From: a bacterium
GTDB taxonomy: Bacteria > Patescibacteriota > Minisyncoccia > UBA6257 > GWB1-50-10
Direction of reading: 5' to 3'
NCBI GenBank assembly: GCA_021825465.1
Contig: JAKAGX010000001.1
Coordinates: forward strand, 5,347 to 69,346
DNA: 64,000 bases
The position numbers were made by a program, and so were the translations under genes. Below are positions 1 to 64,000 of this stretch, one piece after another (position 1 is the stretch's first letter; every line of letters begins with the position of its first letter). The notes under the pieces were generated by a model, which saw only the letters and a program-made list of their open reading frames with translations, ran no database searches and was not told the DNA's origin.

Positions 1-220
1 CTTGACCGAAGAAATACCGGATTTCACCTTCGTCCCCGTCATGTCGGATACGGAAGGGCATATCACCGACCAAACCGTCAGGAAGCACATCGAACATGTC
101 GACGGCCCCGTTTATTACCTTGCAGGACCCCCGGCGATGGTCGCCGCCATGCGGGAAATGCTCGCTGGAATGGGCATTTCCGAAGATGACATTCGATTCG
201 AGGAATTCGCCGGCTACTAG
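1..220 (+). CDS. FAD/NAD(P)-binding oxidoreductase (ferredoxin-NADP reductase family), C-terminal fragment
   Basis: YYLAGPPAMV motif and C-terminal IRFEEFAGY are typical of the FNR-family NAD-binding domain; truncated by the window edge. Confidence 0.8.
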   Translation, partial: LTEEIPDFTFVPVMSDTEGHITDQTVRKHIEHVDGPVYYLAGPPAMVAAMREMLAGMGISEDDIRFEEFAGY

Positions 221-224
221 AGTT

Positions 225-370
225 AACAAAATTTTAATTTCAAAATCTTAAATTCTAAATAAATTCCAATGTTCCAAATTCAAAATACTAAACCCGCGCG
301 TTTCGGTCATTATGATTTTTGATTTCGGTATTGTTTAGGATTTAGTGCTTAGGATTTAGAGTTTCGACTA
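225..370. repeat. AT-rich imperfect palindromic element of degenerate 7-8 nt units
   Basis: A-rich units in the 5' half (aaatctt aaattct aaat aaattcc) and complementary T-rich units in the 3' half (tttagga tttagtg cttagga tttagag); similar element at 63781-63917. Confidence 0.65.
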
Positions 371-375
371 AATTT

Positions 376-1041
376 ATGACTTCAGAGCAACTAAAAATAA
401 GAAAGGTGCGGGCAAAGAAGATTGCTCTCGTCCTCGCAAAGCTTTTCCCGAAAGCCTCGATCGCCCTCACATACCGCACCAACTGGGAACTTTTGGTTGC
501 CGTCGAACTCTCGGCCCAGTGCACGGATAAGAAAGTAAACGAGGTGACAAAGGAGCTCTTCAAAAAATACCGGACGCTCGACGACTACGTACGGGCAAAA
601 CCGAGCGAATTCGAACAAGATATCCGCGCGACCGGCTTTTACCGCAATAAAGCGAGGAACGTCCTCGCAGCGGCGAAGATCGTGAAAGAAAAATTCCACG
701 GGAAGATCCCGCGGACCATGGAAGAAATCCTCACCATTCCCGGCGTCGCGCGGAAGACGGCGAACGTCGTCCTCGGGAACGCGTACGGCGTCGTGGAAGG
801 GATCGCCGTCGACACCCACGTGCGGCGGCTCGCCTTGAAGCTCGGCCTCACCGACCACGACGATCCCGTGAAGATCGAACGGGATCTCATGGAGATCTTC
901 CCGAAGAAAGACTGGTTCAAGCTTACGTACTGGCTCATTGAATACGGACGGCACGTGTGCCCCGCGCGCCCGCACGATTGCGCGAATCATCCGCTGACGA
1001 AGATTTACCCGCCAGCCGCACATATTTGGCCGAAACATTGA
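376..1041 (+). CDS. nth: endonuclease III
   Basis: LSAQCTD..VN, HhH motif IPGVARKTANVVL, AVDTHV, C-terminal GRHVCPARPHDC. Confidence 0.95.
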   Translation: MTSEQLKIRKVRAKKIALVLAKLFPKASIALTYRTNWELLVAVELSAQCTDKKVNEVTKELFKKYRTLDDYVRAKPSEFEQDIRATGFYRNKARNVLAAAKIVKEKFHGKIPRTMEEILTIPGVARKTANVVLGNAYGVVEGIAVDTHVRRLALKLGLTDHDDPVKIERDLMEIFPKKDWFKLTYWLIEYGRHVCPARPHDCANHPLTKIYPPAAHIWPKH

Positions 1042-1046
1042 GCGTC

Positions 1047-1080
1047 GGATGCCTTATCCTGCTCGCAAGCTAAGGCATCC
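1047..1080. terminator. hairpin between convergent genes
   Basis: ggatgcctta...taaggcatcc 10-bp stem between the nth stop and the convergent gene stop. Confidence 0.5.
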
Positions 1081-1098
1081 TCCTCATTGATAGGTAAA

Positions 1099-1671
1099 TC
1101 AGTACGCCTTCTGGGTGATGTTCTCGCATCCCGGAGGGATGATGCACCGCGTTCCGACGTCCGGCCCCGGCATGCAGTTCACCCACTCCGGGCAGCTCGA
1201 AAGCGCTTTCGTACTCGATTCGTCGATGAGCGAAACGACATTCACCGCTCCGCCGCTCTCGATCCCGTCGACCGTCACCCGATCGCCGGCGGCGAGGCTC
1301 GCTTCGACACAAGGAGAAACTTTACCGTTCAACGTGCATGAACTCGAAGCGTCGAACGACAATGCGGCGGCCGCTGCCGGATTCCCCGGCCTTTCATACG
1401 CAAGATACCAAACGCCCGGCGCGAAGCCCGGATTGTCCTTTATTAAATTCCCCATGGCGGAAAATGCGACGGTCGACGTCGCTGCAGGTGCCGCAGGCTC
1501 GCCGCATCCCGATACCGGCATCGGCGCCGATGGATGTCCGTGCTGAACCCACTGACCATTGACGCAAAGCCATGCGTCTTCGCCGCCTCCAATGAGCCTT
1601 CCGACGGCCGCCACGACGGCAACGAGAAACAAAATGCTCCCGAAAAGCAAGACCCCCTTTTTCTTTTGCAT
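1099..1671 (-). CDS. membrane-anchored exported Cys-containing hypothetical protein
   Basis: N-terminal KKK plus hydrophobic helix, EDAWLCVNGQWVQHGHP motif, C-terminal CPEWVNCMP..C..PPGC; TATAGT 6 nt before ATG. Confidence 0.75.
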   Translation of the reverse strand: MQKKKGVLLFGSILFLVAVVAAVGRLIGGGEDAWLCVNGQWVQHGHPSAPMPVSGCGEPAAPAATSTVAFSAMGNLIKDNPGFAPGVWYLAYERPGNPAAAAALSFDASSSCTLNGKVSPCVEASLAAGDRVTVDGIESGGAVNVVSLIDESSTKALSSCPEWVNCMPGPDVGTRCIIPPGCENITQKAY

Positions 1672-1678
1672 ATTTCAA

Positions 1679-3598
1679 CTATACCACAGTCGCCTTGAGC
1701 TTCGTCTTCAAAAAATAGATCTGAAAAACGTTCACGACGGGGAAAAAGTCCGTCACGAAATTGTAGGCAGCGGCGCCCGTCGGACCCAAGACGCCGCCGA
1801 AAACCAAGACCAAGCCGAGCGCGTTCGTGACCCCCCAAATCCAGAAATTGTTGTTGATGATCCGCATCGATTTTTTGCTCAAAAACATGAGCTCGGGGAT
1901 CTTTTTCACGCTGTCGTGCATCAAGGCGATGTCGGCCGCTTCGATCGCCGCATCCGACCCGATCGCGCCCATCGCGATCGATACGTCCGCAAGCGCCAAG
2001 GCCGCCGCGTCGTTCACGCCGTCCCCCATCATGGCGAGATCGCCGGGATATTTTTTCTTGATCTCTTTCAAGATCCGAAGCTTGTCTTCCGGCTTCAAAT
2101 TGGCGTGGTACTCGTCGAGGCCGACTTCATCCGAAACCTTCTTTGCCACGCGCTCGTTGTCGCCTGTCAGCATCACCCAGCGTTCCGCCCCAAGCCTCCT
2201 CGTTTCGGCAACAGCGACGCGCGCAAGCGGTCGAATTTCATCCTCCAAAACCATGAGGCCGATAAGCCGTCCGCCGGAACCGAAGGCCGTCAAGCTGTAT
2301 CCCTTCATTTCCAAATCGTCGATCCTCTTCTTTTCCTCTTCCGTGAACTTTATGCCATTCGATTCCAGAAACGATATCTTCCCGGCGCAGTAGTTTGTGC
2401 CGTCTTTCGTGACGGCAATGCCGTCCCCCGGCGTCTCATGGAACTCGTCGGGGGCCGGAAAAGAGACCTGTTTTTCTTTCAAAAACCGCAGCATCGCGAG
2501 GCTCACCGGATGGCGCGAGTTTGTCTGGCATGTTCCCACGAGCTTCAAAAAATCATTCTCGGAAATATCGCCGAACCGTACGATATCGACGACGTGCGCC
2601 ATGCCTTTCGTGAGCGTGCCCGTTTTATCGGTCACGAAGACCTTCAACCTCTTGATCCGTTCAAAGATCGCAGCTCCCTTCACGATGACGCCTTCTTTGC
2701 CTGCTTTTGCGATCGCGATCGTGAAGCCAAGAGGCACCGCGACCGCAATGTCGTCGGCACACGTCACGAGGAGAACGGAAAGAACGAGATTCAAGTCGCC
2801 GGAAGCAACATACAAAATGAACGAACCTACAAGGGAAAGAATGATGTAATACGTACTGAACCGGTCGGCGATCCGCTCGATCGACGTCTTCGCGCGCGAG
2901 GCCTCATCGACAAGCGCGATCATCTTTGCAAGCGTCGTGTCGGCGCCGACCCTTTCGGCCCGCACAAGAAGCGATCCGGAATCGTTCAAAGTGGAGCTCC
3001 AAACCTTGTCCCCTTCTTTTTTCGTCACGTGTTCGCTCTCTCCCGTCAAGGTCGACTGGTCGATGCTCGCCTGGCCCTGCACCACGATGCCGTCGACCGG
3101 GATCCGTTCGCCCGCTTCGACGACCACAAGGTCGCCGATCTTCACTCGGTCGAGCGGGACATCTTCGAGCTTTTCACCGATCTTTATTTTCACCCGTTCG
3201 GGGCGAAGCTTCATAAGCCGCTCGATGACATGCTTCGTCCGGACTTCCGTGAAATTGTCGAAAAGGCGGGCGGAAGCGAGCATCAAGTTGATAAAGGCGG
3301 CCGAAAGCCACTCGCCCTTGATGAAGGTGAAGGCGAGCGCGATCGAAGCCAAAAGATCTATCGTGATCTTCCGGCGCCAGATCGCCTTTGCTGCGCTCCA
3401 TGCGACCGGCAGAACGCCCGCGATGGAAACGATGACCAAGATGTTGTTTTCAAGGGCCGGAGAAAAGAATTTCAGCCATGCCGAAAGAAGCGCTACAACC
3501 AAAACGGCGATGAGCGCTTCGTTGAAGGCGATGTTCCAGCGAAGATCCCCTTTTTCCTGTTCCTTATTTTTTTCTTTATCTTTTCTTTCCTGCAACAA
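1679..3598 (-). CDS. heavy-metal translocating P1B-type ATPase
   Basis: TGES, DKTGTLT phosphorylation motif, HP, MLTGDN, GDGVNDAAAL; TM metal motif reads TCADD; TTG start. Confidence 0.92.
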   Translation of the reverse strand: MLQERKDKEKNKEQEKGDLRWNIAFNEALIAVLVVALLSAWLKFFSPALENNILVIVSIAGVLPVAWSAAKAIWRRKITIDLLASIALAFTFIKGEWLSAAFINLMLASARLFDNFTEVRTKHVIERLMKLRPERVKIKIGEKLEDVPLDRVKIGDLVVVEAGERIPVDGIVVQGQASIDQSTLTGESEHVTKKEGDKVWSSTLNDSGSLLVRAERVGADTTLAKMIALVDEASRAKTSIERIADRFSTYYIILSLVGSFILYVASGDLNLVLSVLLVTCADDIAVAVPLGFTIAIAKAGKEGVIVKGAAIFERIKRLKVFVTDKTGTLTKGMAHVVDIVRFGDISENDFLKLVGTCQTNSRHPVSLAMLRFLKEKQVSFPAPDEFHETPGDGIAVTKDGTNYCAGKISFLESNGIKFTEEEKKRIDDLEMKGYSLTAFGSGGRLIGLMVLEDEIRPLARVAVAETRRLGAERWVMLTGDNERVAKKVSDEVGLDEYHANLKPEDKLRILKEIKKKYPGDLAMMGDGVNDAAALALADVSIAMGAIGSDAAIEAADIALMHDSVKKIPELMFLSKKSMRIINNNFWIWGVTNALGLVLVFGGVLGPTGAAAYNFVTDFFPVVNVFQIYFLKTKLKATVV

Positions 3599-3670
3599 TC
3601 AAATTCTACCATACCAAAAGGAAAACGGCTGTCATCGCGCGTATGACAGCCGCAGGTTTTGGGGGAAATC

Positions 3671-3958
3671 CTACCCCCCGAGGTTTCCGAGATTCCAGAG
3701 CTCGTCCGAATCCATCGATCCGATTGGAATGCCAACCGGGTAACAATCTCCGACGCCGGCCGTTACAGGGATGGTAACTCCCTTGAAAATGAGAATTTCT
3801 CCCTTCTGGAGCGAGCCATGGTACTTGCTCATGCACACACCGCAAAGAACTCCGATCTTTTCATTGTTCTTCTGAAGAACATACACCGTTTCCCCATTCT
3901 TAACGAGACCACGGTGTGCAACGCAATGCACGAGCGTTTCCATCTCAACTTGATCCAT
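3671..3958 (-). CDS. small hypothetical protein
   Basis: 95 aa ORF with SD-like GAGAGG and its own consensus promoter upstream; contains CVAH and CGVC. Confidence 0.55.
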   Translation of the reverse strand: MDQVEMETLVHCVAHRGLVKNGETVYVLQKNNEKIGVLCGVCMSKYHGSLQKGEILIFKGVTIPVTAGVGDCYPVGIPIGSMDSDELWNLGNLGG

Positions 3959-4029
3959 ATTGATGCCTCTCTTTTTTGAGTGATCAGATAATGGAAGATA
4001 GCAAAAAGAACAAAAACTCTATGGTTTTC

Positions 4030-4058
4030 AATATACCAGAAAATTGACAAAATGTCAA
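4030..4058 (-). promoter_or_regulatory. sigma70-type promoter TTGACA-17-TATATT with overlapping palindrome
   Basis: tgtcaa at 4053-4058, aatata at 4030-4035, 17 bp spacer; inverted repeat attgaca-aaa-tgtcaat at 4043-4059. Confidence 0.65.
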
Positions 4059-4067
4059 TCCTCCAGC

Positions 4068-6467
4068 TTATTTGCTGAGCTTCAAGATTGTTTTCACCAC
4101 CGTGTCAGGATTCAACGAAATGCTCTCGATCCCCTCCTTCATAAGGAACGCGGCGAACTCCGGATAGTCGGACGGCGCTTGGCCGCAAATGCCGATGTAC
4201 TTTCCGCGTTTTTTGCACGTCCGGATGACGCTTCGGATCAAGGTTTTCACCGATTCATCGTTCTCGTTCGTGATGCTCCGGATCCGATCGTTCCCGTCGC
4301 GGTCGATGCCGACCGTGAGCTGCGTCAAATCGTTCGATCCGATCGACATGCCGTCAAAAACGTCGAGGAATTTGTCCGCGAGGACCACGTTCGACGGGAT
4401 CTCGCACATGACGTAGATCCGCAAGGCCTTGTCCTTTTTCCTCGAGAGGCCGTTCTTTTCCATGACCTCCACCACCCTCTTCCCTTCGTCGGCGGTCCGG
4501 CAGAACGGGATCATCGGCACGACGTTCGTGAGCCCCATTTCTTCGCGCACTTTTTTCATCGCCTTCACTTCGAGCGCAAAGGCGGGCGCGAACGCCGGAT
4601 GATAGTACCGCGAAGCGCCGCGCCATCCGATCATCGGATTTTCTTCCTTCGGTTCATACGCATCGCCCCCGAGAAGCGCCCGATATTCATTCGTTTTGAA
4701 ATCGGAAAAGCGGACGATCACATCCAGCGGATGGAACGCCGCGGCGATCTTTGCGATGCCGTAAGCCAATTTATCGACGTAAAATTGCTCTTTATTGTTC
4801 CAACCGCGCGTCTTTTCGTCAATCGCCCGCGCAAGTTTTTTGTTTTTCTTCGCGATCTTTCCGTATTCGATCAAGGCCATCGGATGCACCCCGATGTCCC
4901 CCGCAATGATGAATTCTTCGCGCGCAAGGCCGACGCCCTTCGTCGGCAGGAACGATTTTTCGAACGCCGAATCGGGCGTTGCAATGTTCACCATGATCTT
5001 CACCTTCGGCTTTGGCAATCTCCGAACGTCCCGCTCTTCCACCTTGAATTTCAGCTGGCCCGCAAGAACCAAACCTTCCGTGCCCGTCGTGTCGACGGTT
5101 ATCACATCTCCCGTTTTCAAAACGCGCGTCGCGTTTTCCGTCCCCACGACGCACGGGATGCCGAGTTCGCGCGAAACGATCGCGGCATGGCTCGTTCGTC
5201 CGCCTTTATTCGTCACGATCGCCGAGGCGATCTTCATGATCGGCTCCCAATCCGGATCGGTCATATCGGTCACGAGAACCTCGCCCGCTTTGAAACTTCC
5301 GATGTTTTTCGCGTTCAAAATGATCCGCGCAGTGCCCGTCGCGATCTTCGAGCCGACCGAATACCCTTTCGCGAGCACTTTGCCGTTTCCGATCCGTTCG
5401 TATTCCTTGAGCTTTGAAAAATCACGGCTTGCCTGCACGGTCTCGGGGCGCGATTGGACGATAAAAAGCTCGCCGCTCCGGCCGTCTTTGGCCCATTCCA
5501 TATCCATCGGCGTCCATTTGCGGTCCTTCTTCGAATAATGCTCCTCGATCAAAACGCCCCAGCGGGCGAGTTCCAATACCTCCTTTTCCGAAAGGACGAA
5601 GGTTTCTTTTTCTTTTTCGCTCGTCGGAACGATCTTCGTCGTCTTGATGCCCCGGCCGACCGAATAGATCATCTTCCGGTTTTTCACGCCGAGCTTCCGG
5701 TCGATGATCGCCTTTTTTCCCGTCCGAAGGGACGGTTTGAAAACCAAAAATTCGTCCGGCGTCACCTCCCCTTGCACGATCATTTCCCCAAGCCCCCACG
5801 AGCCGTTGATCAAAACGACATTCTTGAACCCCGACTCGGTATCGATGCTGAACATGACGCCCGAGCAGCCGAGGTCCGACCGCACCATTTTTTGAACGCC
5901 CGCCGAGAGCGCCACTTTCATGTGATCGAATCCTTTGTCCGCCCGGTACGAGATCGCCCGGTCGGTGAAGAGCGATGCAAAATCCGCTTGGACCGCTTCA
6001 AGAAGTTCGTCGACGCCCCGGATATTCAAATATGTTTCATGTTCGCCGGCAAAGCTCGCCCCCGGCAAGTCCTCCGCCGTCGCCGATGACCGAACTGCAA
6101 CATCCGCATTCCGGCCGTATATCTTTTCAAGCTGGATGTAGTTCCGCACGATGATCTGTTTCAGGTCGGCAGGCATTTTCGCCGCCCGGATCACTTTCCG
6201 AATTTCCTCGCCGCGCTTCGCGAGATCTTTCAGGTTTTTCGTATCGAGGCCTTTCAGGGCCTTCTTGATGAACTTGTCGAGGCCGGTCTTCTTCATGAAG
6301 TGGCGGTAGGCCTCCGCTGTAACAACGAAACCATTCGGTACCCGGACCCCCTGCGGTTCGAGATACTTGATCATTTCGCCCAAAGAGGCGTTCTTGCCGC
6401 CGACGAGCGGTACATCTTTGATGGTGATGTCCTTGTACCAGAGGACGAGTTTTTTATTTTTATTCAT
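4068..6467 (-). CDS. ppsA: phosphoenolpyruvate synthase
   Basis: VGGKNASLGEM, VAVRSSATAEDL, GGRTSHAAIVSRELG phospho-His motif, SIGSNDLTQ, GICGQAPSD; start taken at MNKNKK. Confidence 0.96.
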   Translation of the reverse strand: MNKNKKLVLWYKDITIKDVPLVGGKNASLGEMIKYLEPQGVRVPNGFVVTAEAYRHFMKKTGLDKFIKKALKGLDTKNLKDLAKRGEEIRKVIRAAKMPADLKQIIVRNYIQLEKIYGRNADVAVRSSATAEDLPGASFAGEHETYLNIRGVDELLEAVQADFASLFTDRAISYRADKGFDHMKVALSAGVQKMVRSDLGCSGVMFSIDTESGFKNVVLINGSWGLGEMIVQGEVTPDEFLVFKPSLRTGKKAIIDRKLGVKNRKMIYSVGRGIKTTKIVPTSEKEKETFVLSEKEVLELARWGVLIEEHYSKKDRKWTPMDMEWAKDGRSGELFIVQSRPETVQASRDFSKLKEYERIGNGKVLAKGYSVGSKIATGTARIILNAKNIGSFKAGEVLVTDMTDPDWEPIMKIASAIVTNKGGRTSHAAIVSRELGIPCVVGTENATRVLKTGDVITVDTTGTEGLVLAGQLKFKVEERDVRRLPKPKVKIMVNIATPDSAFEKSFLPTKGVGLAREEFIIAGDIGVHPMALIEYGKIAKKNKKLARAIDEKTRGWNNKEQFYVDKLAYGIAKIAAAFHPLDVIVRFSDFKTNEYRALLGGDAYEPKEENPMIGWRGASRYYHPAFAPAFALEVKAMKKVREEMGLTNVVPMIPFCRTADEGKRVVEVMEKNGLSRKKDKALRIYVMCEIPSNVVLADKFLDVFDGMSIGSNDLTQLTVGIDRDGNDRIRSITNENDESVKTLIRSVIRTCKKRGKYIGICGQAPSDYPEFAAFLMKEGIESISLNPDTVVKTILKLSK

Positions 6468-7752
6468 AACGCAATGCAATGACGAGGTCCGATACATTCG
6501 AACCCGTATCTCCCGTCTCGATGGAATCCCCCGCTTTCTCAAAAAACGCCGCCGAGTCGTTGTTCTCCAAAAATTCACCCGCCTCCAAACCGAGCTCTTC
6601 GGCTTTTTCCTTCGTCATTATATCACAGAACGCACCCGCGTATCCCCCTTGGTTGTCGTGCCCGTCCGAATCGAACGAAAGGACGAGTGTTTTTTCCGAA
6701 ATCCCGCCAAGGGCCCCCAAAACAAGTTCCTGATTTCGGCCGCCTCTTCCCGATTTCTTGACGGTCACTGTCGTTTCACCGCCGTAAAGGCGCACCGTTT
6801 TTGGGGGTAACCCCGCGGTATCGCCTGCTATTTTCCGCCCGACATCCCGCGCTTCACCGGAGAGTGTCGCCGTTACAACCTCCGCCTCGAAACCGAGAGT
6901 ATCCGCCTTTTCTTTCATCGCCCCGAGAGCGGTTGCATTAGAGATAAAAAGGATGTTTTTTACTTTCTCGAAATATTTGTCTTCCTTCGGGGTTTTCAAC
7001 GGCTCTATTTTCAAACCGGTGCTCTTCTCGAGATCGTACTTCGCGACGATCGTCTTCGCCTCATCGACCGTCGTCGCGTCTTTCACCGTCGGGCCCGAAG
7101 CAATGAACCCGAGATTGTCCCCCGGCACGTCCGAAAAGATCAAGGCGACGGACGATGCCGGATATGCGTATTCCGCCAAACGGCCGCCGCGCGCCAATGA
7201 CAAATGCTTCCGGAGCGTATTGATCTCCTCAATCGTCGCCCCTTTTTCGAAGAGAACCTTCAATATCTCGGCCTCCTCGGCACATACCATGTTCTGCGGC
7301 TGGCACAGGAGCGTCGAACCGCCGCCGGAAATGACGAAGACAACAAAATCTTTTTCCGTAAGCGACGAAAGCAAGCGGATGATCTCGCTCGTTGCATCGA
7401 CATTCGCTTCCGTCGGGAAAGGATGCGTGCCGGAATATGCCTTGATCTTCTTCAAGACCCCCCGGTGCACATCCAAAACAATGCCGCCGGAGAGCCGATC
7501 GCCGAGGACGTTTTCAAGCGCCCTTCCGGCCTCGAGCGAACATTTGCCAACGCCCACGACGAAAATCCGATCGAAATTCCCGACATCGAACGAACGATCG
7601 TCGATTTTCAACGTATCGTCTTTCAGCGACACCCGCGATTGGATCGCTTGCTCGGTATCGATTGCAAACAATCCCGCCTCGACAATTTCCAAGGCGGCTT
7701 TCCTCGCCGGCGTCACGGCAATCGCATCAAAATTCTTTATTTTCCCTCCCAT
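6460..7752 (-). CDS. glycerate kinase type-2 (MOFRL family)
   Basis: GVGK, HPFP, ISGGGSTL, SDVPGD..IASGPT, GGETTV..GRGGRNQE, TGSNVSD. Confidence 0.92.
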   Translation of the reverse strand: MGGKIKNFDAIAVTPARKAALEIVEAGLFAIDTEQAIQSRVSLKDDTLKIDDRSFDVGNFDRIFVVGVGKCSLEAGRALENVLGDRLSGGIVLDVHRGVLKKIKAYSGTHPFPTEANVDATSEIIRLLSSLTEKDFVVFVISGGGSTLLCQPQNMVCAEEAEILKVLFEKGATIEEINTLRKHLSLARGGRLAEYAYPASSVALIFSDVPGDNLGFIASGPTVKDATTVDEAKTIVAKYDLEKSTGLKIEPLKTPKEDKYFEKVKNILFISNATALGAMKEKADTLGFEAEVVTATLSGEARDVGRKIAGDTAGLPPKTVRLYGGETTVTVKKSGRGGRNQELVLGALGGISEKTLVLSFDSDGHDNQGGYAGAFCDIMTKEKAEELGLEAGEFLENNDSAAFFEKAGDSIETGDTGSNVSDLVIALRYE

Positions 7753-7772
7753 TGCCCACCATTATAGCCCTT

Positions 7773-8159
7773 TCATTCGGGCAACGCACATCCGCTCGCC
7801 GTACTCAAAGTTTCGAGCGTTTGCGTCCCCACAAGACGAGCACCGCTCGGTTCGATCCACGTCGGCACCGCATCAACGCCGTCGGCCGTACATTTCTGCG
7901 CATTTTCCGAGCATTCAATATAGTCCACATATTTGAAGGAGTCGCCGAAAAGCTGTTTTTCGGCCTGACAGTGCGGGCAAGAATAAAGCCCGTACATCAC
8001 GAAACCCTTGTTCGCAAGGCATTTTGCGAACGAATCGAGCGAGGCTGACGAAGATCCGTCTATTTTCGGCCGAAAAGCAAAATATCCGGCCGCACCAGCG
8101 ACAACAACAATCAAAACGACGAGAACAAGCGTATATGATTTTGTTTTATTGAGTTTCAT
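7773..8159 (-). CDS. membrane-anchored thioredoxin/glutaredoxin-like protein
   Basis: N-terminal TM helix, MYG..CPHC active site, YIEC, VPTW cis-Pro motif. Confidence 0.82.
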   Translation of the reverse strand: MKLNKTKSYTLVLVVLIVVVAGAAGYFAFRPKIDGSSSASLDSFAKCLANKGFVMYGLYSCPHCQAEKQLFGDSFKYVDYIECSENAQKCTADGVDAVPTWIEPSGARLVGTQTLETLSTASGCALPE

Positions 8160-8188
8160 ATTTTTCCCTTTCCTATTTTCCGATTTTG

Positions 8189-8259
8189 GGCCCTCGGGAG
8201 CCCTTTGGCTTCCCGAGGGCCAGTGACCATGGAGGCGCTTAAAGCGCCCCCATGGTCAC
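8189..8259. terminator. tandem GC-rich hairpins
   Basis: ggccctcgggag...ttcccgagggcc followed by gtgaccatgg..gcgcttaaagcgc..ccatggtcac. Confidence 0.45.
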
Positions 8260-8765
8260 TCCTCGCAACAGTTGATGAGCTCCGTCATAATGCTCTCGAA
8301 ATCGAGCGGCTTTCCCTCTTCTTTCGCTTTCTTGATGTTCGAAGCATCGACAAGCTTCAAGCGGAGCGCCCAAAAGAGCGAGTAGAGCTTGAAGGCCGAA
8401 TCGTATGCTTGCTTCGCTTCTTCCCGGCGCTCAGAAGCATCGAGCTTGGTTCCCACCTCGATCAAGCGCATCGTGGAAGCCAAAAGGTGCTTTGAAATGC
8501 ACCACGTTTCGCCTTCGTTCACGGGCATCAGTTTCGCAAGCAAGTCCTTCCGGACGCTTCGTACTTCCTCCAAAAGATCAAGATAGCCGTCTTCTTTGGT
8601 CTTTTCGGCCGTGAAGAAGAAATGCTCCTCCAAGCTCACGAGATTCATGACGCCGATCGAAAGATCTTCGTCCGTCGAAAGATCAAGCTTGTGCTCGAGG
8701 TGAGCTTTTTTGATCTTCTCCAAAAGCTCTTCCCATTTTTTTCTTTTTGATTCATCCATGTTCAT
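8256..8765 (-). CDS. conserved hypothetical helical protein
   Basis: 169 aa, NLVSLEEH, WCISKH, C-terminal CCEE; operonic spacing with neighbours. Confidence 0.75.
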   Translation of the reverse strand: MNMDESKRKKWEELLEKIKKAHLEHKLDLSTDEDLSIGVMNLVSLEEHFFFTAEKTKEDGYLDLLEEVRSVRKDLLAKLMPVNEGETWCISKHLLASTMRLIEVGTKLDASERREEAKQAYDSAFKLYSLFWALRLKLVDASNIKKAKEEGKPLDFESIMTELINCCEE

Positions 8766-8767
8766 GT

Positions 8768-9505
8768 TTATGAGAAGAAGATGACAACGGCGGCGAGCGC
8801 GATCATGATCGTTCCCACGACGATCCGCGTCGCGCGGCCGTTTTCCCTTCTTGCTTTGTCGACCTTTTCCAAAACTTCTTTCTTGCTCGCAACGGCCAAA
8901 ACCACCGCGAGCGGCACAATAAAGATCAGGTTATAAAGGATCAAGTATCCAAGGCCCGCAAACTCCGTCGCCCGATCGTGCAAGAGCCCCAGAACGAAAA
9001 GATACGGGCCTCCGACACACGGGAACTCAAAAAGGCCGACCAGAATGCCAAGTACAAAGGATGCGACAAGCGATCCCCTTTCGATAAAACGGGCAAGCGT
9101 CCGATGCGTCGACTCCGGCATCTTGAGGCGGATGGGAAACTTCGGGAACATGCCGTCCGCGATCTCGATCGCACCGAACGCGACGAGGATAACGGCAACG
9201 ATCTTCGACAAGAAATCCGGAATGCCAAAGAGCGTCAAGGCGCCGAGGACGCCGAGTCCTATCAATACATACGTCGAGAATATTCCGAATATGTAAAGAC
9301 CGCCTGCCGCAAGAACATCAACGCGCTCGCGTCCTAAACCGAAGAGAAAAGTGATCGTAAGAAAGAGAACCGAGAAGGCGCACGGATTCAAACTGTCGAC
9401 GAACGCGGAACCCACGAGAAGCGGCACAAAACTGCCCGTCCAAAAGAAAGACCCCACGAGGAGCGCGCACGCAACGACTAAAAACACCAATAACCCTTTT
9501 TTCAT
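8768..9505 (-). CDS. cytochrome c biogenesis CcdA/DsbD-like membrane protein
   Basis: Multi-TM protein with DSLNPCA and FEFPCVGG paired Cys motifs. Confidence 0.85.
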   Translation of the reverse strand: MKKGLLVFLVVACALLVGSFFWTGSFVPLLVGSAFVDSLNPCAFSVLFLTITFLFGLGRERVDVLAAGGLYIFGIFSTYVLIGLGVLGALTLFGIPDFLSKIVAVILVAFGAIEIADGMFPKFPIRLKMPESTHRTLARFIERGSLVASFVLGILVGLFEFPCVGGPYLFVLGLLHDRATEFAGLGYLILYNLIFIVPLAVVLAVASKKEVLEKVDKARRENGRATRIVVGTIMIALAAVVIFFS

Positions 9506-9550
9506 TGAACCCACAAAAAATAAACCGACCTTGAACTACAAGAATCCGAT

Positions 9551-9904
9551 CTATTTTGTGGGGCTCGCTTCGTGAAGCGAAAACCAGAACGTTATTTTTT
9601 TGAAGACGAGATTGGAAAGTTCCTCGATCTCAGCAGTCGTGGAAACCGCCGCCGATCCGTCCCCAACCGGCAATCCGATAATAAGCGCCGTCCCGAACGC
9701 AAGAAGAAGGATGACAATGACCGCAAATGCGGAACCGGCAAGCGTCCCATTCCCCGAAGATGCGGACGACGCAAAAACGCCGTTCGTCAAAGGACAAGCG
9801 AAACCGCAGGAAGAGCTCCCCCCGAGCACCTTAAAATTCAAAAATCCAAAGACCGCCGATCCGAGGAACAGCACCGAAAGGATTATGGCGGCGGTTTTGA
9901 ACAT
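9551..9904 (-). CDS. small membrane hypothetical protein
   Basis: Start taken at MFKTAAII; two hydrophobic segments, CGFAC, C-terminal WFSLHEASP. Confidence 0.55.
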   Translation of the reverse strand: MFKTAAIILSVLFLGSAVFGFLNFKVLGGSSSCGFACPLTNGVFASSASSGNGTLAGSAFAVIVILLLAFGTALIIGLPVGDGSAAVSTTAEIEELSNLVFKKITFWFSLHEASPTK

Positions 9905-10083
9905 AGTTTCAAACAAAAATCCCGTTCTTGGAATTATTCCCGGTTCGTACCAGGTGGGTCTTCTAAGTTCGACCCTTAAGAAAATTTTGAAAATTCTCTG
10001 TCGAGCCGAATCAAGTTGAAGTCCCAATGTAATTGAATAATCCGGAATTCACATTGAACGGGACATTCATATTATACCACGAT

Positions 10084-11160
10084 CTAAAGATCGAGCACCT
10101 TGACTACTTGATGTAAGAATGACACAACGACGGGGGCCGGAAGCAAGCTCACAGAAGGCTTGCCGTTATCGTCCGGAACCACCCATGGCTCCTCGATAAC
10201 ATTCACTTCTTTCTTCGCGGGATCCCATTCATAGCGGTAGCCGGGCGTTACCTCATAATCATCGACATATTCCTTTGCAACGTCCGCCGGGATCGAATTC
10301 CGAAGGTAGATCTTCGGCACGCCTTCAAGCTTCACAAGCGTCCGCATAACGGCATCATCCACCTCGATACGGTCTCGGATCGCTTCGATGCCGAGTTCAT
10401 CCCCTTCTTTCGGGACCATGCGCTTCCCGCCGCACGCCGGGTTATCGCAAATGAGATAAAACTTCTTTTCAGCTTCGTCATATTCCACCTTCTTTGTTCT
10501 TAAGAGCCGCAGGTTCCTCGGCGTATGGCACACGGGACAAACGACGCGGTACTTCATCCGCTCGTCGATGATCGGCTCCGGCAGATCGATGAACGCCAAA
10601 AAGTCCGGATCGTCGCGGTATCCCATCAGTTCGCGGAAGTACAAGGAGTACGAAACTTGATCCAAGCTCCGGGGAAAACCATCCACGAAGATCGCTTTGT
10701 GCTCGCTCTTTGCGATCTCCCGCTCCACAAGAGCAAGGATGAATTCGGTCGGCAAAAGCGAGGAGGTCGATCGCCCCGACAAAGCGTTGAACGCTTCATC
10801 GAGCGACATCGTTCCCCGATACTTTTCTTTCAAATAATCCGCCAATTCCTCTTTTTTCGCCGGGTCTTCCATATCCTCGTGCGCGGCGCGCACGATATCG
10901 CCGACCGACACGTGGCGCAAATGCTCGGAACCGACGGCTTCCATAAAAAGCTTCGAGTAGGTCCCCTTTCCCGAGTTTTTCTTCCCGAGAAGAATGCCGA
11001 GGAATGAATTTCCCCCGTCCAAGTATGCCTTGATCCTTTCGATTTGCGGGCCTGCCTTCAGCGCAAAATATTTTTTCCGTTCGACCGGATCATCCAGCGC
11101 GAATGTTTGGCTTGCTCCTTCGACCTTCGTCTTGAACAATGGGAACTCGAAATCTTTCAT
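10084..11160 (-). CDS. extended adenylate kinase-like nucleoside monophosphate kinase
   Basis: P-loop GKKNSGKGT, HVSVGDIVR, DGFPRS..Q, Zn-lid CPVC...CDNPAC. Confidence 0.8.
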   Translation of the reverse strand: MKDFEFPLFKTKVEGASQTFALDDPVERKKYFALKAGPQIERIKAYLDGGNSFLGILLGKKNSGKGTYSKLFMEAVGSEHLRHVSVGDIVRAAHEDMEDPAKKEELADYLKEKYRGTMSLDEAFNALSGRSTSSLLPTEFILALVEREIAKSEHKAIFVDGFPRSLDQVSYSLYFRELMGYRDDPDFLAFIDLPEPIIDERMKYRVVCPVCHTPRNLRLLRTKKVEYDEAEKKFYLICDNPACGGKRMVPKEGDELGIEAIRDRIEVDDAVMRTLVKLEGVPKIYLRNSIPADVAKEYVDDYEVTPGYRYEWDPAKKEVNVIEEPWVVPDDNGKPSVSLLPAPVVVSFLHQVVKVLDL

Positions 11161-11172
11161 GGTTTTGTTTTT

Positions 11173-12588
11173 TTATTTCTTTTTATTTTTTTCTTCGACG
11201 CTTATGTGCAGCTCTTTCAATTGGTCTTTTGAAACTTCCGACGGCGCATCCATCATAAGGTCTTTGCCGTCGCCGGTCTTCGGGAACGCGATGACCTCGC
11301 GGATGTTCGGCTCTTCCTGGAGGATCGCGATCAATCGATCGAGGCCCGAAGCGATGCCGCCGTGGGGCGGAACGCCGTATGAGAATGCTTCGAGGAGGTG
11401 GCCGAACTTTTCCCGTACGTCCTCCGGTTTGTTCCCCATAGCCTCAAAGACGGCCGCGAGGAGCTCGGGATCCGTCGTCCGGATGCTGCCGCCCGCGATC
11501 TCGTAGCCGTTCAAAACGAGGTCGTACTGGAGCGCGGTGATCTTTTCGGGAGCCTCCTTGAAAAGCTTCATGAATTCATCCTTGTCCTTCACGTCGGGCT
11601 TCGTGAACGGATGGTGCACCGCATCCCACCGATGCTCCGTTTCTTTCCACTCGAACATCGGAAAATTCACGACGAACGCAAAAGCAAGCTCGTTCGGATC
11701 TTCTTTGTTGTCGCGGAGATCCGGCTTGTCGGAATTGTATTTCGCCATCACGTCGGCGTAGTTCAAGCGCGGGAAGGGAGATTTTTGTATCCTCTTTCCG
11801 GGATACAATTCTTTTACCATCTTTGTGTACAGACCTTCAATGAGCCCCAAAACTTCATCCTGCGACGTGAAGCTCATTTCGACGTCAAGCTGCGTGAATT
11901 CAGGCTGCCGGTCGCCCCGCGTGTCTTCGTCCCGGAAGCATCGTGCGATTTGAAAATACTTTTCAAGGCCCGCGACCATTAAAAGCTGCTTGTACTGCTG
12001 GGGCGACTGCGGGAGCGCATAAAACTTACCCGGATAGAGGCGGCTCGGGATCAAGTAGTCCCGCGCTCCTTCCGGCGTCGACTTGCCGATATCAGGCGTT
12101 TCGACTTCAACGAAATCGCGTTCGGAAAGGTAATCGCGGATGAATTTATTGATCTTTGCGCGCATCACGAGATTTTGGCGCATGCGCGGACGGCGCAGAT
12201 CAAGGTAGCGGTATTTCATCCTCGTTTCCTCCCCGATCTCCCGTCCGTCCGACGTGAGGTCAAAGGGCGGCGTCTTCGCCTCTGAAACGATCTCGAGCCC
12301 CGTCGCTTGGAGCTCGTGGTAGCCGCTTTCGATCTTCGGGTTTTCCATGCCCGCCGGGCGCTTTCCGACAGTCCCCCTTACCGTCACGACCCATTCGGGC
12401 CTTAACTTTTCCGCGAGAGCATGAAGCTCTTTATTGCCCGGCGTAAAGACGACTTGGGCCACCCCCGTCCGGTCTCGGAGGTCGATGAAGATGAGTTTTC
12501 CGTGGTCACGCCGCACATCAACCCACCCCGTGAGCGCGGCCTCCTTTCCCTCATGATCCTTGATATCTCTCGATAAAACCCTATCCAT
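11173..12588 (-). CDS. aspS: aspartate--tRNA ligase (short, lacking GAD domain)
   Basis: GWVDVRRDHG, RYLDLRR, PEGARDY, ALPQSPQQYKQ, CFRDED.RGDRQPEFTQ, PPHGGIASGLDR. Confidence 0.96.
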   Translation of the reverse strand: MDRVLSRDIKDHEGKEAALTGWVDVRRDHGKLIFIDLRDRTGVAQVVFTPGNKELHALAEKLRPEWVVTVRGTVGKRPAGMENPKIESGYHELQATGLEIVSEAKTPPFDLTSDGREIGEETRMKYRYLDLRRPRMRQNLVMRAKINKFIRDYLSERDFVEVETPDIGKSTPEGARDYLIPSRLYPGKFYALPQSPQQYKQLLMVAGLEKYFQIARCFRDEDTRGDRQPEFTQLDVEMSFTSQDEVLGLIEGLYTKMVKELYPGKRIQKSPFPRLNYADVMAKYNSDKPDLRDNKEDPNELAFAFVVNFPMFEWKETEHRWDAVHHPFTKPDVKDKDEFMKLFKEAPEKITALQYDLVLNGYEIAGGSIRTTDPELLAAVFEAMGNKPEDVREKFGHLLEAFSYGVPPHGGIASGLDRLIAILQEEPNIREVIAFPKTGDGKDLMMDAPSEVSKDQLKELHISVEEKNKKK

Positions 12589-12611
12589 TGAGAGAAATTG
12601 TACCCGAAAAT

Positions 12612-13511
12612 CTACTGCACCGCAAACACGCCGATGTTTCCGGCGGCGGTTTTTTCCACTTTAACGATCCCCTTTTCGTCGGTCCGAAAAACCCGTACAC
12701 CGACCGCACCGAGTGCGGATACCGTCTCCGCCGACGGATGTCCGTAGGAATTTTTTCCGACTTCGATCACTGCAATGCTCGGAGAAACTATGCTGAAGAA
12801 TCTTTTCGACAACGACCCCCTCGAACCGTGATGAGCGACCTTCAAAACATCTACGCGACCGATGCGTCCGGCAAGCATTTCTTCGATCTTCAAACTCGCA
12901 TCGCTCATAAAGGCCGATTTTATATCTTCCGCATCGACCTCAATAACGATCGCCGAATCGTTCAGATCGCCTCCGGCAAGAAGCGCCTTATTGGGCGAAA
13001 GAACGCGAATTTCCGTTTTACCGACCATCATCCGGTCGCCTTCCGCAACGACGAGCGAAGCGACATTCTCTTCGTTTAAAATTTTTTTGAAAGCCTCGAA
13101 CGTTTCCGTCCCGCCGCTGACGCCGTTCCATAGAAATAAACCGACGCGATAGTTCTTTACGACATCCATAAGCCCGCCGAAATGATCGAATTCGGCATGC
13201 GTCATGATGACGACATCGAGAGAGCGATCAAGAGGGGGAAGGATCGCATCCAGCGATTCCAAAACCGCGGAGTTCGCCGGACCGCCGTCGATCAAAATCT
13301 TCGCTCCGCTCGCCGTCACAATAAGCTCGCTGTCCCCTTCGCCGACCGGCAGGAAATATTCGGCAAACGAACCTTCCCCGCCGACCGCACCGAAAGAAAA
13401 GATGCCGATCGCGCCGATAACCAAAAGAAGGGGCAGGAGCTTTTTAAAATGCCCGTCGACGAAGCCGGCGACGACCTTCAGTTCCTTTGCGCAATCCTTT
13501 TCTTTTTCCAT
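12612..13511 (-). CDS. ComEC C-terminal metallo-beta-lactamase-fold protein (separate gene)
   Basis: VGEGDS, LIDGG, THAEFDH, LKVAHHGS, NSYGHP, FRTD; start uncertain. Confidence 0.85.
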   Translation of the reverse strand: MEKEKDCAKELKVVAGFVDGHFKKLLPLLLVIGAIGIFSFGAVGGEGSFAEYFLPVGEGDSELIVTASGAKILIDGGPANSAVLESLDAILPPLDRSLDVVIMTHAEFDHFGGLMDVVKNYRVGLFLWNGVSGGTETFEAFKKILNEENVASLVVAEGDRMMVGKTEIRVLSPNKALLAGGDLNDSAIVIEVDAEDIKSAFMSDASLKIEEMLAGRIGRVDVLKVAHHGSRGSLSKRFFSIVSPSIAVIEVGKNSYGHPSAETVSALGAVGVRVFRTDEKGIVKVEKTAAGNIGVFAVQ

Positions 13512-14884
13512 ACGATGAATGCAATGAGGCAGCCGTAATACGCCGCCGTAAGCCATAGACTGAACGGCAGTCGGACCATGGCATGCAACCCGCCAAAAAA
13601 TTCGATGGTTGCCGTCTCGAATTTAAGAAGCGGGAATGCAAGAAACGACACGCCGAGAGCGATCGTCTGCGACACGAATCCGAGGAGCGCTTCCGCAAAT
13701 CCGAATGCCATGGTCGCCGGTATCAAGCTTAAAACGAGGACGTTCGAAACGAGGGACAGCGGCGAAATCGACCCGAAATGCGCCGCAATGATCGGAAGAA
13801 CCGCCGCTTGGTCAGCAAACGTCGACGATACATTACCCTTCCAATCCATGAAACTCTTACCGGGTGACGGCCTCACATACATGATGCCGAGGAAGGCCGC
13901 GAACGACAGTTCAAAGCCGACGTCGAAAACGAGGAGTTTCGGGTTCGCGATCAACATAAAAAATGCGGCAAGCATAATGACGTTCCGCGAATCGAAGAAG
14001 CGGCCGCTCTCGGTCGCGAAGAGGACGAGGAACCCCATGATGGCCGCACGAACGACCGATGCTTCCGCTCCGGTCATAACGACAAAAAGAAAAATGGCGA
14101 ACGAGGTGGCGCCAAATGCCCATGGCCGCGGCAAAAAGAGCAAAAAGACGGCCATTGCGCCGATCACGACGAGCGATACGTTGTAACCCGAGAGCGCCAC
14201 AAGGTGCGTTGTGCCGCTCGATTGCATGGCGGCAGTGAAATCTTCCGAAAAACCGCCGCGGTAGCCGAGGAGGAGGCCGGACATGAACGCGCTTTCTTTT
14301 TCCGGCAGCGTTCTTTTGAACGTATCGATCACCCGATCTCTCACCCCGAACAAGAAACGGCGCAATCCGCCGCCGACAGACATCGAAACGATCTCCGGAA
14401 AATCCGATGTCCCGACAATCCCTTCTTTTGCGAGGTAATCGGCGTACCCGCCCGACGGCGGACGCTCCACCGTCCCTTTCAGCGTCAAAACGTCGCCGAC
14501 GGAGACCGATACATATCTCCGGAGCGTTATGAGTATTTTTCCGCCGCAGTCGAGACCGATCACGGCTTTCGTTGATGAATAATCCGATGTTTCCACGTCG
14601 ACGACCTTTCCTCCAAAGGTGCCGCCCGCGCCGCATGCAACGGCCGCCGTCGCTCTCAAATTCATGTCGAATGCTTCCGCATAAAACGCCCCGCCGAAGA
14701 CAACGGGAGAAAGAAAAAGAAAAACCAGATATTTCTTTTCTTGTTTCCAAAAGAAAAGTGCAGCGGATGTGATGGCTGAAAAAATGATGACGGCCAAAAT
14801 GATCCAGCCGGCATGGATACTTGCAAGGAAAATGCCGAAAATAAAAAACGCGATCCCGAAGAAAAGGACGTTGTACGCCGGCAT
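13478..14884 (-). CDS. comEC: ComEC/Rec2 competence membrane protein
   Basis: SGTTHLVALSGYN, ASVVRAAIM, DVGFELSF, many TM helices; TATAAT 7 nt before MPAYN. Confidence 0.9.
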   Translation of the reverse strand: MPAYNVLFFGIAFFIFGIFLASIHAGWIILAVIIFSAITSAALFFWKQEKKYLVFLFLSPVVFGGAFYAEAFDMNLRATAAVACGAGGTFGGKVVDVETSDYSSTKAVIGLDCGGKILITLRRYVSVSVGDVLTLKGTVERPPSGGYADYLAKEGIVGTSDFPEIVSMSVGGGLRRFLFGVRDRVIDTFKRTLPEKESAFMSGLLLGYRGGFSEDFTAAMQSSGTTHLVALSGYNVSLVVIGAMAVFLLFLPRPWAFGATSFAIFLFVVMTGAEASVVRAAIMGFLVLFATESGRFFDSRNVIMLAAFFMLIANPKLLVFDVGFELSFAAFLGIMYVRPSPGKSFMDWKGNVSSTFADQAAVLPIIAAHFGSISPLSLVSNVLVLSLIPATMAFGFAEALLGFVSQTIALGVSFLAFPLLKFETATIEFFGGLHAMVRLPFSLWLTAAYYGCLIAFIVWKKKRIAQRN

Positions 14885-14926
14885 TTCCCTCATTATAGAG
14901 TTAAAAAGCTCTTTTCCTTTCCATAC

Positions 14927-15015
14927 TTATCCCCCAAAACCTTGGCCCCCCGGTCTCCCTCAAAAATTCGAGGAGAGCGGGGGGCCTGCAATTTTTGAAG
15001 GAGAGCGGGGGGCGG
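14927..15015. repeat. GC-rich palindrome with duplicated 3' arm
   Basis: 5' arm ggccccccggtctccctcaaaaatt; ggagagcggggggc occurs twice (about 14972 and 15000). Confidence 0.55.
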
Positions 15016-15036
15016 AAGTCGGTGGGGGCGGAAAAC

Positions 15037-16236
15037 TCAGGCGATCACGCCGCCGCCGAGGAGTTCACCCTTTTTCGAATAGAAGACGGCAGACTGGCCC
15101 GGCGCGACAAATTTAACCGGATCGTCGAAGACGATCTTAAAATCCTTTCCCTCTTTCTCGAGGCGAGCCTTCGCGAGCGGCTGCCGGTAGCGCACTCTCG
15201 CATAAACTATCGATTCTCCGTTATCCATTATCCGCTCCACCGTATTCACCTGGCGGAGATTCATCTCTTTTTTGAAAAGTGCCGGATTGTCGTCCCCTTC
15301 CGCGACGATGAGCGTGTTCGTTTTCAAATCCTTTCCCGCAACGTAGTACGGTTTATGATCGGGATTTTTTACCTTCAAATCGACGCCAAGATGCCGCTGG
15401 CCGATGGTATAGAAATAAATCCCTTCGTGCTGACCCACGACATCACCTTCGGTCGTGAGGATTTCGCCCGGCTTTTCCGGCAAATACTGTTTTAAAAAAT
15501 CCTCAAGGTCCACCTGGCCCAAGAAACAAATTCCCTGCGAGTCCTTTTTCTCCGCCGTCGGGAGCCCCGCCTTCCGCGCAATTTCACGCACCTCGAGTTT
15601 TGTATGCCCGCCGATCGGAAACAAACAATATTTGAGCTGCTCCGGCGTCAATGTCCACAAAAAATACGACTGATCCTTATTTTTATCCTTCGCTTCCATC
15701 AGAGAATAATTTACGAGCTTCCCCCCACGTTCCGAGCGGAACGTCTCGGAGGCGCGGGCGGCTTGGTCTCCGGAGGAGCGAACGCGCCGAGAGTCGAGGC
15801 TGCTTTTTTCCGCTGGAGAAAAAAGACGGCCGGTTCCGCGAGAAATGCGGCGGGAAGCGAGTCGTACGTAGTGTCCGGTCGCGATGTAATCCGCCCCCGC
15901 TGCGAGCGCTTTCTCGAGGAACAAGCCGAATTTGATATCCTTGTTGCACATGACGTCGGGATTCGGCGTAATGCCGTCGCGATAGGCGGAAACCATGTAA
16001 TCCACGACGTTTTCTTTGTATTCCCGCTCCATGTCGAACACATAGAACGGGATACCGAGGTGTTCGGCAGCCCGCCGGGCGTCCAGGGCATCGCGTTCCG
16101 CGCAACCATCCACGTTGTACCCGCGGATATAGACGCCTGTCACTTCGCAGCCTTGCCTTTTCAGCAAATACGCGGCAACCGACGAATCCACTCCACCGGA
16201 CATTCCAACAAATACTTTATTCTTTGACTTGGCCAT
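15037..16236 (-). CDS. mnmA: tRNA 2-thiouridylase MnmA with in-frame insertion
   Basis: GMSGGVDSSV, TPNPDVMCN, ATGHY, KDQSYFL, DSQGICF, PGQSAV; roughly 40-45 extra aa after ATGHYVRL. Confidence 0.96.
   Translation of the reverse strand: MAKSKNKVFVGMSGGVDSSVAAYLLKRQGCEVTGVYIRGYNVDGCAERDALDARRAAEHLGIPFYVFDMEREYKENVVDYMVSAYRDGITPNPDVMCNKDIKFGLFLEKALAAGADYIATGHYVRLASRRISRGTGRLFSPAEKSSLDSRRVRSSGDQAARASETFRSERGGKLVNYSLMEAKDKNKDQSYFLWTLTPEQLKYCLFPIGGHTKLEVREIARKAGLPTAEKKDSQGICFLGQVDLEDFLKQYLPEKPGEILTTEGDVVGQHEGIYFYTIGQRHLGVDLKVKNPDHKPYYVAGKDLKTNTLIVAEGDDNPALFKKEMNLRQVNTVERIMDNGESIVYARVRYRQPLAKARLEKEGKDFKIVFDDPVKFVAPGQSAVFYSKKGELLGGGVIA
15712..15866. repeat. ~150 bp structured palindromic element inside mnmA
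   Basis: Terminal imperfect IR (20/26) from 15717-15742 to 15833-15858, two internal hairpins; homologous to 61545-61694. Confidence 0.8.
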
Positions 16237-16263
16237 GAAATTGGTCTAAAATGGGTTTTTGTT

Positions 16264-16830
16264 ATGGCACGGTTATCCTACAACGAACTCAAAGTCGGCA
16301 CAATCTTCGTGAAAGACGGATCCCCTTACAAGGTCCTCGATTCGGCATTCGTCCGCATGCAACAGCGGAAACCCGTCATGCAACTCAAGATCGAAAACCT
16401 CGTGAGCGGCAAGGTGCAGGAATATGCAGCTCACCAAAACGAGGAATTCGAAGAAGCGGAGATCGAAGTGATGCCGGTCGTCTTTATCTATCAAAACCGT
16501 GGCGAATATTGGTTCAATGAAAAGGGCAATCCGAAAAACCGATTTCAACTGAAGGACGACATTTTGGGACAAGCGGCCCAATTCTTGAAGGCAAATACGG
16601 AACTCACCGCTTATAAATTCGACGGAAAGATCATCAACATCGAACTGCCGATCAAAATGGATCTCAAGGTGACCGAAGCGCCGCCCGCCATCAAGGGCAA
16701 TACCGCGCAAGGCGGCACCAAAACGGTAACCCTCGAAACCGGCGCAAAAGTGAACGTTCCCCTTTTCGTGGAGGAAGACGACACCGTGAAGGTCAACACG
16801 CAAACCGGCGAATATATCGAACGGCTTTAA
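16264..16830 (+). CDS. efp: elongation factor P
   Basis: PPAIKGNTAQGGTKTVTLETGAKVNVPLFV..GEYIER; loop reads RMQQRKP. Confidence 0.93.
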   Translation: MARLSYNELKVGTIFVKDGSPYKVLDSAFVRMQQRKPVMQLKIENLVSGKVQEYAAHQNEEFEEAEIEVMPVVFIYQNRGEYWFNEKGNPKNRFQLKDDILGQAAQFLKANTELTAYKFDGKIINIELPIKMDLKVTEAPPAIKGNTAQGGTKTVTLETGAKVNVPLFVEEDDTVKVNTQTGEYIERL

Positions 16831-18551
16831 GAACCGAGGTTCTTTAAAGACTCCTTGAGCGACTCGCGGAGCGATTCGATGTCGTGATTCCCCTCTTTGG
16901 GCCCTTTTGCCGATTTCGTCTCTTCTTTCAAATCCGCAAGTGAAATGGTTCCGGTATCCGGAGGCGTTTCCGCCGCTTCATCCCCGCCCACAATGGTCTG
17001 TTTTCTGGTGTTCACGGGTTTCTGCACCGGCTGCCGCCTGAAATTCTTCAAAAAAGGACGTCTTCGCTCGTAATGGCCGTTATGACCCGGATGGTTCTGC
17101 GTGCTCGGCACATTCGCCGCGGGCGATCCTCCTTTTTGATCTTCTTGGAATTCTATCCCAAGCTTCGCAAGATCCGAGAATCTTGAGGCAGTTTCTTTTT
17201 CTTCATGCCGGTGCTCGAACTTCCGTTCCGCCGCCTCATCTTCCTTCGGACCCATGATGCCGCTCCATCGATTGATCTCCTCCTCCACGGCCCACCGCGG
17301 ACGGGCATAGATCCTTCGCGAAGTCTCGATGATCTTTTCGGCGATCGCCGGAGACGATTCCAAATTGAACGGCGGCAAGGTCGTCGCCGAGAACGGGCGC
17401 GACGTGACGCCGTCCACCAAAAGCTTCAAATAAACGTGATAGTTGGGCAAATTCACGAGATCTTGCGCCATAAACTCGGGCTCGAACTCTTTTTCCAAAA
17501 ATTCCGCGTCGGCAGCTCCGACCCGGAACGATATCATGGTGCCGACGTTGCCGAACACAGCATCGCGGACCTTCGTTGAAACGTCCGTCACGAGCTGTCC
17601 CACATACTGATGAGCGAGAACGAGGTCCAACCGGTACTTCCGCGCTTCGGAGAGGATGTTCGCGAACGAATCGGTGGCAAAATTTTGGAATTCGTCGACG
17701 TAAAGGTAAAAGTCGACGCGTTCATCTTCCGGAATCCTCACCCGTTCCATCGCGGCAAGCTGCATCTTCGTGATGAGCATGGACCCTAAAAGCGCCGAAT
17801 TGTCTTCGCCGATCCTCCCTTTCGATACGTTCACGAGGAAGATCTTCCCCGTATTCATGATCTCGAAGATGTCGATCGTACTTTTTGATTGACCGACGAT
17901 ATTCCGGACGAGCGCAGTCGAAAGGAACTGGCCGACTTTGTTCTGGATCGGCGCGATGGCTTCGTTCCGGAACTGGTCGCGCCATTCCTCGAACTCGTTC
18001 ACCCAAAAGGCTTTCACGACCGGATCCTTGATATTGTCCACGATCTTTTGCCGGTATTCTTTGTCGACCAAAATGCGCGTGATGCCGAGCAAGGTTGTCC
18101 CGGGCGTATCGAGGAGCGCGAGGATGGCATTATTCAAAATGTATTCCATTCTCGCCGACCAAACGTTCGACCAAATCTTCGTGAAAATTCCCATGAGGCC
18201 CGACGCGACCAAGTGTTTGTACTTCGGATCGGGCAGCTCCAAAACATTGAAGCCGATGTGAAAATCGGTATCGGCCGGATTGAAGTAAATGACGTCCTGC
18301 AGCCGTTCCTCGGGGATCTTTTCAAGGAGACCTTCGACAAGTTCGCCGTGAGGGTCGACGACGCACAATCCTTCGCCGTTCGCAATATCCTGCACGATCA
18401 AGTTATTGAGCATCGCCGTTTTGCCGGTACCCGTCTTTCCGATCACATACATGTGCTGACGCCGGTCGCGGCGCTTGATGCCGAAAAGCTTGTTCGAGTT
18501 CCGGAAATCAACTCTCCCGAAGTATGCTACGTCTTTGTCGTTCTCGGCCAT
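16827..18551 (-). CDS. VirD4/TraG-like (type IV coupling protein / HerA-FtsK clan) ATPase
   Basis: DRRQHMYVIGKTGTGKT Walker A, DPHG, YVDEFQ Walker B, SEARKY, AVFGNVGT; low-complexity C-terminal tail. Confidence 0.88.
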   Translation of the reverse strand: MAENDKDVAYFGRVDFRNSNKLFGIKRRDRRQHMYVIGKTGTGKTAMLNNLIVQDIANGEGLCVVDPHGELVEGLLEKIPEERLQDVIYFNPADTDFHIGFNVLELPDPKYKHLVASGLMGIFTKIWSNVWSARMEYILNNAILALLDTPGTTLLGITRILVDKEYRQKIVDNIKDPVVKAFWVNEFEEWRDQFRNEAIAPIQNKVGQFLSTALVRNIVGQSKSTIDIFEIMNTGKIFLVNVSKGRIGEDNSALLGSMLITKMQLAAMERVRIPEDERVDFYLYVDEFQNFATDSFANILSEARKYRLDLVLAHQYVGQLVTDVSTKVRDAVFGNVGTMISFRVGAADAEFLEKEFEPEFMAQDLVNLPNYHVYLKLLVDGVTSRPFSATTLPPFNLESSPAIAEKIIETSRRIYARPRWAVEEEINRWSGIMGPKEDEAAERKFEHRHEEKETASRFSDLAKLGIEFQEDQKGGSPAANVPSTQNHPGHNGHYERRRPFLKNFRRQPVQKPVNTRKQTIVGGDEAAETPPDTGTISLADLKEETKSAKGPKEGNHDIESLRESLKESLKNLGS

Positions 18552-18563
18552 GGTAGTTACATT

Positions 18564-19820
18564 TTACAGTAAATTTTTATACTTCTCCAACAACTCTTCC
18601 GTCACGCCGTTCCGAAGACAAATATCCCGGTAAAGATGTGCCGAAGGGCGCATTTTTCTTTCGAGGGTTTTATAATCAACTTCGATAAGGCCAAATCGCG
18701 GCCAAAAACCTTCCCCCCACTCGAAATTATCCAAAAGAGACCAGTGGAGGTACCCTCTCACATCCACCCCGTTTTCGATTGCTCGATGGACCCGCTTCAA
18801 GGTTTCTACAATAAACCACGGCCGCTTAACATCCCCCTCGTCGGCCAAGCCGTTTTCCGTGATATAGATCGGCTTCCCGAACCGCTTGAGATCCATGAGT
18901 ACATGCTCCATCGACTCCGGATAAAGCTCCCACCCCAGATCTGAAAGGATTCGATTCTTCCGGTTCTTCCACCAGTGATCCATTTTATGGTGGAAGTAAT
19001 GGTTCAAACCGATGAAATCCTGATAATTGGCAATTCGGCCCAGGAAGTAGAAATTCCACCACCAGTCTGCAACCGCCTTAAAAATGTGCCCCGTAAAACT
19101 CCTCCGCGAAGCTTCGAAGTGCATGTTATGCGAAGCAATACCGATTTGCGCTTCCGGCGATATTCTTTTAATGACGTGGTACGCCGCAATGTGAGCTTTT
19201 ATGAGATTATGAAAAACTTTCAAATACGCGGAAGGGTTCATCTTCTGAGGCGGCCATTCTCCAATCAAAAAAGATTCGGCGCTGTAGACCTGCGGCTCAT
19301 TCAGCGTTATCCAAAACCGCACGTCGTGGCTCAACGCTGTAACCACTCGATCCGCATACCGCGCAAAATACTTCGGCATATGCTTCGATTCCCATCCCCC
19401 CTTGTCTCGGAGCCAGAGCGGGATCGGCCAATGCCAGATCGTGACGAACGGCTCAAGGCCGTTCGTCCGCGCCGAGCGAATGACATCCTGATAGTGTTGT
19501 ATTTCCCGCTCGTCGAATTTTCCTTCTTCCGGCTCGATACGCGACCATTCGAGCGAGAAACGCGTGGCATTGTGTCCCATTTCTTTTGCCATCTTGAAGT
19601 CGTCGTCAAACCGGTGATAATTGTCCGCCGCCATGCCGGAAATGAAATTATCCTCCCCGAATTTTTCGATCAGCTTTAGCTTTCTCAGGTGTTTCAGCCG
19701 CTTCTCCGACTTTTCCCACTCGCTCCAGTCATTCACCGTGCTGCCTTCAACTTGATGCGCCGCCGTGGAAGCGCCCCAGAAAAACCCTTTCGGGAAAATG
19801 AAACTATTTTGCTCTTTCAT
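18564..19820 (-). CDS. glycoside hydrolase family 1
   Basis: FFWGASTAAHQVEG, WITLNEP acid/base, YITENG nucleophile, WSLLDNFEW. Confidence 0.93.
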   Translation of the reverse strand: MKEQNSFIFPKGFFWGASTAAHQVEGSTVNDWSEWEKSEKRLKHLRKLKLIEKFGEDNFISGMAADNYHRFDDDFKMAKEMGHNATRFSLEWSRIEPEEGKFDEREIQHYQDVIRSARTNGLEPFVTIWHWPIPLWLRDKGGWESKHMPKYFARYADRVVTALSHDVRFWITLNEPQVYSAESFLIGEWPPQKMNPSAYLKVFHNLIKAHIAAYHVIKRISPEAQIGIASHNMHFEASRRSFTGHIFKAVADWWWNFYFLGRIANYQDFIGLNHYFHHKMDHWWKNRKNRILSDLGWELYPESMEHVLMDLKRFGKPIYITENGLADEGDVKRPWFIVETLKRVHRAIENGVDVRGYLHWSLLDNFEWGEGFWPRFGLIEVDYKTLERKMRPSAHLYRDICLRNGVTEELLEKYKNLL

Positions 19821-20818
19821 TGTTGTAAAAGTTGTTTACCTAAATCCCAAAAACTCGGATCGCCGTGGATCTTTCTCCAATACCACCACTCCGATCCCCA
19901 GAGATAGATGGGCGAAAGGCCGGTCCGTTCGGCAAACTGGAAATTATCGCGGAGCGTCGTCGTCGAGAAATCCGACGTTTGCGCATTCATGCTCTCATAG
20001 GCCAAAGGTGCGCCGTTCAAGGACCACGGTTCGGCTTGCAGTTCCGAAATGAAGACGTTCGAAACGCCCGTCAATTCCTTCACCACAGCTGCCTTCAGAG
20101 CATAAAAAGCCGGCGGAATGAAGAAGTAATGGAATGCGCCGATCGTCGGCGCCGAAACGACGCGGTACAGCGTCGTCCCGAAGACGTTCACGTGCGATGC
20201 CGGGGCGAACCACCACCCCAGCTCCCCGCTGTCGGTCGTCAAAACGGGCCGCGTCGGGTCGAGTTTGTGAACGAGCGCGATCTCCTCATTAAAAAGATTT
20301 TGGCTGAACGGCGGACAGTTGCCGAACACCCCAAGATACGGTTCGTTCTCGATCTGCCATGCTTTGATCGCCGAATACGACTTGTAATGTTCGATCACGT
20401 GCGTGAGATATGAAAGAAGCGCCTGATCGTAACCGTTCGAACCGGGTGCCGGGGCCCAATTCGGAATATGGCATTCAGGCCATCGCGGCACGCGCTCCCC
20501 GACCGCAAGGATAACGTTTTTCCCTTTCGCTTCCGCAAGATTCATTTCCCAATCCAAATCGGAAAAGTCATACGAGCCCTCGCGCGGTTCGAGGTACTGC
20601 CAATATGCCATAAGAAGGAGGTTTTGCGGATTCAAATCATTCACGATCGATCCATAGGCGGCTTTCCAATCGAGCCCCAGCCCTTCTTTTGCGTAGAGTT
20701 CACTGAACGAAAGGCCCGTTTCGGGATGACCGTTCCCAAAGCTCAAGAGAAAACTCCCGAGATACAGGGAAAAAAGAACGGCAACGATCGCCCCGGCGAT
20801 TCTCAAAAACTTCTTCAT
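19817..20818 (-). CDS. membrane-anchored clan GH-A glycoside hydrolase (GH5/GH42-like)
   Basis: N-terminal TM, YW..LEP..G.YDFSDLD, WQIENEP, SELQAEPW, LWGSEWW. Confidence 0.75.
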   Translation of the reverse strand: MKKFLRIAGAIVAVLFSLYLGSFLLSFGNGHPETGLSFSELYAKEGLGLDWKAAYGSIVNDLNPQNLLLMAYWQYLEPREGSYDFSDLDWEMNLAEAKGKNVILAVGERVPRWPECHIPNWAPAPGSNGYDQALLSYLTHVIEHYKSYSAIKAWQIENEPYLGVFGNCPPFSQNLFNEEIALVHKLDPTRPVLTTDSGELGWWFAPASHVNVFGTTLYRVVSAPTIGAFHYFFIPPAFYALKAAVVKELTGVSNVFISELQAEPWSLNGAPLAYESMNAQTSDFSTTTLRDNFQFAERTGLSPIYLWGSEWWYWRKIHGDPSFWDLGKQLLQQ

Positions 20819-20819
20819 A

Positions 20820-21722
20820 CTACAGGAAAAGCACGGCAACGCCAGCCGTTATAAGGACAATCGAAATGACCTTTTGACGCACGATTCCCGGCCTTAAGGG
20901 CTCCTTGAGAAGTTTTGGATATTTTTTCGAAAGGAAAACAATGAATCCGAAAAGGAACGCATACTGGATCCCCGAGAGCGCGTTCACCAGGGACACCGGA
21001 CCCAGGGAAAACGCATAGTTCACCAAAACGAACGAAAGAAGCGCCGCGATTTGGCCGGCAATGAAAATGAAGTCGGTCTTCACGTTCGATTTTTTGAACG
21101 ATTTGAAAATATTCCGTCGCGGGACTTTCGGGAAAAGTAAGAATGCCGCACCGAGGACGGCACCGAACCCCCGCCACATGAAACCGTTGATAAAGGTGTC
21201 GTTATTGAAAACGAATTTCATCAAAACCTGCGACGCGCCGAAGAGGACCGCCGCAAGGATCGAACCCAAAAAGAGCCTTGCGCCCATGTGCGCCAAGCGT
21301 TCTTTCAAGGACTCTTCGTGGGACACGATGAATCCGCCGATGACGATGAGGGCGAAGCCGATCAATTGATCCGTGTTCAGAAATTCGCCGAGCGCGAAGA
21401 AAGCCATCAAAAAGACGAAGATCGGCGTCATGCCCCCCGTCAAAGGAACCACTTGGGACGCTTCTTCGCGCGCAAGCAGCTTATAGAGAATGAGGAGCGC
21501 ATAGACATATGTCACGCCCGATGCGAGAGCTGCGAGGACGACGGCGACCGACGGCGCAAAAAAACTGAACGGCAAAAGAACGACGGTCAAGGCGCCGAGG
21601 ATGTTCACAAAAAACGTGTAAACCCACGGATCGGGGATGAGATCTTTCAGCATCACCTTCGAAACCACGAACGATATGGCGTTCAAAAAATACGCGACGA
21701 GACCGATGTAAAGCCAGTTCAT
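20820..21722 (-). CDS. EamA/DMT family transporter
   Basis: 300 aa, about 10 TM helices in two repeats, LGEFL and LKEPL motifs. Confidence 0.82.
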   Translation of the reverse strand: MNWLYIGLVAYFLNAISFVVSKVMLKDLIPDPWVYTFFVNILGALTVVLLPFSFFAPSVAVVLAALASGVTYVYALLILYKLLAREEASQVVPLTGGMTPIFVFLMAFFALGEFLNTDQLIGFALIVIGGFIVSHEESLKERLAHMGARLFLGSILAAVLFGASQVLMKFVFNNDTFINGFMWRGFGAVLGAAFLLFPKVPRRNIFKSFKKSNVKTDFIFIAGQIAALLSFVLVNYAFSLGPVSLVNALSGIQYAFLFGFIVFLSKKYPKLLKEPLRPGIVRQKVISIVLITAGVAVLFL

Positions 21723-23026
21723 CCCTTTTTCTTTTCGATCAACTTTTCGATGTTATACGCTCCCATTTTTTCCGCTTCCAAAAATCCGTGCATGGCAGCC
21801 TCCGCGAACCACCCGTCCTTCACGTAATCAAAGAGCCACTCGTGGGTATATTCCGGATCGTATTGGTCCATGCCGGCGCCGACTTTAAAAAGCCATTCCC
21901 GATTGAAATCTTCCTGCGAACCGATGGGCGGCGCAATGATGATCGGCAATCCCAAGCCGCAATAAAACGAAAGTTCCGACGGCTTCGTCCAAAGAATATC
22001 CGTTACGCGGAGCATTTTATTGAATTTCTCGAAGTAATCGGGAATGCCGATGGCCCACAGGATCTCGGCCCCGTCGTCGAACGGCTCCCTGAATCCGAGT
22101 TTTTTGAGCTCGTCCGCAAAATAATTCATCGCCGTTCGGTGAGTGCCGGCAGAAAGGACGACCTTCACTTTCTTTGCCCTGATATCATCCTGCAAACTTT
22201 TTACGATCGCGATACCGATCTCTTTTTGTGCCCCCGCTCCGCCGATCGAAAACATGAGCGTGAGCGGGCGTCCGGCTTCCTTCGGCAGTGCACCGAAGTT
22301 TTCCTTGATAACGGGACCATACTCGCTTGCATACCGCCCCCTCGGGTCGAGGTTCACGAGCCGCGGACCCATGTCTTTCCGCAACGTTTTCATTCCCGGT
22401 CCGCCGATGTTCTCTTTCGGAAGCGGATACCCGGTCAAATGGATGTTCCCTTCTTTGATGCCGTAGAGTTTCAACCGCTCAAAGACCCGATCGGTCGAAG
22501 CACAGTAATGGATCCTTGTCTTTTCAGGATTCAAAGGAGCCCAACTCCGAGCGACGTCGGCATCGGCTGTCACACAGTAAATGTCGCCGGGATAACGCCA
22601 TTCTTCGGCCATGAACGCCGTCGTAAAGAATGTGGTGATGAGCGGGATCTTCCCCTTGGATAACCGCTCAATGATGTCTCTCCCCCATCCGCGCCGAATG
22701 AGGCGGTATTCTTGCCGCAAAGTCCCGGTCGGACGCGAAAGATCGCGTTTCGGGTAAAAGTTCAAAATGCGCTGAAAGCGATCATATAAATAGAAAACGG
22801 CAGATCCCACAAGCGGCACCCGTTTGAAGCGGGAAATAAATTCATAAAAATGCGACGTACTGGACCAAATCTCCCGGTCGTCCGTCGGGATCCCCTCATA
22901 ATCGTTTGCATTGATCACTTTCCCGTCGGGAGAGAGATCCCTCAACGGGAAGGCCGTCCGCTGATGGCCGTATCCCATGGAAACCGCGATGACCCATGCC
23001 TTCCCCTTCGGAGCATCTTTCGCCAT
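21719..23026 (-). CDS. GT-B glycosyltransferase (GT28/MGDG synthase-like)
   Basis: SMGYGHQR, TGYP, SIGGAGA, LWTKPSE, PIGSQE..N. Confidence 0.72.
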   Translation of the reverse strand: MAKDAPKGKAWVIAVSMGYGHQRTAFPLRDLSPDGKVINANDYEGIPTDDREIWSSTSHFYEFISRFKRVPLVGSAVFYLYDRFQRILNFYPKRDLSRPTGTLRQEYRLIRRGWGRDIIERLSKGKIPLITTFFTTAFMAEEWRYPGDIYCVTADADVARSWAPLNPEKTRIHYCASTDRVFERLKLYGIKEGNIHLTGYPLPKENIGGPGMKTLRKDMGPRLVNLDPRGRYASEYGPVIKENFGALPKEAGRPLTLMFSIGGAGAQKEIGIAIVKSLQDDIRAKKVKVVLSAGTHRTAMNYFADELKKLGFREPFDDGAEILWAIGIPDYFEKFNKMLRVTDILWTKPSELSFYCGLGLPIIIAPPIGSQEDFNREWLFKVGAGMDQYDPEYTHEWLFDYVKDGWFAEAAMHGFLEAEKMGAYNIEKLIEKKKG

Positions 23027-23042
23027 ATGAAGTTATTATAAA

Positions 23043-24494
23043 TCACTGACGCAAAAACTGAAGGAGAAGCGGAACCGGAGATCCGGTTGCGCCTTTTGAT
23101 AGATAGTCGCCGTCGATCGAAGTCATTCTGGGCGCCATGTCGATGTGCACCCACGAGACTCCTTTGGCGAATTGCCACAGGAAGGCGGCGGCAGTGATCG
23201 CCCCGCCATAACGGGTCTTTGCATCGTTCGCCACATCGCCGAACGTTCCCTTGATATCGTCTTCATATTCTTCCCAGAGCGGAAGCGGCCATACATAATC
23301 GCCTGACAATTCTCCGCTTTCGACGATCCGTTCTTGCGTTTTCCCGTCCGTCGCAAAAATCGCCGATGCACGCTGGCCGAGTGCAACCATCGCGGCGCCG
23401 GTCAAAGTCGCAATATCAACGACGAGTTCGGGATCATACCGCTTTGCGTAATGGAGCGCGTCCGAAAGGATCACCCGGCCTTCCGCATCGGTATTCAAAA
23501 CTTCGATGGTCTTTCCCGACATCGTTTTCAAAAGATCGCCCGGCCGATAGCTCGAACCGGACGGCATGTTTTCCACAGCCGGCACGAGGCCGATGATGTT
23601 CTTTTTCAGCTTCAACCGCGCCGCCGCCGCGATCGTATGGATCACCGCCGCACCGCCCGACATATCCATGTGCATCTCATAAATGCCGCTCGAAGGCTTC
23701 AAATTCAATCCACCGCTGTCGAACGTGACGCCTTTTCCGACCAAAACAATCGGCTTCCCTTTCCCGCCCTTCACATACTCCATGATGATGAATTTCGGTT
23801 TCTCGGACGAACCGCGCGCGACGCCGAGAACGCCGCCCATCTTCAATTTCTTGATCTCGCCTTCCTGGAGCACCTTTACCTTGAAACCGGATCTCTTTCC
23901 TGCAGCGATCGCGGCTTGAGCTAAGACCGTCGGCGTCATATCGCCGCCCGGCGTGTTTGAGAGCTCCCTCGTTCCGTTCGTCTCTTCCCCGATGATCGTT
24001 CCTTCCTTCAACTGCTTCTCAATATCCGCTACGATCCGCCCCTTACCCGCGTATATCAGTATCTCATGAACGAAGTTCCATCCGCCCTTCGGCTGCGTTT
24101 TGTATTTTACGAATTCGAAATTCGCCATCTCAAATTCCATGGCGGCAACCCGCGGCATGACGGCATCGAATTCCTTTTCACCCGTCCGGAAATCATCGAT
24201 ATACACGACTATGCTCTTCAACCTATTCGCTTTGGCTATCGCAACAATCTTCCGCATAAGGAGCATCGATTTCCGGTGGTTGAATTTTTCCGGAACCTTG
24301 GCGAAGAGCATCTTTCTGCCTCCCGGCAGCGGGACAACGCGTTCCCCCTCTTTCGGGTTCTTTTCAATGCTCCTCACATACTCCTTTTCCTTGGCGCTCA
24401 ACATGCCAAAAAACGGATGTTTTTCGACATCTTGGCGTATCGCAAAAACCACATCGACGTTCTGCGGAATTTTTTCAGTTTGTTTGATGGTCAT
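23043..24494 (-). CDS. pepA: leucyl aminopeptidase (M17)
   Basis: GKGVTFDSGG, MDMSGGA, NTDAEGR, DIATLTG, WVHIDMA. Confidence 0.95.
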   Translation of the reverse strand: MTIKQTEKIPQNVDVVFAIRQDVEKHPFFGMLSAKEKEYVRSIEKNPKEGERVVPLPGGRKMLFAKVPEKFNHRKSMLLMRKIVAIAKANRLKSIVVYIDDFRTGEKEFDAVMPRVAAMEFEMANFEFVKYKTQPKGGWNFVHEILIYAGKGRIVADIEKQLKEGTIIGEETNGTRELSNTPGGDMTPTVLAQAAIAAGKRSGFKVKVLQEGEIKKLKMGGVLGVARGSSEKPKFIIMEYVKGGKGKPIVLVGKGVTFDSGGLNLKPSSGIYEMHMDMSGGAAVIHTIAAAARLKLKKNIIGLVPAVENMPSGSSYRPGDLLKTMSGKTIEVLNTDAEGRVILSDALHYAKRYDPELVVDIATLTGAAMVALGQRASAIFATDGKTQERIVESGELSGDYVWPLPLWEEYEDDIKGTFGDVANDAKTRYGGAITAAAFLWQFAKGVSWVHIDMAPRMTSIDGDYLSKGATGSPVPLLLQFLRQ

Positions 24495-24521
24495 ACTAAC
24501 TACTATATACCAAATACTCGT

Positions 24522-26303
24522 CTAAGCCACCTCCTTCTGGTAGCATTCCTCGCAATACACGATCTCGGAGCGATCGGGCGAATAGGTCGTCTCGAATTCG
24601 TTCGGACAATGCTCCGCGCCGTGGACATGGGATGCGGTATTGCGGTAGACGCCGTTCACGCTCGCCGATCCTCCGCACTGGCACTTTCCTTTCCAAAGCT
24701 TCAACGGATTTCTCTGGCTCAAGCGCTCGTAGTGCCGGCAATTCGAACAAAGGTGCGGCAGAGGCAGGTTGAATTTTCGGTAGAAGCCCAACTCGGCGGG
24801 GGTCACTTTGAAAGCCGTCGCACATTGATCGTTGCATTTCCCGCCGTGAGCGCAGCTTATGACCTCATTCAAGATCGAATCTTTTACTTCCGCTATCGTA
24901 TCGGGCAAATCATCCGATCTCAAGGTCACGGTGTATTGCTTTTCGGACGATTCGCGCCATTTATATCCCAGTTTCATCGCCTCATCGTGACTCAAGGGGT
25001 GAAGCTCGGCCGCCACCGTCTCGTTGTACGAGAAAGGTGATATTTCCGAGGGGAAAAATTCGCCATAGCCGTACTTCCTGCCGCCTTTGTCCATATACGG
25101 CATATCATCCATATGTTTCCGTATTTGCGGAATGAGCTTTTCATACTCCTCTTTTTCATATTGTTTGTTCAAGATGCAGTACTGCTTATTCCTCAATCCT
25201 ACGCATCCGAAGAGGTTCGACGAATCGTGGCAATTATATGAATAAAGCGTGTCGCGGCAAGAGCGCACGAAGCGCGAATAATAAATCCCGCTTCCCGGAT
25301 AAACAGTCGACGAGTCTACCACCCGTTCGGTGTTCAAACCCGAATGGTCGCAATCGAAGCAATCTTTCACTTCGGAATAAATAAGCCAAAGGTAACTTGA
25401 ATCTTCCGCTCCGCCGAATACGCTGAACGAGCGACGGCAATTTTTAGCGCCTTCGAGGTCGTCTCCGCTCGAATTGACGCTTCGGATGACCTTCGCGAAT
25501 CTCCTGGGATATTTCAACGATTCGCTCCGGAATCGTTCTTTCATTTTTGAAAGCGACCGGTACCCCCGGGGCATCAATTCCTTGACCTTTTCCTCGTACT
25601 CATCTTTCGAATATTCCTTGTTGAAAATGCAATACGACTTGTTGTTCAAATTCGTGCACCCGAAACAATGGTGGCAGTTGCGGCAGTTGAACAAAAACGC
25701 GCTGTCGTAGCAACCTTCGCAATATCTGCTCCACAACAACCGACTGGAAGAAATGCAATCGACGGTCTCGTAATTGAATTCGCTTTTTGAAATCCAATAG
25801 CAATCCATGCATTCTTTGCAATTGAAGATGAAAGCGGAGTACAGCGAGTTTTCATTGAAATCCCCGCCGATCACGAGATAGCAATCCTTATTGCCTTCGG
25901 TGATGCTGCAGTATTCGCTCCGCACGCCTCGCTGGTTCATAAGCGCCACATCCGGAACCTCTTGCCAGAGATCGCGCAGCTGCTCAAAGAAGTTTCGGGA
26001 AAAATTGTAATTCCTGCCGTACACCATCGGATCCCATGAATCTCCCCACCAGAACGCTTGATCGTAAATACGCTGCGGATTGTCCGGGGAAAAAAGCGAG
26101 AGGATCGTTTCGTTGTGCCCCGGCGCATCGCACGTTTTCCAATAAAGGATGCGCTCGTTCCGGAAGGTCATTCTCCGCTCGAGCCGGCAATCCGGACAAA
26201 AGGTCGGCGGAGGAACTTGCATCTTTTCATAAAAAGCGAAATCCTCGGCATAAACCATGAATTCCTTTTTGCAGTTTTGGCATTGCCGAATTTCCGAAGT
26301 CAT
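24522..26303 (-). CDS. Cys-rich multi-zinc-ribbon repeat protein, paralog 1
   Basis: CQNC..PPTFCPDCR, FFEQ, two CxGxxNKxYCI blocks, YGEFFP, C-terminal VYCEECY. Confidence 0.88.
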   Translation of the reverse strand: MTSEIRQCQNCKKEFMVYAEDFAFYEKMQVPPPTFCPDCRLERRMTFRNERILYWKTCDAPGHNETILSLFSPDNPQRIYDQAFWWGDSWDPMVYGRNYNFSRNFFEQLRDLWQEVPDVALMNQRGVRSEYCSITEGNKDCYLVIGGDFNENSLYSAFIFNCKECMDCYWISKSEFNYETVDCISSSRLLWSRYCEGCYDSAFLFNCRNCHHCFGCTNLNNKSYCIFNKEYSKDEYEEKVKELMPRGYRSLSKMKERFRSESLKYPRRFAKVIRSVNSSGDDLEGAKNCRRSFSVFGGAEDSSYLWLIYSEVKDCFDCDHSGLNTERVVDSSTVYPGSGIYYSRFVRSCRDTLYSYNCHDSSNLFGCVGLRNKQYCILNKQYEKEEYEKLIPQIRKHMDDMPYMDKGGRKYGYGEFFPSEISPFSYNETVAAELHPLSHDEAMKLGYKWRESSEKQYTVTLRSDDLPDTIAEVKDSILNEVISCAHGGKCNDQCATAFKVTPAELGFYRKFNLPLPHLCSNCRHYERLSQRNPLKLWKGKCQCGGSASVNGVYRNTASHVHGAEHCPNEFETTYSPDRSEIVYCEECYQKEVA

Positions 26304-26312
26304 ATGTTTATT

Positions 26313-28055
26313 TTACACCACCTCCGCGTTATAGCACTCTTCGCAGTAGACCGTTTCTGGCCGCTCGGGAGCGAATGCCGTCTCGAACTCGTTCGGGCAT
26401 TTCCCCCTGCCGTGGAAGTGGGTCGATGTATCGCACATGCAGGAGCGATGCCAAAGCCTGAGGGGCGTCCCCTGCTTCAGACGCTCGTAGTGCCGGCAGT
26501 TCGGGCAGAGATGCGGAAGCGGCAAATCCATCCTCCTCAAGAACTGCAACTCCGGAGCGATGATCCTGAACGCGCCTGTGCATTGCTCGCCGCACTTCCC
26601 TCCGTGAGGGCATTCGATGGTCTGATCCAGAATGTCGTCTTTTACGCCCTCAATATCATCGGGTAATTTGTCCGCTTTCACCGAAATCGCATAATCCTTT
26701 GCCGTTTCATTTCTCCAGGGATACTTCTCTTCCGCCGCTTGTTCCGCCGTCAGCGGGAAATACTCCTCAGCGATCGTCTCGTTGTACGCGAAGGGAGAGA
26801 TCTCGATCGGGAAGAACTCGCCGTATTTATATATTCTCCCCTTCTCGTCCGTATACGGCATCTCGCCCATCTGTTTCTTGATCTTCGGGAGAAGCGCTTC
26901 GTATTCCTCTTTCGAGTACTGCTTGTTCAGAATACAAAAATCTTTTTTCCTCACTCCGACGCACCCGAAAAGGTTGGATCCTCCCCGACAGTAATCCGAA
27001 TACTCTACGTTCACGATGTTTTCGTAGGTATTGGAGGAAAAGAAATTGCGGGAATCGTGATAAGCGACATTGACCCCCTCATAGCTCAGCTCCCCGCCGT
27101 CTCCCGCGCCGTGGAGATCCATGCAGTCCTTGATCTTCAGCGCCTGCGTGCAATACCGCAGGTTTTCGCATTCATCGATGTTGAACGACTTGAAAATATT
27201 CTTGGAATTGATGATGTGGTTGCCGCTCACGTTCACAACCTTACTCGTGAACGCAAACCTTTGGATGGAGCGTTTCTTTAATTCGATAAATTCGCTCTTA
27301 AGCGACTCAATAACCCTTGCACTTCCTAATCCCATTTCCCGCATCTTCCTTTCGTACTCCTCCTTGGTCAGCTGTTCGCCTCGGAATACATAGGACTTGT
27401 TTCTCAAATTGGATCCCATGAAACAGCTCTTGCATCCCGCGCAGTTGTACAGAAAATAAGAATCCATGCAGTCGCGGCAATTTTGCAGATAAGCGGAGTG
27501 GACCGCGTGATTGGTGTCCATGGATTCATAGCAGAACTCGGAATCCGTAACGACGTTCGAATCGAAAACGTCGCGATCGTGGAATGCCTTGTGGCTATAG
27601 GCGATATTCTCGGAATAGAAGGTCGATGGTGCCATGTAAACGTCCTTCGAGAGCCATGTGAAATTCGAATACGGTGCGTTCTGATTTTGAAGGCTCTCCA
27701 AGGCCAGACGGGGAACTTCCGCTAAAAGTTTTCGGAATTGTTCAAAGAACGGCTTCGAAAAATCGTACTCGCGGCCGTACGACATGACATCCCACGTATC
27801 CGAGAACCAACAATCATAGCAGTAAACTTTGAACGGCCTCTCTCCGGAATACATCGAGATGATGGATTTGCCGCAAAGATCGCACGTATCCTTGTACAAA
27901 CTGCGCTCGTTCCGAAACGACATCCGCCGCTGCCGCCGGCATTCCGGGCACCAGGTTGGCGGAGGAACGTTGATCCGTTCGTAGAAACTAAAATCCCCAG
28001 GCTCAACGACGAACTCCTTCTTGCAGTTTTGACAGATCTTTGTTTCAGCGTTCAT
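26313..28055 (-). CDS. Cys-rich multi-zinc-ribbon repeat protein, paralog 2
   Basis: Same architecture as paralog 1; intact CDLC-x17-CYDC. Confidence 0.88.
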   Translation of the reverse strand: MNAETKICQNCKKEFVVEPGDFSFYERINVPPPTWCPECRRQRRMSFRNERSLYKDTCDLCGKSIISMYSGERPFKVYCYDCWFSDTWDVMSYGREYDFSKPFFEQFRKLLAEVPRLALESLQNQNAPYSNFTWLSKDVYMAPSTFYSENIAYSHKAFHDRDVFDSNVVTDSEFCYESMDTNHAVHSAYLQNCRDCMDSYFLYNCAGCKSCFMGSNLRNKSYVFRGEQLTKEEYERKMREMGLGSARVIESLKSEFIELKKRSIQRFAFTSKVVNVSGNHIINSKNIFKSFNIDECENLRYCTQALKIKDCMDLHGAGDGGELSYEGVNVAYHDSRNFFSSNTYENIVNVEYSDYCRGGSNLFGCVGVRKKDFCILNKQYSKEEYEALLPKIKKQMGEMPYTDEKGRIYKYGEFFPIEISPFAYNETIAEEYFPLTAEQAAEEKYPWRNETAKDYAISVKADKLPDDIEGVKDDILDQTIECPHGGKCGEQCTGAFRIIAPELQFLRRMDLPLPHLCPNCRHYERLKQGTPLRLWHRSCMCDTSTHFHGRGKCPNEFETAFAPERPETVYCEECYNAEVV

Positions 28056-29863
28056 ACAACTTCACTGTTATAGCAGGATTCGCAGTACACGATCTCTTTT
28101 CTCTCCGGCGCATACGGCGTCTCAAATTCACTCGGGCAACGATCGTTACCGTGAGTATGCTTGGAGAGGTTGGTATAAATGCCATTCTCTGATCTTTCGC
28201 CGACACATTGACACCGACGATGCCAGAGCTTGAGCGGCTTCCGCTGCTCTAAACGCTTAGCATGGCGACAGCTGAAGCAGAGGTGCGGCAATGGCAACCC
28301 CATCCGCCGGTAGAATGAGAGTTCCTGCGGGATGATCCTGAACGCCGCTGTGCACTGCTCGTTGCACTCCCCCCGGTGCGCACATTCGATGATCTCATCC
28401 ACGATCGAATCCTTCGCGTCATCTATGCTGTCGGGTGTATCGGCCTCCTTCATCGTCACCTGGTATTTTTTTTCTTCCGGCTCTTTCCACTTGAATCCGC
28501 GGCTCAGAGCGTCACTTTCATTCAACGGAAAATATTCTTGTGCGATCGTCTCATTGTAGACGAAGGGGCTAAGTTCCGGCGGGAAGAACTCGCCGTATTT
28601 ATAGATCCTCTCTTTCGAGTCAACATAGGGCATCTCGTTCATCTGCTCAACGATCCGGGGAATCAACTCTTCATATTCTTCTTTCGAGTACTGCTTGTTC
28701 AAAATGCAGTATTGTTTGTTCCGGAGACCCGCACACCCGAAGAGATTCGAGGAATCATAGCAGTTCTCCGAATAGGCCACATTGGCGTTGTTCCAGCTCA
28801 CATACGCAAATTTAGTGGAGGAATTAATGGCTCCGCCGATGATCTCATAAGAGAAAAACAAATTCCCTCCCACTTGCATGCAATCATAGTCGTTCTCGGC
28901 ATTCCATCCGCAAATGGTCAAATATTTGCCGTGTGAAGCCCCCACCCCTCCGCCGAATTCCGCGGAACTCGACGATCCGATGAAAAAACACATCCTCAGG
29001 TCATTGGAATTCTCAATGTCGTTCCCCGTCACGTTCTCGGATTTTGTGATGTGAGCGAATTTCATCGGCTGTGAGAGGATAAATGCCTTGAATTTTCCTT
29101 TGTATTCCTCAAGGATCTTGTACGATTTTAAATCGACTTCCGAGAATCTCCTTTCATATTCCTCCTTGGTGAGCTGCTCGTTGAACCAGCAGTATTGTTT
29201 GTTCCGAAGGCCCGCACACCCGAAGCAGTTCGAACATCCCCGGCAGTCATAAAGGAACCATGAGTTGAGACAATTGTCGCAATAGCGGCCGAAAGCAACG
29301 TGATATGATTTTGTGCTGTCCAGGAGTTCATAGCACTTTTCGCTTTCGTTTATGAAAAAGGTATCCACGCTGTCCTTGCTGTAGAGAGCGGTATTGGTAT
29401 ACATGACGTCTTCGCTGTTGTATCCGCCGATCTCCATATAGCAATTCTTGTGATTACTGACATTGTTGCAGTACTCGCTCCCGACGGAGTTCCGGTTCAT
29501 CATACTGATGCGCGGCACTTTGAGCATCAAATCGTGAAACTGCTCGAAGAAGGGCCTGGAAAAATCGTAATCCCGCCCGAAATCCATCGGATTCCAGCCG
29601 TCGGACCACCAAAATTTCGCATCATAGACCGTGAACGGCGAATTGTTCGGATAGAGGGAAATGATGTCCTCCGCATGCCCCGGGGCGCCACACTTTCGTT
29701 TGTAGAGCATCTTTTCGTTCCGCCACGTCATTCTTCTCATTGACCGGCATTCCGGGCACCACGTGGGCGGTGGGACCTGTATCCTCTCGTAGAATGCGAA
29801 ATCCTCCGGATCAATCACGAATTCCTCTTTGCAGTTTTGGCAGGTTCTGGTTTCTTGTTTCAT
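28052..29863 (-). CDS. Cys-rich multi-zinc-ribbon repeat protein, paralog 3
   Basis: Same architecture; ATGA overlaps with both neighbours. Confidence 0.88.
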   Translation of the reverse strand: MKQETRTCQNCKEEFVIDPEDFAFYERIQVPPPTWCPECRSMRRMTWRNEKMLYKRKCGAPGHAEDIISLYPNNSPFTVYDAKFWWSDGWNPMDFGRDYDFSRPFFEQFHDLMLKVPRISMMNRNSVGSEYCNNVSNHKNCYMEIGGYNSEDVMYTNTALYSKDSVDTFFINESEKCYELLDSTKSYHVAFGRYCDNCLNSWFLYDCRGCSNCFGCAGLRNKQYCWFNEQLTKEEYERRFSEVDLKSYKILEEYKGKFKAFILSQPMKFAHITKSENVTGNDIENSNDLRMCFFIGSSSSAEFGGGVGASHGKYLTICGWNAENDYDCMQVGGNLFFSYEIIGGAINSSTKFAYVSWNNANVAYSENCYDSSNLFGCAGLRNKQYCILNKQYSKEEYEELIPRIVEQMNEMPYVDSKERIYKYGEFFPPELSPFVYNETIAQEYFPLNESDALSRGFKWKEPEEKKYQVTMKEADTPDSIDDAKDSIVDEIIECAHRGECNEQCTAAFRIIPQELSFYRRMGLPLPHLCFSCRHAKRLEQRKPLKLWHRRCQCVGERSENGIYTNLSKHTHGNDRCPSEFETPYAPERKEIVYCESCYNSEVV

Positions 29864-31581
29864 ACAATCTCTGCATTAAAACACTGCTCGCAATAGATGA
29901 CTTCTTTTCTCTCCGGCGCGTACGAGGTTTCGAACTCGTTAGAGCATCTTCCCTCTCCGTGGAAATGGGTTTTCTTGTCGCACATGCACGAGCGATGGTA
30001 GAGCTTCGGGGGGTTGACGCTCCGAAACCGCTCCCCGTGGCGGCACTCAAAGCACTTGCGGGGCAGGGCCGCATTTATCTTTTTCAAAAAATCGTATTCT
30101 TTCCCAATGATCTGGTACGGCTTACCACACGAGGAACACTCAATGATTTCTCTCGTAATTGAGTCCGGCGTTTCCTTGATATCATCCGGCAGCTCGCCCG
30201 CTTTCTTGGTAATCGTGTGGCGCGGAGCATCCGCCTCGCGCCATGCAAAACCGCTCTCGGATGCTCTTTCCCTCGTGAGCGGGAAATAATCGTTCGCCAC
30301 CGTCTCGTTGTAGGCAAAAGGTGAAAGCTCAGTCGGAAAAAATTCACCGTAGCCGTACGTTCTCCCTCTCCCGTCCACGTACGGTACTTTCCCCATCTGC
30401 TCGATGATCTTCGGAATTAATGTTTTGTACTCTTCTTTGGAATACTGCTTGTTCAGGACGCAGTATTCCCGATTCCGGAGACCGATGCAACCGAAGAGAT
30501 TACTCGAGCCGTGACAATTCAAAGCATAACGGGCATCATTGGTACCGTAGACCGATCCCACAAAGTATTGTCGAGACGCCTCGACGCCGGAATCGAAGCC
30601 CTCATAGAGCAGCTCGCAATTTCCCCCCACGCCATAGCCGTCGTACGTATCAGTGGCAGAAAGGGCATTGGTGAGATATTTGCAGTCCTTCACGTTGCCG
30701 TACGAATCAAAACAAAAGCGCGAATCGGCGACATTATACAGCCGGTCGCCGGTCACATTGTTACAACTCACGAATGTCGCGTATTTCCTGATGGCGCCGA
30801 GCTTAAGGACCTCGAATTTTTTCTTCGTCTCCTCAAGCTGCCGGAAACTTCCCAAGTCGATCGCCGCCACTCTTTTCCCGTACTCCTCCCTGCTCAACTG
30901 CTCATTGAAGAAGCAGTAGGACTTATTCCGCAAATTCGTACACCCGAAGCAATCCGTGCATCCCTTGCAACCGAAGAGGAACCAAGAATCGGCGCAACCT
31001 TCCGATTCGGAGGAAAAGTGGACGTTAAACAGTTTGCTGCTCCCGACATCATATGAACACAGGCTGCAATTATTGATCGCAAAGGCGTCAACGATATCTT
31101 TTGACGCGTTGCAACGGGAGGCATAGCACACATTTTCGCCGTCCCACGATGCCGAGACGAGGTACGCATCTTTATACTCGCCGACATAATTCACATAACT
31201 GGAGTTCACTGTCCGCGCATTGAAGACCGCCGGCATCGGCACTTTCTTCAGAAGCTCCGCGAACTGCCCGAAGAATGGCCTCGAAAAATCATAGTCAGCA
31301 CCGAAAGCGAGCGGATCCCATGCGTCGCTCCACCAATAATCCCGATCGTATACCGTTATGCCCGAATCGGGCGCAAAACAGGAGATAACCGCCTTCCCCG
31401 TCGCCGCACATTTATTCCTGAAGAGCGTCCGTTCGTTCCGCCAGGCAAACCGACGCTGCATCCGGCATTCCGGGCACCAGGTTGGCGGTGGGACCTGTAT
31501 CCTCTCGTAGAATGCGAAATCCTCCGGTTCGATCGTGAACTCCTTCTTGCAGTTCTGGCACCGTCGCGTTTCCGAGGTCAT
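29860..31581 (-). CDS. Cys-rich multi-zinc-ribbon repeat protein, paralog 4
   Basis: Same conserved motifs. Confidence 0.88.
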   Translation of the reverse strand: MTSETRRCQNCKKEFTIEPEDFAFYERIQVPPPTWCPECRMQRRFAWRNERTLFRNKCAATGKAVISCFAPDSGITVYDRDYWWSDAWDPLAFGADYDFSRPFFGQFAELLKKVPMPAVFNARTVNSSYVNYVGEYKDAYLVSASWDGENVCYASRCNASKDIVDAFAINNCSLCSYDVGSSKLFNVHFSSESEGCADSWFLFGCKGCTDCFGCTNLRNKSYCFFNEQLSREEYGKRVAAIDLGSFRQLEETKKKFEVLKLGAIRKYATFVSCNNVTGDRLYNVADSRFCFDSYGNVKDCKYLTNALSATDTYDGYGVGGNCELLYEGFDSGVEASRQYFVGSVYGTNDARYALNCHGSSNLFGCIGLRNREYCVLNKQYSKEEYKTLIPKIIEQMGKVPYVDGRGRTYGYGEFFPTELSPFAYNETVANDYFPLTRERASESGFAWREADAPRHTITKKAGELPDDIKETPDSITREIIECSSCGKPYQIIGKEYDFLKKINAALPRKCFECRHGERFRSVNPPKLYHRSCMCDKKTHFHGEGRCSNEFETSYAPERKEVIYCEQCFNAEIV

Positions 31582-31612
31582 ATATCTATATTACCTTAAA
31601 ACAATCCCCAAG

Positions 31613-31696
31613 GGAGTAAGCCGGATACTCCCGCGAAGGCTAAGAGCTTTAGCGTCGCCCCGGAGGGAGCCTCTGCGGGGGTATCCGGCGAACTCC
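31613..31696. repeat. ~85 bp intergenic stem-loop element, copy 1
   Basis: Stem gccggatactcccgc/gcgggggtatccggc enclosing gaaggctaaga...ccccggag..agcct; homolog at 62047-62131. Confidence 0.72.
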
Positions 31697-33462
31697 TATA
31701 CTATCTCCTTTTGGTAGCATTCCTCACAGTAGATGAGATCGGGGCGGTCAGGCGCATAAGGCGTCATTACTCTATTCCCACAGGGACTATTTCCATGATC
31801 GTGGAGAACCGTATTCTTATAGCCGTTCTTCGCCGGTCCGCCGCCTTGGCACTCGCATGTCCGCTCAAAAAGCCGCCGCGGGAGGAGCTTCCGCATCCTC
31901 GCTTTGTGCCGCTCGAGGGGAGACAGTCGCGGGATCGGCAATCCCCGCCTCCGATAGAATTGGAGTTCCATCGGGATCACTCGGTATGGCTTCCCCGACG
32001 CTTCGCATTTCAGTATCTTTTCCACGATGTCGTCTTTCACGTCTTTGATATCGTCCGGTATCGCGTAATCGGAAATTCGAATGCCGGAATCGGCCTCGTA
32101 GTCGCTCCATGGATACCCTTTTGCTTCCGCCTCGCTCTTCGAGAGCGGGTAGTAGTCCATGGCAGCCGTTTCATTGTAACCGTAGGGTGAAAGCTCGATT
32201 GGGAAGAATTCGCCGTAGCGATATACTCGTCCGTTCGCGCCGGCATACGGCATCTCATCCATGTGTTTTCTGATCTTCTGAACCAATGCCTCGTACTCCT
32301 CCTTTGGATACTGTTTGTTCAGGATGCAGTATTCACCGTTCCGGAGATTGGCGCACCCGAAGCAATTCTTGCTATCGATGACCGAGTAGCAGTACTCGAC
32401 GTCAGAGGAATGAATTTTTCGCAACGGGTCGCCGCTCATACAAAAGTTCAGGAATTTCGAGTTATACACTCCCCCGCCGCTTGCGGACTCATAGGTCAAT
32501 TCGGATGCACCATGGGCGCTCTCGTCATAGCTGTCCTTGATCCAGCCTGCGATATAAAGGTACTTTGAATCCTCCACTTCTTCGCCGTTCCAACAATCCT
32601 TGGCGTTTTTTGAATTCGAAAGATAGTTCCCCGTCGAATTCACTGATTTGAAAACGCTTGCGAACCGGTGCGGCATTGTGAACCAGAACTTTTCCGATCG
32701 CTCTCTCAGTTCGCTGAATCCCTTCCACGACCCGAGCGGATTCTCGGCGATGAATTTTTGATACTCTTCTTTCGTGTGTTCCTCGTTGAAAATGCAGTAT
32801 TGCTTGTTCCGGAGGCCGGCTGAGCCGAAGCAGTCATGGCAGTTCCGGCAGTCGAAACAAAAGGTCAGATTTTGGGAATCGAAACAATCGACGGAACCGG
32901 TAACGGCATAACAGCGCTCGCAATCAACGTTTCCATACCCCAATTCACTGTTCAGAAACCACCAGTTATCAAAACTGTCTTTAGAATACAGATCGTACGT
33001 ATTGTATGCCGAATCCTCGTTGTAGTGGCCGCCGACATTCAGGTAGCAGTTCTTGTCATCGGTTTCCTGGTTCACCCAGTCGCTATTTACCGTGTTGAGA
33101 TTCAGGATGGAAACATGCGGCGTCGCATACAAAAGTTCCTTGAACTGCTCGAAGAACGGCTTCGAAAAGTCGTACTCGCGGCCGTATTGCTTACCGTTCC
33201 ATCTGTCGGACCACCAACACTCTTTGCAGTACGCCGGGTACGGCTTGTCCGGTGAAACGCGCGAAACGACCTCTTTGCCGCAGAGATCGCACTTCCGCTT
33301 GGAGAGTGCGCGCTCGTTCCGCCAAGCGATCCGCCTTTCTTCCCGGCATTCGGGGCAAAATGTCGGCGGCGGAACCTTGATCTTCTCGTAGAATGCGAAA
33401 TCCTCAGGCTCGATGGTGAATTCCTTTTTACAGTTCTGACACTGTCGAGTTTCTAAACCCAT
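31696..33462 (-). CDS. Cys-rich multi-zinc-ribbon repeat protein, paralog 5
   Basis: Same conserved motifs. Confidence 0.88.
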   Translation of the reverse strand: MGLETRQCQNCKKEFTIEPEDFAFYEKIKVPPPTFCPECREERRIAWRNERALSKRKCDLCGKEVVSRVSPDKPYPAYCKECWWSDRWNGKQYGREYDFSKPFFEQFKELLYATPHVSILNLNTVNSDWVNQETDDKNCYLNVGGHYNEDSAYNTYDLYSKDSFDNWWFLNSELGYGNVDCERCYAVTGSVDCFDSQNLTFCFDCRNCHDCFGSAGLRNKQYCIFNEEHTKEEYQKFIAENPLGSWKGFSELRERSEKFWFTMPHRFASVFKSVNSTGNYLSNSKNAKDCWNGEEVEDSKYLYIAGWIKDSYDESAHGASELTYESASGGGVYNSKFLNFCMSGDPLRKIHSSDVEYCYSVIDSKNCFGCANLRNGEYCILNKQYPKEEYEALVQKIRKHMDEMPYAGANGRVYRYGEFFPIELSPYGYNETAAMDYYPLSKSEAEAKGYPWSDYEADSGIRISDYAIPDDIKDVKDDIVEKILKCEASGKPYRVIPMELQFYRRRGLPIPRLSPLERHKARMRKLLPRRLFERTCECQGGGPAKNGYKNTVLHDHGNSPCGNRVMTPYAPDRPDLIYCEECYQKEIV

Positions 33463-33496
33463 ACTCTTATTCTATATCAGTTCCCAGCTTTAGCGA

Positions 33497-33520
33497 GCGG
33501 GGCGCCTACCGGTGCCCCGC
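33497..33520. terminator. intergenic hairpin
   Basis: gcggggcgcc-tacc-ggtgccccgc just after the paralog 6 stop; no clear U-tract. Confidence 0.4.
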
Positions 33521-33528
33521 CCGCATAG

Positions 33529-35313
33529 TCATACTTTCTCTTGCTGATAACACTCGGCACAGTAAATGATGTCCGGTTTCTCCGGAGAGAACGATGTTTC
33601 AAACTCGTTCGGGCAATGACCTTCGCCGTGGGCATGTTTTGAGAGGTTCGTATAAGTGCCGTTTTCCGACTTCGCTCCGCCACACTGGCATTTCCGATGC
33701 CACAGCTTGAATGGATTCCTTAATTTCAGGCGATTGGCGTTCCTACAGTTGGGACAAAGACGGGGCAAGGCCAAATTAAACTTGCGGTAAAAATCCAATT
33801 CATCCGCGATGATCTTGAAAGCCCCGGTACACTGATCGGTGCACTCTCCCTTATGTGCACAGCCGATCACTTCTTTCAAAATATCGTCAGCGACATCTTT
33901 GACATGGTCGGGCAGGTTCTCCGCTTCCACCGTGACAGTATGTTCTTTCTTTCCCAATTCCTTCCAGGGGTATTTTTGGACAGCCGCTTCCTCCTTTTTC
34001 AAGGGGAAATATTCCTCGGCAATCGTCTCGTTGTATGCGAAGGGCGAGATTTCACAGGGGAAAAATTCGCCATAAGCGTATTTTCTGCCGGCGGCATCGA
34101 CGTACGGCATGGCATTCATGTGCTCGACGATCTTCGGGACGAGGGCTTCATACTCTTCTTTGGAATATTGCTTGTTCAGAATGCAATATTCCCGGTTTCG
34201 AAGACCGACGCATCCGAAGAGATGAGAGGAAAAATGGCAACAGTAAGCATACTCCACATCATGATTGCCGTGAGCATAGACGGTGAATTTGTAGCGTGCA
34301 GCATTGATCCCCGAGTCAACGCCTTCATACAAAAGTTCGCCAATGCCGCCAAAACCGTACCCATCGTACGAATCCTTGAGGCCCTGGGCATGGATCGCAT
34401 ATTTTGAATCCTCGGTTTCGCCGTAACCGTCAAAGCAGAATTTGCAGTTTTTTGCATCGCCGACCTGGTCGCCCGTCGTGTCGACCGAACGGATGAGCGA
34501 CGCAAATTCCCGCGGGAATTTTCTGTCGAATTCGTCGAATTCTTTCTTGAATGCTTGGAGATTTTTATAACTTCCGAAATCGTATTTTACCCGTTCTTTT
34601 TGATACTCATCCTTCGAGTAAGGCTTGTTGAAAATATGATATCTCTTGTTCCTTAAATTGACGCACCCCAGCGATTCATTCACATTGGTGCAATGCCGCA
34701 AGAATGCCGAATCCATGCTCTCCCCCGCATCGAACGAGAAAAACACGCGATTGATATTGTCGCAGAGCGTATCATCGTAGCAAAGTTCGCATTTCAAGAC
34801 ATTGTAGAGATCCATCGAATCCTTTCCTTCCATAATGCCGCTTGAAAAAGAAACGTTTTCATTCATATATGACGCATAAAGGAGATAACAATCCTTGCAG
34901 TCGGCATTGTGGTTCCCGTAATCGCTCCGCGTAACGTTCGTATTCGCGAGATTCGGCAACGGCGCTCGGTGCAAGAGATCTCGGTACTGCTCGAAGAACG
35001 GCTTCGAAAAGTCATACTCGCGGCCCGATGCAAGATTGTCCCATTTGTCGCTCCACCAATAATCCCGGTCATAGACGACCATGTTGCTTTCGGGCGAAAA
35101 CATCGTGAGAAATTCCTTTCCCGTCGCCGCACACTTTCCTTTATAAAGGGTCCGTTCGTTTCTCCATATAAATCTCCTCTGCATCCTGCAATCCGGGCAA
35201 AATGTCGGCGGCGGGACCCGGATCTTCTCGTAAAACGCAAAATCGTCGGACTCGACCGTGAATTCCTTCTTACAATTCTGACATTGCCTTTTTTCCCTTT
35301 CTGTCATGCTCAT
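33529..35313 (-). CDS. Cys-rich multi-zinc-ribbon repeat protein, paralog 6
   Basis: Same conserved motifs; alternative start at 35307. Confidence 0.88.
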   Translation of the reverse strand: MSMTEREKRQCQNCKKEFTVESDDFAFYEKIRVPPPTFCPDCRMQRRFIWRNERTLYKGKCAATGKEFLTMFSPESNMVVYDRDYWWSDKWDNLASGREYDFSKPFFEQYRDLLHRAPLPNLANTNVTRSDYGNHNADCKDCYLLYASYMNENVSFSSGIMEGKDSMDLYNVLKCELCYDDTLCDNINRVFFSFDAGESMDSAFLRHCTNVNESLGCVNLRNKRYHIFNKPYSKDEYQKERVKYDFGSYKNLQAFKKEFDEFDRKFPREFASLIRSVDTTGDQVGDAKNCKFCFDGYGETEDSKYAIHAQGLKDSYDGYGFGGIGELLYEGVDSGINAARYKFTVYAHGNHDVEYAYCCHFSSHLFGCVGLRNREYCILNKQYSKEEYEALVPKIVEHMNAMPYVDAAGRKYAYGEFFPCEISPFAYNETIAEEYFPLKKEEAAVQKYPWKELGKKEHTVTVEAENLPDHVKDVADDILKEVIGCAHKGECTDQCTGAFKIIADELDFYRKFNLALPRLCPNCRNANRLKLRNPFKLWHRKCQCGGAKSENGTYTNLSKHAHGEGHCPNEFETSFSPEKPDIIYCAECYQQEKV

Positions 35314-35315
35314 TA

Positions 35316-36971
35316 CTATAATACCCTATCTTGATAACATTCTTCGCAGACGATTTTCTGATATCCCCACTCCGGCGGATAGTAATGGATGATCGGCCTC
35401 GAGCAGAAAAAGCACATTCCTTCATACGGCGTCGTGACCGTCAGGGGTTTCATGCGCTCCAGGTTGCGCCGATCTGGATGGCGGCTCGGCAAAGGTATGC
35501 CCTGTTCTTTATAAAACGCAAGTTCCTGAGGCGCTATGTTGAACCGCCATTTAGTTTCGGGGCAAACGATCGCTTGCTTCGAAAAATCGTTGTCGACGCC
35601 GTCAATGACATCCGGAACCTCATCGCCCGATATACCTTCATAGGCCTGGTCTTGAATGTCTTCCCACAAGCCGCCTTTTTCCTCTATGGATTCGCGCGTC
35701 TCGGGGAAATACATTTGCCCGGTCGACAGGTTGTATCCGCAGTAAGCCAGCGAATATGGGAAGAACGTCCCCCACGTTCCGTCGGCGGTCATTCGGTCTT
35801 TGATCTTTTTTACAAGATCGTTGTATTCCGACTCCGAATACTGCTTGTTCAAAATACAGTACTTCTTCTTCCGCAAGCCGACGCATCCGAAACAGTACTC
35901 GCATTCTTCGCAATATTCGAGGTAGGCGCTGTAGCGGCAATTGCCGCACCGGGACGTGGCAACGGTCCCATAATTATATCCATCCATCATGCTCAAAGCC
36001 GCGTTCTCGGCGATGGTGCCTGCCGCATGGACAACCTCGCGCTGTTCGTAGCCGCGAAGGAGATAGTAGCCATTCTCGGACTTTTGGGCGAAGTACGATT
36101 CTTTGCAATTCTTGCATTCTTCAAGGAAATTCCCGGTTGAATCGACAACTTTGAGGTTGCGGTCCGCCTTATGAATGACCTCGCGGGCGACGACATCGGC
36201 AAATTCCTTCTTCAATCGCTCGACCTCCCGCCTTGAGTTCAAGCGATACTCTTTCATCTTCTCAAAATATCCCTCCTTGGAATACTGCTTGTTCAGGATG
36301 CAGTATTGTTTATTCCTCAAATTCCAGCACATAAAGCAGTTCTTCACGTTCCGGCAATCATAGAGAAACGCGCTGTCCATACTGTCGCGCGCATCGAAGG
36401 AATGTCGGACCTTGTACGACTTGAAGCAATAGGTGCAATCATACGAACGCTCAACATCGAAGCAGAAGGTGAGATCCGTTGAATTTTTGCAATTCACCGT
36501 ACGGTAGGCATAGTTCACTTCTTCGCAGTCGAGCATCGATCGGCAGAGGTAGCAATTCTTGCAGCTCCAGGCATCGTCGCTCCAATCGCAATTCGTGCTC
36601 ATGGTCCCCGACCGGTGGGGATGCGGCGTTTTTCGCTGGACTTCCGCATACTGCTCGAAGAACGGCCGTGAGAAGTCATACGATCTGCCGTATTGCAACG
36701 GATCCCACACGTCCGACATCCACTCGTCGTAATCGTAGAGCGGGAAGGGCGTTTTTTCCGAGAACGTCGTGATGATGGTTTTCCCGGAGAGTGCCGACGT
36801 CGTTTTGCGGAATTTGCCGAAAACCCAGAAAGCCGTAAGGTTCTTCCAAATGCAAACATGACATTCCTGGGGCACCGGGATCCCGGTTTTTTCATAGAGA
36901 ACAAGACTGTCCGGCGGAACCGAGAATTCCTTTCTACACGTCTTACATATTTTTGTTTCTTCCCCTCCCAT
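35316..36971 (-). CDS. Cys-rich multi-zinc-ribbon repeat protein, paralog 7 (divergent)
   Basis: CKTC..PQECHVC, WDPLQYGRSYDFSRPFFEQ, YCILNKQY twice; ATG 7 nt after TATAGT. Confidence 0.86.
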   Translation of the reverse strand: MGGEETKICKTCRKEFSVPPDSLVLYEKTGIPVPQECHVCIWKNLTAFWVFGKFRKTTSALSGKTIITTFSEKTPFPLYDYDEWMSDVWDPLQYGRSYDFSRPFFEQYAEVQRKTPHPHRSGTMSTNCDWSDDAWSCKNCYLCRSMLDCEEVNYAYRTVNCKNSTDLTFCFDVERSYDCTYCFKSYKVRHSFDARDSMDSAFLYDCRNVKNCFMCWNLRNKQYCILNKQYSKEGYFEKMKEYRLNSRREVERLKKEFADVVAREVIHKADRNLKVVDSTGNFLEECKNCKESYFAQKSENGYYLLRGYEQREVVHAAGTIAENAALSMMDGYNYGTVATSRCGNCRYSAYLEYCEECEYCFGCVGLRKKKYCILNKQYSESEYNDLVKKIKDRMTADGTWGTFFPYSLAYCGYNLSTGQMYFPETRESIEEKGGLWEDIQDQAYEGISGDEVPDVIDGVDNDFSKQAIVCPETKWRFNIAPQELAFYKEQGIPLPSRHPDRRNLERMKPLTVTTPYEGMCFFCSRPIIHYYPPEWGYQKIVCEECYQDRVL

Positions 36972-36995
36972 ACTCAATACTATATACCAAATATC

Positions 36996-38759
36996 TTATA
37001 CTATCTCTTTCTGGTAGCACTCCTCGCAATACACGATTTCCGGCTTCTCCGGAGCGTACGAGGTTTCAAATTCCTTGGAACATTTTCTCGAATGACCGTG
37101 GCTTTGGTTGTCACACATACACCCGCGGTGCCAGAGCTTCATGGGCGTTCGTTTCTTGAGACGTCCGTAGTGCCGGCAATTCGGGCAAAGCGTCGGGAGC
37201 GGAATATTCATTTTTTTATAGAACGCGAGTTCTTCCGGCGTGATGCGGAATGCTTCCGTGCATTGCTCTTCGCATTTCCCTTCGTGTGCACAACCGATCG
37301 TTTCTTTTACGACATCGTCCGAAACAATGCGGATGGTATCGGGCAAGTCGGTCGGTTTCAGGGTTATTCCATAATTCCGCGTTTCCGGATCGCGCCACTG
37401 GTACCCCATTGCCGTTGCTTTTTCTTTCGTCGAAGGGAAATACTCCTCGGCCACCGTCTCGTTGTATGCAAAAAGGGCGATTTCCGGCGGGAAAAACTCG
37501 CCGAAACCGTACCGCACTCCCCTTTTATCGACATACGGCATCTCGTCCATGTGTTTTTTAATTTTCGGGAGAAGTTCTTCATATTCCTCCTCCGAGTATT
37601 GCTTGTTCAAAATGCAATACTCCTTGTTCCGCATACCGTAGCAGCCAAACATATTATGCGACCCGTGCGTATGGACGCTCCACCACACGTCGCTCGAATC
37701 ATAGACCACGACACCGCCCACGATCCTCGACGAGCTGTTGATATCGACGCCTTCGTAGAGGAGTTCCGACTTCCAGCCGGCCCCCGGCCCGCAATCGTAT
37801 ATTCCCTTGCTTCCGAATCCGCTCCAGTTCACATACCGGCAATCTTCCGTGTTATCGCCCACGAAATCGAAGCAATCCCGGCAGTTCTTCGTATTCTGCA
37901 AATGATCGCCGGTCGAACCGACCGAATTCACGATGTCCGCATACTTATGGATCGCCTTCACATACACCTCATCCTGGAATTTCCGTCGGACTTCTTCGAG
38001 GGCCTTCCGGCTTCCAAGGTTCAGTTCCTTGACTCTCTTTTCGTATTCATCCTTCGATATCTGCTCATTGAAAATACAATATTGCTTATTTCTCAAATTC
38101 GCACATCCGATGCAGTCCCGGCAGTTCTTGCAGTTGTAAAGGAACCAGGAATCGCTGCAACCCTCGCAGTTCGAGGAATACAAGAGCCGGTACGAACCGC
38201 TGACGTACGAATCATCGTAGCAAAGCTCGCTGCCGTCGACGATATAGAGATCGAGCGAATCCTTGTCCTTCACCATACGGTTCGCATACATCACGTTCTC
38301 GTTCCATCCGCCGGCGGAAACGAGGTGACAGTTCTTGTTCCACGCGGCGGAGCTGCAATATTCGCTATTCACCGAATTCGTGTTCGAAAGCGCGATCAAG
38401 GGCACGCGGTGCAGGAGCTCCGCATACTGTTCGAAAAACGGCTTCGAGAAATCGTATTCCTTGCCGTATTGCATCGGATCCCATGCGTCGCTCCACCAAT
38501 ATTTTTGATCGTATACCGTATACGGTATATCTGCCGGATGAAGACTGATGACGTCTTCCGTATGTCCCGGCGCATTGCATTTCCGCTTATAGTACGTGCG
38601 CTCGTTCCGCCACACCATCCGCCGCGCGGCGCGGCATTCCGGACACCACGTGGGCGCCGGTACGCCGATCTGTCGGTAAAAATCAAGATCAGCGGGGTCG
38701 ATTTGAAACCCCCTTCCGCAATTCCTGCATATTCGGCCCTCTGAATTCATTGAGTTCAT
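36996..38759 (-). CDS. Cys-rich multi-zinc-ribbon repeat protein, paralog 8
   Basis: Same conserved motifs. Confidence 0.88.
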   Translation of the reverse strand: MNSMNSEGRICRNCGRGFQIDPADLDFYRQIGVPAPTWCPECRAARRMVWRNERTYYKRKCNAPGHTEDVISLHPADIPYTVYDQKYWWSDAWDPMQYGKEYDFSKPFFEQYAELLHRVPLIALSNTNSVNSEYCSSAAWNKNCHLVSAGGWNENVMYANRMVKDKDSLDLYIVDGSELCYDDSYVSGSYRLLYSSNCEGCSDSWFLYNCKNCRDCIGCANLRNKQYCIFNEQISKDEYEKRVKELNLGSRKALEEVRRKFQDEVYVKAIHKYADIVNSVGSTGDHLQNTKNCRDCFDFVGDNTEDCRYVNWSGFGSKGIYDCGPGAGWKSELLYEGVDINSSSRIVGGVVVYDSSDVWWSVHTHGSHNMFGCYGMRNKEYCILNKQYSEEEYEELLPKIKKHMDEMPYVDKRGVRYGFGEFFPPEIALFAYNETVAEEYFPSTKEKATAMGYQWRDPETRNYGITLKPTDLPDTIRIVSDDVVKETIGCAHEGKCEEQCTEAFRITPEELAFYKKMNIPLPTLCPNCRHYGRLKKRTPMKLWHRGCMCDNQSHGHSRKCSKEFETSYAPEKPEIVYCEECYQKEIV

Positions 38760-38760
38760 T

Positions 38761-38795
38761 ATAAAACAAATGCTCCGCGGTTAAACGCAGAGCAT
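38761..38795 (-). terminator. intrinsic terminator
   Basis: Minus strand atgctctgcg-tttaac-cgcggagcat followed by ttgttttat. Confidence 0.65.
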
Positions 38796-38820
38796 CGAAA
38801 CAATCACAAACAGGAGGACG

Positions 38821-39264
38821 TCACATCTTCATGGAGCTGACAACGATGATCCCGCCGAGGATCGGATCTTCCTCTTCCTTGGATTCGAAAGAAATGATCT
38901 TCCAGTCCGATCGCAAGCTCAGATCGTCATATTCGGCATCGCCGAGTTCGGCGTGCACCGACGACCAAAACACCTTGCGAAGAATATCCGCCTTGTCCAT
39001 GAGAGCGCGGTAATCGCGGAAAACCTTCTCACACTCTTTTTCCATGCCATCGCCGCCGAAGAGGAACCGAGCGTGTTTCTGCTCATGATCCTTCTTCATC
39101 TTGCTTGCCTCTTTGGCAAGTTTGGCATGAAGAGAATAGGTCCGCTTCAAGTCGTCATTGACCTCTAGCATTACGCGACCTTCCGGGTAGGGACCTTCCG
39201 CTACCGGCTTCACGATTGTAGTATTGTCGATCTCCTTTTGGAGATCTTGGAGAAATGTGGTCAT
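38821..39264 (-). CDS. hypothetical coiled-coil protein
   Basis: 147 aa ORF with strong SD AAGGAGGT, own promoter and terminator. Confidence 0.75.
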   Translation of the reverse strand: MTTFLQDLQKEIDNTTIVKPVAEGPYPEGRVMLEVNDDLKRTYSLHAKLAKEASKMKKDHEQKHARFLFGGDGMEKECEKVFRDYRALMDKADILRKVFWSSVHAELGDAEYDDLSLRSDWKIISFESKEEEDPILGGIIVVSSMKM

Positions 39265-39312
39265 AAACCACCTCCTTGATTAGTGAAAAAATATGTTTAG
39301 TTACAGGACCAT

Positions 39313-39342
39313 ACTATAAGCTATTTTTACGTCATTTGTCAA
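39313..39342 (-). promoter_or_regulatory. sigma70-type promoter TTGACA-18-TATAGT
   Basis: tgtcaa at 39337-39342 and actata at 39313-39318. Confidence 0.6.
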
Positions 39343-40510
39343 CCTCCGTCCGCCTCTTGCCGAAAAAGCGGACGTAGAGATACATATTTGCGGCCATAAC
39401 GGCGCCATACGCAAAAAACGGGATATCAAGGAGTGCTGCATCCATGAGATAGCCGGCGAGCCCCGTGCCGGCCGAGGATGCCGCAAGCCGCGCAACTTGG
39501 TTCACGCCGAGCGCGCGGCCCATTTCATCGCCATCCACCCGGCGCGTAAGTTCCGCCTGCTGGATCGGAAGCGCCATGATGCGGAGCGCCGGCCCAAAAA
39601 CGTACACGAAAACGGCAAAAGGCAGGAAACGAATGATCGGGAAAGCGACGAAGAGAGCCGTTCCGATCCCCCTGCTCCACACCATGCTTTTTACGAATCC
39701 GAGATGTTTTTCGAGAAGCGGCGCCGCGAGAATGGCAACGGACCCGACAACGCCCGAGAGAAAAGCGTATTCCGCCATTTGTGATTTTGGAATGTTATAA
39801 ACCAAAAGAAAGAACGGGATGAGGAACGGAACGATGAGGCCTTGCGAAAATCCGTTCAAAATGCCGGTCAAGGTGAATTTTCCGATGGTCGTTTTCGTCT
39901 TCAAAACGCGGAGCTTGCCCTTGGATTCCGTAACTTCGATGAACGGCAATGCAACGACACCCAATGCCGCGACAACGGTCGCAATGAGAAAAATATCTTG
40001 GACCGAGAAAACTTTCGCAAAGAGCGCGCCGACGGCCGCCACGATGCCCGAGAGGAAGGTAAAGAAGGAAAAGTATTTCGTCCGTTTTTCGCTCGGCGTG
40101 AGTTCCGTGATGACGGTGTTTTGGATCGGTTGGACCGCACCGCCGATGCCGCCGCCGGCCAAGGATCCCGTCGCGGAATACCCCCCCACCATCGCTGCAA
40201 GGAATACCACCCACAAACTCGATGAAAAATATACCAAGGCGGAGCTCACCGGCAGGAGGGCGCTTGCGATGAAAAGTGTCCCCCGCTTCCCCCACACGTC
40301 GGTCGTGATGCCGGCAAGGAAGCTCAAGACTGCCGTCGCGATCGTCGCCGCGACGTAAATAAGGCCGATCATCCCGGCGCTTTGATGAAGGTCGACCAAC
40401 ACGTAGTACGGAAATGCAATATTGATCATCCCGGCCGCAATGCTCCGGGTGATCCTTGAAACCATAATAAGGTAAATGCCTTTTTTCTTGGGCCTTAGTT
40501 CAGTTTCCAC
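39332..40510 (-). CDS. MFS transporter
   Basis: About 12 TM helices, motif A variant GITTDVWGKRG; GTG start inferred from upstream TATAAT. Confidence 0.85.
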   Translation of the reverse strand: METELRPKKKGIYLIMVSRITRSIAAGMINIAFPYYVLVDLHQSAGMIGLIYVAATIATAVLSFLAGITTDVWGKRGTLFIASALLPVSSALVYFSSSLWVVFLAAMVGGYSATGSLAGGGIGGAVQPIQNTVITELTPSEKRTKYFSFFTFLSGIVAAVGALFAKVFSVQDIFLIATVVAALGVVALPFIEVTESKGKLRVLKTKTTIGKFTLTGILNGFSQGLIVPFLIPFFLLVYNIPKSQMAEYAFLSGVVGSVAILAAPLLEKHLGFVKSMVWSRGIGTALFVAFPIIRFLPFAVFVYVFGPALRIMALPIQQAELTRRVDGDEMGRALGVNQVARLAASSAGTGLAGYLMDAALLDIPFFAYGAVMAANMYLYVRFFGKRRTEVDK

Positions 40511-40559
40511 AGTAAGAACGATTATACCATACCGAGCGGAGTCGGGTGGTATAATAAGA

Positions 40560-40778
40560 ATGATGAAAAGCCGCGAGAATGCCATTTACGACACCGCCAA
40601 ACTCGCCAAATTCTTCGGCGTGACCGAACGAACCGTTCTCGAATGGTGCCGGAGAGGAAAGCTTCCGGCTTTCAAGATCGGCAAACAATGGAGGGTGCGG
40701 GTTATCGATCTCCAAAAAATGATCGATCGCAAGGTGACGACCCGGCGAGATTCGCGCTATACCACTTCGCTGTTGTAG
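40560..40778 (+). CDS. excisionase/MerR-like helix-turn-helix DNA-binding protein
   Basis: YDTAKLAKFFGVTERTVLEWCRRGKLPAFKIGKQWRV; TGGTATAAT just upstream. Confidence 0.85.
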   Translation: MMKSRENAIYDTAKLAKFFGVTERTVLEWCRRGKLPAFKIGKQWRVRVIDLQKMIDRKVTTRRDSRYTTSLL

Positions 40779-42448
40779 CACTGTTCACAGTACACGATCT
40801 CGGGTCTCTCCGGAGAAAAGCTCGTCTCGAATTCATTGGGACACTTCCCCGAATGGCCGTGGTTCGGCCTGTCGCACATGCACGAACGATGCCAGAGCTT
40901 TACGGGATTTTTGAGCCTCAAACGATCCTTAAGCCGGCAGAAAAAACATTTCCGAGGAACCGGGATGCCGTTCCGCTTGTAGAATGCGAGTTCCTCGGCG
41001 AGGATCTTGTAATTCCTGCTGCATTCGGCGCAGGCAAGGATCTCATTCACGATCGAGTCCGGAACACCGGCGATCGCGTCGGGGATCTCCCGCATCGTTT
41101 CTTTCCCCGTCGTGAACTGAAGCTTGTCCTGCCACCGGTACCCCTCCGCGAGCGCTTCTTCTTTCATAAGCGGATAGCTATCTTCTGCCAGCGTTTCGTT
41201 GTATCCGAATGTCGAGAGCGATGCCGGAAAAAATTCCCCCCATTCCCCCTTCCTTTTCATATCCTCGACGATTTCCGTCTTGATTTTTTCATATTCCTCC
41301 CTCGAATATTGCTTGTTTAGGATGCAATACTTGGCACTTTTGAGCCCCACGCACCCGAAGAGTTCTTCCGACGATTGGCAGCTGTCGGAGTACCAGACAT
41401 TCCGATCCTTGTGGCAATACGAAGTGAAATGCGTATTATACGAGTTGTCCGGATTGATCCCTTCATAGCACAGTTCCTGCTCGCCGCCGCTTGCACAATC
41501 ATAGCTGTCTTTGATGGTGTCGCCGTTCTCGAAGAACTTCGAATCTTCAACGCGGACGGCATTCCAAGAATTCTTGGCGTTTTTGGAATTCACGAGATAG
41601 TTGCCGGTGCAGTTGACCGAGTTCATAAAATTCGCCGGACGGCGCGGAAATCCCAGAATAAAATCGAAGAATTCCTTCTTGGCCCGCTCCGATCCGCTCC
41701 ACGTATCGAGCTGGTACTCCCCGAGGATTTTCTCATATTCTTCCTTCGAATATTGCTGATTTTTCACACAGTACTTTTTATGACGGAGGCCGATCGACAT
41801 GAAACAGCTAGTGCAATCCTTGCAATCGTAGCAGAACGCGCAATCGATGAGCGATTCGGAATTGAAAACGAACCGGCACGAATTACTGTCCCCCACGTAG
41901 ATCGATTCGTAGATATTCCGCGCATTCGAAAAGACCGTCATCACGTCCACCATATCCTTCGCGTTCACCATATGGTAGCAGTAGAGGCAGTTTTCCACCT
42001 TCCATGAGTTCATGGTGAGATAGCAGTTTTTGCCGAGGGCGAAATAGTTCGTATATTCGCACCCGACGCTCGCGATGTTGTTGTCGTTCAGGATCGCGAG
42101 AGCCGGCACGGCATCGAGAAGCTTCCGATATTGTTCGAAAAACGGCCGTGAAGGATCATACTCACGCCCGTACTGCCCGGGGTCCCAGCCGTCGCCCCAC
42201 CAGCACTTGTTGCAATAGATCGGAACGGGTTTCTCCGGCGAGTAGATGGAGATGATCTTCCGGCCGCAGAGCCCGCATTCGCGGTTGTAGAAATTGTAGT
42301 CGTTCCGCCACGCGAGCCGCCGCTGTCGCCGGCAGTCAGGACAAAAAGTCGGCGCCGGCACCCCGATGCGGTTGTAAAAAGAAAAGTCGTCGGGTTCGAC
42401 GATGAAATCCCGATGACAATTTTGACAAACCTTCTTTTCGGAAAGCAT
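40757..42448 (-). CDS. Cys-rich multi-zinc-ribbon repeat protein, paralog 9
   Basis: Same conserved motifs. Confidence 0.88.
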   Translation of the reverse strand: MLSEKKVCQNCHRDFIVEPDDFSFYNRIGVPAPTFCPDCRRQRRLAWRNDYNFYNRECGLCGRKIISIYSPEKPVPIYCNKCWWGDGWDPGQYGREYDPSRPFFEQYRKLLDAVPALAILNDNNIASVGCEYTNYFALGKNCYLTMNSWKVENCLYCYHMVNAKDMVDVMTVFSNARNIYESIYVGDSNSCRFVFNSESLIDCAFCYDCKDCTSCFMSIGLRHKKYCVKNQQYSKEEYEKILGEYQLDTWSGSERAKKEFFDFILGFPRRPANFMNSVNCTGNYLVNSKNAKNSWNAVRVEDSKFFENGDTIKDSYDCASGGEQELCYEGINPDNSYNTHFTSYCHKDRNVWYSDSCQSSEELFGCVGLKSAKYCILNKQYSREEYEKIKTEIVEDMKRKGEWGEFFPASLSTFGYNETLAEDSYPLMKEEALAEGYRWQDKLQFTTGKETMREIPDAIAGVPDSIVNEILACAECSRNYKILAEELAFYKRNGIPVPRKCFFCRLKDRLRLKNPVKLWHRSCMCDRPNHGHSGKCPNEFETSFSPERPEIVYCEQCYNSEVV

Positions 42449-42688
42449 ATGTTTATTTTACCCTAAATCACGATCCAAAACGAAAAGACGTTGAATTATT
42501 TTAATTTATCGATCGATCATCATTATGTCGAGTTATCCCCAAAATTTCGGTCCCCGAGGGGTTTTAAAGGAGAGAGGGAGCCGAAATTTGAAGTGCTACA
42601 TTTCCAACGATCGTATTTTTTGTGGCACTGAGATTGAGGGCTCATACCAGTAATTGAAAAATATCCAAAAGAGAAGGAAAATAATGGC

Positions 42689-43921
42689 ATGAACCCGGAA
42701 CGGATAACCCAGCCTATAGAAACCGAGAATAGGGAGGAACGAGAAAGAGAACTCGCCAAGCGGCTGACTGCCCTTGAGGTCCATTTTGCGAACGTACGGT
42801 ACCAGGATCAAGTTACCGAAAGAGAAAGGATCTATTCCGATTTCAGTGATTCACTTAATAAAAACACTCCCATCATAAGAAGGATGCTTAATAGATATTC
42901 CAATACCGTCCATGGAGATAAGGAGGAGAACCAGAAATTGAAATCATTCGCAACTTTTTTCCTCCACGAAGTTGATAGGATATATCAAGAAACGCCGAAT
43001 CGGGAACGGAGGGAGGAACTGATCACTCAGTATGTCTTCGATGCTTACGCCAATTTAAAAAAAGAAGAACCGAGCAAAATCGAAAGAATGATAGAAAAAG
43101 ACACAACCATCGGAGTTATAAAAGTGGAGCCCGGAACACACGAAAACCGCCGTATGGCGGAAGCGGGATTCGGCCCGGAGGAGGAATTCCTACCGATCCA
43201 CTTCCCCGCCTTCTACGAGAGCGGGCCGGAAAAATCGCTGCTTACAGAAATCAATGCGTCATTCACCCAACTTGCCGAAATAGTCCCACAAAAATATCCC
43301 GAAGCACGGGGAATCATCGGCGAATCGTGGCTCCTTTCCCTTCCCGCCGCAGAACGACTCGGATTCAAAAAGGTCATGACGCTCGAAAACCGGTTCGACG
43401 GCGACAGCCTCTGGTCCCAATTCATCGATCAAAACGGAAACATCAGCAAAAGCCGGTTCGATGAGTTCATGAGAACGGGCAAGCCGCCATATGCCGTGAC
43501 GCTCAGCTACATTCCCATCGAAGAATTCTTGAGCAAATACCTTCCGTCGGAGAAAAAAGGAGAGATACTGCTGAAGGAAATAGACCCGGAATGGAAAAAA
43601 GAAGACGCCCGAGAACTGGAAAAATACACGGACGAAGCTCACCGGCTAAGAAGCGACTGGGGAAACTTCGTTGAAGACAAGAATCTTTCTGTGGAAGAAT
43701 TCATGAAAACCTACCCCGCCATCGTGAGCATCATGACCAAAGCAGGTTGCTATGACGACCTCCTGAAGGTTCTCTCCGAGGCAAAAAACAGAAAACACAA
43801 TCTCCAAGAAATGGTGAAAATAATGCCTGCGGAAAGCGAAAGAATCGAGAGAGCGTACACGGAATACGTAAAGAATCTAAAAAGCAGAAAATACCGGGAC
43901 CGTAAGGTTTTTATAAAATAG
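42689..43921 (+). CDS. hypothetical protein (charged, A-rich codon usage)
   Basis: 410 aa Glu/Lys-rich ORF, opposite strand to the array. Confidence 0.78.
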   Translation: MNPERITQPIETENREERERELAKRLTALEVHFANVRYQDQVTERERIYSDFSDSLNKNTPIIRRMLNRYSNTVHGDKEENQKLKSFATFFLHEVDRIYQETPNRERREELITQYVFDAYANLKKEEPSKIERMIEKDTTIGVIKVEPGTHENRRMAEAGFGPEEEFLPIHFPAFYESGPEKSLLTEINASFTQLAEIVPQKYPEARGIIGESWLLSLPAAERLGFKKVMTLENRFDGDSLWSQFIDQNGNISKSRFDEFMRTGKPPYAVTLSYIPIEEFLSKYLPSEKKGEILLKEIDPEWKKEDARELEKYTDEAHRLRSDWGNFVEDKNLSVEEFMKTYPAIVSIMTKAGCYDDLLKVLSEAKNRKHNLQEMVKIMPAESERIERAYTEYVKNLKSRKYRDRKVFIK

Positions 43922-44549
43922 TCTTCAGCTCCGACAGACTATTTACCGTTTTCCAAGCAGTCTTTTCGAGTTCCTCCGAATCAGGTGATTTAAGAGCAAT
44001 GCCCCGCATTGTTTCAAAAAGACTTATATCATTCACGCTGTCGCCCACAGCAATACACTCCTCAGGTCTCAAATCCCGCTCATCGCAGAATTTCTCGAAC
44101 TGTTCCAGCTTCTTGACAGCTTGGTTTTTGAAATATTCGAAGTCAACCAACTTTCCATCTTTATCCCAAACGAGCGTAGCATTTGCGAAATAGCAATCAA
44201 TACCCAACTTCCTCGCCACGATCTCCGCAAAGAGGTCCGTGGAGCCAGTGATGAGACACGGCACAATCTTTCTCTCCTCCAAGCAACCGATGATTTCCTT
44301 CGCACCATCCGCAAGAGGAATATCGTCGTATAAAGATGTAAAGAATTCTTTATTATCCTTTTCTGTCCTTGCCCACATATCGAGCAGTTTGTGCTTTGAA
44401 TCTTCATAATCATCGCCGTCCCCATCCAGCATGTCGCGGTAAAACTGGCGGTGATCATCAACAGACGCGCCCATGGCCTCTGTGATCGCGATCCACGAAT
44501 TCCCCTTCACGAGCGTCCCGTCAATGTCAAAGATAACCGCTTTTATCAT
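43911..44549 (-). CDS. HAD family hydrolase (SerB-like, subfamily IB)
   Basis: FDIDGTL motif I, ITGS motif II, K, VGDSVND motif IV; ATGA overlap with paralog 10. Confidence 0.88.
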   Translation of the reverse strand: MIKAVIFDIDGTLVKGNSWIAITEAMGASVDDHRQFYRDMLDGDGDDYEDSKHKLLDMWARTEKDNKEFFTSLYDDIPLADGAKEIIGCLEERKIVPCLITGSTDLFAEIVARKLGIDCYFANATLVWDKDGKLVDFEYFKNQAVKKLEQFEKFCDERDLRPEECIAVGDSVNDISLFETMRGIALKSPDSEELEKTAWKTVNSLSELKTIL

Positions 44550-46246
44550 AAAACAATAGATTGATAGCACTTGTTGCAATAAACGATCGAGGCCTCCTTC
44601 TCGGGATACCGCGAAACGAACTGGATGCCGCACTTCGAGCAGGTGCGCGGATGCCGAGCCATATTTCCGAGCCACAGTTTGAATTTCTCATTGACGCGGC
44701 AGAAGGGACATTCACGGGGCAGCGGCAGGTCCATGTGGCGCAGGAACGAGAGTTCCGCAGGAATCAGTTTGAATCCCCGTCCGCATTTCGAGCAACCGAT
44801 AACCTCATTCAAAATACCATCCTTCGCATCCCGGATGTGGTCAGGCAGATCGGCGGCCGGAATCGTCGTTTGAAATTCACTCTTCGGCAGATTGCGCCAC
44901 TCATACCCCCTTTCTGCGGCTTTTTCTCTCGAGAGCGGGACAAAACAGTTGGCATCCGATTCGTTGTAGGCGTTCGGCGAAAGCTCGACGGGAAAAAACT
45001 CGCCATACCGGTATTCCCGCCCCTTCTTGTCCCGGTAAACATTCGCGTCCATATCCTTTTTGATCCGCTCGGCCAGTTTTTTATACTCTTCCTTCGGATA
45101 TTTCTTGTTCAAGATGCAATACTCCGCCTTCTTCATCCCGGCACAGCCGAAACAATGGGAACTCGAGGTAAGCGTTTTGCAGTATTCCAAATCTTCTCCC
45201 TTCATAACCTCCTGGCTGAATCTGATGTTCGAACTTTGATTGCCGACAACCGAAGCGTCATACGAAAGAGAAAGGTTTTCTCCCCAATAGGTTATGTCGT
45301 AGCTGTCCGCTATGCCGTCGGATACCATGCTCACGTACCGGCAGTTCTCGCCGTCATTCACCTGGAACGAATCTTTGACGTTCTTGGAATCATAAATGTG
45401 CGCTCCCCAGCAATCGACGTTCCGGTCGCCGAATTCCGCTTTCGGAATCTGCGTCGCCCAAAACGCTTCGGCTTCATGGAGCGCTCTTTGGTATCCCTCG
45501 TACGACCCCAGATCGTATTTCGCGATCTCTTTTTGATATTCTTCTTTCGAGTATTGCTTGTTCTTGATGCAATATTTCTTGTTCTTGACGCTCGCACACA
45601 TACGGCAATCCTGGCAATTCGAAGCATCTTTCATGAAAGCGCAGTTCAAGAGTTCCACGGCGTAGTTCCGGAGGCCGATCCCGCGATTGCATCTCCATGC
45701 ATGCATCGAATCATAGAGCCATTCCGAATTGAGGCAGAGAGTGCAATCCCAAACGGATTTATCATGTTCCACATAAAACCCGTATGCGGAGTCCTCGACG
45801 TAATTCGCCTGGTAGAGAAGATAGCAATTTTTGAGATTCGCGGCATTGCTCGTATAGGGGGAATCCTTCGATGTCTGGATGTCGACGGATAACCCCAAAA
45901 GCGGCACTTTGTGCATCAAGTCGTCGAACTGTTCAAGAAACGGCCGAGAAGGATCATATTCCCTCCCCTCCGCATACTGGTCCCATCCGTCACCCCACCA
46001 GCATTCGGGACAATAAACAACATAGGGCGCATCGGGCGCATACACCGAGATCACGTTTTTCTTGCAAAGATCGCACCTCCGTTTGAAGAGATTGAAGGTA
46101 TTGAACCATGCGAGCCGCCTTTCGAGCCGACACTCGGGGCAAAAGGTCGGCGGCGGGACTTGGATTCGCTCATAGAACGAGAAATCCTCGGGTTCGATGG
46201 TGAACTCCTTTTTGCAGTTTTGGCAGGTTTTGATTTCAGTATTCAT
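44546..46246 (-). CDS. Cys-rich multi-zinc-ribbon repeat protein, paralog 10
   Basis: Same architecture; C-terminal CSKC-x17-CNKC. Confidence 0.88.
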   Translation of the reverse strand: MNTEIKTCQNCKKEFTIEPEDFSFYERIQVPPPTFCPECRLERRLAWFNTFNLFKRRCDLCKKNVISVYAPDAPYVVYCPECWWGDGWDQYAEGREYDPSRPFLEQFDDLMHKVPLLGLSVDIQTSKDSPYTSNAANLKNCYLLYQANYVEDSAYGFYVEHDKSVWDCTLCLNSEWLYDSMHAWRCNRGIGLRNYAVELLNCAFMKDASNCQDCRMCASVKNKKYCIKNKQYSKEEYQKEIAKYDLGSYEGYQRALHEAEAFWATQIPKAEFGDRNVDCWGAHIYDSKNVKDSFQVNDGENCRYVSMVSDGIADSYDITYWGENLSLSYDASVVGNQSSNIRFSQEVMKGEDLEYCKTLTSSSHCFGCAGMKKAEYCILNKKYPKEEYKKLAERIKKDMDANVYRDKKGREYRYGEFFPVELSPNAYNESDANCFVPLSREKAAERGYEWRNLPKSEFQTTIPAADLPDHIRDAKDGILNEVIGCSKCGRGFKLIPAELSFLRHMDLPLPRECPFCRVNEKFKLWLGNMARHPRTCSKCGIQFVSRYPEKEASIVYCNKCYQSIVL

Positions 46247-47988
46247 GCCACTTCGCTGTTATAGCACTGTTCGCAGTACACGATCTCGGGGCGATCCGGC
46301 GCATACGAGGTTTCGAATTCATTCGAACATCTCCCCTCCGGATGATGCGTATGTTCTCCGGAATTTTTATATATCTTGTAATCACACATGCACTGTCGCG
46401 CATAGAGCTGGACCTTGTTCCTTTGCGATATTCGAGCCGCATGACGGCAGTCCACGCATGTCCTCGGCAACGGGATCCCTTCGGCGCGCAGAAAGTCGAG
46501 TTCCGGACGGATGATCCGGTAGGCGCGCTTGCACCTCTCGCATGAAATGATCTTCGAAAGAATATCATCTTGAACGTCGCGGATGGAATCGGGAAGCTCG
46601 GACGCATTCATACTCGTTTCGTATTCCTTGCTTTCCGGATCATCCCACGCGTATCCTTTCGCGAGCGCTTCTTCTTTGGTAAGCGGAAAGTGATCAAATA
46701 CTAACGAGGAGTTGTAGCCGAAGGGGGCGTGCTCGATCGGGAAGAATTCGCCGTAGCGATAGATAATTCCCTCCGTATTTACATAGGGATCCTCGTCCAT
46801 GTGTTTTCTGATCTTCTGAACCAATGCCTCATACTCCTCCTTTGGATACTGCTTGTTCAGGATGCAGTATTGTTTATTCCTCAAGCCCACGCATCCGAAG
46901 CAGTTCGAGGAATTTTTCATGAACATGCAATATTCAAGATCCGAATTTTCCGGCCAACACTCCACGCAAAATTTAAGGCGGGAAATATCCCCTCCGCAGA
47001 TCGATGTTTCGTAACAAAGATCCGTGTTCTTTCCCCAAATCGAAACATCCATAGAATCTTTGGTGGACGGCTCGTTTAGATCTTGGCAATGACGGAGATC
47101 TTCCCCTCCCCGTATGAGGTAACCGCGGTAAACATTTTTGGAATTGGAGATGTATTCACCGAGAACATTCGCATTGTTCGTCCCGGTCATATATCGTACG
47201 GGAGAACCAAGCCAGAATTTTTTGACTCTATTCTTCATCTCCGACACCGAAGTCCATTTATCCAAGCGGAGCCGATCGATTCTCTTCTGATACTCTTTTT
47301 TGGACAATTTCTCGTTAAAGAAGCAATAGCTTTGATTCCTTAAATTGACACACCCGAAGCAATTGATGCATCCCCGGCAGTTCCGGGAGAACCAAACGCC
47401 GGTGCAATCCTCGCACTGGGAGGAAAAATGGGTCTGATGGCAAGACGTATGCCAGAAGGATTCATAGCACCGCTCGCATTTTTTCACGTGGGAGCTTTCA
47501 AAACAGTCCCTCGAGAAATCCACTTGGTTGCCATAGGCGCAGTTTTCCGCTCCCGAACAGTTGAAGACCAGGTAGCAATCCTTCGACCAGCCGATATTCG
47601 CGGTAAAATCCGAGCGCACATTCGACTCCGTAGATCGTGGTACCCGCGGCACGGCCTGCGCAAGTTCATATATCTGTTCAAAAAAGGTCTTATGTTCGTC
47701 GATATCTCTGCCATACTGGAGAGCGTCCCAGTCATCTTCACGCCATTCATCTTCGTCATACAGGGTTACTTTAGACCCTTTAGAGTAGAGAGCGAGGATC
47801 CGCTTGCCTGATTTAACGCTCGTATTCCAAAAAATCTTCCGCTCGTTGCGATACGCAAGCCGCCGCTGGAATCGACACAGCGGGCACCATGTCGGCGGCG
47901 GGACTTGGATTCGCTCATAGAACGAGAAATCCTCCGGTTCGATGGCAAATTCCTCATGGCAATTCTGGCAGGTATGGGTTTCAGACAT
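46243..47988 (-). CDS. Cys-rich multi-zinc-ribbon repeat protein, paralog 11
   Basis: Same conserved motifs. Confidence 0.88.
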   Translation of the reverse strand: MSETHTCQNCHEEFAIEPEDFSFYERIQVPPPTWCPLCRFQRRLAYRNERKIFWNTSVKSGKRILALYSKGSKVTLYDEDEWREDDWDALQYGRDIDEHKTFFEQIYELAQAVPRVPRSTESNVRSDFTANIGWSKDCYLVFNCSGAENCAYGNQVDFSRDCFESSHVKKCERCYESFWHTSCHQTHFSSQCEDCTGVWFSRNCRGCINCFGCVNLRNQSYCFFNEKLSKKEYQKRIDRLRLDKWTSVSEMKNRVKKFWLGSPVRYMTGTNNANVLGEYISNSKNVYRGYLIRGGEDLRHCQDLNEPSTKDSMDVSIWGKNTDLCYETSICGGDISRLKFCVECWPENSDLEYCMFMKNSSNCFGCVGLRNKQYCILNKQYPKEEYEALVQKIRKHMDEDPYVNTEGIIYRYGEFFPIEHAPFGYNSSLVFDHFPLTKEEALAKGYAWDDPESKEYETSMNASELPDSIRDVQDDILSKIISCERCKRAYRIIRPELDFLRAEGIPLPRTCVDCRHAARISQRNKVQLYARQCMCDYKIYKNSGEHTHHPEGRCSNEFETSYAPDRPEIVYCEQCYNSEVA

Positions 47989-48012
47989 ACTAAATACTAT
48001 ATACCAAATACT

Positions 48013-49713
48013 TCATACTATCTCCTTCTGATAACATCCTTCACAATAAATGATCTCCTTGTTTTCCGGAGAAAAACTCGTCTCGAACTCGTTCGGGCAC
48101 CGGCCGGAATGATCATGTCCGGTTTTATCGCACATGCAATTGCGGTGCCATGTCTTGTTCGGCCCGCGCGCCGCGAACCGCCGTTCGTGCCGGCAATCCG
48201 GGCACTCGCGCGGGAGCGGGATCTCCAGGTGTTTGTAAAACTCGAATTCGCTCGGGATGATGCGGAAATTTTTCTTGCATTTCGTGCACGCGAAGATCTC
48301 TTTCGGCACGTCGATACCTCCGATGTCGCGGATCGAATCGGGTATCTTGTCCCACGGCATCGTTTCCTTGCCGTAGGTCCCCCGCGGATGGTCCTCCCAC
48401 TTGAATCCCTGCCGTAGCGCTTCTTCTTTCGTGAGCGGAAACTGGCCCTCTGCGGCCGTCTCGTTGTATCCGAAGGCACTGACGGATGCCGGGAAGAATT
48501 CGCCGTAGATCCCCTCCTCCCTCATTTTCGCGATGATCTCCTTCCGCAATGTTCCGTACTCTTCGGGCGAATATTGCTTATTCAGGATGCAGTAATTCTG
48601 CTTTCGGAGACCCGTGCACCCGAAGCAGTTCGTGCAGTTGAAGCAGTAGAAAGAATAGTCCATGAAACTCGACGACCAGCAGACGGCGGTGGCAACATAA
48701 TGCGAGACGTCGATGCCGGCATTGATCGAATTGTAGACCAGCTCCGCGCTTCTGCCCGCCGTGTCGGCATCGACGCAATCTTTCGCGTTCCGCCAGATAT
48801 GGACGCCGTATTTACTGTCCTCGGAATCGTAGCAGTGGAAGCATGACTTGCAATTCTTCGCGTCTTCGATGTAGTTCCCCGAAGAGCCGGGCGAGTTGTA
48901 GACTTGAGCGAACCGGCGCGGCTCCCCCATCGCGAAATCCTCGAATTTCTTTTTGAATGCCTCGAGGCCGCTCCACGTATCGAACTGCGCTTCTTCGAGG
49001 AACTTTTCGTAATCTTCTTTCGAAACCGGCTTGTTGAAAATGTGGTACTGCTTATTGAACAGATTGACGCAACCCACGCAATTCGAGCAGCCGCGGCAAT
49101 CAAGGAGAAAATACCCGTCGTGCGAATCGTGGCATCCTTTGCTCCAAAACAAACGATACGAGTTGTAGCAGTCGTCGCTCTCGTACGAAAGTTCCGTCTT
49201 GCTCGCGAAGGACGTATCGACGCAATCCTTGCACTCTTGGATCCAGTAGCAGTGGGTACATCCCTCGTTGTTCGACGACTCCACGAGCATATAGCAATTC
49301 TTGTTGTCGGCCGATATGTTCACATACTCGGAGTTGACGCTCCGCTCGTGCATCAGACCGACCTTCGGCACTTTGTTCCAAAGTTCGGCGAACTGATTTA
49401 AGAACGGCTTTGCGGGGTCGTACTCAATACCGAGATCGCGACCATCCCAGCCGTCGGAAAACCAGCAATCGTGGCACCACACCGCGTACGGTTTATTCGG
49501 ACTGTACATCGAGATGCCATCCTTGCCGCATTTGTCGCACTTCCGGGAATAGAACGAGCGTTCATTTCTGAACGCCAATCTTCTTTGTGCGCGGCACGCC
49601 GGGCACAGCCTGGGCGAAAGAACGCCCATCTTTTCGTAAAAACCAAAATCCTCCGGTTCGATGGCAAATTCCTCATGGCAATTCTGACAAGTTCTGGTTT
49701 CGGTTTTAGTCAT
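48013..49713 (-). CDS. Cys-rich multi-zinc-ribbon repeat protein, paralog 12
   Basis: Same conserved motifs. Confidence 0.88.
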   Translation of the reverse strand: MTKTETRTCQNCHEEFAIEPEDFGFYEKMGVLSPRLCPACRAQRRLAFRNERSFYSRKCDKCGKDGISMYSPNKPYAVWCHDCWFSDGWDGRDLGIEYDPAKPFLNQFAELWNKVPKVGLMHERSVNSEYVNISADNKNCYMLVESSNNEGCTHCYWIQECKDCVDTSFASKTELSYESDDCYNSYRLFWSKGCHDSHDGYFLLDCRGCSNCVGCVNLFNKQYHIFNKPVSKEDYEKFLEEAQFDTWSGLEAFKKKFEDFAMGEPRRFAQVYNSPGSSGNYIEDAKNCKSCFHCYDSEDSKYGVHIWRNAKDCVDADTAGRSAELVYNSINAGIDVSHYVATAVCWSSSFMDYSFYCFNCTNCFGCTGLRKQNYCILNKQYSPEEYGTLRKEIIAKMREEGIYGEFFPASVSAFGYNETAAEGQFPLTKEEALRQGFKWEDHPRGTYGKETMPWDKIPDSIRDIGGIDVPKEIFACTKCKKNFRIIPSEFEFYKHLEIPLPRECPDCRHERRFAARGPNKTWHRNCMCDKTGHDHSGRCPNEFETSFSPENKEIIYCEGCYQKEIV

Positions 49714-49742
49714 TGGGTCATTCGTATATTGAAAATTGATAT

Positions 49743-51449
49743 CTATGCCGTCAATTCACTGTAGCATTTCTTGCAAAGGATGTTTTGGGCATCGTGATTA
49801 CTGATCGATGTCATAAATTCGGCCCCACACTTCGAACACGCTCTCTTTTCCATCTTCAAGTTATCGACCCATATATCGATCTTCTTATTGATCCTGCAAA
49901 AAGGACATTCGCGGGGCAACGGATAATTCATCTTCCGAAGGAACTCCAATTCATCCCTTGTTATTCTGAACCCCCGGCCGCATCGAGCGCAACCGATGAT
50001 CTCGCTTAAAATTGAATCCGGCGCATCCTTGATATGATCCGGCAGATCGGCGGCTTTTTTCGTCACCTCGTATTCTTTTTTTTCAAAAGCACGCCATCCG
50101 TAGCCTTCGTCGCGCGCATCGCGCTCGGTCATCGGAAAAAAATTTTGAGCCAACGTCTCGTTATATGCGAACGTGCTCATTTCGATCGGGAAGAATTCCC
50201 CATATCGATACACCCTGCCCTTCCGATCGGTGTACGGCATGTCCATCATATGTTGGCGTATTTTCGGAACGAGAGCATCGTATTCCTCGGGGGTATATTG
50301 CTTGTTTAAAATGCAATACTGCCCCTTTTTAAGGGAAATGGATCCGAAGACATGTGCCCCGCCGTAAATGAGAAATGAATATTCGGAGTCGACCAAATTC
50401 AATCCCGACCCATAATTGAATTTCACTTCGCTCGCGTTTTCACCGACATTCGGCGAATCGTAGGAAAGCGTGAGATTATTTCCCCAGCTTGTAATGTCGT
50501 AGCAATCTTTCGTTCCCGGAAGGTAGAGCATCGCGAGATACTTTGAATTTTCTGCGCCCAAAACTTCGTAGCATTCCTTGCAATTCCGCGATTGGAACAC
50601 GTTGTTCCCCGTGCAGTTTTCGGTAAATTCATCGAAGACCGGCTTCGGCGGGAACTTTTTCCAATGCTCTTCGGCAAGCTTCTGGATCTCTTGATACTCG
50701 CGATACGACCCGAGGTCCCATCTTTTGATCTCTTTGAAATATTCTTCTTTTGAATACGGCTTGTTGAAAATATAGTATTTTTTATTCCTTAAATTGACCG
50801 AAGCGAAACAATTTTGGCATCCCCACGAATATTTCAAGAAGTATGAATCGATCGACTCCGTTACTTGCCCTCGAAGGCCGGCACATCGGGTGCATCGGTA
50901 TGTATGCATCGAATCGTAGCAAAGCTCCGAATTCATGATGAGCGATGAGTCGAAGACCGACCTGCTCTCTGTGACGTAAAAGCCGTACGCGGAATCCTCG
51001 TCGAAATCGGCGTGAAAGAGCATATAGACATTCTTGTTATTGCCGCTCAAGTGTGAATACGGCGAGGTCTTCAGGGTCATAAAATCCGTCGAGAGCGCCG
51101 GAAGCGGGGCTTCGCGCACAAGGTCCTTGAATTGTTCGAAGAAGGGCCGCGAAAAATCGTAATCGCGGCCGTAATCGCGGGGATCCCACGTATCACTGAA
51201 CCAGCAAGGCAAACAAAAAACCCGGTAGGGTGCGTCAGGCGCGTAAACAGAAATAGTATCCTTGCTGCACAAGTCGCACTTCCGCTTATAGAGGTTGATG
51301 ACATTCATAAACGCCAAGCGCCGCTTTTCGCGGCACTCGGGACAAAACGTCGGCGGAGGGACTTTTATCCTCTCATAAAAAGCGAGATCCTCAGGCTCAA
51401 TGACAAATTCGCGGCGGCAGTTCTGGCAAACTTCTTTCCGGGGACCCAT
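49743..51449 (-). CDS. Cys-rich multi-zinc-ribbon repeat protein, paralog 13
   Basis: Same architecture; C-terminal CSKC-x17-CKKC. Confidence 0.88.
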   Translation of the reverse strand: MGPRKEVCQNCRREFVIEPEDLAFYERIKVPPPTFCPECREKRRLAFMNVINLYKRKCDLCSKDTISVYAPDAPYRVFCLPCWFSDTWDPRDYGRDYDFSRPFFEQFKDLVREAPLPALSTDFMTLKTSPYSHLSGNNKNVYMLFHADFDEDSAYGFYVTESRSVFDSSLIMNSELCYDSMHTYRCTRCAGLRGQVTESIDSYFLKYSWGCQNCFASVNLRNKKYYIFNKPYSKEEYFKEIKRWDLGSYREYQEIQKLAEEHWKKFPPKPVFDEFTENCTGNNVFQSRNCKECYEVLGAENSKYLAMLYLPGTKDCYDITSWGNNLTLSYDSPNVGENASEVKFNYGSGLNLVDSEYSFLIYGGAHVFGSISLKKGQYCILNKQYTPEEYDALVPKIRQHMMDMPYTDRKGRVYRYGEFFPIEMSTFAYNETLAQNFFPMTERDARDEGYGWRAFEKKEYEVTKKAADLPDHIKDAPDSILSEIIGCARCGRGFRITRDELEFLRKMNYPLPRECPFCRINKKIDIWVDNLKMEKRACSKCGAEFMTSISNHDAQNILCKKCYSELTA

Positions 51450-51451
51450 AG

Positions 51452-51640
51452 CTACTCCGCGTCGTCGCCTTCCTCTTCTACATTAATATGATTCTCGGTA
51501 AGGAGCCCGGCTTCCTTCAGTTTTTTCTGCTGCATTTTGAAAATCCTCTTGCATCGAGCGGTCAAAATCAAACCTCTCACGATCTTGTACGCGAGAAAAA
51601 GAATGACTAATCCTATTACGATGTACCAAAAAACATTCAT
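51452..51640 (-). CDS. small single-TM hypothetical protein
   Basis: 62 aa, N-terminal TM, TATAAT 9 nt before ATG, 2 nt gap to paralog 13. Confidence 0.6.
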   Translation of the reverse strand: MNVFWYIVIGLVILFLAYKIVRGLILTARCKRIFKMQQKKLKEAGLLTENHINVEEEGDDAE

Positions 51641-51689
51641 CGTGAAAGTATTATATCACAAATATGATGAAAAATCAAGATTTCTTTTC

Positions 51690-51995
51690 CTATCCCACAA
51701 CTGTCGTCATCCATTCCTTATATGCCCTATTGACGCGTCGAACATCCACGACCGCAACAAGCGGCGTTGAATAGGAATGGTTTTGCTGGATGAGATCTTC
51801 GACATCCTGCACCTTCGACTCATTGGTCTTGATGAGAAGCGCATACTCGTTCTCGCACTTCATTTTCCCCTCCCAGGTATAGCACGATTCGATCGGCCAC
51901 GTGTTGACGCACGCGGCGATCTTCCGCTCGACAATGAGCTTTGCAAGCTTTCTGGCTTCCTCAACACCTTCACAGGTTGAATAAATGAAAACCAT
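51690..51995 (-). CDS. cutA: divalent-cation tolerance protein CutA
   Basis: AACVN..IES.YTWEG, IKT, HSY..P, Y.EW. Confidence 0.92.
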   Translation of the reverse strand: MVFIYSTCEGVEEARKLAKLIVERKIAACVNTWPIESCYTWEGKMKCENEYALLIKTNESKVQDVEDLIQQNHSYSTPLVAVVDVRRVNRAYKEWMTTVVG

Positions 51996-52032
51996 AACGT
52001 TATTTTATTTTCGACCTTTCCTCGAGATGGAT

Positions 52033-53487
52033 TTATACCAAAGGTTCGGGAGTCTGATTGTCTTCCGCCGGCTTCCCCGTGATAGCCGCCTTTTCTTGAG
52101 CGCTCCGCCAAATGCCTGCTTCTTCCTCGGCGATAAGTTTTTTCGCAGCATCTGCCGAAATGGAATATTTTTCGCGCGAACGCTTGATGATCTCGTCCTT
52201 GAACGAGGGATGGGTCGGCGGCAAAACGCGCAACGTTTCCGCCGAGAATGGATCGTAGGTTTCGCCGTCGATCGTCATTTTGATGTAAATTTGGCCCATG
52301 CCGAGATTGATCATATCCTTCACGTCGAAAACCGGCGCCATTTCCGGCTTCAGCTTTACTGCATCTTCGCCGCCGACGCGGAAAATAATGATGGTTCCGG
52401 TATTCCCCAAAACGGCGGCTTGCACCTTCGGCAGCAGCTGTCCGACGTACTGGTGGGCAACGGTAAGGCAAAGGCCGTACTTCCTGGCTTCCGACAAAAG
52501 GTTTTCGAACGTATCGGTCACGAGGTTCTGAAACTCATCGACATACAGATAAAAATCGTTCCGCTCGGCTTGCGGCAAGGTTGCCCGCGCCATGCCCGCT
52601 TGCTTGATCTTCGTAATGAACATCGATCCGAAGAAGCTTGAATTTTCTTCGCCGATCTTCCCTTTCGAGAGATTGATAAGAATGATCTTTTTGTCGTTCA
52701 TCAGCTTCTCGAGATCGATCTTGTTCTCCTTTTGGCCGAAGATGTTCCGGAGCATCGGATTCGAAAGGAATTGGCCGAGTTTGTTCACCAAAGGAATGAT
52801 GGCTTCCGTATCGAATTTCTCCGACCAGTCGGCGAACTCGATGGCCCAGAAGCGTTTCACCATGTCGTCTTCGATGTACTCCACAACCTTTTGCCGGTAG
52901 TTTCGGTCGGAAAGCATCGAAATCATGCCGCGCATCGTGGCATGCGGATAATCGAGGAGCGCAAGGCATGTGAATCGGAACACGTGCTCCAAGCGGGGCG
53001 TCCAGTTCGCGCCGAACTGTTTTTCCATGACCTCGATCAAACCTTGCGTCAGCTGATGCTTGAACGAAGGATCGATGTTTGCCAAGGGATTGAACGATGC
53101 CGGATACTCGATATCCGAAGGGTCGATGATGCACACATCGTCGATGCGGTTTTCGGGAATGGACGGGAGGATGTCGTCGATGGTATCGCCGTGCGGATCG
53201 ATCAAGCAAAGGCCGTACCCATACTCAATGTCCTGCCTGACCAAAAGTTCCATCAGCTTCGATTTACCGACGCCGCTTTTGCCGATGATGTAGGTATGCC
53301 GGCGGCGGTCGACCCGTTTCAGGCCGAAAATGAACTTCTTTTCCTCAAGAGCAGCGACGTAGTTCGTGCGGCCGATATATGAAATTTCGGACGGCGAAAC
53401 TTTCCCGTAAACCGGCAATTGCGGCGGCGGGGGCGCATACTTGATGATTTGGAGCCTTGTTTGTCTTTGTTGCTGTGGTTGCGGCAT
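52033..53487 (-). CDS. VirD4/TraG-like ATPase, second paralog
   Basis: DRRRHTYIIGKSGVGKS, DPHGD, YVDEFQ, SEARKYG, AVLGNTGT. Confidence 0.88.
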   Translation of the reverse strand: MPQPQQQRQTRLQIIKYAPPPPQLPVYGKVSPSEISYIGRTNYVAALEEKKFIFGLKRVDRRRHTYIIGKSGVGKSKLMELLVRQDIEYGYGLCLIDPHGDTIDDILPSIPENRIDDVCIIDPSDIEYPASFNPLANIDPSFKHQLTQGLIEVMEKQFGANWTPRLEHVFRFTCLALLDYPHATMRGMISMLSDRNYRQKVVEYIEDDMVKRFWAIEFADWSEKFDTEAIIPLVNKLGQFLSNPMLRNIFGQKENKIDLEKLMNDKKIILINLSKGKIGEENSSFFGSMFITKIKQAGMARATLPQAERNDFYLYVDEFQNLVTDTFENLLSEARKYGLCLTVAHQYVGQLLPKVQAAVLGNTGTIIIFRVGGEDAVKLKPEMAPVFDVKDMINLGMGQIYIKMTIDGETYDPFSAETLRVLPPTHPSFKDEIIKRSREKYSISADAAKKLIAEEEAGIWRSAQEKAAITGKPAEDNQTPEPLV

Positions 53488-53496
53488 GAATATTCG

Positions 53497-54036
53497 TTAT
53501 TTCAGGGCCCGTATCGTTCTTAAAAACGACTCGTAAACGCGGAGCATTTCTTCCGCTTCTTCCTTCTTCAATTCGAAGCCCGGCGTATGCACCAATTCGT
53601 TCCGGAGCTTGTGCGCCCGCCACAGGTCCTCGATTTGATTGAAATCGTCGTAGGTGAAGTGTTGCAACCGATCGGCCATATGTTCCCCCGGGAGTCCCAT
53701 TTGTTTCAGTGCGGAATCGACGAGATTGTCGGCCGATATGACGGCGAGCATGAGCGATTGCGCTTTTCCTTCCCGCGCTTTTTCTTCGATGCCGGACCAA
53801 TGCGCCGCAAAGTTCGCCGTATTGAAGGAAAAAGGTTTTGCTTCCGCCCCCGATCCTTCCTTCTTGCCTTCAATCCCTTCTTCCTCGAACTCCCCTTCAA
53901 TGGGCGGGCGGATCTCCCACCCCTTTGCGAAATAAATTATCGCCGCCACGAAAAGGATCGCATCCAAAACGATGAACGCGATGCGGAAACCGCCATAGAG
54001 CCCTTCCCAATTGATCGCTTCAAAAAAATGGATCAT
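53497..54036 (-). CDS. membrane-anchored hypothetical protein with HEPN-like RNELVH motif
   Basis: N-terminal TM, AD..VD..LK..G..GE, AHKLRNELVH. Confidence 0.72.
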   Translation of the reverse strand: MIHFFEAINWEGLYGGFRIAFIVLDAILFVAAIIYFAKGWEIRPPIEGEFEEEGIEGKKEGSGAEAKPFSFNTANFAAHWSGIEEKAREGKAQSLMLAVISADNLVDSALKQMGLPGEHMADRLQHFTYDDFNQIEDLWRAHKLRNELVHTPGFELKKEEAEEMLRVYESFLRTIRALK

Positions 54037-54039
54037 TGA

Positions 54040-55467
54040 TTACTTATACCGCTCTATTTCTTCGTCGGCGCCGAAGATGGCGAGCCCTGCCGGCGGGCCC
54101 GTCTTTCTGCTTTCAAGATGTCTCAAATGCGGTTCCGTGAGAACGATGGACGTTGGGATATGAAAGAGCGTCGCGATGCACTTCGTATTCATAAGGAAAT
54201 TTCTCGATGCGTTCCAGTTGAAGAAATATGAGGTCATGACGCGACCCACCAGGCTCTCGGGAGGAATTTCTCGCTCTTTATAATCAAAGAGGATGCGGGC
54301 TTTGCGGTATTCGCCGCGCGTCTTGGGAAAAATGTACGGGCTGCTCCAAAGCTTCGTACGCGTCGAGACATTGTAGTTTTGCGTAAAACCGTTCATATCA
54401 AGCGCCGCATATTGGCTGAAGGCGCCGATCAAACCTCGCCGCGGATAGCTGTCCGTAAAGGTGGCGCGCGGCGAAATGTACACGAAGCGCGCCAATGTTT
54501 CGAAGGCCGGCTTCGAGAGATTTTCCTCGACGGCTTTCAAAATTTCCGTTTGGCGGGGGCTCCGCATCGTGAACATGCTGAATTCCCCTTCGCCGGGGTT
54601 TATTTCCGTTTTCGTTCTTTTCGACTGCTGCCGCAGCTCTTCCAATTCCCCCTTCGAATCATCGAGCCACTTGTCGTGATTGGTCATCGGGTCCTTTCCG
54701 GTCGGCGCGATCAAAAGCTGGATCCCCACGAACTCATCCTTCATGAGCTTTCCCATGACCTCGAGGAAAGATGAAATGGGATCGAATCTTTTTTCTTCGT
54801 CGGGGCTCGCTTCGAAATCGGCATACGTTTTAATGGGGTACAATTCTTCCTTTTGGAGAAGCATTTCCGTCCCCCACAGATCGAATCCTTCTTCGTACAT
54901 CGACGTAACGCTCTTCGGAAGCCTGTCAATATAGTCGGGCACTTCGATGATATCGATATCCGGATAATACGAGAAGAACGACGCTTCAACCAGATTTTTC
55001 AAGCCGGCGTAAATGCGGATATAAAAATGAATTTCTCCTCCGAAACTCGCCATTTCGAGCGAAAACCACCGCGTCACTTCTCCTTCGATGTATTTTTCCT
55101 TGAAATCGGACGGTGCGTTCCGGAGCGCATGGATCGCCGTCAAGACCTGCTCCATCGCCTGAGGGCTTTTTTGAATGTTCCGGGGAACTCGAAGCTCCAA
55201 AAGGACCCACTTCAAAGACTTTTTATACATCTCCCGCTTGTAATGGAGCCACAATTCCTTGAATAGATTGAAGAGAATGATGAAAACCCACAGCCACCAC
55301 GTATATTCGAGAAAATACAAAAAAGCCCTCCAAATGGACGAGGGGCCGGTGAAGGGCACCAAAAAAGATCCAATGAGCCCGGCAACAAAAATAGCAAGCC
55401 AGATCTCCCACGTCGAGAAGAGATCCTTCAGGATGTCGCCAAAACCGCCAACAATATCTTTCAGCAT
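54040..55467 (-). CDS. membrane-anchored hypothetical protein, putative ATPase partner
   Basis: Two N-terminal TMs, LLELRVP..KSPQAMEQ, WFSLEM, YPIKTY, ATLFHIP; co-operonic with the ATPase. Confidence 0.78.
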   Translation of the reverse strand: MLKDIVGGFGDILKDLFSTWEIWLAIFVAGLIGSFLVPFTGPSSIWRAFLYFLEYTWWLWVFIILFNLFKELWLHYKREMYKKSLKWVLLELRVPRNIQKSPQAMEQVLTAIHALRNAPSDFKEKYIEGEVTRWFSLEMASFGGEIHFYIRIYAGLKNLVEASFFSYYPDIDIIEVPDYIDRLPKSVTSMYEEGFDLWGTEMLLQKEELYPIKTYADFEASPDEEKRFDPISSFLEVMGKLMKDEFVGIQLLIAPTGKDPMTNHDKWLDDSKGELEELRQQSKRTKTEINPGEGEFSMFTMRSPRQTEILKAVEENLSKPAFETLARFVYISPRATFTDSYPRRGLIGAFSQYAALDMNGFTQNYNVSTRTKLWSSPYIFPKTRGEYRKARILFDYKEREIPPESLVGRVMTSYFFNWNASRNFLMNTKCIATLFHIPTSIVLTEPHLRHLESRKTGPPAGLAIFGADEEIERYK

Positions 55468-55505
55468 TCCCTTACGGGAATTATACTACGTTCCGAGCCG
55501 GCTTT

Positions 55506-56522
55506 CTACGCCTCCCGAACGGAGAACCTGCCGTCATCGAGCTTCTTAAAATGATTCTTATTTTGCAGATTCAAGATAACCGTGTTTTCCTTCACCAACC
55601 GCTGTGCCTTCACGAGTTCAATGATCTTGTCCACCTTTTGAGGCCCGTTCTTCTTCAAAAGATCCACCAGAACGTCTTTCACCGTTCCCGGCTCGAAGCC
55701 GTGCTCACGAAGCGCGTACATTCCCCTTCCGACCAAAACGAATCGATGATCTTTGATGAGTTCGTTGTGCACCGTTTGAACATGCGGAACTTTTTTGTCC
55801 AATCCGTATTTATACGAGTACTTGGCGATGTCCGTGAAGTGGAGCGGCGCTCCATGTTTCCTTAATACCAAGTAGACCCTGTCGCGGATCGTTTTCGGTT
55901 CTATTTCCGGCCAGTTTTTAAGGCCGAAGTCTCCGAAGATGTTCGTCCCGAAGTGCTTCGGGATCGAGAGGAAATGGCATGATGCAAGATCCTTGCACTG
56001 GCCGAGGTACGACTTGCTCGTCAAGATCGCCGTTTTTTCTTTCGTGGTCAAAAACTTCGTCATACCGTTCACGAACTCGAGGAATTTCTTCCGCGCATCG
56101 TTCGTTGCATACCAGTAAGCGTTCATTTTGTCGTCTTCCTTGGCATACATCGGTTCGTTGGAGACCAACAAAACGAAGCGCACTTTTTCTTTCGCGTTCT
56201 TTGTCTTTGCATCGATCTTCAGGCCGTAAAGGACGTCGTTCAAGAAATCTTCGTCCAGTTTCACGCCACCCGCCGAAAGGAGGTGTTTTTTCGCAAAATC
56301 GACGATTTCCTTTCCATCCGTCTTCGTCTTTTCCCGGATCTTCTTCAATGCTTGTTCTTCGATTTGCCGTACCCGTTCCCGCGTAATGCCTATTTCATCG
56401 CCGATCTCTTGGAGCGTTTCCGTTTTTCCGTTCTTCAAACCGAACCGGCCGACAACGATCCGCCGCTGTTTGGGTGGTAGAGTCAAAAGAATATCGTCAA
56501 TGATGGCATTCACGTTTTTCAT
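55506..56522 (-). CDS. sigma70 region-4-like HTH protein with C-terminal winged-helix domains
   Basis: RFGL..TLQEIG..ITRERVRQIE at the N-terminus; PLHF..I and QTVHNELI..FVLVGRG.YAL; lacks sigma region 2. Confidence 0.82.
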   Translation of the reverse strand: MKNVNAIIDDILLTLPPKQRRIVVGRFGLKNGKTETLQEIGDEIGITRERVRQIEEQALKKIREKTKTDGKEIVDFAKKHLLSAGGVKLDEDFLNDVLYGLKIDAKTKNAKEKVRFVLLVSNEPMYAKEDDKMNAYWYATNDARKKFLEFVNGMTKFLTTKEKTAILTSKSYLGQCKDLASCHFLSIPKHFGTNIFGDFGLKNWPEIEPKTIRDRVYLVLRKHGAPLHFTDIAKYSYKYGLDKKVPHVQTVHNELIKDHRFVLVGRGMYALREHGFEPGTVKDVLVDLLKKNGPQKVDKIIELVKAQRLVKENTVILNLQNKNHFKKLDDGRFSVREA

Positions 56523-56539
56523 GAATTTATCGTAAAATC

Positions 56540-56568
56540 ATTCTACCACAAGGTTAAAAAGTAGTCAA
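56540..56568 (-). promoter_or_regulatory. sigma70-type promoter TTGACT-17-TAGAAT
   Basis: agtcaa at 56563-56568 and attcta at 56540-56545. Confidence 0.7.
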
Positions 56569-57477
56569 CTAGTCCTTCTTCTGCCACAGATACAGGAGCG
56601 GGCTCGCAACAAATATGGAAGAATAGGTTCCAAAAATAGTGCCGATCAGTATCGTAAGGATGAAATAAAAGAGGGATTGCGGGCCGAATACGAGGAGTGC
56701 AACGAGGACCAAGACGAGCGTGAAGGACGTATTCACAGACCTCGCAAATGTCTCGCGGACGCTGTAGTCGATGACCTCCGCAAGCGATGTCTTCTTTCCC
56801 CGGGCAACCAAGAGATTTTCCCGAATTCGGTCGAAGACGACGATGGTATCGTGAACGGAAAAGCCCATGATGACCAAAAGCGCCACGATGAAATTGGTAT
56901 CTATTTCAATGCCCTTGAAAAATCCGAGAAGCGCCAAAAAACCCGCCGGGATCGAAACGTCGTGAACGAGCGTCGCAAGCGTTATCAGTCCGTATTTCCA
57001 CGACTTGACCGGCTCCGAAACTTTCCGGAAGGCGTACGCGATGTAGAGGGAAATGCCGATCAAAACGAGGATGATGGCGGTCATTGATTTGTGCGCCAGC
57101 TCGCTCCCCACCGTGGGGCCGATGCTCGAAAAATTCTCGTCGTTGAAGCTTCCGATCTTCGTCTTCAGGGCGTCGGCATACTGTTGATGGCTTGCTTCGC
57201 TCATCTCCGGCGTTTCGATATCGAACTGATTCGGACCGAGGCTCCTCACCGTCAATTCCGAAAGACCCGCGGACGAAAGCACCGATTGCACCTCGGAAAC
57301 CGAAACGTTTCCGCTTGTGAACGCAACTTGCCATTCGGTCCCCCCCGAAAGATCGATTCCCGGCTTCAAGCCGAGGAAAATGACGCACAGCCAACTTGCA
57401 AGGACAATGACCGCCGCGAACGACAAATAGTATTTCCTGTTTTCTACGACGTTCAAAAATTTCATTTTGGTGTTCAT
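56569..57477 (-). CDS. secF: protein translocase subunit SecF
   Basis: GIDLSGG, IGPTVGSEL, HDV, GFSVHDTIVVFDRIRE, GTYSSIFVASP. Confidence 0.95.
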   Translation of the reverse strand: MNTKMKFLNVVENRKYYLSFAAVIVLASWLCVIFLGLKPGIDLSGGTEWQVAFTSGNVSVSEVQSVLSSAGLSELTVRSLGPNQFDIETPEMSEASHQQYADALKTKIGSFNDENFSSIGPTVGSELAHKSMTAIILVLIGISLYIAYAFRKVSEPVKSWKYGLITLATLVHDVSIPAGFLALLGFFKGIEIDTNFIVALLVIMGFSVHDTIVVFDRIRENLLVARGKKTSLAEVIDYSVRETFARSVNTSFTLVLVLVALLVFGPQSLFYFILTILIGTIFGTYSSIFVASPLLYLWQKKD

Positions 57478-58778
57478 GCCAGTTGTTTCTTTTCGCGGCT
57501 TTCAAAAACCCTGAGGAGCGTTCGCGTGGTGGTTATGGCGGAAAACAAGCTCACGAGGACCCCGATAAAAAGAGACAAAGCGAAGCCCTGCACGAAACTC
57601 GACGTAAAATAGTAAAGGACTGCCGACGTAATGAGAGTCGACACGTTCGAATCCCGAATGGATGTCCATGCCCGCTTGAATCCTTCCTCGACCGCGGAAG
57701 CATGGCTCAAACCGCGCTGGAGCTCCTCCTTCGTCCGTTCAAAAACCAAAACATTCGCATCGACGGCCATGCCGATGGACAAGATAAAACCGGCGATCCC
57801 CGACAGCGTCATCGTAACCGGCACGATCTTGAAGATGGCGAGCGTGATCGCAATATAAATAAGAAGCGCTACCGAAGCAAAGATGCCGAGTTTCTTGTAA
57901 TAAATGAGCATGAAGACCATGACCGCCAAGGTTCCCACGATGCCTGCCAAGATAGCCGTGTCGAGCGCATTTTTACCGAAATTGGAACTTATCGTTTGCT
58001 GATTCACGAGCGTGATCGGAGCCGGAAGAGCGCCGGCATTGAACCGCTCAACGAGCGTTTGAGCGGTTTGGACCGTGAAGTTTCCCGTTATTTCGGCTTT
58101 TCCGCCGGTTATCGTCTCCTGGACCACCGGCATTTCGATCAACTGATCGTCCAAAAATATCGCAATGGGCTTTCCGACATTCTTTGAGGTCAAATCCTGG
58201 AACAGCGTTGCGCCTTCAGAATTGAATTCGATGTCCACTTGGGGCTGATTGGTCACCGAATTGAAAGACATTTGAGCTCCGACGACATACCTGCCATTCA
58301 AACCGGTCGGAATGAATGCGAGATTTTGGCCGGCAAGGGTCGACGTCGAAGAAGTCGAGAGCGCAGCAGTCGACGTAGCCGGGATCTCTTGAACCTCCCG
58401 AAAATCCAAAAACGGCGTTGCGCCGATCTCTTTGATGGCTTGATTGACATCCTTCACGCCCGCAAGCTCCACGACCAGCCGCTCATTGCTCCCTACGGTC
58501 TCGATGTAAACCTTTGGTTCGGAAACGCCGAAGAGGTTCACCCTCTTTTCAATGACATCGCGAAGGCCGTTCACAACGGACTGTTCGTCCGCCGCCGGAA
58601 CTTTCGAGAGATCGATGTTGTACGTCAAAACGCTCCCTCCCGCCAAATCCAGACCGAGATTCCAGGGCCGGAAGTTCGAGATCGTCCCCCACAGCGGCTG
58701 ATAATCAAAAATGCCGGCAACGACTGCGATGGCCACAATGATGAAAAGCAGCGTTTTTGGTTTCAGTTTCTGAAACAT
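57474..58778 (-). CDS. secD: protein translocase subunit SecD
   Basis: LGLDLAGG, RVNLFGVSEP, AGALP, GMAVDANVLVFER. Confidence 0.95.
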   Translation of the reverse strand: MFQKLKPKTLLFIIVAIAVVAGIFDYQPLWGTISNFRPWNLGLDLAGGSVLTYNIDLSKVPAADEQSVVNGLRDVIEKRVNLFGVSEPKVYIETVGSNERLVVELAGVKDVNQAIKEIGATPFLDFREVQEIPATSTAALSTSSTSTLAGQNLAFIPTGLNGRYVVGAQMSFNSVTNQPQVDIEFNSEGATLFQDLTSKNVGKPIAIFLDDQLIEMPVVQETITGGKAEITGNFTVQTAQTLVERFNAGALPAPITLVNQQTISSNFGKNALDTAILAGIVGTLAVMVFMLIYYKKLGIFASVALLIYIAITLAIFKIVPVTMTLSGIAGFILSIGMAVDANVLVFERTKEELQRGLSHASAVEEGFKRAWTSIRDSNVSTLITSAVLYYFTSSFVQGFALSLFIGVLVSLFSAITTTRTLLRVFESREKKQLA

Positions 58779-58803
58779 CGGATATAGTTTATAATGAAAG
58801 CGA

Positions 58804-59826
58804 ATGAAAAATCAACTGGTGACCCTCGTACTTTCCGAGGTTCCCAAGGCGGTGAGGGGGAAGGTTTTTAAATCCGAGACGCAAAAAAGCTCTCCGCACT
58901 ATTTCCCCTCGTCCGTTCCCCATTTGGTGACCGTCGGCGAAGAAAAGAAGAAGATCGACGGGAGCGAAGTAACCTTTTCGATCCTCGGCTATATCCCCTA
59001 CATTCTCGTCATTCAAGCATCGATCGAGCTCAAAAACATCTTCGATCGCGAGCAAACGAGCGATTGGGAAAAGAGGTTGTACGAGGAAAGCTACACGATC
59101 GTCAAAAAGTGGGGCGGCAGCGAAGACATGAGCGAAATGTATTCGATCTTCGAGATCTCGGGATACGTCGGCGATCCGGAACAATTCCTCGTCCATGCCT
59201 CGACGATGGCCTCGCTCCTCAAATCGGAAACCATCAGCCTCGACCCGAAAGAGGTGGAGTACACTCTTTCCGCGCAAATCAAATACGCCAAACACGACCT
59301 CTCGATCATCGACTGGGACGGCGCGTTCCTTTTTGACGTCGAAGGCGACTTCGGCTTGGCCGTGGAACTTTTAATGCTCGCCAATCTCCAGCTCCTCCGC
59401 CACCGCATCCTCGACAAACGGTTGGACAACCAGCTTTTGAACATCCAAGACATCATGAAAAAACTCGGCGAAAAGAAATGGTTCTCCTCAACGAAGGCCG
59501 TTTCCGACGCAGCAAAGGATATCCTCGATCGGCGGCTGACATGGATTTCGGCATTCGAGTCGCTCGAACGGGACATCAAGCTCATCGGCGAGTGGTACTC
59601 GGCGCGATTTTACGACCTTGCAAGCCGCAAGCTTAAGTTGAGCGATTGGCGGACGGACGTCAAGGAAAAACTGGACTCGCTCGAGGATATTTATTCCTCC
59701 CTTGTGGAAAATTTCTCGGTTTCAGCAAAAGATCGAGCCGAATGGGTGGAACTCATCGCATGGTTCGTGCTCCAGGTCGGCTGGTTCATCCTCATCATTC
59801 TCGAGTTCCTCTACTTTACGAAATAA
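58804..59826 (+). CDS. hypothetical protein with C-terminal TM helix
   Basis: 340 aa, IIDWDGAF, coiled-coil region then hydrophobic C-terminus; TATAAT 8 nt before ATG. Confidence 0.78.
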   Translation: MKNQLVTLVLSEVPKAVRGKVFKSETQKSSPHYFPSSVPHLVTVGEEKKKIDGSEVTFSILGYIPYILVIQASIELKNIFDREQTSDWEKRLYEESYTIVKKWGGSEDMSEMYSIFEISGYVGDPEQFLVHASTMASLLKSETISLDPKEVEYTLSAQIKYAKHDLSIIDWDGAFLFDVEGDFGLAVELLMLANLQLLRHRILDKRLDNQLLNIQDIMKKLGEKKWFSSTKAVSDAAKDILDRRLTWISAFESLERDIKLIGEWYSARFYDLASRKLKLSDWRTDVKEKLDSLEDIYSSLVENFSVSAKDRAEWVELIAWFVLQVGWFILIILEFLYFTK

Positions 59827-59885
59827 GCAGATTATATAGTAGTTACAATCTATCTCTGCCGCATATCTACGTATATCCGCTCTAT

Positions 59886-60731
59886 CTAAAAAACCTTCAC
59901 GAAGCGGAGCGGGTCGACGGAGACGCCGTTCACCTTGATCGAGATATGGAGATGATCGCCGGTCGAGAGTCCCGTGTCACCCACAAGGCCGATGACCGTC
60001 CCCTTCTTCACTTCTTGCCCTACGCTCGCCACGATCTTCGAAAGGTGCAGATACATCGAATAGATCCCCTCGCCGTGATCGACGACAACCATATTGCCGT
60101 ACGAGACCGTCGATGTCGCGAATCGTACAATGCCTGCTTGCATCGCGCCGACGGCGCTCCCGGCGGGCGATGCAAAGTCGGTACCAAGATGCCAAAATTC
60201 TTGGCTCCCCATCTTTCGCAAGATTCCGTACCAGTCGGTGATGTGCGTGTTATTCAAAAGAGGCAACCCGAACGCGCCGGTGATATACGACTGCGGCGTC
60301 ACGGCATTCAAGATCTTGTCGAGCGTCGCATTTTCGTCATTCAAGCTTTGAACGAGTTCGGTCGGCGTCATGCCGATTTGCGGCGGAACGGCGAAGGTTT
60401 CCACCGTTATTTTTTTCTTTAAAACATCGATCCACTTTACCCTTGTCGCACCGTCCGCGAACGCAAGCGTTATTTTTTGCCAACCGGTTTGCGCCGTGAC
60501 CTTCAGCCCGACCGCCGCAATGTACCTTCCTCCGTACGGAAAGAAGTTCGCCGTTTCGCCCCCGAGCGTGGCGGTTTGCGGCGCGCTTGCGCTTCCCGAA
60601 ACCGTGATCCGTACCGTATCGCCTTGGACAGGATACATATTGGAAACGGAGATCGAAAGGACCGCAGCAGAAGAAAAAGAGGCAAGGGAAATGCCCGAAA
60701 TGAACAGTATGCAAAAGATGGTCTTTTTCAT
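59886..60731 (-). CDS. secreted M23 family peptidase
   Basis: Signal peptide, HLGTD, YGNMVVVDHG, YLHL, STGDHLH, VDP. Confidence 0.92.
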   Translation of the reverse strand: MKKTIFCILFISGISLASFSSAAVLSISVSNMYPVQGDTVRITVSGSASAPQTATLGGETANFFPYGGRYIAAVGLKVTAQTGWQKITLAFADGATRVKWIDVLKKKITVETFAVPPQIGMTPTELVQSLNDENATLDKILNAVTPQSYITGAFGLPLLNNTHITDWYGILRKMGSQEFWHLGTDFASPAGSAVGAMQAGIVRFATSTVSYGNMVVVDHGEGIYSMYLHLSKIVASVGQEVKKGTVIGLVGDTGLSTGDHLHISIKVNGVSVDPLRFVKVF

Positions 60732-60738
60732 TGGTCTT

Positions 60739-62037
60739 CTACTTATTATAACGGCCGAGGGCGGCAAAAGTTTCTTCCTTCAATTCTTTCAATGTCCCTT
60801 CCATGATCGCCTCCCTGATCTTCGCCATAAGGTCGTTGAAAAACCAAACATTGTGGATCGTTGCCAGCCTCCCTGCTTCTTGATCCTTTGCCTTGAAAAG
60901 ATCGTGCAACTCCTTGCGAGAAATTTCCCGCAAGCAGACGGGGCACGAACAATCGTTTTCGATCTTTCCTTTATCTTCCGCATACTTTCCTTTTCGAACA
61001 TCGAAACGACCCCGCTTCGTCCAGAGAGATCCGTGGCGCGCCTCTCTTGTCGGTATCACGCAATCGAATGTGTCGATCCCCCGTTCGACGCCCGCAAAGA
61101 TATCCTCGATGCGCCCGATGCCCAAGAGATGGCGCGGACGCCCTTCGGGGAGAAGCGGCGTCACCCAGTCGAGAACATCGAGCATTTCTTCCTTGCCGAA
61201 CGATCCGCCGATGCCGAAACCATCGAATGCCATCGATCCCACGATCCGCGCGCTTTCTTCCCGCAGGTCCTTGAACTCACCTCCTTGGACGATACCGTAG
61301 AGCGCTTGATCTTCCCGCTTTTTCGCCGCAAGCGACCGCAGGGCCCACCGATGCGTCCGCGCCATGCTTCCTTTCGTATACTCGTAATCGTTCAAAGGCG
61401 ACGTACATTCGTCGAACGCGAAGATGATATCGGCACCGAGCTTCTCCTGAATGTGCATCGAGATCTCCGGGTTCAGGAACCGCTCTTCTCCATCGTAAAA
61501 ATAGACCCCTTCTTCGGTTATCTTTACCAAGTTCCTATCGCTTCTTCCCGAATGCACGTTATCTCTCGTCGCCGGTTGTTCTTCGGCTCCAGCGGCCGAA
61601 GCCAACCTGCGCTCTCGCGCCGTCGAATCCGCTTCGCGAATACCAAGCTCGACGGTGCTCCGAGAGCCGCCTCGAGACAACGTGCTTTCGGGAAACCTCT
61701 GCGCTATCTTTCCGATTTTGTGTTCCCGGCCGAAACCGAAGCTGAAAACCTGGAAACCCCCGCTGTCGGTCATGAGGGGTCCCTGCCATTTCATCTTTTT
61801 ATGAAGGCCTTTGAAGGTTTCCAATTCATCGCCTAAATCCTTCCACATATGATACGTGTTCACGATGACGATCTCGGTTTTCGTTTCCGCGATATCCTCC
61901 GGTGCAAGCGTCCGGACGGCAGCATTCGTCCCGACCATGGTATAGGCGGGCGTTTCAACGGTGCCGTGGGGCGTTTCAATGACGCCCACTCGAGCGCGCG
62001 AATCTTTATCTTTTTTTACAACTTTAAAACTAAACAT
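60739..62037 (-). CDS. tgt: tRNA-guanine transglycosylase with in-frame insertion
   Basis: TPHG..ETP, TDSGGFQVFS, FDECT, YGIVQGG, PRHLLGIG, DCVIPTR, CSCPVC..HN. Confidence 0.95.
   Translation of the reverse strand: MFSFKVVKKDKDSRARVGVIETPHGTVETPAYTMVGTNAAVRTLAPEDIAETKTEIVIVNTYHMWKDLGDELETFKGLHKKMKWQGPLMTDSGGFQVFSFGFGREHKIGKIAQRFPESTLSRGGSRSTVELGIREADSTARERRLASAAGAEEQPATRDNVHSGRSDRNLVKITEEGVYFYDGEERFLNPEISMHIQEKLGADIIFAFDECTSPLNDYEYTKGSMARTHRWALRSLAAKKREDQALYGIVQGGEFKDLREESARIVGSMAFDGFGIGGSFGKEEMLDVLDWVTPLLPEGRPRHLLGIGRIEDIFAGVERGIDTFDCVIPTREARHGSLWTKRGRFDVRKGKYAEDKGKIENDCSCPVCLREISRKELHDLFKAKDQEAGRLATIHNVWFFNDLMAKIREAIMEGTLKELKEETFAALGRYNK
61545..61694. repeat. 150 bp structured palindromic element inside tgt
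   Basis: Terminal IR ttcccgaatgcacgttatctc / gagacaacgtgctttcgggaa (19/21), two internal hairpins. Confidence 0.82.
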
Positions 62038-62046
62038 AAAACTTCT

Positions 62047-62131
62047 TCGGCGCGATGACGGCATTTCCGCGAAGGCTAAGACTTGAGCCTCCCCGGAGAC
62101 AGCCTGAGCGGGAATGCCGACCGAGCGCCGA
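62047..62131. repeat. ~85 bp intergenic stem-loop element, copy 2
   Basis: Stem cggcatttccgc/gcgggaatgccg enclosing gaaggctaaga...ccccggag..agcct. Confidence 0.72.
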
Positions 62132-62135
62132 TCCC

Positions 62136-63779
62136 CTACTTCTTCATGTGCTCCGCTGCGTATTGGAGCGTATCCCCCACTTTCTTCCCCGGATTGAAAA
62201 TGCCATCCGGATCGAAGATCTTTTTCGTCTCTGTAAAGAGCGAAATGATCTTTTCACCGTACATTTCCTTGAGGTACGGCGTCCGGATGATCCCGTCGTT
62301 ATGCTCGGCAGTGATGGAACCGCCGTATTTGAAGATCAATTGATAGACCTGTTCCGTCACCTCCGGGATGATCTTCCGCGTTTCCGGATCGTCCATATGC
62401 ACGAGCGGGATGATGTGGAAATTCCCGTTCCCCGGGTGGCCGGCGATCGTATAGACCAGTTTGTCCTTGTATTTGTCGAGGATCGCGTTCACCTGCGGCA
62501 ATATTTCGGGCATATATTTCGGCTCGACAATGATGTCATCGATGAAGGCAGCGGCATCCATTCCCTTCACGTGGCTGTGGATCAAGGCGAAGCTTTGCCG
62601 GCGGATGGTCCAGTACTCTTCTGATTCGGCATCGCTCTTCACGTTCCGGACCAAGAGCTTGTATTTTGTGGCTGCCGCGACGATCTCCTGGGCTTTCCGC
62701 TCCAATTCTTTTTCGTCGTCGGCCGTTACGGAAACGAGAATGATCATTTTCGGCATTCCTCCGCTCCGGAGGAGCATCCCGATCTCGGGAATGAACTCGA
62801 ACATAAGCTTGAAAAGGCCGCCTTTCATGAGCTTCATCAGGGTCGGGAAAAAGCGGATCGCAAGACCCATCGTTTTGTCGTCGTACGATTCGATGCTTTC
62901 GGGTTTCAAGGCCAAAAGGTCGTTCACGAGATCCGGCACGGGATCGAGCGTCTTCGAAAAGATGACGACAAGCCGGGTGTATTTCGGCGCAGGGACCAAG
63001 CGGAGGCGAGCTGCCGTCAAAAGCCCGAAGGTCCCCTGCGACCCCACGATCACTTTCGTGATATCGAAGGTTTTTTTGTCCCACACGTTCCACAAATAGT
63101 AGCCGGCGGAGTTTTTGCTGACCTTCGGCTTCGCAGCCATAATCGTTTCATAGTTGTCGTTGATCAACTGATAGAGTTTCCGGTAAACATCGCCTTCGAA
63201 GCCTTGTTCCTTGAGCTTTGCTTCGAGTTTTTCCCCCGATAAAGGCTCGAGATAATGTTCTTTGCCGTCGGCGAGAACGATATGAAGGCCCTCGACGAAA
63301 TTTTCCGTTTTACCGTACTGCAGGGTCAGTTCGCCGCCGGAGTTGTTATTTACCATTCCTCCGAGTGCGCACAGGTCCTTCGATGCCGGATATGCCGGAT
63401 AAAGCAGATTTTTCGCCTTCAGCTCCCGCTCCAAATCGCGGAAGTAAACGCCGGGCTCCACGACGACATATCCTTCCTTTTCATTGATCTCTCGGACGTG
63501 GTTGAAATACTTCGTGAATTCGACGATGACCGATTCGTTCAAGGGCCCGCCTGACATATCGGTCCCTGCAGATCGGCCGGTCACGGATATTTTTTCGCCT
63601 GCCTTCTTTTTCGCTTCCGCGAATTGAACGAGCTTCTCGACATCTTCCTTGTCTTTCGGAAAAACGACGGTTTCCGGCCGTACGTTGAAGATCGAATAAT
63701 CATGACTGTAATCCGCCAAGGTTTTCTCGTCGTTTGCTACATCTCCCTTTACAATTTTTTTTAATTCATCTATGAGCAT
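62136..63779 (-). CDS. FAD-binding oxidoreductase (D-lactate dehydrogenase/GlcD family)
   Basis: RSAGTDMSGG, GGMVNNNSGG, GSQGTFG, GHPGNGNFH, ITAEHNDG, FDPDGIFNPGK. Confidence 0.9.
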   Translation of the reverse strand: MLIDELKKIVKGDVANDEKTLADYSHDYSIFNVRPETVVFPKDKEDVEKLVQFAEAKKKAGEKISVTGRSAGTDMSGGPLNESVIVEFTKYFNHVREINEKEGYVVVEPGVYFRDLERELKAKNLLYPAYPASKDLCALGGMVNNNSGGELTLQYGKTENFVEGLHIVLADGKEHYLEPLSGEKLEAKLKEQGFEGDVYRKLYQLINDNYETIMAAKPKVSKNSAGYYLWNVWDKKTFDITKVIVGSQGTFGLLTAARLRLVPAPKYTRLVVIFSKTLDPVPDLVNDLLALKPESIESYDDKTMGLAIRFFPTLMKLMKGGLFKLMFEFIPEIGMLLRSGGMPKMIILVSVTADDEKELERKAQEIVAAATKYKLLVRNVKSDAESEEYWTIRRQSFALIHSHVKGMDAAAFIDDIIVEPKYMPEILPQVNAILDKYKDKLVYTIAGHPGNGNFHIIPLVHMDDPETRKIIPEVTEQVYQLIFKYGGSITAEHNDGIIRTPYLKEMYGEKIISLFTETKKIFDPDGIFNPGKKVGDTLQYAAEHMKK

Positions 63780-63780
63780 A

Positions 63781-63917
63781 AAGATTTACAAAATTCCAAA
63801 ATCCAAATTTCAAATATCAAATCAAACCCAAATGACTGAATGTCAAAATGTTATCCGTTTTTGGCATTTGGATTTCATGCATTGATTTGGCATTTGTCAT
63901 TTGAACTTTGATATTAG
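63781..63917. repeat. AT-rich imperfect palindromic element of degenerate 7-8 nt units
   Basis: caaattc caaaatc caaattt caaatat caaat ... tttggca tttgga ... tttggca tttgtca tttgaac. Confidence 0.65.
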
Positions 63918-64000
63918 ATCCTTCAAATCCTTGACGACCTCTTCGGCATGAACCGCGGGATTCACATCCTTATAAATCTTTGCGATTTTTCCCTTCGGAT
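63897..64000 (-). CDS. peroxiredoxin (BCP-type) C-terminal fragment
   Basis: Manual translation PKGKIAKIYKDVNPAVHAEEVVKDLKDLISKFK* resembles the Bcp C-terminus; truncated by the window edge. Confidence 0.7.
   Translation of the reverse strand, partial: PKGKIAKIYKDVNPAVHAEEVVKDLKDLISKFK

Follow-up and report, generated by a model that had tools for sequence, protein, structure and literature searches.

A chromosomal array of diversified, predicted zinc-capped solenoid proteins in Patescibacteria and its association with one subfamily of VirD4-like ATPases

What does a small Patescibacteria genome gain from a very large, unnamed family of Cys-rich proteins, 13 copies of which sum to 22,584 of 26,928 nt, or 3.4% of the 664-kb assembly? 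The phylum also holds 5,713 VirD4-like genes in 2,918 genomes, of which only 148 lie near virB4 (PMC12102498). In the 64-kb window analysed here, the initial annotation read the array as encoding an uncharacterised beta-solenoid scaffold, a view supported here, but missed its coupling to a VirD4-like ATPase gene (ATPase A) 584 nt upstream. The present analysis suggests that the partner of the family is one ATPase subfamily, type A.

Results

Organization of the array

All 13 genes are intact, encode 553 to 603 aa, lie on the minus strand between positions 24522 and 51449 (Table 1), and contain no internal stops, as expected of the co-oriented Cys-rich paralogs first described. Pairwise identity is 29-50%, with a mean of 41%. 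The count of 13 stands, but four unrelated genes (a 147-aa ORF, an MFS gene, a 410-aa ORF on the plus strand, and a HAD gene) break the array, and a 14th copy is found on contig C21. The motifs named in the initial annotation are present in the alignment, although the FGC..LRNK block matches more loosely at its first occurrence than at its second. Assembly concatenation was rejected: the 20 largest repeat families listed show a similarity of mostly 60-80% and include no extended, nearly identical copy; contigs of sequencing run X1, which may be the source sample, tile 34200-46175 without one differing letter; and genomes G006 and G008, of the same genus, carry an array between the same flanking genes. 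Even copy 7 has an intact ortholog in G008 (89%, dN/dS 0.07). A promoter and terminator scan gave signal near shuffle level, and the runs listed as containing the stretch include no RNA run, which says nothing for or against expression.

Table 1. Positions in the window of the genes and protein segments discussed
Feature	Position	Strand	Remarks
Type-B VirD4-like ATPase	16827..18551	−	far side of locus; also in genomes without the family
Family copy 1	24522..26303	−	593 aa; ortholog 78% in G008
Family copy 2	26313..28055	−	580 aa; orthologs G006 91%, G008 88%
Family copy 3	28052..29863	−	603 aa; top match 52% among fetched relatives
Family copy 4	29860..31581	−	573 aa; copy used for AF2 model
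Copy 4 C zinc module	29863-30147	−	AF2 model, register analysis, internal duplication
Copy 4 solenoid 2	30487-30765	−	AF2 model, register analysis
Copy 4 solenoid 1	30940-31221	−	AF2 model, register analysis
Copy 4 N zinc module	31297-31581	−	AF2 model, register analysis, internal duplication
Family copy 5	31696..33462	−	588 aa; closest relatives in other genera, 62-63%
Family copy 6	33529..35313	−	594 aa; orthologs G006 82%, G003 81%
Family copy 7	35316..36977	−	553 aa; most divergent; 2 of 4 zinc sites lost
Family copy 8	36996..38759	−	587 aa; mosaic relative to G006 ortholog
Passenger genes (147-aa ORF, MFS transporter, 410-aa ORF (+), HAD hydrolase)	38821..44549		within array
Family copy 9	40757..42448	−	563 aa; ortholog 87% in G006
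Family copy 10	44546..46246	−	566 aa; orthologs 83-85% in G008, G003
Family copy 11	46243..47988	−	581 aa; top match 53%, different genus
Family copy 12	48013..49713	−	566 aa; G006 95%, G003 86%
Family copy 13	49743..51449	−	568 aa; 89-92% in G003, G006, G008
62-aa membrane ORF	51452-51640	−	between ATPase A and array
cutA	51690-51995	−	between ATPase A and array
Type-A VirD4/TrwB-like ATPase (ATPase A)	52033..53487	−	484 aa, no TM; proposed dedicated partner
ATPase A C-terminal tail, residues 442-484	52036..52164	−	ends acidic..P-hydrophobic-hydrophobic; predicted docking peptide
ATPase A inferred all-alpha domain, residues 132-245	52753..53094	−	boundaries from coupling-protein layout
179-aa membrane protein	53497..54036	−	RNxxxH motif; neighbour, not family-specific
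475-aa protein	54040..55467	−	hydrophobic N-terminal part; present in non-carriers too

Protein architecture and searches for relatives

The array proteins contain 26-38 Cys each. In agreement with the initial annotation, which saw neither signal peptide nor TM segment, no TM segment was detected in the 13 copies (top 19-residue hydropathy mean 1.11). The predicted architecture has two beta-solenoids of 12-residue coils, with zinc modules at both termini, and the AF2 model of copy 4 (pLDDT 91.5, pTM 0.92) supports the solenoid scaffold proposed earlier. Four-Cys treble-clef modules are indeed found at both ends, but their four sites are not kept in every copy, with all four Cys present in 13/13, 6/13, 11/13, and 12/13 copies. 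The N and C modules are homologous to each other (hhalign 99.8%), and zf_Tbcl is matched at the start of all 14 copies, five of them at or above cut-off. Arginines R40, R43, R44, R514, and R518 of these modules are invariant. Within the solenoids, Cys accounts for 39% and 26% of residues at inward ladder positions, where it interchanges freely with Ser, Val, or Ala, and for 0-1% of outward ones; the outward faces are variable or aromatic/acidic.

The initial view that no characterised family is involved holds: Pfam, NCBIfam, PDB sequence, PADLOC, and fold searches returned no characterised relative by sequence or fold. Whole-protein Pfam scores yielded nothing but sub-threshold zinc fingers, NCBIfam and PDB sequence searches no useful match, and a known T4CP adaptor was not matched in Pfam, NCBIfam, or PDB sequence and fold searches, an unlisted adaptor fold being possible. 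Foldseek with the whole AF2 model gave no match at E ≤0.001 in PDB and BFVD, and the best VIA-align likeness of the whole model reached Z 4.1; as whole-model results, both bear neither way on fold novelty. PADLOC gave no match for three family copies and four neighbours, and generic matches only for the ATPases. The unnamed phrog_15341 matches 4 of 13 copies (best 7e-9); a viral origin was rejected, with one fragment among 99 pattern matches in viral contigs. Of the 8,000 clusters scored at the 90% identity level, 7,976 belong to the family, and it has 2,387 representatives at 50% clustering with E up to 1e-30. We found no description of it in the accessible literature, although CPR protein-family tables may list it unnamed; the accessible portions of 10.1101/335083 and PMC6851277 contain nothing on it, and those of PMC10633639 describe no arrayed genes beside the Saccharibacteria T4SS.

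A face that varies between paralogs and is fixed between orthologs

Variability had been expected to cluster on the surface, and one solenoid face does vary between paralogs, with identities of 13.9 and 12.3% in the two solenoids. The proposed repertoire of variable faces stands in this respect, but among orthologs the same face is the best-conserved part of the protein (95.8 and 92.2% identity versus 83.7% outside the solenoids). Diversifying selection or arms-race hypervariation was rejected, since dN/dS is not raised on the variable face: values are 0.04-0.06 in the solenoids and 0.06-0.22 per gene across 17 pairs. Copy 8 and its G006 ortholog differ synonymously by 0.07-0.18 in the centre and 0.52-0.55 at the ends. 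Because the variable face is the best conserved among orthologs, the family is a set of fixed classes, not one of ongoing variation; the copies are fixed specificity classes swapped as cassettes between close relatives.

The type-A ATPase and its neighbours

ATPase A scores above cut-off for the T4CP profiles TrwB_AAD_bind, T4SS-DNA_transf, and TraG-D_C in Pfam, has a P-loop NBD with Walker A and B motifs, and has TrwB (1e9r) as its best solved relative; an N-terminal TM anchor is absent from its sequence. Its putative all-alpha domain holds 12 of 23 type-A-specific conserved residues (12/114 versus 7/267). The 475-aa protein shares homology with the N-terminal region of the fused type-A ATPases that occur in distant lineages. 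The 179-aa protein, whose RNxxxH motif we take to be HEPN-like, was rejected as a dedicated effector, as it occurs in 321 of 351 class genomes whether or not they carry the family. Housekeeping genes (secDF, dnaK/dnaJ, cysS) surround the locus, the 64-kb window contains no T4SS or relaxase genes, and the array has no conserved cargo gene next to it. A VirB4-like gene is present in all four carriers tested and also in a non-carrier; it lies far from ATPase A in G001 (115 kb versus 365 kb) and was not found in the 91%-complete G000.

Co-occurrence of the family with type A

VirD4-like ATPases in general occur in 30 of 31 relatives. Type A was detected in 14 of 16 family carriers, from 10 families, versus 3 of 284 non-carriers in one sample, and in 39 of 44 versus 11 of 306 in a second, counts that are overstated by the clumping of carriers by family. 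The 75 loci contain 22 type-A genes, each of them no more than 900 nt from a family gene and on the same strand (for dnaK, 0/16 within 600 nt), and this linkage holds across 10 families, split and fused ATPase forms, and differing flanking genes. Type A is within 10 kb in 22 of the 75 loci, and many family copies lie elsewhere.

The tail motif is present in 22/22 type-A proteins, 0/19 type-B proteins, and 5/809 background frames. All 30 carriers that were read have it, versus 12 of 15 non-carriers that lack it, and type A of non-carriers evolves faster alongside the tail loss (median branch length 0.53 versus 0.08). G337 retains a 73% ATPase core and has lost the tail. Within the genus, family-free G002 has ATPase A directly followed by DUF6938; its secD and secF retain 82 and 79% identity and ATPase A 62%, whereas the values for carrier G001 are 84, 84, and 94%, and the two genes upstream of ATPase A are also more diverged in G002 (48 and 44% versus 65 and 64%). 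That the tail might be bound by the zinc finger of type B is disfavoured, as type B keeps the finger in five genomes without the tail and has none in this genus.

Exceptions occur in both directions. Three non-carriers, G295, G515, and G418 (the last with a family remnant), have a tailed, intact ATPase, and no type A was seen in carriers G004, G022, G322, G343, G596, and G618, all fragmented assemblies; the G171 open frame ends near residue 390, and those of G557 and G606 are partial, again in fragmented assemblies. Tail loss maps to three changes, and a single origin of 11 of the 12 tailless sequences is acceptable (p-AU 0.167); with the LG+G4 model, placement of G002 in the clade of its genus is rejected (p 0.0004). 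Independent-pair tests had too few pairs. On balance, the family and ATPase A are probably functional partners.

Discussion

Because the family comes and goes with type A among the relatives sampled, its copies are likely interchangeable binding subunits. A plausible reading, which we hold tentatively, is that they are adaptors of the type-A motor that capture subtype-specific cargo. In this scheme, regions shared by every copy would contact ATPase A at its acidic C-terminal tail and all-alpha domain, and each subtype would use its own solenoid face to engage cargo, which the motor would pull, unfold, or pass to a membrane channel, possibly through a T4SS. The docking and cargo roles are proposed from gene content, conservation, co-occurrence, and adjacency, and the fold from a predicted model. 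It is somewhat doubtful, though conceivable, that the whole forms a programmable motor, with a dedicated VirD4-like ATPase that draws on a chromosomal library of cassettes for zinc-capped solenoid receptors, whose ligand faces are fixed and which are exchanged from strain to strain by recombination. If so, the system would determine the macromolecules that a Patescibacteria cell sends to its host or takes from it, and one class of orphan coupling proteins of the phylum would gain a function. One VirD4-like subfamily is now tied to a specific partner family and a short candidate docking motif, and, as a naturally occurring collection of binders, a rigid scaffold that has a single exchangeable face is also of interest.

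Co-occurrence, tail, and adjacency would be accounted for equally if the proteins were effectors that ATPase A recruits via their zinc modules and exports through a T4SS to the host, where the face binds a conserved target. X-T4SS effectors bind the VirD4 all-alpha domain via a shared terminal domain (PMC8740702, accessible portion); the VirB4-like gene of all tested carriers and a patchy, strain-variable content that fits host range point the same way. We regard effectors as unlikely: one rigid predicted body with up to four zinc sites would be poor export cargo, no catalytic or toxin domain is present and the only two long homologs detected consist of family proteins fused in tandem, virB4 is distant and shared with a non-carrier, and the variable face is under strong purifying selection, unlike effectors in a host arms race. 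Another reading has the copies sense proteins of phages or mobile elements inside the cell, each subtype recognising a conserved foreign fold and switching on ATPase A in a defence response; this would suit cytoplasmic repeat proteins with patchy distribution (16/300 and 44/350), cassette gain and loss, and a ligand face that is constant within a subtype. In PADLOC, ATPase A weakly matches mad8 (1.7e-13) and HerA (4e-7), but type B yields the same ones, none of the three copies tested has any, the surroundings are housekeeping genes, and the sole nuclease-like neighbour is the widespread RNxxxH protein; sensing is rather improbable.

Absence of any physical partnership, with family and type A co-inherited as an island or insertion hotspot and the family acting alone, for example as a nucleic-acid-binding regulator via its zinc ribbons, would fit the kinship clumping, tailless ATPases that may be one lineage, the many dispersed copies, and the two-way exceptions. 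Genes for what we presume from sequence to be TrmB-like and PaaX-like regulators adjoin family copies in other lineages. Set against this, linkage persists across the 10 families, both ATPase forms, and differing flanks, and co-inheritance alone predicts neither tail loss with an intact core, as in G337, nor the branch-length difference; we judge it improbable. The metal sink raised in the initial annotation, or a Cys-based redox or Fe-S protein expanded in metal-rich water, draws on the Cys content, the adjoining cutA, and the origin of sequencing runs covering at least 0.42 of the stretch in mine drainage, tailings, and sediment (three studies). It is most improbable: solenoid Cys points inward and is replaceable, a sink would have no use for 13 different faces that are each conserved, some of the other carriers are groundwater isolates by their record titles, and cutA occurs in only 5 of 75 loci.

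The adaptor reading can be placed among known systems. zf_Tbcl (PF13451) and zf_Tbcl_2/CxxC-x17-CxxC (PF23477, TIGR04272) represent the same tandem module as that at both ends of the family proteins, and the model matches phage zinc-ribbon proteins with rmsd 0.6-0.8 over 41-45 columns. Small archaeal CxxC-x17-CxxC relatives bind zinc by ICP-MS (PMC12704099, accessible portion); in the family the module is less than a third of the protein, and whole-protein scores fall below curated cut-offs. Tenebrio antifreeze protein (1ezg), ryegrass ice-binding protein (3ult), and TibA (4q1q) resemble the model weakly in fold, with Z scores of 3.2-4.1 that chance arrangements also reach. A 12-residue coil with an inward Cys/Ser ladder is common to narrow beta-solenoids and the family, but the family proteins are cytoplasmic, have two solenoids with zinc caps, and lack the regular Thr ice-binding face (Thr-x-Thr) and secretion signal of the insect and plant proteins. 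HsdS subunits of type I restriction systems may be analogous, with an internal duplication that sets two variable specificity domains between conserved helical spacers, exchange by recombination, and service to a motor; the sequence and fold searches described above gave no match to them, and no hsdM or hsdR is in the locus.

Effectors of the Xanthomonas X-T4SS are a set of proteins that share a terminal module and are served by one VirD4 (PMC8740702, as far as its accessible text goes), whereas the family has no conserved immunity-like partner, Pfam matched neither XVIPCD nor a toxic domain in any of the 13 copies, and the variable part is the solenoid face instead of an enzyme. The closest parallels to ATPase A are the F TraD-TraM and Legionella DotL-IcmSW pairs, likewise built on a VirD4/TrwB-type ATPase whose acidic C-terminal extension would recruit a partner; TraM and IcmSW are partners of acidic T4CP tails, to which they bind, and specificity for substrates comes from the all-alpha domain (PMC7434980, accessible portion). 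Unlike these, ATPase A is chromosomal, has no TM segment, and lies far from virB4, and its putative binding partner is not one fixed adaptor but a large, swappable paralog array of unrelated fold.

Results

The array is genuine and not an assembly artefact: the same flanking genes enclose an array in the congeneric genomes G006 and G008, and contigs from public runs, including run X1, possibly the source sample, cover the stretch. No RNA run was among the runs listed. No long near-identical repeat occurs among the repeat families shown for the window. The initial annotation described 13 intact, co-oriented genes, and this was borne out, since all are on the minus strand, encode 553-603 aa and contain no internal stops. 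The size given for the array held for the window (22,584 of 26,928 nt covered by 13 copies) but missed a 14th copy on contig C21 of the same genome. The 13 copies share 29-50% pairwise identity and are separated by -4 to 114 nt, in a run broken by four passenger genes.

Within each protein, the N- and C-terminal zinc modules are homologous to each other (hhalign 99.8%), as are the two repeat blocks (99.95%). Pfam matches were confined to zf_Tbcl and zf_Tbcl_2, both sub-threshold. An AF2 model from a 148-row alignment (pLDDT 91.5, pTM 0.92) has strand-rich blocks at residues ~121-224 and ~264-375, with helices after each, and structure searches found no outstanding fold match for it. The solenoid profile shows a 12-residue coil with each third residue small and inward; Cys accounts for 39% and 26% of inward residues in the two solenoids and 0-1% of outward residues. 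Outward positions fall into two putative faces, one conserved (entropy 1.8-1.9 bits) and one variable (3.3-3.4 bits), a contrast that is partly circular because the coil register, set by hand for solenoid 2, derives from the same profile as the entropies; comparison of orthologs is free of this circularity. Two homologs, P0391 and P0392, are natural single ORFs with three and two whole family units, respectively, arranged head to tail.

Nine tested flanking genes of G006 are 92.5-99.1% identical to those of the window, yet among the 10 full-length members of the G006 array, orthologs (82-95%) were found for only 6 of the 13 copies; in G008, 5 of 13 are shared, among nine compared. The dS of five of six G006 ortholog pairs is 0.37-1.52, versus 0.09-0.29 in eight of nine flanking genes. 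Copy 8 is a mosaic relative to its G006 ortholog, and the MFS gene is joined to a different family copy in an abundant strain from another study. Together, these sequence comparisons indicate that array members come, go and are replaced through recombination. A 410-aa ORF adjoins family copies in G008 and, together with a HAD gene, does so in G007 (57-63% identical), which suggests that passengers move with the cassette.

In 17 ortholog pairs, which are not independent and often have dS >1, conservation is highest in the solenoids (93.8 and 91.8%; dN/dS 0.04 and 0.06). Across the 13 paralogs, by contrast, the solenoids rank lowest in conservation (30%), in agreement with the strong divergence of the repeat blocks claimed at the outset. 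The variable face is 95.8/92.2% identical between orthologs versus 13.9/12.3% between paralogs, and each subtype would therefore have one fixed ligand.

The window encodes two VirD4-like ATPases, one (type A) lying upstream of the array and the other (type B) 6 kb past it. Among 31 relatives, VirD4-like genes were found in 30 and the family in 14. The family is present in 16 of 300 phylum genomes; at a cut-off of E<=1e-140, chosen from the survey of relatives and above type-B scores, type A was detected in 14 of 16 carriers (10 families) versus 3 of 284 non-carriers, and both best-hit and tree analyses assign two of the three to type B. In 350 class genomes, some shared with the phylum sample, type A (cut-off 1e-138) was detected in 39 of 44 carriers versus 11 of 306 non-carriers; one of the 11 is type B, seven are tailless and three tailed. 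Carriers in which type A was not found (G004, G022, G322, G343, G596 and G618) are all fragmented assemblies. A tailed ATPase persists in genomes G295 and G515, which have no family match, and in G418, where it is next to a family remnant.

In the 75 named loci, drawn from the best 80 family matches and over-representing one lineage, all 22 type-A genes share their strand with a family gene <900 nt away, and the fraction <600 nt from a family gene is 16/20 for type B, 6/16 for dnaJ and 0/16 for dnaK. Named homologs are nearly all from Patescibacteria, with 5 of the 75 loci labelled otherwise. These five (L031, L039, L054, L074 and L098) are in records labelled Bacteroidales, Gammaproteobacteria or Burkholderiales, which are likely mislabelled because L098 shows a Nomurabacteria dnaJ/ATPase layout. 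The type-B ATPases of many relatives (e.g. at loci L036, L022, L016 and L089) carry a zf_Tbcl_2 finger above cut-off, a module common to the family ends, which has been lost from type B of the window's genus.

The type A C-terminus consists of a variable-length linker, an acidic stretch, and then Pro and two hydrophobic residues. This tail is present in 22/22 type-A proteins of the named loci, 0/19 type-B proteins and 5/809 long frames of the window's genome. Among the individually labelled genomes read, it is present in 30/30 carriers and absent from 12/15 non-carriers; these took in 9 of the 39 class-sample carriers, leaving out G171, whose ATPase frame stops at about residue 390, and G601, whose ATPase is cut by a contig end with the tail present. 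Tailless orthologs occupy the same genomic neighborhood and match the window ATPase A at 44-73% identity. Changes in their DPHG, Walker B or RK motifs are frequent, and their end branches have a median of 0.53 versus 0.08. In family f148, identity is 72-73% for carriers versus 47-56% for non-carriers, and neighboring genes diverge similarly. Type-A-specific residues number 12/114 in the predicted all-alpha domain versus 7/267 in the nucleotide-binding parts. Tail loss requires three changes on the mixture-model tree; FastTree groups 11 tailless sequences (0.92), whose monophyly is not rejected (p-AU 0.167), and placement of G002 within its genus clade is rejected under LG+G4. Independent pairs were too few for a test. 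By these trees, the tailless form may in part stem from a single exchanged lineage and not from recurrent decay.

The 179-aa protein is an unnamed near-core gene (321/351 class genomes) with no Pfam match, and we take its motif to be HEPN-like. Among fetched loci, the only other genomes with the 62-aa ORF, which is preceded by a promoter-like site (10/12), are four from the same genus. Putative regulator genes, presumably TrmB-like, are <600 nt from family genes in 6/9 cases (L047, L053, L054, L060, L062 and L071). Split comEC is conserved in relatives of family f1 and present in only 1/75 wider loci; the Sigma70_r4 gene keeps its position in carriers and non-carriers alike, and the third VirD4-like ATPase is unlinked to the array.

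Features of the window and of contig C16 of the same genome (G000)
Feature	Position	Strand	Description
Split comEC	12612-14893	-	Competence and MBL domains; two genes past ATPase B
Type B ATPase	16827-18551	-	VirD4-like
Family array	24522-51449	-	Copies 1-13
410-aa ORF region	42689-44549		
62-aa membrane ORF	51452-51640	-	2 nt before first family copy
Promoter-like site	51678-51650		
ATPase A	52033-53487	-	VirD4/TrwB-like
179-aa protein	53497-54036	-	N-terminal membrane segment, conserved HxxRNxxxH motif
Sigma70_r4 + HARE-HTH protein	55506-56522	-	Directly upstream of 475-aa gene
Third VirD4-like ATPase	C16:8-2200		Longer (relatives ~800 aa); 40% identity with type A

Discussion

In described coupling proteins, TraM and IcmSW are bound by acidic tails, and substrate specificity is governed by the all-alpha domain (PMC7434980, PMC8740702). 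We tentatively favor the family as a set of adaptors of ATPase A, at somewhat less than even chances: its shared parts, probably the Arg-bearing zinc modules, would bind ATPase A at its tail and all-alpha domain, and cargo would be captured by the variable solenoid face. That the members are instead exported effectors appears rather unlikely. A VirB4-like gene was present in 4/4 carriers and 1/1 non-carrier tested, distant from the locus in the only closed genome, and was not found in the incomplete G000 assembly; a link of the family and ATPase A to a T4SS is possible.

A role as defence sensors is very unlikely, and mere co-inheritance of the family with ATPase A is, in our estimate, slightly less likely still. 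A metal sink is the least plausible role and scarcely credible.

The family matched no characterised group, and a literature search, not exhaustive in coverage, found no description of it; it would act like an adaptor or substrate set. ATPase A shares profile membership with the VirD4/TrwB group but differs in having neither a membrane anchor nor a T4SS context. Were the members exported effectors, the pairing would count as a version of T4SS substrate sets already described; as it stands, neither the family nor its pairing with ATPase A fits a described system.
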